A stretch of 64,000 nucleotides of DNA, taken from contig QPMI01000157.1 in NCBI GenBank assembly GCA_004431415.1, positions 186,001 through 250,000 of the forward strand, read 5' to 3'. Made by a program: the position numbers and the translations under genes. Origin of the DNA: Cyanophora paradoxa CCMP329 (taxonomy: Eukaryota > Plantae > Glaucophyta). Below are positions 1 through 64,000 of the stretch, one piece after another. Below the pieces are notes generated by a model that saw only the letters and a program-made list of their open reading frames with translations, was not told the origin of the DNA and ran no database searches. Position 1 is the stretch's first letter. Each line of letters opens with the position of its first letter.

Positions 1-126
1 AAATAAACTCAACGACTCGGCGAACAAATTTATCATCGGATCCAGAGAGCAGCACTAACGTTCATGCAGCTGTATACATCTCGATATGCGAATGCATAAA
101 AGTGTGCACGGGCGCTGCGGCACGGG

Positions 127-850
127 CTAGAGGTCGAAGGTCTCCTTGTGGGTGTGGAAGGGGACGCCGGCGCGGGCGGCGGCGCGCTGCGCGGCCCGCT
201 CCGCGGCGCCCATGAGGCCCCCCGGCCCGCACGTGAAGACGGCGACGGGCCCGCCCCGCCCCGGCTCCGCCGCCGCCGCCGCCGCCGCGGCGACGCCGGC
301 GAAGAAGACGTCGAGGTCGGGGCGCGGGCGCTTCGCGGCGGGGCCCGCGGGGCCGGCGCCGGCCTCCGGGTCGATCACGACGAGCTGGAAGGCCGGCCGC
401 TGCTGGCCGGCGCCCGGGCGAGGGCCGGGGCGGGGGCGACGGGGCGGCGGGGCGGCGGCGGGGGGCCGGCGGGTGACGCAGGTAGAGCAGGCGAAGGCGA
501 CGCCGGCGGCGGTGGCGCGGGCCTCGAGGGCGGCGAGGGCGTCGTCGAAGGCGAGCAGCGTCGCCTCGTCCCGCGAGAGCCACAGCACGTCCACCCGCCG
601 CAGCCGCGCCCCGTCCTTCCCGGCGCCCTGCAGGAGCCACCCCAGCGTCGAGAGCGCCGGCGCGATCCCTGCGCCGAGCCGCGCGTAAGGGCCCGGGGCC
701 GGGGTGATGGAGGGGCGCGGCGTTGGGGCCGCACCAATGCCGCCGCAGACGACGGCGAGGGAGGGGTACCGCTCGAAGCGGACGGAGGGGCGCCCGTAGG
801 GCCCGTCGACCCGCAGCGCGACGCTCCCGGGGGCCACCTGCGCGCGCGAG

Positions 851-891
<41 letters not shown>

Positions 892-3800
892 CTCCCGTCA
901 GGGCCGGTGGGGGGTACCCCGCCAGAAGGGATTCGAGGGCGCACCCCGGCCTTGGCGAGGGCGGCGAGGCGCCCCGTGAAGGTGTCGGGCCCCCTGTCGC
1001 GGATGTGCAGCGTGAAGCGCCCGTCCTGCTCGCGGGTGAGCGGAGCGGACTTGGAGCTGGGCCCGGGGGCGGAGGGGGGGGCGGCGGGCCTGGGAGGGGT
1101 CGGAGGAGATGGACATGGGGTGCCACTCGAGGCCCGAGAGGGCGGGGAGCTGGAGGAAGACGAACTGGCCGGAGCCGTGCGCCCCCATCCCCGGCTTGCT
1201 CACCTCCAGCCTGCACCCCGGGCCGGCCCCGTGAGCCGCGGCTCGGCTCAACCTGGGACGGCGCGGGGCGGGGCGCACCGGGAGATGCGGCCGTCGAGGA
1301 GGCGGAGGGAGAGGAGGCGGGCGGGGCGTGCGCGGCCCTTCCACGCGCGGAAGGCGCAGTCGGCGGCGTAGAGGGCCGCGGGGGGCACCGCGTACGCGAT
1401 CACGCTCCGCCTTCCAATCGCGCAGTCAGCCGCCGCGAGGCGAGGGGCCGGGGCGCCGGCGCGGGGCCGCGCACTCGTGGATGCAGGCGAAGACGACGGC
1501 GGGGACGAAGAGGAAGTGCATGAAGTAGAAGCGCTGCGGAGGAAGGGGTCGGCGCGGCGGGGCCTGGGCGGGGCGGGGGGTACCCGGACCTCGAAGAGGG
1601 CGCGGCGGAGCTGGGGGAGGGAGAGGAGGGAGAGGAGGAGCATGAGGGCGCCGCTGAGGAGCCCCGCGAGGTTGTTGAGGTCCTCGCTCGCCCCGCCCCA
1701 CTCCGCCAGGTACGACGCCCCCAGGCCCTGCCCCGAGGTTCAGCCCGGCCCCGGGCTCGCCGGGGGGCGCCTGAGGGAGGGCGGACGGGGACGGAGGAGA
1801 AGTAGAGGGCGAGGAGGCCGCCGTGGAGCCAGACGCTCGCCACCATCGCCACCGCCGCCCACCGGTGGAACTGGCCACGGCCGCCGCGCGCCGCCGCGTC
1901 AGCGTAGAGCTGCTGAGCGCGGAGGGCGGGGGGCGGCCCACCCGCACGGCGCGCTCCCACGCGATGCCAAAGAAGTGCTGCGCGCCGGCCGCGGGCCGCG
2001 GTCAGTCGACGTCGCTGGTCCAGCGCGCTGGGCCGGCTCGCCTGCCAGAGGCTGTTGCGGGCGACGGGGAGGAGGGCGAAGAGGAGCTGCAGCTCCGCCA
2101 CCCGCCCGAAGGCGTCCCCCGCCCGGCCCACCGCCGTCCCCTGCTCCCAGCTACCGTCAGACCCCGGACGGCATCGTCTGCGCGCCCGCGCTCGCCTTGG
2201 TGGAGTTCATGGCGTAGTAGGCGGCGTAGGCGGCGCTGGCGGCGAGGTAGAGGAGGAGCGCGAGCGCCTCGCCCAGCGAGAGGTCCACGCCTTGCGAGCG
2301 AAGCTCACGGCGGAGCCCGAGCCGGCTTGCGGTGCAATCGAGCGGGGCGCGAGCTCACCGAGGCGGAGGAGGGGCTTGGTGTAGGCGAGGAGGGCGGCGG
2401 GGCCGCGGTGCGGGGGCAGCGCCAGCGTGACGAGGCAGCCGGCCGCGAGGGCCGCCCCCGTCGCCACCCCCAGCACGATGAAGTGGTACCTGGGCCCGCA
2501 TCGGACTCAGGCTTCTTCGGAGTCGAGGCCGGGGGCGGCGGGGGCGTGCGCAGCGCACGGGGCGGAGCTGTGGTAGACGAGGTCGTTCTCGCCGCCCGGG
2601 ACGATCGCCCGCGTCCCTGGGGCGCGGCGCGGGGCCGGTTCGGTGCGCGAGCGCGCGCGCCGGGGGGAGAGCTCTGGCGCACGGGAGTAGTCGACGGGGA
2701 GGCCGGTGAGGGCGAGGGACTGGGCGGCGATGGCGGCGCCGAGGCGGGAGGCGGCCTCCGCCACGGGGAGGCCCCCCGCCGCGCCCGCGGGGAGCAGCAC
2801 GAGGCTCACCACCACGCTGCCCTCCACCGCGTTCAGGATCTGCACGCGCGACGCGTCCACCTGGAGGGGCGGAGGCGCGCGTCGGACGAGGGCGCGGGGA
2901 TGGGCAGGAGGGTAGAGGGGGGCGGCGGGGGCGGACCCCGGCGGCGGCGGCGACGCCGGTGAGGAAGGCGGCCTGCATCTCCCCGGAGGCCGACCACGCG
3001 CTGAAGCTCACGAGGAGCACGATCTGCCCGCCCGCCCCACCCGTGAGCCGCTTCCCGGGGGCGCGGAGGCGGGCAGGGGGAGTGGGCGCGCGCCTGGATG
3101 AGGTCGGACTGGGCCTCCGCCGAGGCGGCCGGCGAGGAGGCGGAGGCGGAGGAGGAGTCGGCGGAGGCCGAGCCCGAGGTGGCCGGCGGGGCGGTGGCGG
3201 CGGGGGAGGCGACCGAGGCGAGGGGCGTCGGCGCGGGCGCGGCGGTCGTCGCCGCGGCGGCGGGGCGGGGCGTGGGCGAGGGGCTCGGCGTCGCCACCGC
3301 CGAGGCCACGCAGCCGGCGCTCGTCGGGCGGCTGCCCGGGGGGGCGCTCAGGAGGGGCGGGAGGGGCGGGGGGCGGGGCCCAGGGGCACCTGGAGGCGAG
3401 GCCCGGGTCGGAGATGTCGCTGGTGCGGGAGGGGGCCCGCCCCAGCGACCACGTGCAGCACGGGTCTGCGCCGGCGCAGCGCAGCGCTCGTTAGGGAGGC
3501 CTCGCGGGAGGGAGGGCGCGGGCGAGGGCGCGGGCGCTCGCCTCCGAGCTCCCAGCCCTGCCCCGCAAGCGAGGCGTCAGAGAGGAGGAGAGGAGAGGGG
3601 CGGCCGCTCAACTCTGGCAAGGCCTTTAAAGTTAAGCTCTGGTGGGCGCACGTTGGAGTAGCCGTCGCCGTCGCTGTCGGCCTTGCAGAGGGCCGCCGTC
3701 CAGCTGTTCCCGTTCTGCTTGAACGCGTTCCCGAAGTTGTCGAGGCCCCCCTGCCGCCCCACGCCCGTCAGGCGCCGATCAGCTGGAGCTCGGCCTGCCG

Positions 3801-4256
3801 CTCGCGCTGCCTGCAGCATCGAGATCTAGATCTAGATGCACTCCGGGCGGGGGCCCCCACCGTGCCCCGCGCGTGCGCCGGCGCCCGGCCGGGACTCGGG
3901 ATCAACACGTGCGCGTGCGCGCGGGCCGGCGGACAGGCCGCGGCCGGCGCCGCGGGGCGCCTGGCGCACCTTGCCGGTGGACCTGAGGTGCCCGACGGCG
4001 GCCCATGCGACGCCGTTCCGCTTCACGTTCGCCCCGTTCGGGATGTCCGACTGGTACCTGCCCATCCGCGGCGTTGCAATTGCGCGCCCCCGAGTGAGGT
4101 CTAGATCTCGGAGCGGAAGCGACGTACGCGTCGACGGCCGCGGCTCGGGGGCCGGGCCGGCGCGCACCACTGCCAGGCGTGCGCGGTCGAGGCGAGGTAC
4201 AGGAGGACGAGGATGGATGTCGCCGCGGCGGGACCGGCTCGTTGGTGCCGACTCAT
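127..4256 (-). CDS. Multi-exon ferric reductase/NOX-family flavocytochrome with N-terminal signal peptide, temptin-like Cys domain, S/T/P/A linker and a possible SEA-like domain
   Basis: Exons joined by eye. Signal MSRHQRAGPAAATSILVLLYLASTAHAW. Temptin-like IPNG...GVAWAAVGH...NFGNAF...WTAALCKADSDGDGYSN...GWELG.DPCCTW. Reductase TM motifs LPVARNS, FHRW, LHG, FYFMH. FAD-binding GQFVFL...EWHPMSISS and DGPYG. NAD-binding VVCGGIG, VFTCGP, HKETFDL*. Confidence 0.8.
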
Positions 4257-4903
4257 CGTGCCGCGGAGATCTAGCGTCTGCGGCGCGCGCCTCCGGCTCC
4301 TCTTGGCGAGCTCTCGATCGCCGGCCGCGGACAGGGATGCGCGCTTCGCCAAAACTTGTCCTACGTTGACACGCGTCGAATCGGCGAGACTGCAATCGCC
4401 GCGCGCGGCTAGCGCTGAGTGCGCGCGTCAAGCCTGATCGAAGGCGCGCTCTGCTGCAGCTGTATAGCTAGGCGTCGAGTCTAGAGCAATCCGCAGACGC
4501 GGAGATGAGCCGATCGGGCACTGCAGCTGGTGCCGAGGCGGAATGAAGGCGAGGCCTAGGGCGAGGGCGACCAAGGTCACATGCGCGCCTCGTGGTGGCG
4601 CGTCACGGCCTGAGGAGACGCGATTCATCGTGCGCGTGCGAAGTTCACTGCGAACTTCGCAGGGCGCGCCTGCTCGCCACGTAAAGATGCGCCGGACCGC
4701 CGCCCAGGCCCGCCCAGGCCCGCCCTGCCCGCGGGGGTACCAAGCACGCGGTGCTGCCGACATTTCAGGGCAACTTTCAGTTCGAATTTCCCGAAAAAAG
4801 GTGACGTCAGGTGAAATTTTAATGAACTAAAAAATGCGACGGTCAGGTGACGGTCGCCGAGTCAAGTGACTCGGGCAGTCAGGTGACGGCTCCCGCCCGG
4901 ACC

Positions 4904-4910
4904 TATAAAA
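4904..4910 (+). promoter_or_regulatory. Candidate TATA box (TATAAAA)
   Basis: cctataaaagg in GC-rich context about 55 nt upstream of ATG 4964; repeated AGGTGACG/GTGACGTCA motifs lie just upstream. Confidence 0.45.
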
Positions 4911-4963
4911 GGCCGAACTTGCGCCCGGTCTGTCATTCTTCGACCGTCGCAACGCGCTCTTCC

Positions 4964-5608
4964 ATGGCCTGCCTTCGCACCACCGGTACCCCCGTCATCG
5001 TCGAGCCGCAAGTCGAGCCCGAGGTCAAGCCGAAGCCGGCAGGCTTGTGCGCGATGTGCGCCGCGGCGACGGACTCATCCGCGGGGCACTGCTTCCAGCT
5101 CTACGGCAGCTGCGCTTGCCAGGATCTCATCTGCCTCTGCGACCCGGACTGCTCCGAAGAGCGCTGCCGGCTTGAGGAAAAGCTCAATGACTTGCAATTA
5201 ATATTGGTCGAGTCGACGTCGTCTTCGAATTCTCAGACGACCTTTTCCTTCAGCGACTTCGGCACCGGCGGACCCGGGCTCGGATCGGAAGAGAACGACA
5301 TTTCTGAGGAGCTGCCGGCAGCTGCGGACTTGAACACGGGTTCGATTCCGGCCCTGGCCGCGACGCACGCACCTGCGGTCTCCGGTTCCACCCCGGTGCC
5401 GGCCCTTTCGACGGCACTTCCGCCGGCGGTCTGGGGTTCAACCCCGGCGCCGGCCCTCTTCACGGCATTGCCGGAACCAGTGGTTGCTGGTTCGAATCCG
5501 AAGTCGGCTCGTTCCTCTCGCAAGCGCAAGTCAGATGACGTTGACAGCGTCGCGATAGTGCGCCCGCCTCACCAGTACAACTTGCGCATGCGTTCTCGCC
5601 GGGCTTGA
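4964..5608 (+). CDS. Intronless orphan protein: Cys-rich N-terminus, imperfect GSxP..AL.TA.P repeats, basic C-terminus
   Basis: Part of ORF 4847..5608; ATG at 4964 (MACLRTTG) follows the TATA box; CAMC...HC...CACQDLICLCDPDC; ends RKRK...HQYNLRMRSRRA. Confidence 0.5.
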   Translation: MACLRTTGTPVIVEPQVEPEVKPKPAGLCAMCAAATDSSAGHCFQLYGSCACQDLICLCDPDCSEERCRLEEKLNDLQLILVESTSSSNSQTTFSFSDFGTGGPGLGSEENDISEELPAAADLNTGSIPALAATHAPAVSGSTPVPALSTALPPAVWGSTPAPALFTALPEPVVAGSNPKSARSSRKRKSDDVDSVAIVRPPHQYNLRMRSRRA

Positions 5609-5906
5609 GCTTAGGCTAACGTGAGAGAATTCTGTAAATAGCTGTAAATAACTGCGCATGCTTTACGGCTCAATCGCTTTCGCGCGCGCGTGCTGATCGC
5701 TAGAGCGCGCGCCGCCGCTGCGGCGGTGTAGTCCGTGGCGAATGTGTGTCCGACGGTCGCGCGCGCGTTCGCGCCTGCGCGTGGTCTCGAGGATGCTGCT
5801 CTTGCGATCCTTCTCTCGCATGTATGTATGTACATAGCGGCGGGCCGGGGCCCGAGGGCGTCGGACGCGCGCGTGCGCGCGCCGGCGTCCCAGGGTTCGC
5901 CTCCGC

Positions 5907-8900
5907 CTACAGCTCGGCCGCCTCGCCCTTCTTGCTCCGGTGCTTGTGCTTGCTCCTATGCTCCCCCGAGCCTGCTCCCGAGTGAGCCAACGCGCGAGCG
6001 CGCGCGCGCCCGGCGGCCGGCGGGCTGGGGCGGGAGGCGAGCCGCGCCGCACCCTTGGAGCTGCGGTGCTTGTGCGAGGAGGCGGCGGCGGCGGCGCCCT
6101 GCGCGGCGCTCGGCCCGGGGGGCGGGGGCGCGGGGAGGGGGCGGCGGGCGCGCCTCGCCGATCTCGGCGTAGGCGTTGCGGTCGGGCCCGCCCTCGGCAG
6201 GGAGCTCCTCGGGGCCAGCGGGGGCCCCGACGTCGATGAGCGCCGCCTCGCCCTCGCCCGCCTCCTCCTTCGAGCGGTGCTTCGAGCGCGACGAGCGGTG
6301 CCGCCCCTCCCCCTCCCTGTGCTGCTTCTTCTTCCGCCTCTCCGGCTCCCCCGCCCCCGCCGCCGACGCCGGCGCCGAGAACGGCGGCGACGCCGGCCCG
6401 CCCTGCGCCTGGTACGCCCCGGAGTGCACCTGGTACCCCCCGCCCGACGAGGAGGCGGGGGCGGCTCCGAGGCCGGCGCCGCCGTAGCCGCCGCCGGCGC
6501 CGCCGTAGCCCGGGGCGAGGCCGCGGGAGTAGGAGGCGGTGGGTGCGTCGGGGCGGGCGTAGGGGGCGATGGTGGGCATGGAGGAGGCGCCGGGGGAGCC
6601 GGGGCGCGTGAGGTCGACCTGCGCGGGATTCGACGGAATCCGACAAGAGGGGCGGGGGGCCACGCGCGTCGTTGAGGCCGCCGCGGGGTGCGTCGTCGTC
6701 GGAGGCGGAGGCGCCCTCCGGCATCGCCGCCCCCGCACGATCTGCCCCGCCCCCGCCGTCGGCAGGGCCGCACGCGGGGCGCGCGTGGCGAGCGGGGCGG
6801 GGCGGGGGCGCGCCTCGACGTAGGGGGCCGGCTCCTCGGCGGCCTCCTTGCGGTGGCGGCGGAGACCCGCGCCGCGACCGCCGGCGGCATCTCCACCCCG
6901 CCAGCAGCCCCGCGTCCGCCTCTGCCCCGCCCCGCGTCGGCCCGGCCCCGCGGCGAGGGGGCGCCCGGGGCGAGAGGGGCCGGACCCGGGGCGGCCTCGG
7001 GGGCCCGCTGGGGGCTCTTCCCGCTCGCCGCGGAGGCTGCGCCGGCTGCGCGCAGGGCTCGCGGCCGGCGCGCGGGAGGGGAGGCGGGGCCGGCGCGCGC
7101 GCACCGCCGGGGAGGTAGAAGGGGTCGCCCTCGCGCCGCCGCCGCGCCTCCGCCGCCTCCTTCTCCTGCGAAGTGGAGGGTCGGGGAGGGCCGCATAAGA
7201 AGCAAAGAGGGCCGCACGGAGCGGGCGGCGCGGTCGGCGGCGGGGGCCGGCGGGCGGTACGAGACGCCGTCCTCGTCGTGCAGCGACTGCGCGCCGGCGT
7301 GACGGGCGAAGCGGTGAAGAGGAGGGCAGGGGCACCTTCGCGGGGCTGGTGTCGGCGCCGGGAGGGGGCCCGCCCTCGCCCCAGAAGTCGCCGGCGTTGG
7401 AGGAGGAGCCGGCCCCCGCCGCCTCCCCGGGCACCTGCCGCCAGGGCGGTCAGCTCCCTCGCGGGGCGAGGGCGGGGGGGCGGCCTGGCGGACCGGGGAG
7501 GGCTCCTCGGGCTCGGGCTCGCAGATGGGCGTGTCGAGGTCGAGCCCCTCCGGCACCGGCACCTGCGGGCCCCGCTGGGCGGTGCGGGGCGGTGCAGGGC
7601 GGGGCGGGGCGAGGGGGGGTACCTTGCGCTGGGCCTTGGGGGCGACGGGGGCGAGCTCCTCGCGGCAGGCGTCGGCGAGGGCCGCCAGCGCCGCCCCGCC
7701 CCGCGCCTCCAGCGCCGGCGCCAGCCGCGCCAGCGCCCGCAGCGTGCACGCCTGCCCCGCCCCGCCCGGTTAGCGGCGGGCGGCGCAAAAAGGGATCGGG
7801 AGGATTCGAACCCGCTCCTGGACCTCGACGTCGGCGCTCGCGGCGAAGGCGCCGGCGCGCGAGGCCACGCGCGCCGCGGCGGAGGCGAGCTCGCCCCCGG
7901 CTGCCAGCTGCGCGCCCGGGCCGTCAAGGGAGCGGGGAGACGGGGAAGCGGCGGGGGGGGGCAGGGTGCGGGCCTGGCTGGCGGAGCGGACGAAGACCTT
8001 GAGGGCGGCCTGCACGTAGGAGGCCTGGACGCCCGGGGCAGGGCGAGGGCGCGGGGGTGCAGCAGCGCCTCGAGGACCGCCGCCGGGCCCGCCTCGTCCG
8101 GCCTTCGCCGGCGGCTCGGGCTCGGACGAGGTGCGCGGCGGGCGGGGCGGGCGGGGCGGGTTTGGGGGGGGGGGGCGGCGCACGAGGGGAACTCGCCGAG
8201 GATCCAGGCGGCGGCGCCCAGCACGGGGGCCGCCTGCATCTTACCCTCAGACACGGGCGGGGGGCGTGGGGCGCGGGCAGGGCGCACGCCGGCGGGGTCC
8301 TGGGCGGCCTCGGGCCGGTGCTTGGAGACGAGGGAGGCCGCCAGCTGCGCGGCGAAGGCCCGCACGCTCTTCACCCGCACCGCGATGTCCACCATCTGCC
8401 CCCGCCGCGCCCCTCAGCGCGCGGCCCGAGCTCGGGGGGCCCGGGGCGGCCGCGCCTGCTCCGCGATGGCCGCGCTCTGGCGCGCCGGGGCCACCCGCGA
8501 CAGGTCCGCCAGCACCTGCCGCGGGGCCCGCCGATCAGATAACCCGGCGCGGCGGGGGGGGGGGGGGGGGGGGGGTACGAAATGATTCGAGAAAAGCACC
8601 TGGAGGTACCACTGGAAGTTGGTGACGCGTTCGTACGAGTCGGCGCCGCACGTGGCCACGATCTGCGGGGGGCGCGGTGAGAGAGAGGGGAGGCGGGGGA
8701 GGGGAGGAGACGCCGGGGGGTACACGCCTTCTCGATGGTGGCGTCGCGGAAGGGCCCCGGGGGCGAGCGGGCGACGGCGTCCGTCAGGAGCCGCAGCACC
8801 TCCACGCTGCTCTGCCGGTCCATCTGCGCGGGGGGGTACAGCGTGAGCCCCGGGGGGCAGGGGGGGAGGAGGGGGCGCGCGCCATGCCCGTCACGAGGTC

Positions 8901-10980
8901 GAGCGCGCGGTTCCGGATGGTGACGTCCTCGTCCTGCGGGGCACGTGAGCGGGGGGCGGGCGCGAGCCCGGGCAGGGTGGAGGAGAGAGATGGAGGGGTA
9001 CACACATGGAGGCAGGACACGATGAGCGACTTGTGCGCCACGACCGCCTGCGGCGGGTGCGGCGTTAGGAGGGGTACGGGGCGCGGGGGCGGAGGGGCGG
9101 GAGGGGGGCGCCTGGGGGTGGGTCCGCATGAGGTTGAGCAGCCCGAGCAGGCCGAGGTACTTCACTGAGGGCGAGCAGGCACGCGTCAGACCGGCGGCGC
9201 GGTGAGGGGCGTGGGGCGCCGAAGCCGGCGTGGGGGAGAAGGGCGGGGTAATCTTGGAAGCGAGTATCGGGCGGGCCGCGGGCGTGGCCTCTGCCGCATC
9301 GCCCTTCTTGCGCTTCCGTGAAACGAAACGAAACGGGCGGGCGGGGCGGGGCTAGATCGATGTGCCGCCCAAGTGTCTTTCTCGGCGCTCCGCGACCGGC
9401 GCGGCCCGGGATCCGATCCGAGTGGAGCAGGGTACACGCACGGTTCTGGTCGGGGTCCTCGACGAAGAGGCGCAGCTTCTCGCACGCGAGCTTCACCAGC
9501 GCGGGGAAGTCCTGGGGGGTACCCGGTCGAACCGGGGGATACAAGAACGGAAGGCGGGAAGGGGGTACCGTCATGCAGGCCGTCACGGCGTTGACGCACT
9601 CGTACAGGAGGCTCTGAATCGGGAAGGGGGAAGATGTCGGAACGGGGTACGGTGCGGGGGGACGGGCAGGGGCACCTTGGCGGGGGTGGAGTTGATGACG
9701 GAGGTGAGCGGCTCGACGAGCTTCTTCGCGAGGCGCGGCTCCAGGGGTACCAGCGCGGTCATCTGGGGGGTACGCGCTCGAGGGGGCGCGGTGGAATGGA
9801 CAGAAGGAGGGGTACGCGCCAGCTTGACGATCTTGATGAGGACCCAGTTGTTGCTGGAGGTGGTGAGGATCTTGAAGAAGACGGGGGCTACCGGGTTGCG
9901 GCGTCACGAGGGGCGCGGGGGGCGCGGAGGGGTGAGGAGGGGGCGGAGGGCACCGAGGGGCAGGTAGTTCTTCGGGTTGGACTTGCGGGCGAGCTCGCAG
10001 AAGACGTTCACGGCGGCGGAGACGACGGCTGCGCGCGGGGCGCGGCGTCAGGGGCCGGCGGGGGCGGGGGGGCGCGGCGCGGCGCGGCGCGGGGAGGGGA
10101 ATCACATGGGTCGGAGTCGTCGAGCTTCTCCTTGAGGCGCTCGAAGGCCGGCCGCAGCGCCTCGGGGAACTGCAGGATCACCTGCGCGCCGGGGCGGCTC
10201 GCCGCCCCGCGGGCGGGGCGGGGCGGGGCGGGGCGGGCGGGCGGGGGCGCCTTGTAGAGGGCGAGGACGGCCTTCTTGCGGACGTAGGGCTTGGAGCTCT
10301 TGAGGAGCTGGAGGACGTCGTTGCCGAGGTCGCGCCCGAGGTCCAGCGTGCAGATGTTCGCCAGGCAGTTCGTCGCCAGCCCCACCTCGTACTGGTTCTG
10401 GCTCGCCAGGTCCTGCGCCCCGCACGCTCGCTCGCGCACGCGCGCACGCGCCTCGCAGAGCGGGCGGGCGGGGGGCGCGCCTTCTTGAAGAGTTGGATGG
10501 TGAGGACGAGGACCTCGGTCGTCTCGCGGAAGGACTGCGACGCGGCGAGGTACCCGATGCGCTTGTGCGAGAACTTCGAGTCGCTCATCGCCTCCACGAC
10601 GTAGAAGGCCGCCCATGACATCTCGTAGCCGAGCATGTGCAGCTGCACATGCCCGAAGCGGCGTCATTCGCGCTGTCAGGGGCCTCGGGGCGGCGCGGAG
10701 CGCGTACATAGACGAGCTTCAGAAGCGCGCGGGCCTTCTTCGCCGTCTCCCTGCTCCGCAGCTCCTCCTTGATCTCCGCGATGCACTGCGAGATGTACTG
10801 CTGCTCCCTGTCCCGACGGCACGCCCGCAGGCCTTTCACCTGCGCCAAGAGAGCGTCGGCGGCGACGCGCGACGATGACGCCCGCCGGGGTGCGCGTACA
10901 AGGTCAACAAGGTTCTTCTCCAGCATCGCCTGCATGAGCTGCTGGCCGGCATTCGCCAGCGTCGTGGCGACGTGGGCCAT
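5907..10980 (-). CDS. AP3D1: AP-3 complex subunit delta (adaptin), many short introns
   Basis: Spliced exons give MLEKNLVDLVKGLR, YISQCIAEIKEELRS, LHMLGYEMSWAAFYVVEAMS, KRIGYLAASQSF, KPYVRKKAVLALYK, FPEALRPAFERLKEKLDDSDP, NNWVLIKIVKL, PLEPRLAKKL, DPDQNLKYLGLL, DEDVTIRNRALDL, DVEVQER, PVPEGLDLDTPI. Confidence 0.93.
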
Positions 10981-11063
10981 CGCGGCGACGGGTTGCGCCA
11001 CTTGGCCGGGCGGCAGGCCTTTGCCAAGTGAAAGTTCTGTACCCGGCAAAGCGAAATTGTGAG
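10981..11063. promoter_or_regulatory. Very short head-to-head intergenic region (probable bidirectional promoter)
   Basis: Only 83 bp between the divergent ATGs at 10980 (-) and 11064 (+). Confidence 0.5.
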
Positions 11064-14000
11064 ATGGCCCCGAGCAGAGGGGCGCCGAGCCGCGTCATCG
11101 CGGCGCTCCTGTGGTGCCTCCTGGCGGCGCAGGCGGCCCTCGCGGCGCCGCAGGAGCCCGGGCGGGAGGCTCGGCGGCAGTTCGCATTCGGCGACGCCAG
11201 CGCTTCGTCGGCACAGAAGTGCGGCGCAGGCATCCGTCTCGCGACCCCACGAGCGTCGCGCTCACGTACGGGCGCGCCGCCCCGCGCAGGTTCCTGTTCT
11301 TCGAGAGCGACCACCCCTTCGTCATTCCGCTCGTCATTAACGTCGGCCTGATCGGCTTTGAAGTCTCCAACAACGGCGCGCTGAACTTCACCATCAGCTC
11401 CTCGGTCCGCGCCCCGGCGACCGCGGCCAGCGTCATCGGCCCTGACCGGCGCCCCGGCCGCGCAGGAGTTCGAGTCGCTCCTGCAGAAGCACCTGCCGAC
11501 GCACCAGCCGTCCGTCTTCGAGTCGCAGGAGCCGCTGCGCGCGCAGGTGGGCCGCCCGGCGCGGCACCGCGGGCCACGCCGCGGCCACCGACGCCCGCGG
11601 CAGTACCAGATCACATACAACGTGGTGCACATCAACGCGTTCCACCTGAGGCGGCTCGAGGAGGCCATCCGCGGGGGCCTCCGGGCCTCTGGCGAGACGG
11701 GCGTGCGCGCCGCCCGCCCGCCCTGAGATCCCAGCAGCTCCCTTGCCTCACGCCTTGCGGCGGGATCGGCAGGTCCTCGAGGGCTACGAGGGCAAGCGCC
11801 CGATCTACGACGTCGACGTCGCTGCCGTCGAGGAGGCGAGCCGCAGCACCCCCCGCTTCCCTTCCCCGTCGCCCCGCGCGAATCCCGCTCCACAGGCGCT
11901 GGACCGGGCCTACATGACCTACTTCGGGTACACCGCCGAGGCCCACACGCGCTTCGCGCGGCAGGAGATGGTGCCCCTCCCGGCACGACACTCCCGCCCG
12001 GGCCGACCTGTACCCCCCTCCCCGCAGTTCCCGTACGCGGTGATGATCCTGAACCCCGCCAAGCCGCTCTTCGCCCCCCCGGGCCTGGCGCTGGACGGTA
12101 CCCCCCACCCGTTCCTGTACCGCTACTTCCACAAGGGCGCCGGTCCGACCCAGAGCTGGCTCGCCAAGTGCGCCACCCCTGCGCCCCGGCGCCTCCGCTC
12201 CCCTCCTGCCCTCACCGGGGTACAGGCGGCGGTACGTCGCGGTGGATCTGAGCGCGGGACCCGTGCAGGCGCCCTCTCCCCCCCGCTCCCTCTCCCCCTC
12301 TGCGCGTACCCCCTGACGCGCCCGCCGCAGTACGGGCCGACGCGCGTGTCGGACGGGACCGTCTCGCACCGCACCGTACCCCGCGTGGACGAGTGCGCGC
12401 GCACCCCCCTTGCGGCGCGCGCCCCTCACGCCCGGCAGCGCCTTCGCGGCCGACGAGGCGGAGGCGCGCGCCGCCGCCGACGCCGCCGCCCGCGGCCGCC
12501 GCGCCGGTCCGCGCGCCCGCCGAGCCCGCCCTCCCCGCTGACTTGGCGCCGGCAGACTTCCCGGAGGCGGCGGGGGAGCAGCCGCTGGGCCCGGGCGGGC
12601 GCCCCGTCTCCCCGCAGCGCCGCGCCGGCTTCCTCGGCCAGGCGCCCGCCCCCGCCCGCCCGCCCGCCCCCCGGCTCCTCACCGAGGCCGGGCGGGCAGC
12701 TGGCGGGGTGGTGGCGACGGCGGTGGAGTACGTCTTCGCCCCGACCTCCGCTTCGACTGCCTCGAGGCCCGCCCGCCCAGCGCCCGGCCCCGCCGAGGCG
12801 GCGGCCCGAGCGGCGGGGGCGCAGGCGGCGGAGCGCGTGCTGGTGCCCGTCGTCGTGCTGCGCAACCACCGCGCCTTCGACCCCTCTCCCCCTCCAGGCC
12901 CGCCCCCCTGCCCCCCTGCCCCCGTCCCCGCCCCCTCACCCCCTGGGGCAGCCCTGCGGCGTTCCGGCTGAACGCGTCGGCGCTGGAGGCGGCGCTGGCG
13001 CGGCTCGCCCTCCCCGGCCAGACCCTCTCCGTCGTCGCCGGCCCGCCCCCGCCCTCCCCGCTCAGCCCGCGGCCTCCGAGTGACGTGTGGGCGGGCGGGC
13101 TGGGGCTGCAGGCTCGCACTACCTCTACGAGCACCGCCACATCGCCCTCGCCCTCGCCAAGGTGAGGGGGGGGAGGCGGGGCAGGAGGAAGACAGACGGG
13201 CTCGACCCCAGCCCGCGCCGCCGCCCCGGGCTGACGTCGCCCCGCGCGAAGGCGACGCGGGCGCACACGGGGCCGCAGGCGGGGGCGGCGGGGGCCGGCT
13301 CGGGCGGGGCGGGCGACGCGGGTGGACGGGGCGACCCTCGCCCACGAGCTCGCCCACGCCGCCGACCTCCTCGCCGGGTCCGCCCCGTTCCGCCACGCCC
13401 GCCCGCCCGCCGCTCTGACCGGGGCGGGGCGGGGCGGCAGACCGCTCATCGGGGCGCACCAGCCGGCCCTCGTGCGCGCCGCCTCGGCAGCCGCCAAGGA
13501 GGGCACGGGCAAGGGCCGGGAGGCCAAGGGCAAGGCGCGGGGCCCAGGAGGGGGCGCCACCGCCGGCTCCCTCGGCACCCGCGTGCGGCCCCGCCCCCGC
13601 CCGCTCCCCGCCCCGGCCCGGCCGCCGACGCGAGAGGCCGCGCCGCTCGCGGCAGGTGCTGCCGGTGTACGTGTTCAGCCTCGCGGGGCTGCCCCGGACG
13701 CCCTCATCGACGGCGCCTCCCCCGTCCACGCGTCCGCCCCGCCCCGCCCCGCAGCGCCGCGCGCCGCGCCGCGGGGCCGAGGCGGGGCGGGCGGCGCAGG
13801 ACGCACGACATGGTGCTGGTGCTGCAGGCCGAGGCCGAGGCCGGCGCCCCGCTCCCCTTCTTCGCCGGCGGCGGCCCCGCCGGCGGCTCCGAGCGCCCCG
13901 TCCGCGCCGAGGCCCGCCCCGCCCCTGCCCCCTCCCCTCCCCGCCGTTCGCTGAGAGGGGGCGGGACAGGTGCGGCAGGTGCTGCGGCACGCGGTGGCGG

Positions 14001-15063
14001 GGGCGGCGGCCTCACTGGGCGCACTGGTCGCCCCCTTCGAGCGCTACTCGCCCGCGCACCGCCGCCCCCTCGCCAACTACCTCTTCGCCCACGGGTGCCC
14101 GCCCCGCCCCCTCCCTCGCGCTCCCCTTCCGACCTCCTCCCCGGGCAGGGAGCACCCGTTCGGCCCCTTCAGCAACAGCACGGAGCTCTCCGACGTGCTG
14201 GTGGACCACGTCGGCCGCAACGCGCTGCTCGCCCGCCTGCACGCCGCCCTCGGCGCCCTCCGCGCCGCCACGCACCGCGTCGACCACTTCGCCGCCGAGT
14301 ACGTCTACGACGCCTCCGGTCTGCTGTTCCTTCCTTGTTCGATCGTTCGTCTGCCCCTTTCTTAGTGTCCGCAGGCGAGCTGGTGGCGGCGCACGGGCCG
14401 GCGGCGGGGCCGGGCGGGGCCGGGGCCGGGGGCCGCGGGGCGTGGCTGGAGCGGCTGTACCACGCGGGGCGGGAGGGGCCGGGGGCGCGCTGCGGGGCCC
14501 GCTGGCGCGGTCGGTGGTGGAGCGGCTGCACGGCGACCTCGCCCGCCTGGAGGCCCAGCTCGTCGAGGCCCGCCCCGCCCCGCCCCCCGCCCCTGCCCCG
14601 CCCAGCTCAACCCAGCCCCTCCGCCCCTCGCCTGGCAGGTGTCGCAGCTGCTGTACGGCTTCCGCCTCGAGGAGGCCGGCCGCCGCGCCGCCTCCCTCCT
14701 CGTCGTCCGCGCCCCGCGCCCCGCCCCAGCCGTCCCCCGCAGGCCCCCGCTCAGTGAGGGCGCGGGGCGCAGGCGGCGCGGGGCTTCCACGCGTACGCGC
14801 TGCAGCAGCTCGCCGTCGCCGCCGCCGACGTCCGCTGCTGCTCCGTCCGCCACCAGCTCTCCGTCCGCCCCGCCCCCGCCTGCAGCCTCGCCCTCCGTCT
14901 CACCGCACCGCAGCCGGAGGCGCGCCGGGGGGCCGGGCCGTCGGGCCTCGCCTCGGGGCCCCTGCCCCTCCTGCTCGCCTTCCTCATCCTCGCCGGCGGC
15001 GGGGCCGCCTTCTGGCTCTCGCCCCCCCGGCCCCGCCCCGCCCTCCACCGCCGCTCCGACTGA
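11064..15063 (+). CDS. Conserved uncharacterised secreted/type I membrane protein resembling a plant/amoebozoan family, multi-exon
   Basis: Signal peptide (VIAALLWCLLAAQAALA). Exons FVIPLVINVGLIGF, YAVMILNPAKP, TQSWLAK.RYVAVDLSAGP, YGP...GTV, VLVPVVVL, VLPVYVFSL, HPFGPFSNSTELSDVLVDHVGRN. C-terminal TM LLLAFLILAGGGAAFW. Family assignment is from motif recollection only. Confidence 0.65.
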
Positions 15064-15375
15064 TCGCCATGGGTCCCCCCGGCCGCTGTTATCGTGCACA
15101 GTGCGATTGCCAGGCGCCCGGCGCTGGCGGCACGCAGGCAGCTGCAGGGAACGCGAGCGCCCGGCCGGGGCCCGGGCCGGGAGCCCCCGCGCGCTCGCAA
15201 TCGGGGCGGGTATAGTGCGCATGCCGGTGTACGCGTACCCTCCGAAAACAAAAAAGCAGTCCCGCAAAAAAATGGGCCCGCTTCTTTGGGGGTAGAGGGC
15301 TCGCTCGGGCCAGGGCGCCGGCGGCGGGTAGCTGGAGCTGCTGGACTTGCTGTCGACATCAACCAGGCCGCCGTA

Positions 15376-18300
15376 ATGGCGACGCCGGAGCCCGCGCCGG
15401 CGTCCTTCTCTGCGTGGGAAGATGATCCCGGCGCCCGAGCGCCCAGCGGCGAGCTTGAGGACCGCGCCCTCGTTGAGCCTGTCAGCATACAGCGGCTCAA
15501 CGGCGGCTCGGGCGGTGCCGTTGACGAGCAGTGCCGCGAGGAGACGCATACGAGCTCGAGTGCACGTGCCGCGGCCGCGGCGCCGCAGCTGCAGGCCCGC
15601 GTCGAGCCCCCAGCAGCTGCGGCGCCGTACGTCCGCAGTCGGGAGTATGAGCAGATGCAGGTTGAGACCCCACACGCAGGCTGTGATGAACGCCCCTCGA
15701 GCTCAGAGCTCGGGGCCGCAACGCCTAGGCCTGCTGCAGCGCTGTTGCCGTTGCTTGGCGGCGGCGCGGCGGCCCGGCGGGCGGCGGCGGCGCCCGCGCT
15801 CGAAAGCGATCCGGTCACTCCGGGGGCTGCGGCCGAGCCGGCGGCGTCGCAGGAGCGGGAGTCCCCGTGGCCCGGCCCCGCGCCGTCGACGTCGGAGGGG
15901 CGGGGCGCGCCTTCGTCCACGGCGCGATCGCGGGGCGAGGACGGCCCGGGGCGGCCCTCGCGGCCGTGAAGGCGGGCCTGCGGCTCGGGGCCGGGCGGCA
16001 GACGGGCCGGAGCGTGGGGGCCCTCGCGCCGGCCGACGAGCTGGGGCGGATGGGGCGCGGCCTGCGGCAGCCCGTGACCGCCGTGGCCCTCCTCTGCCGG
16101 GGGACCCAGATACGTGCGCCCCCGCCCCGCCCTCCCCGCCCCCCGCCGGGACTCGAGCTCGCCGCGGCCGCTGCGCAGTGCTCGCCTCGGCGGACCGGAC
16201 GCTCCGCCGGCACGCCGCCGACACCGGGCAGCTCCTGTGCGCCCCGCCCCCGCCCCCGCCCCGCCGCCTCCGACCGGGCGGCCGGCAGCTCGGCCTACCG
16301 GGCCTTCCCGGGGACGTTGCCACCATCGCCGCCGACCACGAGCGCGTGCGCCGCCCTCGAGGGCCCGGCCCGGGCTCCTCTGTGCAAGTGGCCGGGCCGA
16401 GCGGGCGCCGCGCAGCCGCTGGCGTTCAGCGGCGGCTCCGACGGGGCCGTCGCGCGGTGGGATCTCGAGGGCGAGGCCGCCGCCGCCGGCCGCGTCCTCG
16501 CCAGGCGCGCGCCGCCCCTCCTCCCGCCTTCTCTAATTTTGAGTCCGCGTACCCCCAGGCACGACGGCCCCGTCCTCTGCGTGGCGTACGCCCCCGGTCT
16601 TGGAGCCGTCCTCTCCGGCAGCCGCGACGGAACCCTGCGCGCCTGGGACGAAGCGAGCGGTACCCCCCTCCTCTGCCTCGACCGCTCGCACGGTACCCCT
16701 CCACCGCCCCCCTCCCTCCTCCGCCATCCGCTGCCGGCGGCGACGCTGGCCGCTGCAGGCGTCACGGGGCCCGTCACGTCCGTCGCTCCCCCCCCTCCGG
16801 GGTACGACAGCTTCGCGTTCGCCTGCGGGGACCTCGACCCCACCGGCAAGGGTGCGCCCCCTCTCCCCGCTCCCCTCCTCCCCTCTCCCCCCGTACCCCC
16901 TTGCCCGATCGCGATACGCTCGTACCCCGGCGGCGGGCAGAGCACTTCGCCTTCGTGCGGGGCCTCTCCGACGCGGGCCGGCGCTGGCGCATCCCGGACC
17001 GCGCGTGGGCCCTCGCCCTCGGCCCCGACCTCGCCCACGTGTACGCCCCCCGCGCTCCCCCCCGCGCCCCGCGCGGGCCGGGACACGAGCCTCACCCTCC
17101 CCCCCGCCTCCCGGGCAGGTACCTGGGGCACCAGGGCGGCGACGTGACGGCGTGGGACGTCGCCGCCGCCCGCCAGACCGCCCGCCTCCCCGCGCACGCC
17201 CCCAAGCAGGCCCGCCCCGCCCCGCCCCCGCCCTCCGATCCGCACGCGTACCCCCACCGGAGCCGACGGCCCCGGGGCAGGTCTCTCGGCTGGAGGTCCA
17301 CGGCGCGGCGCTCGTCTCGGCGGGGAACGACAGCCGCGTGCTGCTGTACCCCCTTCCCGAGGCGGGCGCCCCGGCCCCCGCCCCGGAGCGGGTCTCCACG
17401 AGCCACAGCGGGGCCGTCAACGGCTTCGCCCTGCGGCCCTCCGACGGCGCCCTCTTCACCGCGGGGTACGACCACCAGGTCTGCCCGCACCCCCCTCTTC
17501 TTCCCCCCCCCCCTCCCCGGGCTCCGATCCGGCCCGCCCCCTCAGGTCCACCGCCTCGACGGGTTCGCGTCCAAGGGCGGACCCTCCGCGCCCGCCGCCG
17601 TTCTCGTGCCCCCCGCCCCGACGTCCCCCCTCGCCCTCCTCCTCCACCTCGTCCTCCTCCTCGCGTGCGGGCGCACTCTCGCCAGCCCCCTTCCCCCGTC
17701 TCTTAGGGGTACGCAGAGAGCACTTCCAGGCCCTCAAGTTCATCGTTGACAACATGGAGGTGCGGCGCCGCGTACCCCCAAGCCGCCTCCCCGGCCCCCA
17801 CCCCCGCTCCCTTTCGAGCCGCCGCGCAGGTTTACAACTACCGTCAGGGCCTGCGGTGCCCCCTCACGGGGGCCATCTCGGTACCCCCCGCGCACCCTCC
17901 CCCCCCGGGGGCGGGGGGCGAGGGGGCGGCAGATCAACGTGGTGGAGCCGCTGGGCCCTCTCACGGGCTTCTCCGTCCGGGGGCTCACCCCCAACGTCGC
18001 CCCCTACTGGCTCAGGCCCGCCCCGCCCCCGCCCCCCCTACCAGGCCGCGTGGAGCGAGCCGCGCGCGCAGCACGTGCTTCATGGTCGCCTTCGTCGGCG
18101 TCATGCTCGCCTGCTTCAAGGCCCGCCCCGTCCCGCCCCGTCGGCCTCGCCGGCGCCTCAGGGTGTGCGGGGCAGGGGCTCTACGGGCTGGTGCTGATGC
18201 GGGCGGCGCGCGACCGCCTCGGCGCCTTCCTCCGCGCCCTCCTCGAGAATGGTGCGCATGCGCCGGCCAGGGCCGAAGCGGGGGCCGCCCGCGCGAGCCC

Positions 18301-19802
18301 CGGAGCTCTCGGAGCCTCCAAGCAGCGGGCGCGGCTCACGGTGAGCCGGGGCGGGGGGGCGCGGGGGCGCAGGCCTCTGGTTCTCGTCGATGATCCTCTC
18401 CACGTCGGCCGTCGAGCAGGCGCCCCGCCCCGCCCCGCCCCGCCCCGCCCCGCCCCGCCCTCTCCTGACGTCGGGGGCCCCTCTCGCCAGGTGGCGCGGG
18501 CCTTCGGGTGCGTGGAGGGGGAGTACAGCCCGGGGGTACCCTGCTGGACGGGCCCCCACTGGCCGGTGCCCCCTCTCCCACCGCCTCCCCCTCCGCTCCG
18601 CATCCTCCACGCCGACGCCAGCCCCGGGGGCGGGGCGCGCAGTACGTGCTTGTGGGGCCCCTCGCCGCCGTCCCCTTCGTCGCCATGTGCCTTCGGTGCG
18701 CCCCCGACCCCGCCGCCCGTGCGCGAGGCCCCAGCCGACGTCTGGCGGCCCTGAGGCCTCCCCTCGAGCGCCGGCTCCGGATCCGGCGCCGGCGTCGGCC
18801 CGAAGCCTGAGACCTGACCCCGTCCCCGCGCGCAGGCTGGTGGCGGTGGAGGGCCGCCTCATGAACTACGGCTTCCACCTCCTCTACTGGGGGGTCCGCC
18901 CCGCCCCGGCCCCGGCCCCGCCTCCCCCCGCTCCTCCTTGGGCCACGCGGATCGCGCGCATACATCGCTGTTGATTAGATCCTATAGATCGGACGCACTT
19001 GGAATCCAACGCTTGGAAACCATTAAATGCCCTCGCTAGAATCCGCGCTCCTCTCCTCACGGCGGGGGCAGAACGACAACACGGCGGCGGTGCTGATCAA
19101 CGTGCACCCGTTCTCGCGGCGCTCGGCCGGCTACGAGCGCCTGCGGCTCGCCCTCGCCCTCGCCTTCGGCGTCTGCACCGCCGTCATCCGCGACCGCCCC
19201 GTCGCCTCCGCCCTCTTCCAGGTCCGCCCCGCCAGCGCCGCGCGGGGCCCGGGGCCCAACGTCTGACCGCTGCCGCGCAGATGGTGTTCTGCCTGCTGCA
19301 GCTCGCCTCGGTGGCCGTGTGGCGCCCCTTCTACAACCCCCACGTCAACGCCCTCCGTGCGCCCCGCCCCACCCCGCCCCGCGCGCCCCGCCCCGCCCCG
19401 CCCTTATCTCCTCGGGGGTGCGGGGCGGGGCGGGGCGGGGCAGGGGCCTTCATGTTTCTCGGGCTCGCCGCATCCCCCGCCGGCATCCTTGCCACCGAGT
19501 ACTCCCCATCCCAGGCCCGCCCCCCGCCCCTTGAGCTTCTGGAGATCTCGCCTGACCGCGAGCGCGGCGGGGCGCAGGGGGCGGGCCGGGGCTTCGCGGC
19601 GGGGGCGACGGCGATCCCGACGACGTGCTTGGCGGTCTCCGTGGGGCAGGCCGCCGTCGCCGCCGCCTTCCTCCTCTACGCCGCCGCCCGCCTCGCCGCC
19701 GCCGCCGCCTCCCGCCGCCGCCGCCGCGCCCATCTCCACTCCGCGCGCGTCGCCCCCGCCGCCCCGGGGCCGGGGTCGGCCGCCCCGCTGGAGGCCGCGT
19801 AG
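15376..19802 (+). CDS. WD40-repeat protein with C-terminal multi-pass transmembrane region, multi-exon
   Basis: WD40 exons FSGGSDGAVARWD, HDGPVLCVAY...LSGSRDGTLRAWD, GDVTAWDV, HSGAVNGFAL...LFTAGYDHQV. These are followed by hydrophobic exons including FGC...CWTGPHW and WRPFYNPHVN. Start codon is uncertain. Confidence 0.65.
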
Positions 19803-19862
19803 GCATCCATCACGTATCATAGCTATAGTATTCATTGCATCTTCTTTTTTTTTTTTGAGAGA

Positions 19863-19887
19863 CTACGGTGGGGCGAACCCCCCGTAG
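19863..19887 (-). other. 3'-terminal stem-loop of the LINE
   Basis: Sense strand CTACGG-GGGG-TTCG-CCCC-A-CCGTAG: a 10-bp stem with one bulge and a UUCG loop, 6 nt before the poly(A). Confidence 0.7.
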
Positions 19888-19959
19888 GTAGTGATATTAA
19901 AGACAACAAAGCAATCACAAATCAAAGATACAGTAAACTAGCACAAAATATATACAGAA

Positions 19960-22900
19960 TCAAGAGGGATCACGAGAAAGGACACGATCAGAAGAACGCA
20001 AAAGATAAGGAGAACGAGCACGAGGAGAAGGAGTAGAAGAGCTCAAGGGCGTCGATGCAGAAGTACTAGTCACACTAGAACGACGAGGAGCACGGGGACG
20101 CAGCAAATAAGGAGAACGAGCACGAGGAACTACAGTCGAAGACGAAGATCTTGACGAAGACGACAAGACAGAGCTAACAGCAGAACTAGAAGACGTAGTC
20201 GCAGGAGGCAAAGGCGGTAGAACAGTAGGAGAGGCGAAACGTAGGACACCACTAGAGGGGAAAGTCGAAGCTGGCGGAGTGTCTAAACGGAATCGAGATT
20301 GTAGAGTTGGTAAAACAATGGACGGCTGAAGACTAATCTGAGGAACTGGGACGACACGAGGAAAGGGGCAGAGCTCGGGTGCAGACTCGGAATCGGCAGT
20401 ATAAGAGGAGGGGCGAAACGCAAGCCAGTAGTGACAGGGAAGGCAGACGATGGGGCTGAACCAGGCGGGAGAGGCAAATATAGCGAAGTAGAAGAGAGAG
20501 AAGGGTACACACGAGGAACGTCACCATACACAAAATACTCGCTGCCAAAAACTATACGGTCTGACGGTCGCTGAAGATAAAGAGGCGGAACTGCCTGAGG
20601 GCTAACAGTGAGAGATGGAGGAGGAAGAGGCAGAGCTAACGACAAAGGGAACGGAATCAAAGGTACAGGGAAGGCATGGAATACACGAGGAACTGGAAGG
20701 TGGAGGGGGCCAGTGCTCCTAACTAACATCGATGAAGCATCTGATGGAGGTGACGGCAAAACAACTGAGGGTAAACTAAGTTGAGGTGAAGCGAAGATTG
20801 ATACAAGACTATCATGAATCAAAGGGGGCCATGCAGGAACCGGCGGGCGAGGTGGATCTGGCGGGACAGCCAGAGGGGAAGCCGAAGGTACAGGAGAGGA
20901 AAGCCGCAGGCGCCGAGACACATGGACAGGGGACGGATCGGCATCGGGAGGCAAGGTTGAATTCGACGGAGACCGGGGGCGGCGGATTCGTGAAACGGAA
21001 GGTATCAGAGAAGGACTAGGGGGGGCAGGGAAGTACGGAGCCGCTGAGCAGGTGGCGACGGTGAGGGTGCAGGGGAGCGAATCCGTCGCAAAGTCGGAAC
21101 AGGCTGACGGGGCTCGGCATATGTAGCCGCAGCTGCAGGAGCTGGAGCAAGCACTGGGGGTGCCGGATCCGGAGACTGGAGGCGGGGGCGCTGGGCAGGA
21201 GGCACAGGATCTGGAGGATTCTCTGAACTAGAGGGGGTTCGAGGTCGGCGAACGCCACGGGCGTTAGCAGGATGTTTATCAGCCCGAACATGACGGTCAC
21301 GATCAGCAGAAGACTGAAAGTTCTTCCCACAAATAGGGCATATTAATGTGGAGGCAGAAGCGGCGCTAGCGCTAGCATCGGCAGACGAGCTCAAACGAGA
21401 ACTCGAGGGAGCCGGGACCGAAGCTGTATCAGCGCTAGCAGATGGCCTCGCAAAGTGCTGAACTTGAGGATTCACGCCGACGCCATTAACTGTAGTAGCA
21501 GGCCTAGGGGTAGCGACTGCAGGGGGGCCCGGGACCGCGACTGCTGGGGGGCCCGAGCGCTGTAGAGGGATAGCTCCGCGCACAGAAAAGAAGCTCGCAT
21601 CAAAAATAGATTGAGGGGGCTAGGGCGGTCACGTGACTCAGGGTTTGAACCATCGTAATCAGAGCCCTCCCCTAAATGCCGTAAACGAAGAAGCTCAATG
21701 CGCTCGACAGCAGGAGGCAACGTAATCTCGAGAATATCCAGAAAACGTTTCCACAGGTTTAGCAGAGCATTAACGGAGTACACTGGTACCCGCTCAGCAA
21801 GTAAATTATCGGGTGAGAGATATGCACGGGACAGCTGAAAAATTGCGTAAATGCCCGCCAAAATATAACCGAGATACCGAACACAGAAATCGGCATCCAC
21901 AGAAGATGTGATCAATGTCCCCGCAACACCGGGAACTTGTGGATCTAGAATAGCGGAGAACGTAATAGGAGGCAATGGTAAAGAGGGCTGCACGTCCTCG
22001 GGCAAAGCCTCTGCTAAGGATGTGAGCTCAGCATGCATGGCCCGCCAAAAACCCTGCACCACAGGGCAATCAAAGAAAACGTGCCGCACTGAACGATGCT
22101 GCCCATCATTACAAGCGCGGCAAAAAATAGCCGCGACCGGCGGCCGTTGTAAAGATGGGAAAGCCTTATATCGGAGACGGAAGAGGACATCGAGCCACAG
22201 CATAGGAAAGGCACGAAGGGCGACGAGCTGAGACACGCGATTAAGAGGGAGATCCAGACCCCAGTGTTCTGAAGGCATCTTAGCCCTACTCCGCACCCGC
22301 CACAGTCGCTGTACCTCGAGCTGGTAAAAGCGCCGAACAGAAAAGCCCTGAAGCGTGAGCATCTTATCGAATGTGAAAGCAAAATTGCTGTAGGAAAGCG
22401 TAGCTGTCGAACCCGTGCCAAGCGAAACCAGAATTGGACGCGAACCTCTGCGCAAAGAAATAAAATACTGGGAGGAGAGCACATGAAGCGGCAAGAGGCC
22501 AGCTGGTACGCCAGGGTACAAGAGCGGATCTGGAGGGCGGCCACGGGGCCACGGGACGAAATCCAACACCCGTGGGACAATCTCACCTTCAAAAAGAGGG
22601 AAGGCCACAAAAAAGCCCGAGGGACCCCTCAGATACACATATTTATCATCTTTCGATTTATACCATAAGAAACGTTCCGGTACGGCATTAGCAGTAAGCG
22701 TTGTAAGCCAACTGGATGGCAGGGCACGACAAATTTGATCAAAGGCAGCAGTATAATCAACTAGCATTGCAGGGGGAGCACGAAATCGGTGCAACTGTAC
22801 ATCCCAAATGTCAGCGACGCGCTGTACACCGGCTCTCGCAAACTCAGTATGTGTCTGTGCTGCAATGTCACTAGGAAGAACATATAAAGGATTAAGAAAA

Positions 22901-25900
22901 ATAGGCTGGGTCAAAATTTGATGCACGGTTGTAGGAGATGCAACGGCTTGACGATCTCGCCACGCCTCAAACAGCATCTGCCAAAGCGGTGGCAAATGCA
23001 ATCTTGGCAAGATGGCAGACACATCAAGCCCCAAAATGACATTAGCATAAGAGAATGGAGCCAACTGACGGTCTATTTGGTATTGAATATATTCCTTCCA
23101 AGGAGCTGAACAGGCCGGGTCGTTAAGGAAGGCAAGCCATTTAGATTTTAAAGCCAGCGAAAACGTAACAATATCTGGGCAATTTAATCCACCGTCTTTA
23201 AACGGAAGCGCCGTAACATATGTAGATACGGAGCCGCGTACACCCGAAAAGTTGCGGATTAAATTACTCCAAGCTTTATAACGATCACCTCCCGGTTCTA
23301 AAATATACAGCGGATAATGTAGTGATCCCACAATAGCAGCCCACGCAAGTAAAACACCAGAGCGTAGAGGCATCCGATTCCGGTTAACTGACTGTGCGCG
23401 CAGAACGAGAGCAGCAGTCTTTTTATTCCAAAACCGGTCATGCACTAGCTCCAGAGGGAACCCGAGATATTTGGCGATCTTGGCATCTGCGGAAATCTCA
23501 GAAGGATCAACCTTCATACGCTCAAAAGGACAATCAGGTGGAAGAGATAAATTTGAGTGCATGGGTAGTATATGCGATTTTTCGAGATTAATTTTCGCCC
23601 CTGTTAACCGTTGAAATTTCTTAATGAGAGCGTCCCAAATGGGGAATTCCGCAAAGGAGGCAATAAGGGGAACAGTATCATCAGCAAACTGGAGGACCTT
23701 GCATATGGACCGCCCAGAAATTTGCACCCCGCGTATACGGGGTTCAGTATCGATTAACATGATTAATAGATGCGCACACAAATTATATAGATATGGCGAT
23801 AGAGGACCACCCTGCCGGACTCCGCACCGGATGGGAAACCGAGGCGTTGTCCAGCCATTAATATGGATCATCCCCGACAGATCAGAATACAAAAGACGGA
23901 CCCAGTCAGTAAAGTATGACCCAAATCCATATTGATTCAAGGTCCAGAAAAGAAACTCCCAATTCACCCGATCATAGGCTTTGGAGAAATCAAGGAACCC
24001 CAAACAAAGTTCCTCGAGATCGGGATTATCCCCTCATAATACATCAATAAATATACGAGCATAAATTGATGCACCGCAGAACGTTTGGTGATAAAACCCG
24101 ACTGATATTTTGATATTAAGCGGGGCATGATAGGGGTCAAGCGGTTAGATAATGCCCGCTCGACTGCTCGCTCCTCTACATTCGATAGAGCGATAGGCCG
24201 ACGGTTAGTGACCAAAGTCGCATCCGTACCAGGTTTCGGAATTGGGACAATGAGGATATCTCGTAGCGAGCCAGGGCCGCCTTCCGATTATGCATAGCCT
24301 TAAGGTATTCCATAAAATCTGGACCAATGTCGCCCCAGAAAGTACTATAAAATTCAGGTACTAAACCATCAAGTCCAGGGGATTTTCTAAGCCCAGATAT
24401 ATCCTTAAACGATTGCAACAATTCATAGGCGGCCAGTGGGGTATCGAGATCCACGGCCTCCCGCGGAATGAGTTTATAAGGCGCATACAGTGACGCACAT
24501 TCAGCCCGTTCATCACGATGCGCCGCCACCACACTTTGAGCTTGCTGACCATCGTATAAATCAGCGAAATGAGCTGCCGACAACGTCATAAGCACAAAGG
24601 GATTATCAGAAGCATAAGAGGGATCCGGGGTGTTGGCCGGCCGGAGTTTATTCTCACATCCGGTCTCCTGCTCAGCAGTTCCGAAATAATGAGTGAAAAA
24701 CTCCCGCCTCGATGTGGCCTCGTTCTGACTTGAGAATAGCGAGTCAGCTTGAACGGCAGCCCTACACACTTGAGGCATGCGCTCCCGCAGCTCTCTATAA
24801 AGAGCAGAGCGGCCACTCAAGAAACTGTCCCGTAAGATCTCGCCCTGCGAATAGGCGGTGATGAGACGTTCGAGACGTTTCATGGCAGACCAGTAAGCCG
24901 ACTTATTCTTGCGCCGCTCAGTCGACTCCCACGCAGAGAGAGCAGTCTGTAGATACCGTTTAAGAGCTTCGAAGCGAAGAATAGAATCGGATGCAGGCGA
25001 AGGCCACTCAGCACGCCACATCTGAAAAACCTTCCGAATTTCAGCGAGATACGCTGGGTTCTTCCCATAAAGGTCCCATCGCATCTTCCAGCGACCCGGC
25101 CCACGCTGATGAACTGGAGGGGACAGCGTGAGTTGAATTCCAATGTGATCAGAAAGAGGCCTATCAAGATGTCTGGAAGTGTATTTCATCCATGGGACGA
25201 GCACTGGGTTCCATGCGAGTAGGGATTGAGAGACAAAGAAATAATCTAGACGAGATTCGACGGCCCCGAGGCTGCCTGGGCATTAGTCCGATAAAACGTT
25301 TTAAATCGATTAGACCGGCGCTCATCCGTACAAAGCGATGCAACATCCTGGAGTTGATATTGCGAGCAAACCGCTTCAAAGGATGCAGGGGGCGACACCC
25401 GCCCCGAAGTACTGTTCGCGTCAGAAGGCAAAAGGTGAAAGTTAAAATCACCACATAAGATTAAATGGGACCCCACAGGAACGACCGACTCCAGAGTATG
25501 ACACAATGTCTCGTAGAAGCCTAACCGTTCAGCATCCTGAACAGGTGCGTAAATGTTGCACAGGTAAATATTTACAGTTCCAGAGCGCAACAGGAACAGC
25601 TGCAGCCGGGAACTCTGTGCAGGAGCTAGCGAGGTAATGCTAAATCGCTTATTAGGGAAGAGAGTAGCTACACCTTGACTGGCAACTTCTGGATTGAAAG
25701 CCCAGTACGAAGGGGTAGCCCCCCACTTGCCTTTCAGAAAAGCAGCGTCTACTTTACTCGATACGTGAGTTTCCTGTAAACAAACTATGGATTTGCGAGA
25801 CTGTTCACGAGCACACTTAAGGAGATAATCAACGTGGTGCATACCAAGTGAAGCACAGAAGCTTGTGTCTCCTACTAATTTCCCTGCAACGTTCAGGGAG

Positions 25901-25917
25901 ACAATATTGATGGCCAT
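19960..25917 (-). CDS. LINE ORF2: APE endonuclease, reverse transcriptase, zf-RVT, plus C2H2 finger and Pro/Ser-rich extension (split by frameshifts)
   Basis: APE motifs SLNVAG, CLQETH, NIYAP, GDFN, SDH. RT motifs KSPGLDG, RPIALSN, LDFSKAYDRV, GVRQGGPLSP, QFADD. zf-RVT CRAC...HVFFDCP. C2H2 CPICGKNF...HVRADKH in 21005..21583. The extension beyond 21.5 kb is joined by inferred frameshifts. Confidence 0.85.
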
Positions 25918-26199
25918 AGTATGATCACGGTGGTTTAAAGAATCCAGAGAAAACTATGTACAAGCTTAAATTGAAGAAGGGCAAAATACGAGACGACCCT
26001 ACTTGCCAGTGCCAGAACCGGCACAAGTGCCAGAACCGGCACCCCGAACGCGTGTTGGAATTGTACGGCCGGCGGCAGCGATCTGCATGTTCGTCATCTC
26101 CGTGGGCAGGCCAGCGGGCTGCGCTCAGAAACAAGGTGAGGGCGAGTTGAAAAAAGTAATAAGAGTGCCAATTTATGAGATGTCTATGCATCGTATTTA

Positions 26200-27566
26200 A
26201 ACAGTAATCCAGTTTTAAAGCCCAGATCAGAACAATTGCAAGTTCAAGGTGCCGCAGCTGCAGCGCAGCCTTGGCATCATGCCGCAGCTGCAGTGCAGCT
26301 TTGGCAGTCCACAACCCCAACTGCAGCGCAGCCGGGGGGCCACCAACTGTACACCCCTATTAGATCTGAACAAAAGAAAGAGCTCACCGGGTCTATAGCC
26401 ATGTCCGAAGGGCCGCCAGCGGAGCCAGAGGGGCGGGAGGTGCGGCAGAGGCCTTCCCGGCCCGGGCTTGGAGAATGGCCTGAAGGGGAAGACAATGCGG
26501 TGGCAGGCTTGGAGAGCTGTCCGTCAGGCCCTGGCGGGGCGGAGAGCTCAAGGCCCATAGGACCAGTTGCCTCTGTCCAACGCGGGCCAGTTGCTGGGTA
26601 AGAATAAGTAAACTGATCAGCTGCAGGCTTATCTGCAGCTGCGCTGGGCCAGCTGCGGCTGTCTCCTTGCGGGCCGCCTTCTGAGGCCGGGACGCTGAGG
26701 ACGGAGTGGACGCGGCGGAGAGTTTGGAGGTATGAAATTCAGAGAGAGAGGGGTGATGGTCAGCTAGGGGATGAGGAAGGTGAGGCCGGCCTCCGCAACC
26801 ATACAGGCGGCAGTCCCGCCAGCTGGCCGCCACACGAAGCTCAAGCCCGTCGCCAAAGGTAACCGTATTAGGAAGAGCAACTTGCACATCGAGCGGGGCA
26901 GCTCAGAGAGATAGATCTTCATAATCCCGGCTGGCATGCCCCGCTGCTGATAATGAATGTGCCGGACTTTCAGGCCGCGCTGCGCCAGCCAATGGCGGAT
27001 AGGGTCCTCATCGGGCCGATGCTGAAACTTCTCAAGCCAGATCCAGTGATCCTGGCCCTGCGGGCGCTGAAGCGGCGGCTGGCCAGGGTCAGGAGGCAGA
27101 CCGCCCGCCGGCGGCGTCGGCTCACGGCCGACAATCCAAGCGGCCGCAAGAATGCCAAGGGCTGGAACGGCCAACTGGAGGCCAGCTGCACCGACCGATG
27201 TCAGGAACCGCTCACAATGCGCAGTACTACTGAAGATCACAAGAAACCGCGACCCCAGCGCGCGACCGAATGCGCTGGCTCGCTGGTAAGAGCGCTCACA
27301 CGCTCAGTGATCAGCTGCTGTAGCGCATCGAAGGCCGGCTGCGTGTAGAAGGTCCAAGCAGTCGGAGGAATGATGCTAGCATAACTGAAGGTTGGCGGAT
27401 AGAGCTGGGCGACGGTCGCAACAGTAACAAGCGTGAGCACTGTCAATGGCACAGCGCTAGTCGGAAACAGCCGCTGCCACTCCGCCTGCAGCGGGGCAAG
27501 GTCGAAGTTGGCTGTCGCCCGGTTCTGCTCTGATCGCGGCATACGCTCAAGCTCGTCTAGAGCCAC
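26200..27566 (-). CDS. LINE ORF1 (RNA-binding/gag-like), frameshifted fragments
   Basis: Consecutive fragments 27237..27566, 26764..27240 and 26393..26887 lie directly upstream of ORF2. They include an RRM-like segment (WIWLEKF...LKVRHIHY...IMKIYL) and a Cys/His cluster (CRLYGCGGRPH...HH). Confidence 0.6.
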
Positions 27567-28795
27567 AGATTACGATCCAGATGGTTGACGTGAGAGACGT
27601 GCACGCGTCTGGGCTAACAGACGCGCTCCCGCAGCGCGGGGGGGTACAATTCCCCCCAGTTGCTTTATATATATATAATTATAAATTATGTCGTATTGCT
27701 TAAACTTCGAGTTCTTCCGATTCTATATATTCTAGTTCTGACTCTCATTTGAGTTAGCTTGTCATGATCACCTCCAATATTGATTCCGGGATGCCGCGGA
27801 CTCCGGATCCGGGACGCACGCTGGAGGAAGGGGCCGGGGCAGGTTTAGGGTGCGAGAAGGGTGCGAAATCGCAGAGAAGGACAGCTCGCGCAGCCGCCGG
27901 GCCTGCCGCAGTGCAGAGCTTCCGCCCCGTCGATCGCAGATCTCGAGAAGGCCCCCGCCTGCAGACAGCGCTCATGATCAGCCGCCTGCAGAGAGCTTCC
28001 GCCCCGTCGCGCATTTGTCTCCGCCGTTCCGGTTCATCATAATCAATATCCTGTCAGCGTGCTGACGAGATACTCGCTATATAGCTAAGCCTGACTCTCA
28101 TGATCATGATCAGTGATACAGCTCGGGATCCAGGAGCTCGAGGCCTATGCCATGATGCAAATGGGGAATCGATTCTATGGGAAATTGAGGCCTTGAATAT
28201 TAGTTGAATTCCGCACCGCCCATGGCCACTGTACATGTACGTCCATTTTAACGTCAAGGTGAAGAATTCGAACGAATCTTAGTCAAGACCTAGGTGCCGG
28301 GGTTGGCGCCCTGGCGCCCTCGCCCCGCGCGATTTGAATTCGCACTGCAGCTGTGCGTACACATGATACGTGATTCGAAATTTGGAATTCCAAACCTTGG
28401 GGTCAAAAGGATCGAATGGGCCGGGCTCCGGAGCCAGCACATATGAAACTAAAGCCGTACGCGTGCCTCTACTTATTAGACTAAAGACTAAATCAAAGCA
28501 ACATAAATCACGATGGTCATCACGGGTCAAAGCGTCGAAAACGTTACCATCTAGACACTAACTGTGCTCTACCTGTAACCAGGGGGCTCGACACAAGGGG
28601 CTGTGCACGTGCCGCGACCGCGGTTTGAGATCAATTACCAACCTACATCTATAGCTAGCTACCAATCGCGAGCAGGGATCTGTACATCCATGGGCGATTA
28701 ATATTTCCGCAGCACGTAGCCCATGGCCACGTGCACCGTATAAAACTATAGAGAGCGCGGGCTCAAGAGTTAGATGGTGTCCGATGGTCTCGAAT

Positions 28796-31700
28796 CTACA
28801 GGTGGACGCTGGTGCCGAACGTGGGGTACCGCTGGTCAGCGTTGACGTTGCTCTCCATGTCGCCCTTCCCTCCGCGGGCGTTGGGTCTCGCCCGCTTGCG
28901 CTCGTCGCTCCGGCGGCGGATGTACCTGTCCGACCATCGCGGCGTGGTGAGCGTCCCGCAGATCTAGAGCTCTCAGCTTCGACTTCGCACCAGACGACGG
29001 CGGCGATGAGCGCCGCGCCCCCCACACCGCCGACGACGCCGCCGATGATCGCGCCGGAGTTCGTCCCGTCGCCGCCGCCGGTCGCCGTCGTCTGGGACGC
29101 GCCTCCGGCAGCTGCGTTGGAGCCGGAGCCGGAGCCCGAGCCCTGGACGCAGCCGGCTCCCGGGCAGGCCGGGAGGAAGGTGATCCCGCCGATCGTGCGG
29201 GGCACGGTGGTCGACCGCAGAGCCCGCAGCAGCGTCGCTACCAGCGCGTCCGTCGCCGCCTGCGACTGCGTTGACGTGACCTGTGCGGCGGAAAAGCCAA
29301 TCCGAAACAGTGAGCAAGAGCAGCAGCTGCGATAATTATGGAGCACCTCCCCGTTGACGATGACGGACCCTCGCACGAGCGACAGGATCTGCGGTCGACG
29401 TCAGCGTTCATATATATGCATAGACCCGAAATTAAACCTTAAACGGTGAAAAGGACGCGTGCATGCGCATGCGCACCCGCACGGCGCCCTTCTGGAGGCC
29501 CAGGACGGACTCGAACCACGCCCCGAGCTCGTCCTTGACGGTCTGGTTCGTGAAGAACGCGTCCGGCGGCGACTGCGTCGTGTTGAACGTGTACCGGAAG
29601 GGGCCTGCGGGGCGGGCGCGCGTAAGTGCACGCGTGTGCACACATCAGCGCTGGCTTGGCTGCGCACTGGCGAAGGAGCAGGAGAGGCTGTCCGCAATTG
29701 CAGAGGAGGAGGACGAGCAGAAAGCGGGCGCCGTGCACGTGCCAGCGCACCACACGCATTGCGCTGCACGTGTGCACACAAATATAATTGAGTTTAGACC
29801 AGCGCAAGTGGTTTATAGATCAGATCGACGTCGACGGCTCCGTTCGAGATCTAAGCCCGTCTTACCGGACGAAGTGGCGGTGCAGGCGGTGCAGGACGTC
29901 GCGACGGCGCAGGAGCTGTTGAGGCCCCCGAGGATTGCCCCCGCCCCGGGAAGGTTCGGAATCAGCTCTGCGCGTCGACGTTTACGTGTGCGCACGGGGC
30001 TCGCTTGAGATTTACAGCCGGCGGGCGGAACGCACGGACGTCGGTGATGGAGTCATCGCCCATCGACACGGCCCCTGCCGCCCCCGGAATGTTGACCTGC
30101 GCCGCACCCACCGCGGCGCGATAGCGATGAATAGAAGTACGACAGGCCCAGAAAAGCGCCGGATACGCACTGCAGCGAGCCCGCTGGAGACGGGAACGTC
30201 GCCGAAAGAGAACGTTTCTCCCCGCAGCGTCGCGCTGTTGACCGCCGACTGGATCGAGCTCGTCACCTTGCCATCAGAAATTATAACTCGCAAGCGAGTG
30301 CAGCCGGCGCGTGCGCGAGAGACGGAAGAGCGCGCACAGAGGCGGCGTCGGAGCCCGGGGCGCTCTGGACGGCGACGGTGACCGCGACGCTGCCGGCGAG
30401 CAGCCGGCGCCGCCGGGCGACGTCCTGCGAGACGCGCCGGCTTGAGCTTTGATCGCATGGCGTGCCGAGCAGAGCGCGACGGGCGATTTTGAGGCGCACC
30501 TCGATGTAGAGGATGCGGAGGCGGCCGGGCGGAATCTTGAACTGCCTCGCGATGGCCTGGAGGAACTTGACCTGCTTCTCTGCCGTGAAGTCCGCCCTGC
30601 ACAGGCGGAGCGAAGTCTCGGCCGGACGCAAAGAAAGCTTAGACCGAGCAGGCGAGAGCGCACCTGCTGATGCCGAGGGCGAGCGTGACGTTCATCGACA
30701 GGCTCGCGGCGGGCAGCGACGAGGCCTGCAAAGAGAGTGAGCGATCCTGTCTGCAGGGCGAGAGTTCTGGAGCCTTGAAGTTCGAGCCGGGCGCGCCTCG
30801 GTGCGGACGAGGTTGTCGGGGGTGCGGGGTGCTTCGCCGACGACCATCTGCTCCAGGGGCATCGGGAGGCACACCTTCGCCTTCGCCTCCTTCATCGCCG
30901 CCCGCCCCGCCCGCGCCGCCTGCACAAATTCAAAGGGAAAGAAAGCGGAATTGAGAGCCGCGACGTCGACACGAAGGATATATAGCGGGCACGCGGGCCG
31001 CTCGCCTGGAGGTTGAGGAGGTCGCGCCAGAGGACGGCGGACGAGGCGGGGACGGTGGCGGGGCACGTCCCCTCCAGCAGCTCGTGCACCTCCGGCCCGA
31101 ACTGGAAGACCGTCGCCTCCTCCGAGATCGCCGGGCTCTCTTTCACGGCCGCGCGGGTGTACAGCGCATTCTCTGTGTGCCAGTGCCAGGCCTGGGAGGG
31201 CGAACGTTTTGCGTTCAATTATCCCCCCAAACGCGCTTGCGACATTAAATGCATATGATTGTGAGTGTTGAAGCAGAGTTGAAGATGCTTACCCTCACGT
31301 TCCTGCAAAACGATGCAGCACGCGTACGTGTCAGATATCGCGATTGATTGCAATCGAAGAACACGCACAGAGTGTAAATGTTCCGGATGAGCGAGTACAG
31401 AGACGTGAAGGGAGCACGGGCCACGTCCCCGAGGAGCGGCACCTCGGTGAAGACGACGATGCGCGAGATGCTGTCCAGGACGCTCTCCGCGCTAGCTCTA
31501 GTGCTAGTACCGGTGTAAGTGGGAGCCATAGAGGCCCCGAACTTTCCATCGTTGCAAGCACACGTCGGGCCGTCGTAGCATGTGCCTCCTGTACCGATGC
31601 CGGTAGAAGTGGACAAACACGTTGAAGTCTGACCACGTCGACTGTAGCTAGGCTGGCAGTAGCACGACCTGTCGGTGGTCTTGGGGATCGAGACGTAGGC

Positions 31701-34700
31701 TTGCGATATTCCTTCGTTGCATTCACATGTTCCGCCGGAGCAAGATTCAGTAGCACCTGAGCCGTCGACAAAAGTCTTCCTCAAGCAAGTTCCGCCGCTC
31801 GGAGAACATGAGCAGGAAAGGAGGACGGTCTCGCGGGAAGTCGATCTCGTCTCGAGGAACGTGGAGTCCGGGATCGACGTGCAGCTTGCGGCGTAGTGCG
31901 CTCGCGCTGGAGAGCCGTCCGCGCAGACAGCTGCAACTTCATTACACGAACTTGACTTGAATGAAGCAGGCACAATTGCCCGGTTGAATAAGTCGGGATA
32001 ATATGTCATCGGGTAGAATGTAGGTATGCTTGTGTCGCTCGCCGATCGCGAGAGGAGAGGCGGCCAGTAGCCGGCAGGCGAGGCGCAGCTGGGGCAGGCG
32101 AACTTCCACTCTCCCAGCTGGCCGTTCTTCCAGCTGCGGTGAAGGCTGCATGCATATGCGGTCGGGGCTTGAGTCAGGCGCCGACGCGAAAAAAAAGGTT
32201 TTTGCATGCGTGTCACGATATAAAGTCTCGAAGCTTAAGTACAAGACGCACCTGCAGTCTTCGTATTCCCTGCTTGCTGGATCGCTAGGCGCACTGATTC
32301 CAGGAAAGGAGAATGACGCGATTGCTCCATTCGATACATTCCGCGGCTGCCCATTCGGAGTTCTTTGCCATGATTCAAAAATTAGAGATGCGAATCGTCA
32401 ATCAGACAATTTTCAATCACTTACGGGTAGAAGTAAAATGTGCCTTGTGTGTAAGTCGGGAAGAAGGTGCTGCATCCCGGCGGACGGGGTCGTACATCCA
32501 GACTCGCCGAGCAGTTGTTTATCAGACCTCCATTGAAATAGGGCATTCTAATCCGGAACACGCTCCCCGGCTGAATTAGATTACCATTTGCATTGCCGAA
32601 CAAACTGACATATGTTATCTCGCTTTCAGTTGTCTCCTGCACGACGTCCCCATACACTGTCGTCCCGTTGACGTAGGTTGTACTGACACGGTAGCGCTTG
32701 GCGTGGAACGACAAAGCCGTGTGCAGGTCAAGAAGCAGAGGATATGGAGCCGCGGCGGAGTATGCAACGTCCGCCGACTGCGGGGCAAGCGTAGTTATTA
32801 CGACAACACAGTTGATGACAAGTTTGAAATCAAGCACATAGTGCGCTGTCGTGAATGACCTCTCTGGGAGTTCAGCATACGTCGAGGTAATTCCCACTAT
32901 GTTAATCAGGTTTCGCTTGAACGCTTCTTCGGTGCGTATCCTGCGCATTCATACAGGAATTATCGAATGGTATGGTATACGTGTATATATATATATGTTC
33001 AAGCAGCACTGGCACTCACACTTCATAGCATCTCGAATGGCTGTCGCCCCCTCTTGCAGCCCACTCGCCGGTGAAAGGGGTCACTCTGCACGCGTCCCCA
33101 AATTAAAGTGTAAACATTACGCTTTTAAAATTCCAAAAGCGCATTGCATGCGAGGCCTCGTGATTTTTAAAAGCTTAAAGAGTGCACGAGAAGTGCACAC
33201 TCACCTGCGATTGCTCACGCAAGCAGCCGAGTAGGAAGGCTTAGCGAGGGTCCGAGAGTCCAACACGGTAGCAGGAGTGCTGGTATTCATGATCAGCTCC
33301 ACCTGCGTGCGCAATCGCATATAGCGATCTTCAGCTTAAAACAGTTTGTCGAGCTCGGGTGCAGGCTGGTATACGTAGGGGCACTTTTGCGAGCGAGGCG
33401 AAATCGAGGCGGAATGTGTGCGGAGGATATCGCGATTGGAAAGTTTCATTGAACAGTGGCTGCGCCCGCGTGCAGTCTTAGTCAGCCGCGGCCATATATA
33501 GATTCGTCGTCGAAAGCCTCCAACTTGCTTCTGCAGTAGCTGCACTCACGAAATTGAAGGCGCCGTCGCTGTAGACGGAGGAGTCGTTGAAGGCCGGAAA
33601 CTCAGCGGCTGATCTCAAGGCGTTCCATGAGGACCACGACCACGAATCCTGGGTGGTTTCTCGGAGCTCGTACTTTAAATCGGTATTGGACCCGGCGTTA
33701 GCGTTTCCCAGGCAGTTCCCGATGCCCGTGTTGAACTTGTACCCGTCGCTCAGGTACGTGCCGATGCACTCGACCCTCGTTACGGGTATCACGTTGTCCG
33801 ACGCGTCCTTGAACCTCACTCCCACGTTCTGCAGGCCGACCGACACGCGCTTGTAGTGGTCCGTGACTTGGTACTTCATCGCGATGTTGACCGTTCTGCG
33901 AATGCAACGTGGATATTCGAGTTCCGTGATGACGAGTCAATCAGCACACTCACATCGCGCATTCAGCAGTAGCCAGACAAGCGGGGCCCGTGCTGATTTT
34001 AATTTCGTCCAGCGCAAGTGGGATGACTCCCGGTTGCGGGGCGGAGAGGGGCCCGTTACTGCAAACGTTCAATGCTGCGCGAGAGCATAAAATTGCGGAT
34101 GCGGCGCACCCCCAGAGGGCGTTGGAGATGAGGTCGTAGAGCCTGATGAAGCCGACGGGGAGGCCGAGGAACTCCTCCAGGGGCGCCTCCACGTTCTCGC
34201 ACACGCCCGCGCCCCCGCACGCCGCGCTCGTGTCGCACCCCTGCGCATGCGGAGCCGCGTCAAGAGGGCGGAGAGAGCGGCTCGACCCGAGCTGCTTGCG
34301 ATTGTCGCAGCGCGCCTGGTGGATGGTGAAGTGATCCGCCCCCGTGCCTACGTTGCGGCCGCGGAGAAAGGTTTAGACTCAGCGTGTCTGGAGTCAGGGT
34401 CTGCGAGGGGCGGGCGCACCGGAGACGCCGAGCTCAAAGGCGGCGAGGCCGGACGGCTCGCCGTGGCACTGCGCGAGCCCCGCCTCCGCCTTCAGGTCCT
34501 TCGGCAGGAACTTGGCTGCCGCGAGGCGGGCAAGGCCGCGAACGTTAGCGCTCGACGTCGGTGGCGGATGCGGAGGGCGCGGGGCGCGCGGGGGCACCGA
34601 TCCTGGCGAGGCAGTAGCCCTTTTCGGCGATCGCGTCGAGGCTGCAGTCCGTGGTCCTCACGTCGAAGAGCGTCGCGTTCTCGCTCGCGTAGTAGCTCGT

Positions 34701-37405
34701 CAGCGCCGGCTTCGGCGGCTTCCCCGCCGCGTTCGTGAACGTCGACCTGCACCGGCCGTGCAGACTTTACTTTAGCACGGAATTCGAGCGCGCGCCGGGG
34801 CGGGCGCGGTGGACAGCGCGCGCACAGGAGGTAGCCGGCGCTCCACGGCAAGTAGTACACGAGCTGGCCTGGGCTCAGGCTGACCGACCGCGCCGCATAG
34901 CGCGCCGTCTGCGAGAGAGCATCGACCACAAAACAGGCTTCATCCCAATAGAGTCGCGTCAGGCACCTGCAGGCCCTTGACGTACTCGCCGAGCCAGGCG
35001 GCCGCGGGGCGGGCGATGGGCAAGCGTGCCGAGACGCCGAAGTTCATGAGGCCGACGTGGATGCCGCCTGCAGACACTCGCACGTTCGGCCGGAGAGCGC
35101 TGCGGGCGTTGCGGGCGGGGGACGGACCCTCGCAGTCGAAGGCGAGGAGCTTGGTGACGGGCTCCTTCTTGTCCATGACCACGCGGATGCCCGAGTACGC
35201 GATGTCCCGCCCTTGCTTGCGCGCCTCGGAGACGGCCGACTCCCCGCTCGCCAGCTTCCCTGCCCGCAGGTGTCATTGCGGAAGGGAAGCTACCGAGCGC
35301 GGGCCCAAGGCGGACCGTCCCAGGATGAGACCTGCGAGCAGACCGTGACGCCGGTCGTGTCCAAGGGCGCGACGCAGCCCATGATGTCCTTTGCGAGGTA
35401 CTGGTAGATCGGCCACTGGCTGCAGACGGAGCGTCAGCCCCACCGGCATGCTTGCAGCAGAGACGCAAGGCCAGGCCATTGTTGCGCACACGGACTCCAG
35501 TGAGAAGTACGGAGTTTTGAACGAGGGGGAGAACAAGGTGCTGTTGCGGTACAGCAGCTCGGCGTTGGCGGTCGCGGTGATGCCGAGCCTCGCTGCGGAA
35601 GGACCGGCCACGCATCAGCGCGCGCGGACGTTTCCAACGGGGCGAACGCACGGGCAGTGACGACGCAGGCCTTGTACGAGACGGTCTGCCGGGGCGGGGG
35701 TCACGAGAGGGGCGGGCCTGCGCAAGGAGCGCGGGGGGAGAGGGGCGCGCCTCGGTCGGGGCGAGGCCGTGGAGGGAGCGGTAGTAGTTGAGGAGGTCGC
35801 GCATCACGCCCGCCACCAGGCCCTCCGCGTCATCCCCGTCGTACATGCCCAGGCCCTGCCGCCCGCCGCGACGCCCTCGAGTTAGCATCTTACTGCTGGA
35901 GCAGGGGCCGGGCCGACGAGGGGCGGGGGGGATGGGGACCTTGAGGAAGGTGAAGACCTGCTTCTGCGTCGGGCTCTCGAAGACGTTGAGGCAGACGGAG
36001 CCCGTGTCAGACGCGCTCGCGCGGCAGTCCGCGTCGCTCTGGCGCCCTCTTCAGCAGCGGATCGGACCGCGGCCGCGGCCGGGACCGGCCTGCAAGTCGC
36101 CGGGCACGCGGCAATTGAAGGCTTTCGGGATCGGGCGCACCGAGCAGGGGCGGAGGAAGTGGGAGCACATGCTGCCCTCGCAGCCGATCGAGATGAAGGG
36201 CAGGCTCGTCGCCGGGCAGAGCTCGTACGCGACCTAATGTTATGCCGTACGGGCGTCAGAGAAATCGCCGAGAACTAAAACTGATAGCGACTATAGCTAA
36301 CTACGGGCTCGTCGCTTAAGCTTTCTATAGTCTGAAGCTAGCACATTAATATATTCTATAATTAATTATTCAAAATTAAAAGATATACTCAATTACCTTG
36401 AACACGGCTCCGACGGTGGCGCGGGCGTCGATGGTCATGAAGCAGGGCCCGTTCCCAGAACAAGTGTCTGATCACGTGGCAAAGTCAGCAGCGCGCTCGA
36501 TCGCGATTGCGAGTCTGGAGCCCATGCATGTATGCATATATATGGCCAGCGCGCACCGGGGAGCCAGGCCTGCGGGGAGGGGTTGGCGTTGTAGAACGCG
36601 TTCCAGAAGAATGGGAGGCCCATGTACGTCTTGCGCATCGCCTTCCGCGCCGCCTCCGGCAGAACTGCACGGGGCCGACCGCGACCGAGAAAGCGCGCGT
36701 CAGCACACATATGCATACAGCTGCAGCCGATCGCGAGAAGGCCTGGGTGGGCGGGTCGCGCACTGGCGAAGCCCTTGCGGGCGACGGCGCGGAAGACGTT
36801 GACGACGGCCTGGGGCCCGAAGCCCCAGCCGGTCGCCCAGTCGGAGTCCGTGAGCTGCGAGGAGGAGCCCGCCTGCTCCCGCTCCATCATGCACTTGAAC
36901 CGGTCCTTCAGCTTTTCTGCGCGCCCCGGCCCCGTCGGGCCGGGCCCCCGGCCGCAGCTGCAGGCCGCCGGCCCCGGGACGGATATATGTCTCATATGTA
37001 TATACGGATCATCGGATGATCCGACGATCATGATCATATACGTATATACATGCATGATCAAGCGTGCGGGCCGGCGCCTAGCCATAGCTATATATATAGG
37101 GGCGGCCGCTCGCGGCCGCAGGCATATGCATTCATACTATATGATCTTAACCGAAATACGCATTGGGGCGCCGCGGCCGGCGCACTTGTGAAGAGCTCGG
37201 CGGTGCCGGAGCCCTTGAGGAGGCGGCTGAGGTCGAGGCTTGCGTTCATGAAACCGGTGGGGAAGGCGTGCAGGCGGGCGCCGCAGTCGAGGCGGAGGAG
37301 CTCGTTCCCGACGGCCGCCGGCGCCGGCGGTGCCGAAGCCGACGAGGCCTCCGCGCACGGCGCGAGGGCGACCGCCGCTATCACCAGCCCGATCGCGAGG
37401 ACCAT
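28796..37405 (-). CDS. Large secreted/type I membrane protein with Cys-rich and SEA-like segments (possibly more than one gene)
   Basis: Signal peptide MVLAIGLVIAAVALAPCAEA at 37405, then a chain of minus-strand exons. Cys-rich block at 31.3-32.1 kb. SEA-like FLQAIARQFKIPPGRLRILYIE and VRGSVIVNGEV. TM GAIIGGVVGGVGGAALIAAVVW, then basic tail YIRRRSDERK...VHL*. Single-gene status is unproven. Confidence 0.45.
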
Positions 37406-38858
37406 CGCGAAAGTCAACGAGTGCGCCTGAAGCGTGCGCACGCCGCGCCTGGGGCGATATCGATCCCGCCCGCAAGTCATGATTTCGCCGATCGCGAGTC
37501 GCCTCGATCCTGAGTCCAGGCTACCGGTGCTTAGCGCTAGCTAGCTTATCAGGCTAGTCCAGGCTACCGGTGGTATACGCGTATCGATACTATGATTTTC
37601 GATGATCCGCCGATGCGGTTAGCACTGCGGCATGCGCAGTGACTTACGAAGTTAGCACTCACTGAGAGACAGCGGCCCAGCGATAGATCGAAATACGTAT
37701 ACTAGCTATCGTATCCGATCTTATACGTATGCGTACGTACGTATACGTACTGAGTAAGGATGGATCGTAAACGTATATATACCGGTACGTTTACGTATAT
37801 ACAACTAAAAGAACTGGCCCGGCTGCCCGAGAAATCGGCGGGCTGGCCCGGGGGTCAAAGCCTTATCCGATGATCATATTAGTATGCCAGCCGGCCAGCT
37901 GGTCGACCAGACCAGCGGCCATACTATGATACTCCCAGTATCCGATCCCTACCGGACCAGTAGTAGTACCGGACCAGCTGGCAGGACCGGTACGTCACGG
38001 CGTATACCGGTACCCGCGGCGCCGGCCCGCCGCGCGGGGGCCCGCGGCCGGCCGGGCGCGCGCGGCCGCCGGGGCCGGCGCCGGGCCGGCCGGCCGCGGG
38101 GCCGGCCCCGGCCGCCGGGCGGCCCGGCCGGGGATCGGACCGTCGTCGGAGCCGGGCCGGCGGGGGGCCGGGCCCGGGGGGCCGCCGCCGGCCCGCGCGC
38201 CGGGCCCCGGCCCCCGGGGCTGATCCGGCTGATTCGCGTCACTGCGTCAGGCCACTGATCGGCTCCGATCGTGATCGCAGGATCCGCGCGGCTCAGACGC
38301 CCGGCCGGATCAACGGCCCCACAGAATCTACGGGAAACTTGGCATCTTGAATGACAAAAGCGCTCAGGCGGGCCTGAGGCGGCTAGTGGCTCAGTGAAAC
38401 CGATGAATGAAAGAAGTCCCACTGAGTCAAAATGTGACTATCACTGAGTCGACATCCGATGATCAGAAGTTAAGATATGGCCCGGCGCGGCGCCAATTGC
38501 AACTTCCGCCAAGGAGATATGACGCTCCCAAATTAATATTATGTCGTGCGGGGACTCCGAGGGACTCCCGGGAGCCGGGAGGCTGGGCCGCCGGGCCAGC
38601 CCGCCGGGCCGCCTGAGCCCGGCCGATCGAAAAGTCCAAAACCACTGGGCCAGCGGCGCAGCGGCGCGGCGGCAGCGCCGGCCGCTGGCCCGGCCGCGAT
38701 ATCCGATCATCGGATGATCGATGCACCGACGCAGCACCGTACGCGTGGCACCGGCCCGGCCGGCCGCAGCGTGGGGCCTCCGCCCCACTGTTTTTTATTG
38801 CTCAATTCGGACCGGTCCGGTCTTGCACGGTAAATATTAAGGTCTGCACTTTAATTAT

Positions 38859-38921
38859 TATGTCGTCCCCAAATTATGTCGCCGAAAACTTGACATGACG
38901 ACATAATTTGGGGACGACATA
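38859..38921. repeat. Perfect 23-bp inverted repeat with 17-nt spacer
   Basis: tatgtcgtccccaaattatgtcg (38859-38881) / cgacataatttggggacgacata (38899-38921). Confidence 0.9.
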
Positions 38922-39885
38922 GCAGGGCGTGCTTAGTGCTACCCCCCAATTTACCGCCCCATACGTTACGTATGATACGTATACAAGTAGTATATCGATC
39001 GCGACTCGCGATCGCGAGTCATGCTGCCTCATGCATATGCTGCTGAGTTATGCACTAGTACTAGTACTACTGTAGAACGGAAAATATTTACTATACGGTA
39101 TATTGTTACGCGTAAAGTGAGGGGTACCGGTGCCCGGGTAGGGGGGACAGGCTCATGATCAGAGCCTCTATATATCAGACAGCCTTTATAGTTTGCGCGG
39201 GAACAAGCATGTGCGAGAGGTGCCATCACTGCCATGGCCAGGCCTAGGGGGCGGGCGGGCAGGGGCGCGGGGGGCGGGGGGCCGGGCCTCCGCTGGCGCC
39301 CGCTATAGCTAATTATAAGGGAGGGTTCGGCCGGCACCGGAAAATAATAACAGTACCGTAAACTTGAAAACAGCTATTTTCACAAATCCGCAAATATTTC
39401 TGTGCCGCAAATATTACCCGAAGTCTGTACGTATACGTACTACGTAGTACAGTACTAGTACTGGGAGTAGTATAGTCTAGTACTACGTATACGTGGACGT
39501 CGACTCGCCGGACTCGGGCCGGCGTGCTGTGCCACAGGCCTACAGCGCTAGCTCAGCGGCTGCAGTGTTCGGATCATCGATATCGGATCGGATATACTAT
39601 GATACACACTATCATAGTATCATAGCCTGGCCATGGAGCTTCAGGCCGCCGGGCGACCGGTGGACCGTCGGACCATCAAATCGCACTAGTACTGCGGCAT
39701 TTGCAATTTCAACTTGCAACTTGCCGGCCGATAGATCGAGCGCTAGCTAAAGATGTGGAGCGCGGGGCCAGCAGCCCCGGCAGATCTGCGCGCTTTCGCA
39801 TTCAGCGGAGCCGCGGGCGCGGACGATGTTCAAGTCGACGTTCAGCAGGTGCGATCGCGATTTGCAATTGCAAGGCGCCCTGCAG

Positions 39886-41283
39886 ACGTGCACGTATTCA
39901 TTACGGTTGATCATGAGCTTTGCATGGCGAATCGATCGCGAAGGTCCCGGCATCTGCGATGCCAACGTTGGGCTCTGTGTCCGAGGCGCCGGCGGAACGC
40001 GTGTATGTGCATGCGCAGTTTCACGGCTCCGCGGCCGCTTCCGCCGTACCGGTGCATTCAAGCGCTCAACTCTGTCTGATGACTTGCAGTAAACATATAT
40101 TGATCTGATGATCGCCTCATGATCAGCAGATCGAACGTACGCGTCCGGAACCCGCGGCCGCGAAGAAACGTGTGCGGGACTACAGCTTGGCGCCACTCCC
40201 CGACCCGCGGTCCGAGGAACCGGTTCCCATCCGCTACTACGACGCGTGCGCATGCGCTCACGATTGTGCCCTAAATTCAGAATCCGAGGTTACAGCGCTT
40301 CTGTCTTACTTTTGGCCCGCGCAGCGTCCTTAGCTTTGCGCGGGGCGTCGACGTCTGCGTCGCCGCGGCGTCGTCCCTCGCCTCGGCCCTCGAGCGGCAT
40401 AGCCTGAAAGTGCCTCCTACCCCTCTCCGAGGCTCCCCTTTCCCTGGGACCCCCTCTCCCCGGTCCGCTCCCACTGGACCCCGTATAGCTAATCCTCATT
40501 CAGTGCTGGTACGATGACGACGTCGCCGAAATCAACGGCGAGATCAAGAACCTCGCCAGGCTCGCCGCTCCTCAAGTTATAATTGATTATATAATTAGTC
40601 GCGATCGGTTACATTATTTATGTGCCCGCGCCGATTCGCTTGTACCCGCAGGCGTAAGGAGATTGCGGCGGCCATCGAGGGCTGTGATTGCTTTGTCGTC
40701 GTTGCCACGCCCGGTACCCCTTTTAACCCCCGCCTTCTCCCTCACCGCACCTCGCAATTGCCACGTGCACTCCTCGTCCGTTCGGTCCCTCGAGCGCGCC
40801 TCTCTCGAGCGCGGACGATGTTGATATGATCATGTGCCGCCCGGAAGTGGGCGGCACAATCATGAGTGTGACTGGAGATCTTTAGTCACACTCATCAACA
40901 TCGACATCGTCCCCCCCTTCGCGATCGCACCCGCCTTAAGCTTGATCATGAGCTTCCTACTCTCCCCCGCTCCTCCTCCTCCTCCTCCTCCCGGGGACTC
41001 ACCCCAGCTTGTAGTTACCCGTCGCGGCTCCCTCAGTCCGGTCCCTCTTTGTCAGCTTACCCTTATATGTCGCCCGCTTTCGTGTCCGCGCAGAGTGGTT
41101 CCAGTCGCCGTGCGCCTCGAGTCTGCTGCCTCCTGATCCCCCTTTTCCGTCTGAGCTTAAGCGTCGAGTTCAACGGTTCGCTCTGCAGGGCGTGCCTGAC
41201 GGAGCTAGAGCACGCGGCGTGGCTCGGCAAGCGCCTTGTCTCCTTTGCACCCGGCGGGCAGACGCTGCAAGCCCTTGAGCTCG
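39886..41283 (+). CDS. TIR-domain (TIR_2-like) gene, exons up to the virus insertion
   Basis: Spliced micro-exons DVHVFITVDH / CWYDDDVAEINGEIKNLA / RKEIAAAIEGCDCFVVVATP / EWFQSP / ACLTELEHAAWLGKRLV match the TIR pattern (FIS, W.D, I..AI..S...V.V.S, S..C..EL..A). The start codon was not located. Confidence 0.65.
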
Positions 41284-41561
41284 GGGCCCGCGTTTCCGCA
41301 GCCTCGAGCAAAAAAATGTAAATTGGGCATACTGCCCCACGAAATTATATATGGTAATAAAATCGAATAAACTTTAAACTTTTCGATATTCCACAAACGT
41401 TTCGACAAAACCAAATCAAAAACAAACCATTCACAGTAACCACACAAAACAAAACGTAAAATCTCAGTAAGCCTCAGTAACAACAATCGATGTTATATCA
41501 TAATCTCGGTTATTCCTCATTGATTGTTTCATATAAAAATAATCTGATAATCTGAATAAAA

Positions 41562-41924
41562 ATGGAAACCAAGCCACAACAACGCTTTTACATTTTCTCT
41601 CGATATGATGATCGCGAATCCGTGAAATCAAAAGGAGCAAAATGGGATTTTGAAAAGAAGCTATGGTTTGTTGAAGATGAAAACAGTGAGATCTTCAAAG
41701 AATTCCGAAAACTAACAGAAGACGAAATCAAATACATTAATGTTAAAATGTTTTGTCAAGTTGCTTTCAAAGACATCCAATTAGCGAAATCTTATGGTCT
41801 CAGATGGGACCCAATTCATAAGGGTTGGTATGTTAAAGGAATCCATTATAAAGAAATTTTCAAAGTGTTCAGACCTATCACGAAAATTGTTGAATCGAAA
41901 GATGGTTCATACCTCACAGCCTAA
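41562..41924 (+). CDS. Small protein with two DUF5710-like repeats
   Basis: YDDRESVKSKGAKWDFEKKLWFV and FKDIQLAKSYGLRWDPIHKGWYV match the K..GA.WD...K.W(Y/F)V pattern. Confidence 0.75.
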   Translation: METKPQQRFYIFSRYDDRESVKSKGAKWDFEKKLWFVEDENSEIFKEFRKLTEDEIKYINVKMFCQVAFKDIQLAKSYGLRWDPIHKGWYVKGIHYKEIFKVFRPITKIVESKDGSYLTA

Positions 41925-42979
41925 CGTCTAGTCAACCCGCTTCGTAAATTATACCTCTTCCTAACTACTTTGCTCCTATTGGGCTTGATACCCTCTTTTG
42001 CTACTAATCTATTTACCTTCGTTGTTTTTTTCACTCGCTCCACACGCTTCTGTGTGGGAATCTTAACAATTGCTGCCTTATCTACTTTTTGCAACTCGTT
42101 CAGTTTAAAGTTTCGTTTTACTTCCTTTGGACTCTCTCCCTCATTCTCTTCCAATAAACTAAATCGATTACCTACCTTGCCTGCTACTTTATACACTTGT
42201 TTGCTGTATCTTGCTCCTTCTTTATCGAAAGTCTTCTTTTCAGTTACAGCTCGAACATAATCTCCCTCCTTTACTGTTGGGCTACCTTCTTTAATACGTT
42301 TGTTATGCAATGCATCACGCAAATATATGAACGATTCTTTCTCGTTATTCCCATACACTGCATTGGGTGAATCATTCTTTAGGGAAGTGTGTGGACTGTT
42401 GTTGTAAGTTGCCAGAACCTGTTTGTAATAATCAGTCCATTTTGGGTTCCCACTCGAAACTATTGCTTTTCTCAAATATTGTTTAAAAGTTCTGGTGAAC
42501 CTATCGATAATACCAAGTTTATCACCTACTGTGATGTGGTCATTCTTAGCTACATCAGTGTAGAGTGTAACATTGTTTTCCTCACACCATTTCCTATAAA
42601 TCTCAGCAGAGAACTCATTGTCTCCTGAGATAGCACTAACCTTGCCTGCCTCAACTTTGAACCTGTTGAAAATATCGATTTTCGAATCCTTTGGCTTGAA
42701 AGGGTATACAAATGCTTTCCGACTCAATATATCGACAAATCCCAGCATCCTATCCACTCCATGTGTTGCTGTCTTGTAGCTTTTGAAATAAATCACATCA
42801 ACCTGAAAGGAATTGGGTGGAGCAATGATCCGCAAGAAAGACTTTTGCTTTTTGGGCTTCTTAAAGATCTGCTCAAGCTCTTGATTTTTAAAACGCTTTC
42901 TTAGTTCTTCCTCATCAAATGTGATACCTTCTTTAATCAATTTCTGTCGATACTTGGTATAACTCAGAACCTGGTCCAT
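41921..42979 (-). CDS. Retrovirus-like (rve) integrase of element A
   Basis: FQVDVIYF, VDILSRKAFVYP, SGDNEF, IIDRFTRTFK, YNNSPHTSL...SP, GDYVR...FDKEG..YS; intact 352 aa. Confidence 0.92.
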   Translation of the reverse strand: MDQVLSYTKYRQKLIKEGITFDEEELRKRFKNQELEQIFKKPKKQKSFLRIIAPPNSFQVDVIYFKSYKTATHGVDRMLGFVDILSRKAFVYPFKPKDSKIDIFNRFKVEAGKVSAISGDNEFSAEIYRKWCEENNVTLYTDVAKNDHITVGDKLGIIDRFTRTFKQYLRKAIVSSGNPKWTDYYKQVLATYNNSPHTSLKNDSPNAVYGNNEKESFIYLRDALHNKRIKEGSPTVKEGDYVRAVTEKKTFDKEGARYSKQVYKVAGKVGNRFSLLEENEGESPKEVKRNFKLNELQKVDKAAIVKIPTQKRVERVKKTTKVNRLVAKEGIKPNRSKVVRKRYNLRSGLTRR

Positions 42980-42984
42980 CCTTA

Positions 42985-45267
42985 TTATAGTGTTGTTTTT
43001 GTTTTATAGTGTCCAATCGCAAGAGTAGTATAGAGGTCCTCACAAAGATACCTCTTAGTATCGAGCGCATTGAATGCCTTTTCTTCATTTCCTGCGTTGT
43101 TACCTCGTGGTTCTTTGATCGGAAACCTCGAACTGTTACTTTCTCCCGCTCCTTCATTGGATACATGACAGTGTTGTAGAATTGTAGGAACTCTAACCTA
43201 TTCTGCACTACTGACCGCTGAACTCCCTTCAACTTCTTAACCTTACTATCAATAACATCAGCTTCCGTAGCATTCGACTTCACTCTTAACAAATCCTTCA
43301 ACTTGTCAGCAATCACCTGTTTTACATTTTCTTCTGATCCCAGAGCCTTAACATTCAACTCCTTCTCGTAGGAGTATGCTTTTGGTTTGTAACCAGCAAA
43401 CCTTGTAACGAGATAATCACCACAATCATCCTTGAACAAACCGGGAACCTTTTTATTTTAGGGTTGTAACAGATGTGGGATTTGCTGTAATCAGACTGAT
43501 CAAACCAATGAGAATCCTCAATCATGTCTTTGTAGATATCGTCAGTCTCAATCAGATAATACAGGGAATCTGTATCAGTCATGAGCAGCTTGGCTGATCC
43601 AGGTCCATACTTCACCATGATGTAATCGTAATGGAAACGATACATGATTAGTTTGGACAGATCCAAGATAGCCTGACCAACATAAATGGGTTTATCCAAC
43701 ATAATAGAACCCTTATAGAACTCTAAAGCAGTAAGATTCTCATTGATAATCTTCACTGTCTTCAACAATGGATTGCCGTTGTGTTTGAGCTGCACCCTGG
43801 GATCGTTGCAAAGCTTTATGTTACTTCGCTTGCGAACGTTCTCCATGGTCTTTCCGAAAACTGAGTTATTCATGAGTTTGTAGAAATCTTTCTCGAAATC
43901 ATTACGAGCTTGCGTCCGCAGTCCGGTATTGAAATCGATGTATGGTCTCAGCCACTCAGATTGATCATACATAATCCCACGATGAACCTTTGTTACCTTC
44001 AATCCTTTTGAGATGTAGTACTGCAAGTTTTTGATGTGTAGGATGTAATTGGTCTTGTTCATCAGATTGGGAACCAACTTACGAGTCTGGGGTAGTTTTT
44101 CATCACCAATCATTTCAAGCTGTGTTGGTGAAATCATTGACTTGGTGATTATTAGAGATTCGGGAGCAAGAGGTAAATCACTGTGAAGATCATGTAGGTG
44201 TTCTGGATATTCCAAGTCAACCTCCAAAGTTGCACCTCTATCACCTTCCACATCAAAGCCCATATAATCGAAATTCTCGATGTCATCAATCCACTCAAAT
44301 CCACCTCTGGGTAGCTTGAAACTCATCGCTTTCCCATACAGATTGTTGGCATCCCAAGTGGTGATATACTTTGTTGACTTTGATGGATCATAAGACTTCA
44401 TGTAGGGGTTATTAGCCTCTGCATAACGATTGGGAACCATGCAAACACCTCCACGAATTCCAAGTTCAAAGAATCTATACATTTCAGGGTCACTCAATTG
44501 CTCCAACTCCACACCTGTATATTTCAACATCGCGAACCATGACAGGTGAGGAGCTGAAATGAAATGGATAGGATCGATCTTATAATTACTGTAGCAAACA
44601 TTGCGGAATGTATTGAAAACGTCAGCAAGCAGAGCAACATCAGTAGAAAGATAGATATCGTGATAATCTCCGAGAGTTTTGCAGTTGAAAGCGTCCCATA
44701 CCCTCTGGCAATGCTTGTAGTCGGAGTCACTTAATTCAGTATCATTGAGTTTCGAGTAGAAAGCTTCTTTGGGAGGTAATTGGGTCTCACTGAGTTTCTC
44801 GAAGCTATCCAGGTAGTCGTAAGGGAAGTGTCCCTTTTGCATCAGTAGCTCTCGCTGTTCCTGTGAGTAATTTACAGAATCACACCACTCATTGGTGAAT
44901 TTGAAATTATTCTTACTGAGATTCTTTACCAGACCATCAAGGCTCGAAGCCATGAAATTCAAAGAGTCCATGAACTTGTATGGTCCCATATCGAATGCTA
45001 TGAACTTCTCAAAATTCTGGGCAATGCAACGAATTTCCTTACCAGGTTCATTGAAATTCAAAGCCTTCAGAATATAGTGTCCATCGTAACCTTTTAGATT
45101 GTGGAACACAACTGGGATCTTTGGATTGATCTTTCGTTTCAGATTGCAAGTATTGCAAGCTGCTCCAATGTAGTCTCCTGTAACGTGGTCGTGGTCTCTA
45201 ACCTTTTTAACTTGATATGTGTTACCATTATCATCGGTTACAGTAGCTCCAAACTCATCTCCACAGA
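42985..45267 (-). pseudogene. Protein-primed DNA polymerase B of element A, C-terminal part (interrupted by element B)
   Basis: KVRDHDHVTG...ACNTCNL, FHNLKGYDGH, FMDSLNFM, KGHFPYDY, GIRGG, WDANNLYG, YKLMNNSVFGKTMEN, MTDTDS, FKDD, DTKRY...TLAIGHY*. Two homopolymer frameshifts near 43455 and 43080. Confidence 0.93.
45263..45267 (+). repeat. Left target-site duplication ACAGA of element B
   Basis: ctcc-ACAGA-agcactgcg; an identical pentamer lies at 56938-56942. Confidence 0.88.
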
Positions 45268-45640
45268 AGCACTGCGCCGTGTCTCCAAAACAATACCCGC
45301 GAAAAAATCAAAAACAAATCAGAAAACAAACCATTCCCAGTAACCCAATCTTGAATATCAGTAAATCTCAGTAAGCCTCAGTAACAAAAATTTAATTAAT
45401 CGACGTTATATCATAATCTCGATTAATTATATCTTATCGCAGTTATATCTTTTTTATGCGCCGTGTCTCCAAAACAATTCCCAAGAAAAACAAACCATTC
45501 ACAGTAACCCAATTCCAAATCTCACTAAATCTCAGTAAGCCTCAGTAACAAAAATCGAATTTATCGAAGTTATATCTTAAATCTTATTTATCGAAGTTAT
45601 ATCATTATCTCGATTAATTATATTTAATCGAAGTTATATC
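45268..45640 (+). repeat. Left terminal inverted repeat of element B (373 bp)
   Basis: Reverse complement of 56560-56932 with one visible mismatch. Built from about 185-bp units starting (t)gcgccgtgtctcc and multiple atcgaagttatatc motifs. Confidence 0.95.
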
Positions 45641-45667
45641 CTTTTTATCCGCCGTGTCTCCCATCAA

Positions 45668-46213
45668 TTAGTCATCATCATCAATAAACTGATACTTATT
45701 TGCTATCATTCCATTTTTATGTGGTAAGCGATATGTATAATTTGTTTTACTTCCAGTTGCAACAGTGCCTTGAAATGTTTGCAAATCCGTTTTGTAGTAA
45801 ATATATGGGTTTTCAGATTCGTAATATCCCATATTCTCAATAATCTTTTTTCCAATAGAAACGACATGTTTTTCATCTCCACCACAAAAGAATATTATAA
45901 CACCAAATGCAGTATCTGAAGCTCGTGAATTGCGTTTACCTGTGGAGCATTTCATTGATGGTATACCCAATTTGCCTTCATCGAAACATTTCTTAAAATG
46001 CTCCCATTTTTTAGGTATCTCTTCTTTTGGATAGAAGACCATCCATTTTCCACTATCATGTAATCCAAAGTAGTCAGCATTTTCCAACACACATTCTGCC
46101 AATGTTTGACCAGGCTTTATTGTAACTGCTTCCACTTCATCATCAATTTCAGGGTATTGTGACTCATCATTATCATAATAAATCCAATACTCTGTCTTCG
46201 TTTCGAAACCCAT
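45668..46213 (-). CDS. DUF1917/Bles03-like (eIF4E-like fold) protein
   Basis: SGKWMVF...W...G.LG...KCST...VIIFF...IYYKTD..T..G pattern characteristic of DUF1917. Confidence 0.7.
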   Translation of the reverse strand: MGFETKTEYWIYYDNDESQYPEIDDEVEAVTIKPGQTLAECVLENADYFGLHDSGKWMVFYPKEEIPKKWEHFKKCFDEGKLGIPSMKCSTGKRNSRASDTAFGVIIFFCGGDEKHVVSIGKKIIENMGYYESENPYIYYKTDLQTFQGTVATGSKTNYTYRLPHKNGMIANKYQFIDDDD

Positions 46214-46254
46214 TTTTAAACTTACTGATATCTATTTCCTCCTGTCAATTTTTG

Positions 46255-47312
46255 TCAACGTTTCGTTAAACCACTTCTCAGATTGTATCTTCTCCTTATT
46301 ACATTACTCCGATTGGGTTTTATGCCTTCCTTTGCTACCAATCGATTCACTTTATTCGTCTTATTAACCTGCTGAATTCGTTTTTGTGATGGGATCTTAA
46401 TGATATCATCTTTATTCACCTTTTGCAATTCTTGCTTCTTAAACCTCCTCTTCACTTCTTTTGTTTCCTCACCATCATTATCTTCAAGGACTTTGAAACG
46501 ATTCCTATCAGCCTTTGCAACAGTGTAGACCTTCTGACTGAATTGCGCCCCTTCTTTTTCAAATAACCCCTTTGGTTGCAAAACTCGAACTGTGTCTCCT
46601 GGTTTCACTTGATTAGTATCAGCCTCCTTTACACGATTGTTGTGAACAGTATCCCTCATGTAAATAAATAACTGTTTATCTTCATTTGTATACACTGCAT
46701 TCGGTGAGTCATTTTTCAATGCCGAATGGGGACTGCTATTATACAAGTCAATTACATCACTAAGTAGATCGATCCATTTCGTGGTTCCTTTTGCTGTCAT
46801 CGTTTTCCTGAGATATTGTTTGAAAGTCCTAGTGAACCTATCAATTATCCCCAGTTTATCTCCTACTGTGATGTGGTCATCCTTTGCCACATCTGTGTAA
46901 AGCATTACACCATGTTCACTGCACCAATTTCGGTATACTGCCTGGGAAAACTCATTATCCCAGAGAGAGCATTAACTTTGCCTGCATCTTGCTTGAACCT
47001 ATTTAAAATGCTCGGGATCTCACTGCTGTTTTTAAAAGGATAAACAAATCCTTTGCGACTAAGTATGTCTACGAAACTGAGCATTTTGAAAATGCCATTG
47101 TTGGCAGTCTGAAACCCTCTGAAATATGTTATATCGATTTGAAACGATCTAGGCTTTGCTACTATGCGAAGAAACGATTTGGTTTCCTTGGTTTCTTGTA
47201 GATTTGCTGGAGTTCTGAGTTTTTGAATTTCTTTTTCAACTCTTTTTCATCAAACTCACTTTTCATTAATCAGTTTCTGCCTATACTTTTTGAATGATAA
47301 TACACTATCCAT
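46255..47312 (-). CDS. rve integrase of element B (5' half broken by single-base deletions)
   Basis: Starts MDSVLSFKKYRQKLI (ATG 47312, homologous to MDQVLSYTKYRQKLI). Contains FQIDITYF, VDILSRKGFVYP, GDNEF, IIDRFTRTFK and ends RRRYNLRSGLTKR. Confidence 0.88.
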
Positions 47313-50300
47313 TATTGGGCGGCACAGTTACACTTAATATGAGAGAGGAAACAATTTTTGGTAATGTGAGCCACAGCATTATTAATTCGATCTACCGAAA
47401 TATCTTCAAAGTCCATGGCATTGTAGCATCGCAGGCAATGCCATACTGCTTCCCATATCGCTGCTTGATCCAATCCCATGTGATGTAATCATGCTCATCG
47501 AATTGTCTGTTTGCTGCTCGGTCCTGATCCTTGTAAGTCGATATTTTCTCGTTATTCTCTCTCTTCCACACCTTCCAGTGAGCCATTTCGAAATTATCAT
47601 GGTAAATAACGACATCATCCAGCCTTGTGGTTCGTGTGAGAGCAACATAGAGCCACTTCTTTGACACAAATGGCGCCCCGTTTCGAACACAACTACCCTG
47701 TTCCCTTTGCAGCGAATCGTATCACCTTGAACAACATGGCAGGTGTTTGCATAAGCCAGGGCGAAATGTTTGACTGCATCCCTGCTGAGAACAATCTCAT
47801 CCTTCTTGTTGGCAATGTCAGCAATTATGAAACTGTCCTTTGAGAGCTTGACAATCTTGTAGACAAATCCATTATGAACTATTTTTCCACCCTTTGCAAT
47901 ACGAGTCTTTGCAACAACTTTGATGCCGCCAGCATAAATGGAAACATTATCCCCGTAGTTCATTTTGTGAAGGGCTAGGTTCACCTCTGCACCCTTGCGG
48001 TTTGTGTAAACAATGCCAATATCAGTCTTTTCCAATTCGTCCACAACCTTGAACCCATACTTCGCAAGGACCTCACTTACACTCAAACCTTTCTCGAACA
48101 AATCGATTCGAATCTGCTCAACCTTTCTGCGATCTTCCTCAGTCTCATGGCGCTTGTTCACTTGGAGTAACAATTCGTTGGGGAACAGGCGATGGAGGAT
48201 ATCGAGGTAATACTCATCTTGGTCAACACTCATATCTTGGATGGGTGGGTTTTGGTACGGGTCCCCTGTGGCGATGTATACCTTATCTGGGAACTGCTCA
48301 TTCATGATGTGGTCCAAGGCTGCCAGTTCCCCAATCTTAAACTGACAGATCTCATCAATAACAATGCAATCAAATTCTACCAAACCAGAGGCATTTCCTC
48401 CTACAATTTCATCCATGTTCGACTCATCGATTTTGAGATGAAGGGCATCATAGATTGTCTTCACATTTTTCAATCCTTGCTCTTTCATTTCTTTCACTCG
48501 CTTGTTGGTTGGAACAATATAGAGGGGATTTTGGAAACACTTTCCTCCATATTCAACTGTCATGTAAGTCTTTCCGACTCCCGGAACTGCTCCGAGAAGA
48601 ACCCATCGTTTTTGTGTAGCCAGCAAATCACAAATCGCGGTTGTGTCATACTCATCAACCACAGAGTGTTTGGTATAACTGTAGTTCTCGATTTTCACAA
48701 AGTCAGTCGCTCTCTCAAACTTTCCGTAACGAATTCGTTTTGCCTCGAGGTCTTTCTTCTCACCTGAAAACTTTTTAGAAAAATTGGGGCAGCATTTCAC
48801 ACTGAATTTTCCAATATTCTCAAAGGCATTGCGATCGAATGACATTGGGGCAATGGGTTCGTAAGCGATCCCATAAACACAATCGGTGTTCAAAGCAAGT
48901 GGTCGGATTTGCTGTTTAGCGAGTTCGACACACTTCTCATACATACACATCCTCATAATTGACAAGAGGGTAGTGTACAATGGCATGAAGCCATCAATGA
49001 GCTGCTTTTCTGCTACCTGATTGACATAGTAGATATGGGGTTCGGTCATCTCTTCCTCACACAGAACGAACTCTGTCTCCTCATAAGTGGCAAGAGTCTC
49101 ACCAAAGAGGTAAATCTTAACCTCCCCTCCATTCTGTTTCTGGAACTCGATCGCATCGTCTCTGTTGTGGAAAATGGTGGTTTTCACTCTGCTATTTCTT
49201 TGCTTTCCAGTTTGCCCAATCGCACTCACTAAGATCTGCTTCTTATCAACAGGATCGAGGTCGCTATCTAAGATTCGAGCAACTGTGTTGCCTGCAAGGT
49301 TGGGAATGAGTTTGTAAGGTCGCAGAACCGCTTTGATGGAGATGTCATCCTTGAAATCCTCGAAATGCTTTTTGAGAACCAAACCAGGAACGACATTGTA
49401 CTTGGAATCAATGATCATCCTCTTGTATCTGTTGTAGGTGTTTGCTTCGTACTCCTTTCCGTTCTTGTCTTTGGCTTTGAAAAAGTATTTGTCGTCCAGT
49501 TTCACGTAATAGAAGCTGTATTCCTCGATTTGCTCTGCATCTGTGATTGTCACACTCTTGAAGACATCGAACTTGCTGAGAACAGGAACGAATTTGATCA
49601 TCAAGGCTACAATGTAAGGGTATGCTTTGCACATATCGAACTCGTAAATATCTGTGTTATAGCGAATTTCATCAAAGGTCTCCTCATCCACATCAAAGAG
49701 ACCACGAAGGGCAGTCTGCACTCCATTCTTGAATGCATTTATGGTTTGCTCATTGTAAGTACTCTTGTTGGAAGTGTTGATTAGAGACCTATACATATCC
49801 AGATTTAGTTTCTCGAACTTATCTCTGTACTCAGCATTCTTGAAGCTAATCTCGAAAGCTGTTTCCACATCTGTATCGTTACCAGGTGGGGTCACGACAA
49901 CATCCTTATCGTCAATAGTGAAACGAATATGGGTTGCCTTTCCGATTTGGGAGAACCCAGGTTGCACCTGATAATTATGCACCACAATGAACTCTCTGAG
50001 AAGTTCATCCAGTGAACCACCATAGCAGATTCGAATGCTCGATTGGTTCTTTGGATTGTCAGACCTGACAATTCTCAGAATGTCGTCTGGATTTGTGGCA
50101 AACTCCTTGAACCTTCTTTGCTTTATAATCTTGTAACGAGAACTGAGTGGAACATTGGTATCTTTTGGCTTGGAGCCATTGAAGGACTGTGTGAGAGCCT
50201 TAATATTGTGATTTAACAAATACATGTGACCATTCTCAATCTTCACATATGCAACAGAAGGGGTCAAGTGTGTGTTTCTGGTCTTGGGCAGGAAAGTCAG

Positions 50301-51401
50301 TTCAGGGACAGGGGTCCTGTCGTCCTTTCCAATTGTAACCATGCCTAGGCGCAGTGGGTCAAGAACCTTCTCCGAAATGGACTTGAAAGAAATGCCCCAA
50401 TCATCTCCTTCAACAGGGTCTCGCCCATTCACCATCTTAAAGAGTCCGTTATAAGACCAATCGATGCGCTTGTATTTCCCTTTGGTCTTAGCCTTCTCAA
50501 ATGCTCCTCCAAACCATTTGATGAGGACATCGAAAACACACTTCCCAACCTTGAATGAGTCTCCTTTCAAGAACATTTCCTTGAATGTGGTGGCTTGGGG
50601 GTTCCCTTCGTTTTTAATGAAATTCGAAATAATCATTGGAGCGTTTGTATTGTCTCTGAGGACTTGTTCATTTCTTGGGATGTATTCTTCATTATCTGTC
50701 GTGATGACTCTTTCAATTGTCATAATATCGGGGTAGGTATCTTGCTCAATTAGTTTTAGGTAGCGGAAATCTTGATTGGTCGAGTTAAACTCAATAACTG
50801 CTGCAATAAATTCAGCAATGACAGTCCCCTCAACACATGGGAACGTATTGAAGGTGGATTGAACCAGACCGAGAGCATTCAGAAAAGCTGCCTTGGTACA
50901 CTGGATACCAAAGGGGCGATTGTTCCGAAGCCTCTTCGATTCAATGTAGGTCACACCATTCTCAGTGACCCTGTTTGCATTTGCAGGGGCTTGTTCTCCC
51001 TCTTGCAACTCACGGAAGAGTCTCACATTCAGGGTGACCATGTTTCCAGGTGAGTTTTCAACAAACTCACGGAGGTTAGCAATCATCTGCTGGAAAGGAG
51101 TCAAGCGCTTCCGCTCTCTCGCTTGCTCCGCTTTCTTGTTTTGCTTCTCAACATTCTTAGCGGCTCTCTCAGCCCTCTTCTCCTTCTTCTCCTGCTTGCG
51201 ATACAAACGAGGCTCTACGATACCTCTCAGTGTATCTCTGATATCAATCAACTTTGGAATTCTAATTGCTTTGAAAGTAAATTCTCTCAAGAAATAGATA
51301 TCCTGCTCTCGGGTCAATTTGTCTTCTACTTTTGCTTGCATGTAGTAACCGAGAATCTCATCCTGCAAATTCTTCGAAATTCGATTACTTGGTCGAGGCA
51401 T
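47312..51401 (-). CDS. Fusion of divergent PolB-like domain, superfamily 1 helicase and C-terminal HNH-type nuclease domain
   Basis: PolB-like motifs EFDMCKAYP, KQILVSAIG, NTDCV. SF1 motifs GAVPGVGKT, VIDEI, GDPYQNPP, NKRH, YANTCHVVQGDT, WLYVALTR. After two frameshifts comes CLRC...ISVDRINNAVAHITKNCFLSHIKCN*. The stop overlaps the integrase start (TAATG). Confidence 0.85.
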
Positions 51402-51641
51402 TTCTTTGTTCACTCTATTAATATATACCTACAAAAGTTTTCTTTAAATACTTTTATACTCGCGTCAAATTTTACCGGCAAAACCAAAAGTCTCCAACAA
51501 AATATATTTAGTCGAGGGCATTCATAAAAATAACAAAGGGTTGGCTCGATCATTGAACTCTAAAAATAACAGAAAGATTTTATTTGTGGTTCCAGCGCGG
51601 TTCCACGGGTTTCTCAGAGCAGATCGCGCTGAGAAAAACGA

Positions 51642-51899
51642 TTAACAGAGATATTTCGATTTGCGACCACGGTTAGAATACGGGACACCATAGAGATACT
51701 TCACAAAGCAGACTGCATTGGAAGCATAGAGACGCTGGGAACTCTCAACGATTCTCATGGCTCTGTAACACTCATCAGTATGGTATAAATCACGCATTTG
51801 CTTCGCGAATTTCGCATTATACTTTTTTAAATATTCCTGACCTTTTTCAGTTTTACGATAACGGTAAGTAGCACGCTTCTGAGCCTCACTGATTGGCAT
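51642..51899 (-). CDS. Small basic putative DNA-binding protein (element B)
   Basis: MPISEAQKRATYRYRKTEKG...RGRKSKY; homologue at 58919..59182. Confidence 0.7.
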   Translation of the reverse strand: MPISEAQKRATYRYRKTEKGQEYLKKYNAKFAKQMRDLYHTDECYRAMRIVESSQRLYASNAVCFVKYLYGVPYSNRGRKSKYLC

Positions 51900-52259
51900 T
51901 TTGTCCTTTTCTACTCTCTTAATATATGTTAAGAAATCTTTAAGTAGTTTTTCTGTCTGTATATAGCGATTAAACTCCTGTCAAATTTTGGTCCCAATCG
52001 CAGAGCATCCAATTCTGAAAGAAGATGCTGGAAAAATGATAAAGCCACCGAAACCAAATAGGCTCACTTGTCGGCTGCAAGTTTCTACCACTGAACCCGG
52101 TAGAACAGGTGATTAAAGTGATATCTGTGGATAATTCACTTCGCTCTACAACGCCTCCATAAAAATGAAGAAGTTTTGAGCCTACGGGATAAGATTGGTT
52201 ACGTAGCGCTAACAATGTTCAAGATTTTTTTAATTCGGAAATGATGCGTGAGCCGTCCC

Positions 52260-53007
52260 TTAACGGCGATAACCAGGTTTAATACCGAGCTTGGCAAACC
52301 CTGAGACCATTGGGGCAGCATTTGGAATCGAGTTGACTGGATCAGCCTGCGAAGTGGCAACCCGAAGGATCGATTTATTGAGGACCGGCAAATCCGTTTT
52401 GTTGGACTCTTGATAATCGATGGTCTTTGCAATCAATTCGGCTGGCGATTCTTTTGCAACATGAACAGGTTCAGGGATGACTTCATGGTTACTTCTGGTT
52501 TCTTCTCAACCTTTTCCTTTGTGATTGGCTGTTCCTTGATCCTGTTTTCGTTTTTGGTCTCTGCTGCGATACCATCAACAAGACTCTTAGCATACTGGTA
52601 TGTCACAGATTTCAGTCCACCAGTGGTTGAACGAATAAAGTAGCGGTTGCGATGGTCTTTCTCGGAATAGGTTGAGTAGAGTCGCTCACCACCATCAAGC
52701 AGTTTCAGCAGTGTTGATGATGAGGCAACCTTGTCCTTTGTCGATGATTTGAACTGTCCTTTCTTGATTCCTCGTTTGGCTCCAGGCATGCGGTTCAGTG
52801 GGACTTGATCAACCAGGGCATTATCATCATTTGAGTTTGAAGTAAGCGCAATTGTGTGAGCATTCATGGTCTGGTGAACATTTTATCGAGATCACCAGTT
52901 CCATATGCAGCGGTTCCTTTTGATTTCTTAAACTGTTTCCGTTCTGGTTCCGCTTGCTCAACTGGTTTGGCTAAGAAATTCTTTGGCTGGGTCTTTCGAG
53001 TTGCCAT
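52260..53007 (-). CDS. Lys-rich putative virion core protein (element B, frameshifted)
   Basis: Near-identical to the intact 59539..60300; starts MATRKTQPKNFLAKP. Confidence 0.65.
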
Positions 53008-53043
53008 TTGTAATATCGAGACAAATTTATTCTACAGTATTTC

Positions 53044-53940
53044 CTATGACCGTGAGAACGGCAAGTAGAGTCCTCCAACTCTTTAATGACATTCTTCAAT
53101 GCTTTCTTGGTCAGATCTTTATCATCTTCCGTAATGAGTTCAAGTGTCATCGACCAGTCAGTGGTAATATCCGTTTCAGCACCATTCCAGTATGTGAGAC
53201 GAACTTTTAGCGTTTCCACTTCCACTAAACCATTTTGCTCATGCAGGATCATGGAATTATTCGATGAATCGTATTTTAGCAGACTGCCTACCGTTTGATC
53301 AATCTCGATTTTTGCGAGGGCTTTATCATCACTGGTATTCTTGCTAACATAATTGCCTTTGAGTGGATCGACATGTAGAAGGATGTAAGAGTTAAACAGA
53401 AGATCAAGCGGTATAGCACTGTCAATGTAGTAATTATAAGTATTAGCTCCAACTGTTACAGGTGAATCGAGCAGGGCAGAAGCGTAACCATTTTCAGAAC
53501 TGTCAGGTCTGCGATCTGGGAAACCAAGGAAGTTCGCTAAAATCCGACTTCCAAAGGTGAGGGTAAATGTTGCATCGCACATGAACCTTAGAAACATGGT
53601 AACAGGATCATATGTAACGTAGAAATGGCGAGTATAGGTAGTTCCTGCTGCACCATACACCTGTGAAGCTAATTTGGCATTTAGAAGATTCACCAAACTA
53701 TCCGAAGTATATGTCCTTTTGAAATAGTGTTATTCTTAGTTTTAATTACATCCCCAGCATCATAGGTTCCTGTAATCAAACTTCCATTTTCGCTGAGATT
53801 GTAAATGTTATTGAACATCTCAAAGTTAGTCACTCTGCAGGCTCTCACATTTTGGATTGCATGGGAATTTTATAAGTGAAGTTCGTTGGGGTTCCATCAT
53901 CTCGGTCCCTGGAATCAATATTAAGGTAATGACGCGTCAT
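53044..53940 (-). CDS. Minor capsid (penton-like) protein of element B, frameshifted
   Basis: Reconstructed start MTRHYLNIDSRDR.DGTPTNF; C-terminal LAKI...LKVRLTYWNG...WSMTLEL typical of single-jelly-roll minor capsid proteins; divergent from the MCP. Confidence 0.75.
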
Positions 53941-53992
53941 TCTGTTTAATAAAGCATTTTAAAAATTTCTTTTGGTATTTTAAACATAAGAG
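53941..53992. promoter_or_regulatory. 52-bp AT-rich divergent promoter region between penton and MCP
   Basis: Identical to 61224-61275 in element A. Confidence 0.6.
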
Positions 53993-55219
53993 ATGGCACT
54001 CACTGGAACTACCCTTAAGGAACTCCTCGTTACTCCCGGTTCTGATCAAATTTATCTTTCCCCTGGTCTCCAAATCGGAACCAACCCCAAGTACAAACCA
54101 TTCCTCGAGCAAGTTCGTCCCCGAGGCAATACTTTTGGCTTTAAGAATACCGCTTACTTTGATCTACCTCGCAAGCAACTCCTTGCTGGTGTTTCGCTCT
54201 ATTTCAAGATTGCCACTGGTGGTGGTGTAGCCTGCACCCTCCCTAATGGTGGTTCTTCCTTTATTAATGAGGTCCGCTTTGTTCATGGTGGTTTCAAGTA
54301 TATCATCCCTGGTGACTGGATTACTGTTAACGCTCTGATTGATAATGATCATGCTACAATGAGCAGCATGTATGCTTCTCTCGGTTACTTCAAAGAACTT
54401 GATCGTGAAAGCACAGATGAGGCTATGGAATACATCGTTAAAATCCCGGCTGCTTTCTGGGATGATGCCTATTTTCCACTATGCACTCTGGCTGATATGC
54501 CAACAATCGAGGTTGATTTCCGTGATGCTGCAATTGTCAAAGTTCCTGCCGGTGGATCTGTTACCTTTTCAGATTGCTCCCTGATCTGTCAATTCGTAAA
54601 CATCGCTTCGGCTGAGGCTGAGACACTTTTGAAAATGGCAAATGAACAAGGTGGCATTCGCATTCCGATCACAGAGGTCATCCACAAGAAGACACGAGCG
54701 CTCAAAACCGCTGATGCTGGTGAATCGGTTGAGGTTACACTCGCTAATGTTTCCGGACTGGTTCATTCAATTCTCATGACTGTTCGAGAGGTGAACAAAC
54801 TAAATACCTACACTCACTCGGATTTCTGTGGTCATGTATCGGATGTTAAGATCGATCAGTTCCAGATCTTCCACAACAATCGCTCCCTCGATATCTCCAA
54901 CAAACCCATTTCTGGTTTCCTCTCGGCTATCAATCACATTCCTTCTCATTACAAGGGTGTTACTGTTGGCAATACTACTTATGGATTCGAGAATGGAAAT
55001 ATTTACGGAATCGTTCTTTCCAAATCTGGAAAAGATTCGCTTCGGAACAGTGTTATGGGTTACCAGGATTTCTTCAACAGCAGTTCCAGTTACATGGATC
55101 TCACTGTTTCGGGATGCACTGATGCTGCTCCTGTTCAGGTTGATATCTATGCCCTACGACACAATGTTATGGTCCTAAATGGCTACAACATCTCTACCCT
55201 GAAAGTCTCGAACTTCTAA
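53993..55219 (+). CDS. Double-jelly-roll major capsid protein (element B)
   Basis: 408 aa. N-terminal G..L..L...G.D.IYL...FG....F.LPR..LL and C-terminal VDIYALRHNVMVLNG resemble NCLDV-type/PLV MCPs. Flanked by penton and A32 ATPase. Confidence 0.88.
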   Translation: MALTGTTLKELLVTPGSDQIYLSPGLQIGTNPKYKPFLEQVRPRGNTFGFKNTAYFDLPRKQLLAGVSLYFKIATGGGVACTLPNGGSSFINEVRFVHGGFKYIIPGDWITVNALIDNDHATMSSMYASLGYFKELDRESTDEAMEYIVKIPAAFWDDAYFPLCTLADMPTIEVDFRDAAIVKVPAGGSVTFSDCSLICQFVNIASAEAETLLKMANEQGGIRIPITEVIHKKTRALKTADAGESVEVTLANVSGLVHSILMTVREVNKLNTYTHSDFCGHVSDVKIDQFQIFHNNRSLDISNKPISGFLSAINHIPSHYKGVTVGNTTYGFENGNIYGIVLSKSGKDSLRNSVMGYQDFFNSSSSYMDLTVSGCTDAAPVQVDIYALRHNVMVLNGYNISTLKVSNF

Positions 55220-55237
55220 GCGCGGTTTCGCCCGCGC
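55220..55237 (+). terminator. GC-rich hairpin immediately after MCP stop
   Basis: gcgcgg-tttcgc-ccgcgc in an AT-rich background; absent at the equivalent position in element A. Confidence 0.35.
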
Positions 55238-55365
55238 GCAACGACCGAAGGAAGTAGATTCTTTTCTTTCGTTAGAGTAGGAAGCGCAAAAGTAGTAGGG
55301 TCGGCATGACAAGCATGCCTTGCATGCGCTAAGGGGTTTATTTTGTTTTTTATCTTATTACTGTA

Positions 55366-56131
55366 ATGGATAACACAGGAATGGATATTGATTTGAACGA
55401 CATCCCAGAGTTTGAGCCTGCAAGAACAGTAAAGTTAAGCACGCGTTTTTTACTTTGCGGGCGCAGCAACTCGGGAAAAACAACCTACTGCAAATATCTA
55501 CTTTATGAACTGAGGGATAAGATCGATCAGATTGTAGTTTTTAGTTCTACTGCATTTACAGGTCAGTTCAGAGATATAACGCATCCTGATAATATCTATG
55601 AGGAATGGACGATAATGTAGTAGTGAAACTCATTAGCATGCAAAAGAAACGAATTGAAAATAATGAAAAACGCAACAATCTTGTTATTATACTTGATGAT
55701 ATGATCGGTTCCAATTTAGATATGCATAATTCGGCTGTGTTATCTAAACTGATCACGACAGCCGTCATTATTCGATTACAGTAATTATTAATACTCAACG
55801 TTTATGCTCTATTTCTACTACAATTCGTCGAAATGTTGAGTTCGTAGTATTTTTCAATATTCTTGGGAATGAGAAGGAGTTTAACTGCGCTTATGATGAG
55901 TATAATGGGGGTCTTGATAAAAAGACCTACAAAGAGTTACATAAAATGTGGGGTTACAATTACCAAACAGTCATAACTGGATTGCAAGGGTATGATATCA
56001 AAGTATACACAGACCGCGCAATATTAACAGATGATGATATGAAAGGCTTTAAGAAGTTTGTTAAGAGACGAGCGATAAAAAAGAGAGAATCAATACGAGT
56101 TAGTAATGAACCCACAACAATAACGGTTTAG
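55366..56131 (+). CDS. A32/FtsK-like genome packaging ATPase (element B, frameshifted)
   Basis: Walker A GRSNSGKT, Walker B IILDD and RHY motif; colinear with the intact 62582..63340. Confidence 0.88.
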
Positions 56132-56152
56132 ATAACAAGGAATGTTTGAAAC

Positions 56153-56446
56153 TCATTTCGTGTCCATTGCGTTTTTCAAAATCAATTTCCTACGTAATTT
56201 ACAGCGTGTATGGTTTACATCGTGTCTTTTTTCTAATATTTGTGAGTATTGGTGTGTGTTCATAGTTTCCATGGTAGATAAGAAGCCTTTCATAAGATTT
56301 GTTTTATATTTGCTTGGTAGTTTGTTAACATTTAAACCAGCACTATTAGCGGTTTTCTCAATCAATTTGCTTAATTGTTGCTCATCTGGAATTATGGGCA
56401 TATCTTGAAGAATCTCTTCAACATCTTCTGGTATTATGGTGGTCAT
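56153..56446 (-). CDS. 97-aa hypothetical protein unique to element B
   Basis: Clean ATG-start ORF between the ATPase and the right TIR, preceded by an AAAAATGA motif. Confidence 0.55.
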   Translation of the reverse strand: MTTIIPEDVEEILQDMPIIPDEQQLSKLIEKTANSAGLNVNKLPSKYKTNLMKGFLSTMETMNTHQYSQILEKRHDVNHTRCKLRRKLILKNAMDTK

Positions 56447-56559
56447 TTACAGATCGATATGGTTAATTTAAAAACAGTCGTCATTTTTTTGGATCGGTCA
56501 AAATTTGATTACGTTTAAAATTGATATAACTTCGATTGAATATAACTAATCGAGATATT

Positions 56560-56937
56560 GATATAACTTCGATTAAATATAATTAATCGAGATAATGATA
56601 TAACTTCGATAAATAAGATTTAAGATATAACTTCGATAAATTCGATTTTTGTTACTGAGGCTTACTGAGATTTAGTGAGATTTGGAATTGGGTTACTGTG
56701 AATGGTTTGTTTTTCTTGGGAATTGTTTTGGAGACACGGCGCATAAAAAAGATATAACTGCGATAAGATATAATTAATCGAGATTATGATATAACGTCGA
56801 TTAATTAAATTTTTGTTACTGAGGCTTACTGAGATTTACTGATATTCAAGATTGGGTTACTGGGAATGGTTTGTTTTCTGATTTGTTTTTGATTTTTTCG
56901 CGGGTATTTTTTTGGAGACACGGCGCAGTGCTGAGCT
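56560..56937 (-). repeat. Right terminal inverted repeat of element B (378 bp)
   Basis: Reverse complement of the left TIR plus 5 extra terminal bases (GAGCT). Confidence 0.95.
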
Positions 56938-58686
56938 ACAGATGTAGCAAGCAACAGAATCTCTGTAATCCTCTTTGTGCCATTGTTCCATAACCATTGG
57001 GGCAACATGTCTAAGCTTCTCAAGTAAATCGGATTCAATCGTTTTCAGTGTCTCCATAAAGTGCTGTGTAACCTCATCATCGTTCTCTGGGTTCTCCTTT
57101 CGATACAATACCTGTTTGATAATCTCATCGTTGTGGATAACCATGATTTTGTATCCACTGGGAATGTGTTTCTGGTAGACTGCAGTGTTTTCACCTCGTG
57201 TCTCATCCACCTTTTGCAATATACATTCAAAGTCAGCAACAACAAACATTGGATGCCATACAGTCTTGTCAACATGTCTCTTTGGGTCCCACTTGGTCTT
57301 AGATCCGCTTGGTGGCATTGTGTCAACTGTTGCATTTGGTCGATCGTAACACTTGTTGTGTTTAATGTGGGTCTCCAATACCGTTTCACTGGTGAACCCT
57401 CTCAAACAAGCTTTACAGAAATGGCGAGTTCCATGGTGCGAATTGGATATTAACCTTGACATGCTAGAAATGTAACCATAGTGGGTTTTTTCGTTGACAG
57501 TCCACAGAAGAATGTCAATTGTAAGATGTTGTTTAGATGGATCCTTACAGATATGGACTGGAACGATATGTGATCGATCGACCATATACACATTGATTGG
57601 TCGACCAATCATTTTTGATGCTCGTTCGTACTGACGAGGATCATTCTTGAATGGGAACTCAAACTTATTCCAATTGAACTCATTCTCATACTTCTTGTAT
57701 CGCTTTACATCGTATCGGTGTTTATGAGATAGCTCATGTTGATGTAGTCCAATAGTTACCGCCCATGCGAAACATTTATTATCTTTGTTCTGTGGATTAA
57801 TCACAGCTTTACGCTTTTTTATTCCTGGTGGGAGGTCAATATAGGAGCTACCTGCGAGTGGCTGATAAGTAAGAATCTGCAAGCGAACTGTTAAGATGTT
57901 TTCTAGCTTCCAACTATCAGGTGAAGTGAGAACCTCCTGCAATGCATCAATTGATTCATCAACAGTATCAACAATCTCTTGATCATTGACAAGAAGGTAG
58001 AATGGGGTGGTCCATTGCATGGTTCTTATTTCTCCAGTTGCCACTTTCACATATCTCGCCATGCTGTAGAGGTTATACTTAATACCTCGTCTGTTACGAA
58101 GAGCATCTCGAAAACGATTGTAGAAGGCATCCCAACCAACAACCTTATCGATAAACTCATGGGCAGAAGCGATTTTATTTTTGGTCTGGTTCCTCCAAGT
58201 TACTTCACTCACGAGATTATTCATAGCCTGCATTACCTCTGCCTCCTCTCGTTGTCTCTTCTCATCCTCTCTCTGCTGTTTTGCCTCCTTTGCTCTTTGC
58301 TCCTTAGACTTCTGCTTCTCCACATTCTTAGCGGTTCTTCCTGCTTTCTTCTGCTTCTTTTGCTGCTTCCTTTCAGCTCTCTTGTCTCGTTTTTCAGCGA
58401 TCCTCTCTGCTTTGGTCTTCTTATTTCCACCTTCAATAGCCTCAATGTTACCGAATCTCTCGATTTCATCCTGCTCATTCAGTCTGCCCTCACCCCTGGC
58501 AATAATACCATCAATTGTATCGCTTATGTCCTTCAGACCAGCAGATCGAAGTCTCTTAATGAAGGCAAAGTAACCCAATGCGTTAAATTGCTCTTCATTT
58601 ATGATTCCGGCACCAAGAAGGTAACCAAGCTTTGCTAGCATTCCTTGTCTCTTTCTCGCATTCTGAATACTTACTGCGCGAGGCAT
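56938..58686 (-). pseudogene. Protein-primed DNA polymerase B of element A, N-terminal part
   Basis: GSSYIDLP..IK.RKAVINPQNKDNKCFAWAV, INVY, HYGYI..MSRL, C..CL..F...L..H, exonuclease VADFECI. The frame runs into the TIR at ...CYIC. 56938-56942 is the right TSD. Confidence 0.93.
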
Positions 58687-58918
58687 TTTCACTTTTATAT
58701 ATACTCTATATTTTATTTCCTTAAGTCATTTTATACTCGCGTCAAATTTTACCGGCAAAACCAAAAGTCTCCAACAAAATAAATTCAGTCGAGGGCATTT
58801 ATAAAAATAACAAAGGGTTGGCTCGATCATCGAACTCTAAAAATAACAGAAAGATTTATAGTTTTGCTTCCAGCGCGGTTTCCGCGGGTTCTCAGAGCAA
58901 TCGCGCTGAGAAAAACGA

Positions 58919-59182
58919 TTAACAAGCATTAACGTACTTTGATGGACGTCCACGGTTGGTACGAGGAACGTCAAATAGATACTTTACATAGAGAATGGTG
59001 TTATTTACATATTGAGCCTTGCATGAAGTCATTATGTGAGCTTGTCTGAATTCTTCATCATTGTTATAGAGTTCGTTCCATTTTGCATTGCGTTTCTCAT
59101 TAATCCTAGCAAGCGCTAACATACCCTTTTCTGTTTTACGGTAGCGGTAAGTTGCTTTCTTTTGGGCTTCTGTGATCGTCAT
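58919..59182 (-). CDS. Small basic putative DNA-binding protein (element A)
   Basis: MTITEAQKKATYRYRKTEKG...RGRPSKY (AT-hook-like RGRP). Confidence 0.7.
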   Translation of the reverse strand: MTITEAQKKATYRYRKTEKGMLALARINEKRNAKWNELYNNDEEFRQAHIMTSCKAQYVNNTILYVKYLFDVPRTNRGRPSKYVNAC

Positions 59183-59538
59183 TCTTGTCCTTTCTGCTCT
59201 CTTAATATATGTTAAGAAATCTTTAAGTAGTTTTTATGTCGTGTATATATTCTTTGTGAGAACCCAATCAAATTTTGGTCCCAATCGCATTGCATCCAGT
59301 TCGAAAGAAGATGCTGGAAAAATGATAAAGCCACCGATACCCAAAAAGGTTCACTTGTCGGCTGCAAGTTTCTACCACTGAACCCGGTAGAACGGGTGAT
59401 TAAAGTGATTTACCTATGGATATTTCACTTCGCTCTACAACGCCTTCCATAAAAATGAAAAAGTGTTTGAGCCTACGGGATAAGATTTGTTACGTAGCGC
59501 TAACAATGTTCAAGATTTTTTAAATTCGGAAATGATCC

Positions 59539-60300
59539 TTAACGGCGATAACCAGGTCTAATACCAAGCTTGGCAAACCCTGAGACCATAGGGGCAGCAT
59601 TTGGAATCGAGTTGACTGGGTCAGCCTGCGAAGTGGCAACTCGAAGGATCGATTTATTGAGGACCGGCAAATCCGTTTTGTTGGAGTCTTGGTAATCGAT
59701 TGTCTTCGCAATCAATTCGGTTGGTGATTCTTTTACAACTTGAACAGGTTCAGGGATTACTTCATGGGTTACCTCTGGTTTCTTCTCCACCTTCTCCTTT
59801 GTGATTGGCTGTTCCTTGATCTTGTTTTCGTTTTTGGTCTCTGCTGCAATGCCATCAACAAGACTCTTCGCATACTGGTATGTCACAGATTTCAGTCCAC
59901 CAGTGGTTGACCGAATAAAGTAGCGGTTGCGATGGTCTTTCTCGGAATAGGTTGAGTAGAGTCGTTCACCACCATCAAGCAGTTTCAGCAGTGTCGATGA
60001 TGAGGCAACCTTGTCCTTTGTGGATGATTTGAACTGTCCTTTCTTGATTCCTCGTTTCGCTCCGGGCATGCGGTTCAGTGGGACTTGGTCAACCAGGGCA
60101 TTGTCATCATTGCTGTTTTTTGTAGTGGCTTGGGTGAATTGGTTTCGTTCTTTATGGACTTCTTTATCGAGGTCACCAGTTCCGTATGCAGCGATTCCCT
60201 TCGATTTCTTATACCAGTTCCTTCCATTCTCACCATTGCCAACATCCGCTTCAGTGGCTGGTTTGGCTAAGAAATTCTTCGGCTGAGTCTTGCGAGCCAT
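59539..60300 (-). CDS. Lys-rich putative virion core protein (element A)
   Basis: Intact 253-aa ORF downstream of the penton and conserved in both elements; function is inferred from position and composition only. Confidence 0.65.
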   Translation of the reverse strand: MARKTQPKNFLAKPATEADVGNGENGRNWYKKSKGIAAYGTGDLDKEVHKERNQFTQATTKNSNDDNALVDQVPLNRMPGAKRGIKKGQFKSSTKDKVASSSTLLKLLDGGERLYSTYSEKDHRNRYFIRSTTGGLKSVTYQYAKSLVDGIAAETKNENKIKEQPITKEKVEKKPEVTHEVIPEPVQVVKESPTELIAKTIDYQDSNKTDLPVLNKSILRVATSQADPVNSIPNAAPMVSGFAKLGIRPGYRR

Positions 60301-60336
60301 TTGTAATATTGAAACAAAATTATTCTACAGTATTTC

Positions 60337-61223
60337 CTATGACCGTGAGAATGGCAGGTAGAGTCCCTCCAACTCTTTAATGACATTCTTCAATGCTTTC
60401 TTTGTCAGATCTTTATCATCTTCAGTAATGAGTTCAAGAGTCATCGACCAGTCGGTAGTAATGTCTGCTGTGGCTCCATTCCAGTAAGAAAGTCTCACAT
60501 CTAGAGTCTCAACCTCAACCAAGCCATTCTGCTCGTGAACGATCATGGAATTATTCGATGAATCATATTTTAATAGACTGCCAACCGTTTGGTCAATCTC
60601 AATTTTTGCGATAGCATTGTTATCTCGTTTGTTATTGCTCACATATCTTCCTTTCAGTGGATCAACATGAAGAAGCAAATAGGAATTAAATAGTAGATCT
60701 AATGGCATTTCACTATCAATGTAGTGAGCATAAGTAAAGGCTCCAACTGTGACATTAGATGATAGAGGACTCGATTGGTACAGTGTGTTAGCATTTTCAA
60801 AACCACAGAAATTGGCTAAGAGTTGAGTGTTCATAGTGATTGAGAATGGAACCTCACACATGAACCTTAGAAGCAATGTTGTGGGATCATAGGTTACATA
60901 GAAATGGCGAGTGTAAGTTCCGCCACCCGCTTGATTATAGGGCTGGGATCCAATGCGAGCGATCAGATAATTCACCAGTGAATCCGGTGTATATGCACCT
61001 CGGAGGACTTCGTTGTTTCTATTCTTTGGGTTCCCAGCATTATCGAGTGTTTGTGTGGTGAGGGTTCCTACTTCAGAGAGGTTGTAAAGATTGTGAAACA
61101 TCTCAAAGTTCGTTACTCGACAGGCTCTGACCTTTTGGATTGCATAAGGGAGTCTGTATGTGAAATTAGTTGGGGTTCCATCCGATCGGTCCTGGAATCA
61201 ATATTGAGATAGTAACGCGTCAT
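60337..61223 (-). CDS. Minor capsid (penton-like) protein of element A
   Basis: One missing G restores MTRYYLNIDSRDRSDGTPTNFTYRLPYAIQKVRACRVTNFEMFHNLYN in frame with ORF 60337..61101. Confidence 0.8.
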
Positions 61224-61275
61224 TCTGTTTAATAAAGCATTTTAAAAATTTCTTTTGGTATTTTAAACATAAGAG

Positions 61276-62502
61276 ATGGCACTCACTGGAACTACCCTGA
61301 AGGAACTCCTCGTAACTCCCGGTTCCGATCAAATTTATCTTTCCCCTGGTCTCCAAATCGGAACCAACCCCAAATACAAACCATTCCTCGAGCAAGTTCG
61401 TCCCCGAGGCAACACTTTTGGCTTCAAGAATACCGCTTACTTTGATCTACCTCGCAAGCAACTCCTTGCTGGTGTTTCGCTCTATTTCAAGATTGCCACT
61501 GGTGGTGGTGTAGCCTGCACCCTCCCCAATGGTGGTTCTTCTTTTATTAATGAGGTCCGTTTCGTTCATGGTGGTTTCAAGTATATTATCCCTGGTGATT
61601 GGATCACTGTAAACGCCCTGGTCGATAATGATCACGCTACCATGAGCAGCATGTATGCTTCTCTCGGTTACTTCAAAGAGACAGATCGTGAAAGCACAGA
61701 TGAAGCAATGGAATACATCGTTAGAATCCCCGCTGCTTTCTGGGATGATGCTTACTTTCCATTATGTACGCTGGCGGATATGCCAACGATTGAGGTGGAT
61801 TTCCGTGATGCTGGGATAGTCAAAGTTCCTGCCGGTGGATCTGTTACCTTTGCGGATTGCTCCCTGATCTGCCAATTCGTAAACATCGCTTCGGCTGAGG
61901 CTGAGACACTCCTAAAGATGGCAAACGAACAAGGTGGCATTCGCATCCCGATCACAGAGGTCATTCACAAGAAGACCCGAGCGCTCAAAACCGCTGATGC
62001 TGGTGAATCTGTTGAGGTTACACTCGCTAATGTTTCTGGTCTGGTTCACTCGATTCTGATGACTGTTCGAGAGGTGAACAAACTTAACACCTACACTCAC
62101 TCGGATTTCTGCGGTCATGAATCTGCTGTTAAGATTGATCAGTTCCAGATCTTCCACAACAATCGCTCCCTGGATATATCTAACAAACCCATTTCCGGTT
62201 TCCTCTCTGCTGTCAATCACATTCCTTCTCACTACAAGGGTGTTACTGTGGGCAATACCACGTACGGATTCGAGTCTGGAAATGTTTATGGAATTGTTCT
62301 TTCCAAGTCCGGAAAAGATTCGCTTCGGAACTCGGTTATGGGTTACCAGGATTTCTTCAACAGCAGCTCGAGTTACATGGATCTCACTGTTTCGGGATGC
62401 ACTGATGCTGCTCCTGTTCAGGTTGACATCTATGCCCTACGACACAATGTTATGGTCCTAAATGGCTACAACATCTCTACCCTGAAAGTCTCGAACTTCT
62501 AA
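61276..62502 (+). CDS. Double-jelly-roll major capsid protein (element A)
   Basis: 408 aa, with 10 substitutions relative to 53993..55219. Confidence 0.88.
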   Translation: MALTGTTLKELLVTPGSDQIYLSPGLQIGTNPKYKPFLEQVRPRGNTFGFKNTAYFDLPRKQLLAGVSLYFKIATGGGVACTLPNGGSSFINEVRFVHGGFKYIIPGDWITVNALVDNDHATMSSMYASLGYFKETDRESTDEAMEYIVRIPAAFWDDAYFPLCTLADMPTIEVDFRDAGIVKVPAGGSVTFADCSLICQFVNIASAEAETLLKMANEQGGIRIPITEVIHKKTRALKTADAGESVEVTLANVSGLVHSILMTVREVNKLNTYTHSDFCGHESAVKIDQFQIFHNNRSLDISNKPISGFLSAVNHIPSHYKGVTVGNTTYGFESGNVYGIVLSKSGKDSLRNSVMGYQDFFNSSSSYMDLTVSGCTDAAPVQVDIYALRHNVMVLNGYNISTLKVSNF

Positions 62503-62581
62503 AGTTCTTTTCTTTCGTTAGAGTAGGAAGCGCAAAATTAGTAGGTAAGGGGTTTATTTTGTTTTTTATCTTATTACTGTA

Positions 62582-63340
62582 ATGGATAACACAGTAAACT
62601 TAGATGATATTCCGGAGTTCGATCCGAGTAAGACAGTTCGAATCCCAACGAGAATTTTAAATGTTGGTCGCTCCAATACAGGTAAGACAATGTTTACAAA
62701 ATACTTACTTTACGAGCTTCGTGACAAGATAGATCAGATTGTAATATTTAGTTCCACAGCTTTTACTGGGCAATTCAATGACATCACCCATCCAGATAAC
62801 ATCTATGAGGAATGGGATGATAACATTGTTTTGAGATTGATCAGTATGCAAAAGAAACGAATCGAGAACAATGAGAAACGAAATAACTTAGTAATCATAC
62901 TCGATGACATGATAGGTTCCAATTTGGATATGCATAATTCGGCTGTGTTATCTAAATTGGTCACGAGCGGCCGCCATTATTCAATTTCTGTGATATTTAA
63001 TGTTCAGCGTTTATGCTCAATTTCTACTACCATTCGTCGTAATGTGGAGTTCGTTGTATTTTTCAATATACTTGGGAATGAAAAGGAATTCAATTGCGCC
63101 TTTGATGAGTACAATGGTGGAATGGATAAGAAGACCTACAAGGAATTGCATAGACTATGGGGTTATAATTACCAAACTGTCATAGCTAGCCTGCAAGGTT
63201 ATGATATCAAGACCTATACTGATAGAGCAGTACTAACTGATGATGATATAAAGGGCTTTAAGAAGTTTGTGAAGAGAAAAGCAATTAAAAGGGGTCAGAT
63301 GGCTCGGATCCAACGAGAAATGACCACAATCAGTGTGTGA
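62582..63340 (+). CDS. A32/FtsK-like genome packaging ATPase (element A)
   Basis: GRSNTGKT, VIILDD, TSGRHYSISVIFNVQ, IRRN; intact 252 aa. Confidence 0.93.
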   Translation: MDNTVNLDDIPEFDPSKTVRIPTRILNVGRSNTGKTMFTKYLLYELRDKIDQIVIFSSTAFTGQFNDITHPDNIYEEWDDNIVLRLISMQKKRIENNEKRNNLVIILDDMIGSNLDMHNSAVLSKLVTSGRHYSISVIFNVQRLCSISTTIRRNVEFVVFFNILGNEKEFNCAFDEYNGGMDKKTYKELHRLWGYNYQTVIASLQGYDIKTYTDRAVLTDDDIKGFKKFVKRKAIKRGQMARIQREMTTISV

Positions 63341-63586
63341 AAGGACGATTTGTGAGAAATATTGTATGGCAAGGTAGCTTGAAATAATACGATGATTACG
63401 TAGTTGCGTAGAGCTTAACAAGCGCTTCAAAACGCTATGCAAAACGTTGCGAGTTGACCATCTGGTGGTGAGATACAAGCGTTTGAAGATGCCGATAATC
63501 GATTTACCGAAACTTCGGTGAAACGTGAGCGAAACTTGAACCTTGTGAGATCATATACCCTACTACGGTTTATTCCCCGGGTTTTC

Positions 63587-63661
63587 ATGGCGCATTTTAT
63601 GGCGCATTTTATGGCGCATTTTATGGTGCATTTTATGGCGCAATTTATGGCGCATTTAATG
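63587..63661 (+). repeat. 12-bp tandem repeat (ATGGCGCATTTT) x6
   Basis: Directly visible, with few substitutions. Confidence 0.9.
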
Positions 63662-63728
63662 AAAAATCACTACTCTGTGGCATGGACCAATAGAAATTGA
63701 GCAAAGTAAACATTTAATTTATAACTTT

Positions 63729-63810
63729 TATATCACATTATATCTCACATAGAATCTCACATATAATATCACATTTTATCTCACATTTAATATCACATTT
63801 TATCTCACAT
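63729..63810 (+). repeat. Degenerate ~10-11-bp tandem repeat (ATATCACAT/ATCTCACAT core)
   Basis: About eight copies of the tcacat core. Confidence 0.8.
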
Positions 63811-64000
63811 CGAAACCTGGGGAGAAGTTGAAGGGGATACATTGAAAGTCAGTGAGCCAATCAGATTGCGTCACACATATATATACATATACATCATGAC
63901 AATATACACATCGCCGTGATCGTCATAATCTCCCGAGTCACGTGGTATGTCATATATATTATATACATATGCATCGTCATTATGACGTCATATATATATA

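Follow-up and report, generated by a model that had tools for sequence, protein, structure and literature searches.

The window, a 64-kb stretch of the Cyanophora paradoxa CCMP329 assembly (QPMI01000157.1:186001-250000, GCA_004431415.1) whose positions are used throughout, contains two elements, A and B, read as integrated polinton-like viruses (PLVs), with B nested in A, two types of replicase, and a patchwork of sequence identity between the two (Table 1). Each element has a genome of 11-12 kb with 8-9 genes, arranged in both, as the initial annotation had read them, in the order accessory gene, integrase, replicase, small basic protein, core protein, putative penton, divergent major capsid protein (MCP) and ATPase, and every gene of A is matched by a counterpart in B except the accessory gene. 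The protein-primed polymerase (pPolB) gene of A is interrupted, and its two halves are in frame across B. The terminal inverted repeats (TIRs) of B are identical at 372 of 373 positions, the element starts with AG and finishes with CT, and its ACAGA target-site duplication (TSD) preserves the frame between the pPolB halves (joint chance about 0.3%). The insertion splits a Cys motif whose continuation matches the pPolB of L001, one of three related contigs (L001-L003). The TIRs, the TSD and the frame of the A pPolB together indicate a nested layout, which the initial annotation does not mention, and rule out a side-by-side arrangement of the two elements.

Table 1. Features of elements A and B, with positions counted from the first letter of the window
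Feature	Position	Strand	Remarks
Element A, left part	41320..45262		end set by GC step from 58-76% to about 30%; GC 0.39
A sub-terminal repeat unit	41406..41512	+	76-80% to repeat unit of B TIR
A accessory gene, DUF5710	41562..41924	+	Pfam PF18974, E 4e-14
A rve-type integrase	41921..42979	-	352 aa, intact
A pPolB, C-terminal part	42985..45262	-	EndoVII-like insert, exonuclease, palm; two frameshifts near end
TSD, left copy	45263..45267	+	5 bp, ACAGA
Element B	45268..56937		11,670 bp; nested in pPolB of A
B left TIR	45268..45640	+	373 bp, internally repeated unit
B accessory gene, Bles03/DUF1917-like	45668..46213	-	Pfam PF08939, E 1e-6
B rve-type integrase	46255..47312	-	three frameshifts; rve_3 E 0.005 (weak)
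B replicase	47312..51401	-	shared N-terminal segment, vOTU-like motifs, pPolB-like palm motifs, SF1 helicase, HNH-like tail
Replicase/small-gene spacer	B 51402..51641; A 58687-58918		210/229 identical
B small basic protein	51642..51899	-	85 aa; K+R 0.22
Small-gene/core spacer	B 51900..52259; A 59183-59538		322/346 identical
B putative core protein	52260..53007	-	two frameshifts
B putative penton	53046..53818	-	two frameshifts
B major capsid protein	53993..55219	+	408 aa, intact
B A32-type packaging ATPase	55366..56131	+	two frameshifts
B-only ORF	56153..56446	-	97 aa; no family in Pfam or PHROGs
B right TIR and 5 extra terminal bases	56560..56937	-
TSD, right copy	56938..56942	+	5 bp
A pPolB, N-terminal part	56938..58686	-	residues 20-137 common to B replicase
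A small basic protein	58919..59182	-	87 aa
A putative core protein	59539..60300	-	253 aa
A putative penton	60337..61101	-	254 aa
A major capsid protein	61276..62502	+	408 aa
A A32-type packaging ATPase	62582..63340	+	252 aa; Pfam Pox_A32, E 1e-15
A right end	63341..63830		two 12-bp tandem arrays, 63583-63661 and 63726-63810

The youngest ends of the pair are those of B, in which an rve integrase, TIRs and a TSD, features expected of a Tlr1-like element, are all present. An exact 25-mer is common to the left end of A (at 41459) and the TIRs of B, and this terminal motif had no match among metagenome contigs. The right end of A has no inverted match to its left end (score 22 against a null mean of 26). 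A plausible TSD was not seen at the ends of A either, and this lack of matching TIRs and of a TSD is not explained by the mosaic account given below. Rfam returned no match in 36000-64000. B has 11 frameshifts, two near the end of its replicase and nine in the integrase, core, penton and ATPase genes, and A has two; the nine outside the B replicase are all deletions, without a premature stop, and fit long-read error. Given these counts, the intactness of the genes is an assumption in what follows.

The replicase of A is a canonical pPolB, recognised by Pfam DNA_pol_B_2 (PF03175, E 3e-18) and by the motifs DANNLYG, KLMNNSVFG and DTDS. It matches PLV pPolBs at 41-52%, with its C-terminal part at 52% to the pPolB of L001 and its N-terminal part at 27% to those of L001-L003, starting at residue ~196. 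An rve integrase directly follows pPolB in all three of these contigs, and the A integrase, on which Pfam was silent, matches these neighbours at 27-31% (E 1e-19 to 1e-22); a locus search with the integrase found no loci.

The replicase of B is a protein of more than 1000 aa in which Pfam recognises a helicase domain of SF1 type (AAA_19, E 4e-8, above the cut-off), and the Atlas gives 0.96-0.98 to viral clusters with Viral_helicase1/AAA_30. Palm-like motifs, seen by eye only, stand in the expected order (DMCKAYP at 589, KQILVSAIG at 721 and NTDC at 838), with the first Asp of motif C changed, and a pPolB profile made from only four sequences had no match in this protein. In its last frame we noticed, also by eye, a pattern CxxC...DRINN...H...N that we take to be HNH-like; the tail had no Pfam match and a PHROG match at E 0.04. 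Sequence searches found no relatives of the B replicase, the PDB gave no meaningful match, no sequence match links it to known Tlr1-type members, and single-sequence folds of its palm region, like those of the MCP, had a pLDDT of about 30. Judged from these sequence features, the B replicase is a putative Tlr1-type pPolB-like/SF1-helicase fusion. The claim of alternative replicases in one slot stands for the canonical pPolB of A and the SF1 helicase of B, and the palm and HNH components of the B protein are observations by eye.

The slot is 4,027 nt long in A and 4,090 nt in B. The two replicases are alike only over a diverged N-terminal segment of ~100-137 residues, ~30% identical. For each of three shuffle windows, the similarity in this segment exceeds that of all 1000 shuffles, and the pPolBs of L001-L003 lack the segment. 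Beyond this segment we detected no similarity between them, and full-length orthology is ruled out because the likeness is confined to the N-terminus. That two non-orthologous replicases fill one slot is supported by the sequences.

As had been claimed, the two MCPs are nearly the same, with 10 substitutions over 408 residues (97.5% identical). Between their genes 87 nucleotides out of 1227 differ (92.9% DNA identity), and the codon differences, 68 synonymous and 10 non-synonymous, cluster non-randomly (1/200 permutations). The Atlas places the protein at 0.98 to clusters in which 10-18% of the members carry Capsid_N/Capsid_NCLDV, a match of low recognition value, and the two best matches of its profile in the PDB are MCPs at non-significant E values of 0.087 and 0.24. 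Only five relatives were found among 1.84 billion representatives, at 24-28% and none with a capsid Pfam match, and there were no matches in viral contigs, metagenome contigs, the word-indexed protein search or the PDB. The MCP would represent a new divergent capsid lineage, with at most 28% identity to any match in the searched databases. For the ATPase we found no related loci and one protein at 31%, and the MCP, penton and ATPase of A had no match in L001-L003. The labels penton and core protein are our assumption from position and motifs. Position and size of the putative penton fit a single-jelly-roll penton; it had no profile match to the penton-like genes of three other PLV contigs, and neither it nor the core protein matched Pfam or PHROGs. 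No adenain-like maturation protease was matched in the 17 + 6 ORFs scanned, among which a very divergent one is possible.

The idea of one capsid module in near-identical virions was not confirmed and is too strong. Protein identity between A and B is 91% in the core, 82% in the ATPase (204/250), 72% in the putative penton (180/251), 64% in the integrase (225/349) and 51% in the small basic protein (43/85). The synonymous-site difference (pS) is 0.25 in the MCP and core. In four other genes it reaches or approaches saturation, with 66% in the putative penton, 76% in the ATPase, 77% in the small basic protein and 90% in the integrase, and with bootstrap intervals of 0.18-0.32 for MCP and core vs 0.59-0.99 for the four other genes. 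Codon bias is too weak to have caused the low divergence of MCP and core (Nc 46-58 in the shared genes; four-fold difference 0.17-0.19 observed vs 0.67-0.74 expected at saturation). The near-identity of intergenic regions was confirmed for five spacers of about 80-350 nt, which are 88-99% identical over aligned columns and are more conserved than the MCP synonymous sites and than most genes. RNA structure is ruled out as the cause, as the folding of spacers of 230-350 nt, which contain indels, was nothing unusual (z -0.9 to +0.2 vs mononucleotide shuffles). The identity steps lie near gene ends. The MCP differences, being mostly synonymous, arose under selection, which rules out post-insertion gene conversion as the source of the MCP similarity. 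With low pS in MCP and core, saturation in the other genes and conserved spacers, A and B, in a comparison of two copies only, resemble mosaics put together gene by gene from old alleles.

The reading that we consider probable is that A and the nested B are both recombinant mosaics of one virus family, which reshuffles old alleles onto shared spacers and a shared MCP gene. Reassortment of replicases onto a shared backbone is likely, since the upstream spacer is 92% identical to ~30 nt short of the start codon. The swap had been seen as a single one in progress; with slot-flanking genes saturated at synonymous sites and replicase N-termini only ~30% identical, it would be one of several patches. 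The pPolB and pPolB-S1H alleles would both be old within the family, because each keeps a diverged, family-specific N-terminal segment. B would have arrived recently via its own rve integrase and would likely replicate by its own pPolB-S1H fusion, the activity of which is predicted by analogy, with A-type viruses likely using the canonical pPolB and both packaging through the A32 ATPase into presumed double-jelly-roll capsids. Replicase and adjacent integrase probably travel as one arm, and new combinations would come from crossovers in the conserved spacers and the MCP/core tracts, with nesting and co-infection offering the opportunity for exchange. The spacers may be linkers or simply constrained promoters. 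A more far-reaching version, which we put forward tentatively as one possibility, is a cassette system in which the spacers are boundary sequences for the one-at-a-time exchange of old alleles, the replicase-integrase arm included; pPolB and pPolB-S1H-HNH would be interchangeable behind a shared N-terminal leader, and B-types would favour A-type polymerase genes as insertion sites and inactivate them.

A single recent swap, confined to the replicase of two viruses that are otherwise nearly the same, with A-type helpers that cross-package or replicate B, would account for the same slot of nearly equal length, the conserved upstream spacer, the MCP identity and the 25-nt terminal motif common to the left end of A and the TIRs of B, but we consider it unlikely given the saturated genes on either side of the slot and the divergence of penton and ATPase. 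As to the helper, B has integrase, replicase, MCP and ATPase, with every module present, and the polymerase of this A copy is split, so that a helper-satellite relation is unsupported; apart from the accessory gene, we found no function missing in B and supplied by A. Tlr1-type palms, although read as inactive in a 2016 paper (PMC5499653), are predicted to be active polymerases in the part of Krupovic et al. 2024 (PMC11161782) that treats them, which also argues against helper dependence. Cross-packaging between A and B is possible.

We regard as very unlikely an explanation in which A and B diverged long ago without recent recombination and selection at the DNA or RNA level kept MCP, core and spacers alike, as it might for promoters read by a helper giant virus. 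Virophage upstream regions are described as bearing giant-virus-linked promoter motifs (PMC8547959), and the greater conservation of spacers than of MCP synonymous sites would agree with this; however, it needs synonymous sites to be held at 25% over the MCP (1.2 kb) and the core gene (0.7 kb) beside saturated neighbours, with weak codon bias and with spacers that contain indels and fold unremarkably. An assembly or polishing artefact, by a chimeric join or by short reads that mapped to the wrong copy and so homogenised the multi-copy MCP region, is highly improbable despite the many indel breaks, the mismatched ends of A and the false consensus and frameshifts that Bellas et al. 2023 (PMC10120064) report for multi-copy viral insertions, because an assembler could not produce the frame-preserving TSD in the interrupted gene, the MCP differences are shaped by selection, and cross-mapping would yield identical copies and cannot bring saturated sequences to 93%.

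On the mosaic reading, replicase turnover is visible in this pair at gene-boundary resolution, with the conserved spacers as candidate crossover sites. The close pair bears on the open question of whether Tlr1-type pPolB-S1H fusions are working polymerases: in the younger element, B, the fusion has the slot, length and upstream spacer of the canonical pPolB. Replicase turnover on shared capsid modules is already published (the Barth 2026 preprint, Tetraselmis PLVs and EMALEs); new here are 11-12 kb genomes, spacers that outconserve the intervening genes, and a divergent capsid lineage, apparently without close relative in the searched databases.

The preprint of Barth, Ha and Aylward (bioRxiv 10.64898/2026.10.13.758929) describes, in the portions available, tandem and mosaic polisuviruses with replicase turnover, in which, as in A and B, neighbouring siblings have syntenic morphogenetic modules and differing replicases. 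One pair is 70-78% identical in nucleotides, with PolA vs AEP, and another has identical morphogenetic genes; replicase is tied to integrase type, there are sub-genic domain swaps, and tandem integration is proposed as a route. Unlike these, A and B have pPolB vs pPolB-S1H(-HNH), both with rve, B is nested with a TSD, and most genes are less conserved than the spacers, a feature of which the same portions make no mention. The Tetraselmis PLVs TsV-S1, S2x and S3b (bioRxiv 10.1101/2025.10.09.676808) similarly share one host lineage and a structural module, with an S1H-pDNAP fusion, pDNAP or D5 helicase-primase as alternatives, but they are given as 18-26 kb long and are far more diverged, at an ANI of 62-66% or, in comparison with TsV-S1, without nucleotide similarity, whereas A and B are 11-12 kb long and 93% identical in MCP DNA.

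From what is accessible of the descriptions of Tlr1 (PMC5499653, PMC11161782, PMC4642659), B resembles it in having an rve integrase, MCP and ATPase and no recognisable protease, and its large replicase, in which vOTU-like and palm-like motifs, an SF1 helicase and an HNH-like tail are read, would resemble Tlr1-like helicases/pPolB-S1H; the tail of Tlr1 is GIY-YIG, and the MCP of B belongs to a separate divergent lineage. A shares pPolB, rve integrase, ATPase and MCP with Polintons/Mavericks, and B the AG...CT ends (PMC8097293, PMC4642659, in part). In contrast to them, no protease was found and the TSD of B measures 5 bp and not 6. Matching TIRs are also missing from A, and the MCP, with relatives at 24-28%, cannot be assigned to the Maverick-Polinton type. 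The Cafeteria EMALEs, as outlined in PMC8547959, are also low-GC proviruses in a GC-rich protist, with TSDs of 3-5 bp, recombinant types and replication modules that alternate between them, but they belong to the mavirus-type virophages and have a protease and 17-21 genes, whereas A and B have 8-9 genes and no detectable virophage MCP. In the literature that we could search, whose supplements and figures may hold cases, we found no description of a PLV nested in a sibling PLV and none of PLVs in which genes are replaced between conserved intergenic regions. The boundary-sequence model of phage mosaicism, as summarised in PMC3029335, concerns tailed phages and sequences of ~50 bp, whereas the spacers of A and B reach 350 nt, in a eukaryotic virus, and we infer their role; common to both are conserved intergenic sequences between exchangeable genes.

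B, a provirus whose replicase is a putative pPolB-like/SF1-helicase fusion (pPolB-S1H), is nested in its sibling A, a polinton-like provirus (PLV) with a canonical protein-primed polymerase (pPolB). Its terminal inverted repeats (TIRs) are the strongest repeat in the window, with 372 of 373 positions identical, and it is flanked by ACAGA on both sides, the right copy implying that B's right end extends five bases past the TIR. The flanking DNA codes for two parts of one minus-strand pPolB, whose frames match when the 11,670 bp of B and one of the two ACAGA copies are taken out, and the Cys-x-x-Cys...RDHDH motif that B interrupts is unbroken in the related polymerase of L001, a metagenomic contig. 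The chance of such a 5-mer match at a random site pair, with 0-5 nt slack, is 0.8%, or about 0.3% when the frame condition is added. Taken together, these observations establish the nesting.

Features of the window and of three IMG/VR contigs matching A's pPolB
Feature	Coordinates	Strand	Description
LINE-like retrotransposon	21472-27350 (~21.5-26 kb)	minus	endonuclease and RT matches; broken over several frames
Host non-coding DNA	36300-40600		many short palindromes, alternating AT/GC tracts
Palindrome in host non-coding DNA	38014-38127		114 nt, GC-rich, imperfect
A, left end	41320-41560		a single homologue of the unit in B's TIR
A, right end	63341-63830		two 12-bp arrays
B TIRs	45268-45640 / 56560-56932		inverted pair
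ACAGA	45263-45267 / 56938-56942		flanks B
B insertion point	45200-45262 / 56943-56980		EndoVII-like Cys motif within A's pPolB (Pfam Endonuclease_7, E 0.016)
B, left end	45268-45276		AGCAC alone
B, right end	56929-56937		AGCTC-AGCAC inward
Insertions in B's MCP-ATPase spacer	55220-55335		GC-rich, hairpin-forming, ~36 and 30 nt; absent from A
L001	8429-13212		metagenomic PLV contig; pPolB then rve integrase, as in A; structural genes differ from A's
L002	1518-6527		as L001
L003	8354-13233		as L001

The eukaryotic genes at 1-20000 (76% GC) are intron-split (adaptin, ferric reductase), whereas the stretch between ~41.3 and 63.8 kb has 39-41% GC and genes without introns. The host is thus probably a GC-rich protist. 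The ends of B are unequal, a 5-nt near-repeat occurring twice on the right versus once on the left, an arrangement presumably reminiscent of jump-back initiation in protein-primed replication. A totals ~10.8 kb; its left unit resembles B's TIR unit with a local score of 116 (null maximum 44, 100 shuffles), and a comparison of A's two ends gave neither an inverted match nor a plausible target-site duplication. A may be an end-recombinant or truncated element, with a B-type TIR unit on the left and an unrelated right end. The six genes that B has in common with A contain nine frameshifts, each a 1- or 2-base deletion, and no premature stops; two further frameshifts each lie near the end of the B replicase and of the A pPolB. 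Given the near-identical TIRs, the frameshifts may be long-read consensus errors, as described for such regions by Bellas et al. 2023 (PMC10120064).

Two replicase types occupy one slot as alternatives (4,027 versus 4,090 nt), as the initial annotation had it. The A replicase matches DNA_pol_B_2 (Pfam, E 3e-18) and is 41-52% identical to the pPolBs of the three contigs, all of which carry the rve integrase directly after pPolB; counterparts of A's MCP, penton and ATPase sought in these contigs gave no match. The B replicase, an ORF of 1331 aa, has an SF1-type helicase (AAA_19, E 4e-8), and its closest Atlas clusters are viral helicase proteins of 990-1277 aa (0.96-0.98). By eye we recognized Cys and His motifs resembling those of vOTU, the three palm motifs (A-C), in which Asn replaces the first Asp of C, and, in a shifted frame, an HNH-like tail. 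The palm was undetected by a four-sequence pPolB profile and the tail had no Pfam match, so these domain labels rest on motif order and the published pPolB-S1H/Tlr1-type architecture (PMC11161782, PMC5499653). The two replicases are not full-length orthologues: similarity is confined to the N-termini (residues 20-137 in A and 17-99 in B; 32% identity). The match outscores all 1000 shuffles for each of three window sizes, and the L001-L003 polymerases lack this segment.

Identity between A and B is a patchwork. The MCPs differ, as first reported, at 10 of 408 residues (87 of 1227 nt; 68 synonymous and 10 non-synonymous codon differences), and protein identity is 223/246 in core, 204/250 in ATPase, 180/251 in penton, 225/349 in integrase and 43/85 in the small basic protein. 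Synonymous difference is 0.25 in MCP and core, 0.66 in penton, 0.76 in ATPase, 0.77 in the small basic protein and 0.90 in integrase; at four-fold sites MCP and core differ by 0.17-0.19, against the 0.67-0.74 expected at saturation given the weak codon bias. The single shared capsid module proposed earlier is overstated. Five spacers are nearly identical, as had been noted, over aligned columns (210/229, 322/346, 33/36, 152/173 and 78/79); with gap columns counted, identity is 85-87% in four and 53% in the MCP-ATPase spacer, because of two insertions in B. Past the ATPase and past the integrase the alignment reaches 62% and no more, and we take these regions to be probably unrelated. Steps in identity lie near gene ends, with extra steps within the core, penton and MCP genes, so that old and recent tracts alternate at least six times.

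For the MCP, Atlas and PDB profile hits weakly suggest a double-jelly-roll capsid; among 1.84 billion representatives it has five relatives at 24-28% identity, one of them from a Cyanophora paradoxa proteome. "Penton" and "core" are positional labels for putative proteins, and a penton profile comparison with penton-like genes of three other PLV contigs was negative.

We infer that B inserted recently, via its own rve integrase, into AT-rich DNA that was a sibling provirus, which would have disabled that A copy. The virus family would keep old alleles at several loci, reshuffled through homologous recombination in recent tracts and in the spacers that are conserved. Replicase and integrase likely travel together, which agrees with what Barth et al. 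(bioRxiv 10.64898/2026.10.13.758929) report on the linkage of pPolB and DDE. The first replacement of pPolB by pPolB-S1H would be old, with the N-terminal segment retained; the swap in progress initially proposed is supported as regards the two types sharing a slot, but not as regards its timing, and the patchwork spans several genes. Nor is there any sign that B depends on A-type helpers, since every module is present in B and the A polymerase here is split. The spacers may reflect recent shared ancestry or family-wide linkers, two copies being compatible with either. That they are boundary sequences permitting gene-by-gene exchange of old alleles, with interchangeable replicases and B-types preferentially inserting into A-type polymerase genes, we consider rather unlikely.

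In the text passages covered by the literature search, we found no description of a PLV inside a sibling's polymerase or of PLV spacers conserved above genes. Barth, Ha and Aylward describe polisuvirus pairs in tandem whose morphogenetic genes are homologous or identical and whose replicases differ, and in Tetraselmis PLVs S1H-pDNAP, pDNAP and D5 are alternatives on one structural module (bioRxiv 10.1101/2025.10.09.676808). Module replacement is reported in EMALEs (PMC8547959), cryptophyte PLVs and entomopoxvirus-associated PLVs, and a helicase-pPolB fusion is likewise described from Oxyrrhis. A and B are divergent, newly found members of the mosaic polinton-like viruses already known.

Follow-up and report, generated by a model that had tools for sequence, protein, structure and literature searches.

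The assembled sequence supports the nesting of an 11.7-kb Polinton-like virus (PLV), termed B, in the pPolB gene of a sibling virus, termed A. Both lie in a window of 64,000 nucleotides of Cyanophora paradoxa DNA, which is the whole stretch that was analyzed. Probably, the Tlr1-type PLV B entered the pPolB gene of one A copy, likely with the aid of an rve integrase; the insertion was likely fortuitous or reflects a general tendency of insertions to accumulate in tolerated viral DNA. Hundreds of such elements likely exist in this genome. The case is a clean, base-exact instance of a known phenomenon, endogenous viruses inserting into one another, and its value is that of a test case: a single host contains sibling viruses whose capsid proteins are 98% identical but which have two different replicases, diverging at the replicase start codon. 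The nesting is defined by the following features:

42985..45262, minus strand: 3′ half of the A pPolB gene, which contains two further frameshifts close to the end (DNA_pol_B_2, E=3e-18)
45263..45267, unstranded: 5-bp target-site duplication (TSD), left copy; its 5 letters fit both sides of the empty-site joint in 4/4 runs
45268..45640, unstranded: left TIR of B, 373 nt, with internal sub-repeats
56560..56937, unstranded: right TIR of B (56560-56932) and 5 extra terminal bases (56933-56937)
56938..56942, unstranded: 5-bp TSD, right copy, identical to 45263-45267
56938..58686, minus strand: 5′ half of the A pPolB gene, 583 aa, which stops at the CxxC of an endonuclease-VII-like insert (119/120 pPolB homologues match, best hits 27-32%)

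Element B comprises 11,670 nt (45268-56937) and is bounded by TIRs of 373 nt (45268-45640 and 56560-56932), which differ by a single mismatch at 45291. The 5 extra bases at 56933-56937, which had been missed in the preliminary description, separate the symmetric right TIR from the TSD. With 11 offsets allowed, the chance of a 5-mer match is about 1.3%. The parse of the B ends and the TSD was fixed independently of this estimate, because contigs in 4/4 public sequencing runs join 45262 to 56938 and omit 11,675 nt, with 5 letters that fit either side. The same joint ruled out an alternative parse, in which B ends at 56932 and has no TSD.

The two halves of the A pPolB gene share one frame, with 1749 nt (583 codons) upstream (58686-56938) and 635 open codons downstream from 45262. 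In 116 of the 120 pPolB homologues they are contiguous: the alignment of the upstream half reaches at least residue 575, and that of the downstream half starts within 30 residues. The break is located directly after the CxxC of the endonuclease-VII-like domain, a motif present in 114/120 homologues, and the half domain at the break matched PF02945 with E=7.7e-4 and 19.8 bits, below the cut-off of 23.6. Near-perfect TIRs flanked by an ACAGA duplication, an insertion site in a Zn/endonuclease-VII-like insert and the same orientation of A and B had already been proposed in the preliminary description, and all three were verified. It had also been stated that removal of B and one TSD would yield a pPolB of about 1,340 codons; the halves indeed abut in frame, but the two further frameshifts in the 3′ end interrupt the reconstructed gene.

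The exact empty site was present in all four public runs, and the depth of its contig was 0.82-0.96 of that of the A pPolB 3′ contig, which likely makes the uninterrupted A the predominant form; most A copies appear to be uninterrupted. The depth of B was 1.9-2.1 times that of A, with 82-96% of the A depth in the empty form, which argues against most B copies sitting at this pPolB site.

The features of B are:

45668..46213, minus strand: Bles03-like (PF08939) protein, 181 aa (E=1e-6)
46255..47246, minus strand: rve-like integrase, in two frames in the assembly (rve_3, E=0.0048, below cut-off)
47300..51413, minus strand: Tlr1-like replicase, with putative vOTU Cys/His, putative pPolB palm motifs A-C, an SF1 helicase and, in shifted frames, an HNH-like tail
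51394..56081, unstranded: central and morphogenesis block, repeated in direct orientation at A 58679-63290
52971-53729: counterpart of the putative minor capsid protein of A, labelled by position only
53993..55219, plus strand: major capsid protein, 408 aa, 98% identical to the A capsid protein
55333..56131, plus strand: A32-like packaging ATPase, frameshifted in the assembly (5′ piece: Pox_A32, E=5.4e-4)

Judged by its sequence, B has a replicase of its own, a Tlr1-like pPolB-palm/SF1-helicase protein with a putative palm part. The reading frame is open for 1,335 aa, the C-terminal SF1 helicase was recognized by AAA_19 (E=7.7e-9), AAA_30 and Viral_helicase1, and the protein had an Atlas score of 0.98 to viral helicase clusters of 1,000-1,300 aa. 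Palm-motif-like strings were found by eye at residues 593, 725 and 841, with the first Asp of motif C absent and the palm lacking a Pfam match; the single-sequence model was unusable (pLDDT 30.7) and was left out. Inspection by eye also yielded the putative vOTU Cys/His near residues 290/393 and the HNH-like residues at the tail in shifted frames, where a 34-aa piece had no Pfam match. Residues 280-1335 gave zero sequence matches among 7,996 scored candidates, and the sequence comparison with the PDB returned chance-level matches only. The B integrase showed identities of 52% and 65% to the A integrase, similarity to an rve-bearing protein added further weak support, and contigs of the dominant B variant differ by an indel in the integrase frame overlap in 4/4 runs. 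The Bles03-like gene appears to be particular to the B variant in the window: contigs omit 45671-46259 in 4/4 runs, and a 501-nt exact contig is present in run X21 at a depth of 31.9 (~0.09 of A). The earlier view of B as a complete virus fits its full gene set, but in the present assembly the integrase, the replicase 3′ end, two central genes and the ATPase are frameshifted.

For A the following further features were annotated:

41300..41560, unstranded: left terminal region with TIR sub-motifs in common with B (76-84% to the B TIR; terminus approximate, GC drop at ~41300)
41562..41924, plus strand: gene with DUF5710 repeats (E=4e-14)
41921..42979, minus strand: rve-like integrase, 352 aa (weak rve match, E=0.2; 65% nt to the B integrase; weak blastp match to an rve-bearing protein)
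60337..61101, minus strand: putative minor capsid protein, labelled by position only, no Pfam match
61276..62502, plus strand: double-jelly-roll (DJR) capsid protein (fold model and Foldseek)
62582..63340, plus strand: A32 packaging ATPase, 252 aa (Pox_A32, E=1e-15)

About 10,500 nt of A lie in the window, and pPolB accounts for 4,027 nt of them (38%). No inverted partner of the A left end was found within the window, and a left terminus at 41203-41245 was rejected because it was not above background (2/130 host windows scored equally high). A Ulp1-like cysteine protease was absent from 23 scanned ORFs, with the right end of A outside view. The model of the A capsid protein had a pTM of 0.75 and matched the PBCV-1 capsid in Foldseek with E=2.6e-16 and a TM of 0.64. 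A sequence search gave no match among 4,686 candidates, and only 5 distant relatives with 24-28% identity were detected among 1.84 billion representatives; this scarcity would argue against a membership of the A capsid in the Maverick-Polinton clade. None of 74 pattern matches in metagenome contigs and none of 4 in viral contigs contained a locus of this capsid protein, and an exact look-up found 0 of 10 window proteins. An unknown capsid lineage was considered and dropped once a near-identical C. paradoxa protein was found in Table S2 of PMC10120064, from which, in a comparison by eye of the listed sequence, about 7 of about 300 residues differ. Both A and B carry two marks of the Polinton-like supergroup (Polisuviricotina), a DJR capsid protein and an A32 packaging ATPase.

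B 51394-56081 and A 58679-63290 are 81.8% identical over 4,755 columns (62-97% per 200-nt window), and the capsid genes are 92.9% identical, corresponding to 10 aa differences. The sequences point to siblings that carry alternative replication modules, diverging at the replicase start. It had been claimed that the insertion disables precisely the gene that B does not share; this was too narrow, since the integrases are only 52-65% identical and the left-end genes are different as well.

A comparable arrangement has been described for Halocafeteria seosinensis, in which 14 of 77 elements (5 PLVs and 9 virophages) are nested in other viral elements, termed hotspots (bioRxiv 10.64898/2026.07.28.741278). 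According to that report, complete TIR/TSD-bounded viruses lie within endogenous viruses, elements contrast in GC and LINEs are nearby, as is the case here. In contrast, B and its target A are siblings with nearly identical capsid proteins, and the gene struck is pPolB, whereas the relevant passages of that report leave the genes struck unnamed. As far as Tlr1 and Tlr1-like helicase PLVs are characterized in PMC5499653 and PMC11161782, B resembles them in its capsid protein, ATPase, rve integrase, TIRs and lack of a detected protease, and also in a 1,000-1,400-aa protein with palm motifs (by-eye strings in B), a C-terminal SF1 helicase and a putative endonuclease tail. The tail of the 11.7-kb B is HNH-like, as in PLVs, while that of Tlr1 is GIY-YIG. 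A resembles Maverick/Polinton elements in its pPolB with endonuclease VII insert (45-56% identical to pPolBs of that type), rve-like integrase (weak match), ATPase and DJR capsid protein, but no cysteine protease was detected (right end outside view) and its capsid protein has 5 distant relatives only. For endogenous viral elements of C. paradoxa an adintovirus-like PolB and integrase have been noted (PMC10120064; PMC8502044); the sections concerned catalogue the elements as capsid counts and describe neither a nested pair nor a pPolB/Tlr1 sibling pair. Replicase mosaicism in Polisuviricotina, as outlined in bioRxiv 10.64898/2026.10.13.758929, likewise involves near-identical morphogenesis modules with different replicases, and deletion across adjacent elements is proposed there as a swap mechanism. 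The examples given there are tandem or second-replicase arrangements with PolA/AEP, whereas A and B combine pPolB versus Tlr1-like replicases, nesting and a TSD.

For C. paradoxa, 366 capsid hits in two clusters are listed for 99.94 Mb (PMC10120064, Tables S2 and S4). A null model of random integration predicted 8.0-13.6 nestings for 366 elements, and 1.9-3.4 for half as many. Within the A and B families alone, 0.02-0.03 B-in-A and 0.008 B-in-pPolB events were expected, based on about 20 B and about 10 A, rough figures from contig depth, which is no copy number. The B-in-pPolB case is thus unlikely a priori and unremarkable only as picked after the fact. That pPolB was struck is unremarkable, as it represents 38% of A in the window. 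The rate in the Halocafeteria report, 18% nested at 6.2% of the genome, is higher than pure chance, so that some bias to viral DNA is plausible. For EMALEs, the integration data in PMC8547959 did not reveal sequence specificity, and TSDs were mostly 3-5 bp. Transposon-rich surroundings were not shown here: 2/25 ORFs matched (one LINE, ~21.5-25.9 kb) and 0/48 ORFs at 26-41 kb. A local AT preference was rejected, because the target flanks have a GC content of 40%, close to the A average of 41%; the AT-rich safe haven offered earlier as an alternative fits better than targeting, but lacks an AT signal at the site.

In a targeted virus-on-virus competition the B integrase, perhaps with an HNH-like domain, would seek A genomes or the endonuclease VII insert of pPolB and disable a rival replicase, which would amount to a virus-on-virus gene knockout in a eukaryote. 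In favor of targeting, no other gene sets the siblings apart as much as the one that was struck, chance within the two families would give only 0.008-0.03 such events, and the B replicase has an HNH-like tail. Against it, this is a single event, and most copies of A seem to be uninterrupted despite a B depth about double that of A. Disabling one silent copy of about ten would bring little benefit. Homing needs homologous flanks, and the 5-bp TSD points to DDE integration instead. With a replicase of its own, B likely has no need of the A pPolB at this site and derives no gain from it. A precedent for an element targeting viruses exists, 91% of type 1 Ngaro retrotransposons being reported in EMALEs (PMC8547959). 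Taken together with the 38% share of pPolB in A and the 8-14 random nestings predicted, the targeting of A or pPolB by B that had been proposed earlier is unsupported and was judged to be quite improbable. Given that public data commonly contain the intact gene and that nesting is a phenomenon described before, an ordinary chance insertion is likely.

The nesting could also have arisen extrachromosomally, if A and B had been reactivated together, B had inserted into unintegrated A DNA, and the composite had then integrated via the A ends. The capsid and TIR sub-motifs common to the siblings make a co-reactivation plausible, targets would be plentiful among replicating genomes, and contig joints, e.g., 51393 to 58679, suggest A/B mosaics. 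A composite of more than 22 kb, about twice the length of B, would likely be too big for the shared capsid, and the A ends and TSD were not located within the window; this course was judged unlikely. A fusion of two repeat families by the long-read assembler or polisher is very unlikely. The many frameshifts do indicate an error-prone assembly, as PMC10120064 describes for multi-copy viral elements, and none of the 32 contig pieces listed (2,865 further pieces exist) spans an A|B junction, but the latter carries no evidential weight, because contigs drop rare forms. Had the families been misjoined, the breakpoints should fall within the shared block or within TIR motifs; instead, both breakpoints lie at the B termini in non-homologous pPolB and duplicate exactly 5 bp that are single in the empty form. 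In addition, the Bles03-like gene of this B variant exists as an exact contig, albeit of low depth.

For the favored chance insertion, it is proposed that B arrived as a linear genome and was joined to the target through the action of a DDE integrase, with a 5-bp stagger. Of two imperfect 5-mer repeats, the outer one is missing at the left end of B, which may be due to end processing or to slide-back initiation at the inner repeat. The pPolB of this copy would have become inactive, while intact siblings could supply pPolB in trans, and the insertion may have persisted because the host loses nothing. Because A and B have the same orientation, the two capsid blocks form direct repeats at a distance of 7.3 kb, and recombination between them could produce a hybrid of B replicase and A tail. 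The nesting provides a physical arrangement in which the replicase swapping suggested for this virus group could occur. It was found that contigs join 51393 to 58679, i.e., the B replicase start to the A central block, in 3/4 runs, and such joints hint at the existence of A/B hybrids. It is tempting to go further and to view the same-orientation nest as an intermediate of a replicase take-over, in which B prefers pPolB-type siblings and capsid-block recombination deletes the A polymerase start and leaves the B integrase-replicase on the A capsid genes, with this joint as the product; this extension is quite improbable. Another contig joint, from 60900 to 53814, was considered as a hybrid and turned out to be an edge effect of the reference.

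The Tlr1-type Polinton-like virus (PLV) B lies within the gene for the protein-primed DNA polymerase of family B (pPolB) of the Polinton-type virus A. Its borders had been proposed from terminal inverted repeats (TIRs) and a 5-bp target-site duplication (TSD), and this was verified in the window.

Features at the ends of B
45268-45640: left TIR, 373 nt, a single mismatch to the right TIR
56560-56932: right TIR, 373 nt, a single mismatch to the left TIR
45263-45267 and 56938-56942: TSD copies, identical 5 bases
45668-46213: Bles03-like gene (PF08939, E=1e-6), adjoining the TIR

The extent of B is 45268-56937, since the right end has five surplus bases (56933-56937) without a left-end counterpart. 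Two imperfect 5-mer repeats open the right end when it is read inward, and only the inner of the two is present at the left end; processing by an integrase, or slide-back initiation at that inner repeat, would fit this. Both ends begin with 5'-AG, which is typical of Polintons.

The two parts of the interrupted gene (58686-56938 and 45262 onward) share one reading frame. The 3' half was identified as a family B polymerase (E=3e-18), and the best 120 of 6,918 matches, with 45-56% identity, were Polinton-type enzymes, among which PF02945 is frequent. In 116 of these 120 homologues the parts on either side of B align next to each other, and the CxxC...DH[CD]H motif that is split by B is present in 114 of the 120. 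The half domain matches PF02945 at E=7.7e-4. Thus, the preliminary description was right that the halves are in frame across B and that the site lies within an endonuclease-VII-like insert. Near the 3' end of the gene two additional frameshifts were observed, which may be assembly errors, because the public contigs are 1-2 gaps apart from the window in this region.

Between 67 and 80% of the words of window 41000-50900 are contained in 24 public sequencing runs, all under a single organism code, which possibly represent one strain lineage and of which one is possibly the source of the window. Contigs from four of the 24 runs were compared with the window. In all four, a contig joins 45262 to 56938, with five letters fitting either side, and carries the TSD once, and thus represents the empty site. 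Contig depth is no copy number and served solely to judge the majority form of A; the empty-site contig had 0.96, 0.88, 0.82, and 0.87 of the depth of the contig with the 3' part of A's pPolB, and the B family had 1.9-2.1 times the depth of A. From these depths, uninterrupted A is likely the majority form. Within its family, the B copy seen here is a minor variant, because it differs from the dominant B contig at 37 of 1,681 positions, its Bles03-like gene is skipped by the contigs of all four runs, and the exact contig for this gene in one of them, X21, had 0.09 of the depth of A. The gene looks like variable cargo, in the slot where A carries a DUF5710 gene. No piece spanning the junction of A and B was present among the 32 contig pieces listed (2,865 more lie beyond the list).

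A and B have a 4.7-kb block in common (81.8% identity), which starts where each replicase gene starts. Their capsid proteins, 408 aa each, differ at 10 residues; the model is a double jelly roll (pTM 0.75), and the PBCV-1 capsid was matched at E=2.6e-16. Both encode an A32 ATPase as well as an integrase of the rve-like kind, the latter with weak Pfam support, the integrases being 52-65% identical to each other. The replicase ORF of B (1,335 aa) contains an SF1 helicase domain and scores 0.98 against viral helicase clusters of like length. Reading by eye revealed palm-like motifs, with a motif C that is devoid of the first Asp, and a Cys/His pair that could be that of a vOTU. By eye, too, an HNH-like Cys/His tail was found across shifted frames (47300-47560). 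The protein agrees with Tlr1-like helicases as described in parts of PMC5499653 and PMC11161782, its palm fold being putative. As the latter source predicts these helicases to be active polymerases, B is likely independent of A's pPolB.

The nest of B in A's pPolB is real, as read in the assembly, and an assembly artefact is very improbable. The TIRs, the TSD, the in-frame halves, the empty site, the common capsid block, and the different replicases are the bases of the mechanism that is considered probable. An integrase acting with a 5-bp stagger would have placed linear B in one of the chromosomal copies of A; the insertion would be neutral to the host, and intact siblings would complement the interrupted copy. 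That B entered a free A genome and the composite then integrated jointly is unlikely.

The preliminary description had also proposed targeted competition, which found no support, and a direction of B to A or its pPolB is slightly less likely still than joint integration. pPolB makes up 38% of A within the window, and the GC content at the target equals A's mean. If 366 elements of 11.7-20 kb integrated one after another at random, 8.0-13.6 nestings would result from this alone, and 1.9-3.4 if there were 183 elements. In contrast, when B is put at roughly 20 copies and A at roughly 10 (figures from contig depth), 0.02-0.03 B-in-A events are expected by chance, and 0.008 within pPolB, so that the case is rare for this pair; the pair is a pick made after the fact among many possible ones. 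In sections of published work, 14 of 77 Halocafeteria elements lie within other viral elements and viral sequences are termed hotspots (10.64898/2026.07.28.741278), EMALEs integrate without sequence specificity and are targeted by Ngaro type 1 retrotransposons (PMC8547959), and retrotransposons are nested within PLVs (PMC12220804, PMC12747079).

Because A and B have the same orientation, their capsid blocks form direct repeats at a distance of about 7.3 kb, with exact stretches of up to 101 nt. If these blocks recombined, the resulting hybrid would combine the integrase and replicase of B with the tail of A. A contig joint from the replicase start of B to the central block of A (51393 to 58679) was found in three of four runs, at depths of 388, 167, and 644; it has 30 letters on the short side, and 10 letters are ambiguous, and contig joints at likeness 90 may stem from repeats. 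The joint is a hint of an established subfamily in which A's central block is coupled to B's replicase, and it need not have arisen at the window locus. Mosaicism of replicases, and deletions that span adjacent elements, have been proposed (10.64898/2026.10.13.758929, in part). Contig joints in X21 combine the left ends of A and B. Loose contig ends at one TIR position (window 45333 and 56703) occurred in all four runs, which points to one more subfamily, whose outer TIR segment differs.

Nesting, Tlr1-like replicases, and the capsid family are each already in print; a PLV within its sibling's pPolB, or the A/B sibling pair, was not found described in a search mostly outside subscription journals, and preprint supplements may list such cases. 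Five capsid relatives were matched, of which a Cyanophora paradoxa protein alone is named. A C. paradoxa capsid protein in Table S2 of PMC10120064 shows, by eye, about 7 differences from that of A over about 300 residues, and Table S4 lists 366 capsid matches in two clusters (99.94 Mb; estimated 7.3% of the genome). Judged by these capsid proteins, the glaucophyte alga C. paradoxa is likely the host. An adintovirus-like PolB and integrase were noted in this species in a passage of PMC8502044. The capsid family (61276-62502) is listed in the 2023 supplement of PMC10120064, yet it was missing from the protein collections searched, where exact look-ups gave 0 of 10 and 5 distant representatives turned up, and thus a blank search is no proof of novelty.

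On the 3' side of A's ATPase (63340-64000), a copy of A's left-end motifs was not found. Tandem arrays with a 12-bp unit lie in this segment (63583-63661, 63726-63810), along with a stretch rich in AT dinucleotides, and the segment may be a third element or the distinct right arm of A. On the other side, window 1-41,200 is GC-rich eukaryotic DNA (mean 67% GC, maximum 83%), and the GC content falls to about 40% from about 41,300 onward. A LINE-like retrotransposon lies at 21472-25917 on the minus strand (RVT_1, E=2e-19; APE-type endonuclease, E=9e-7).
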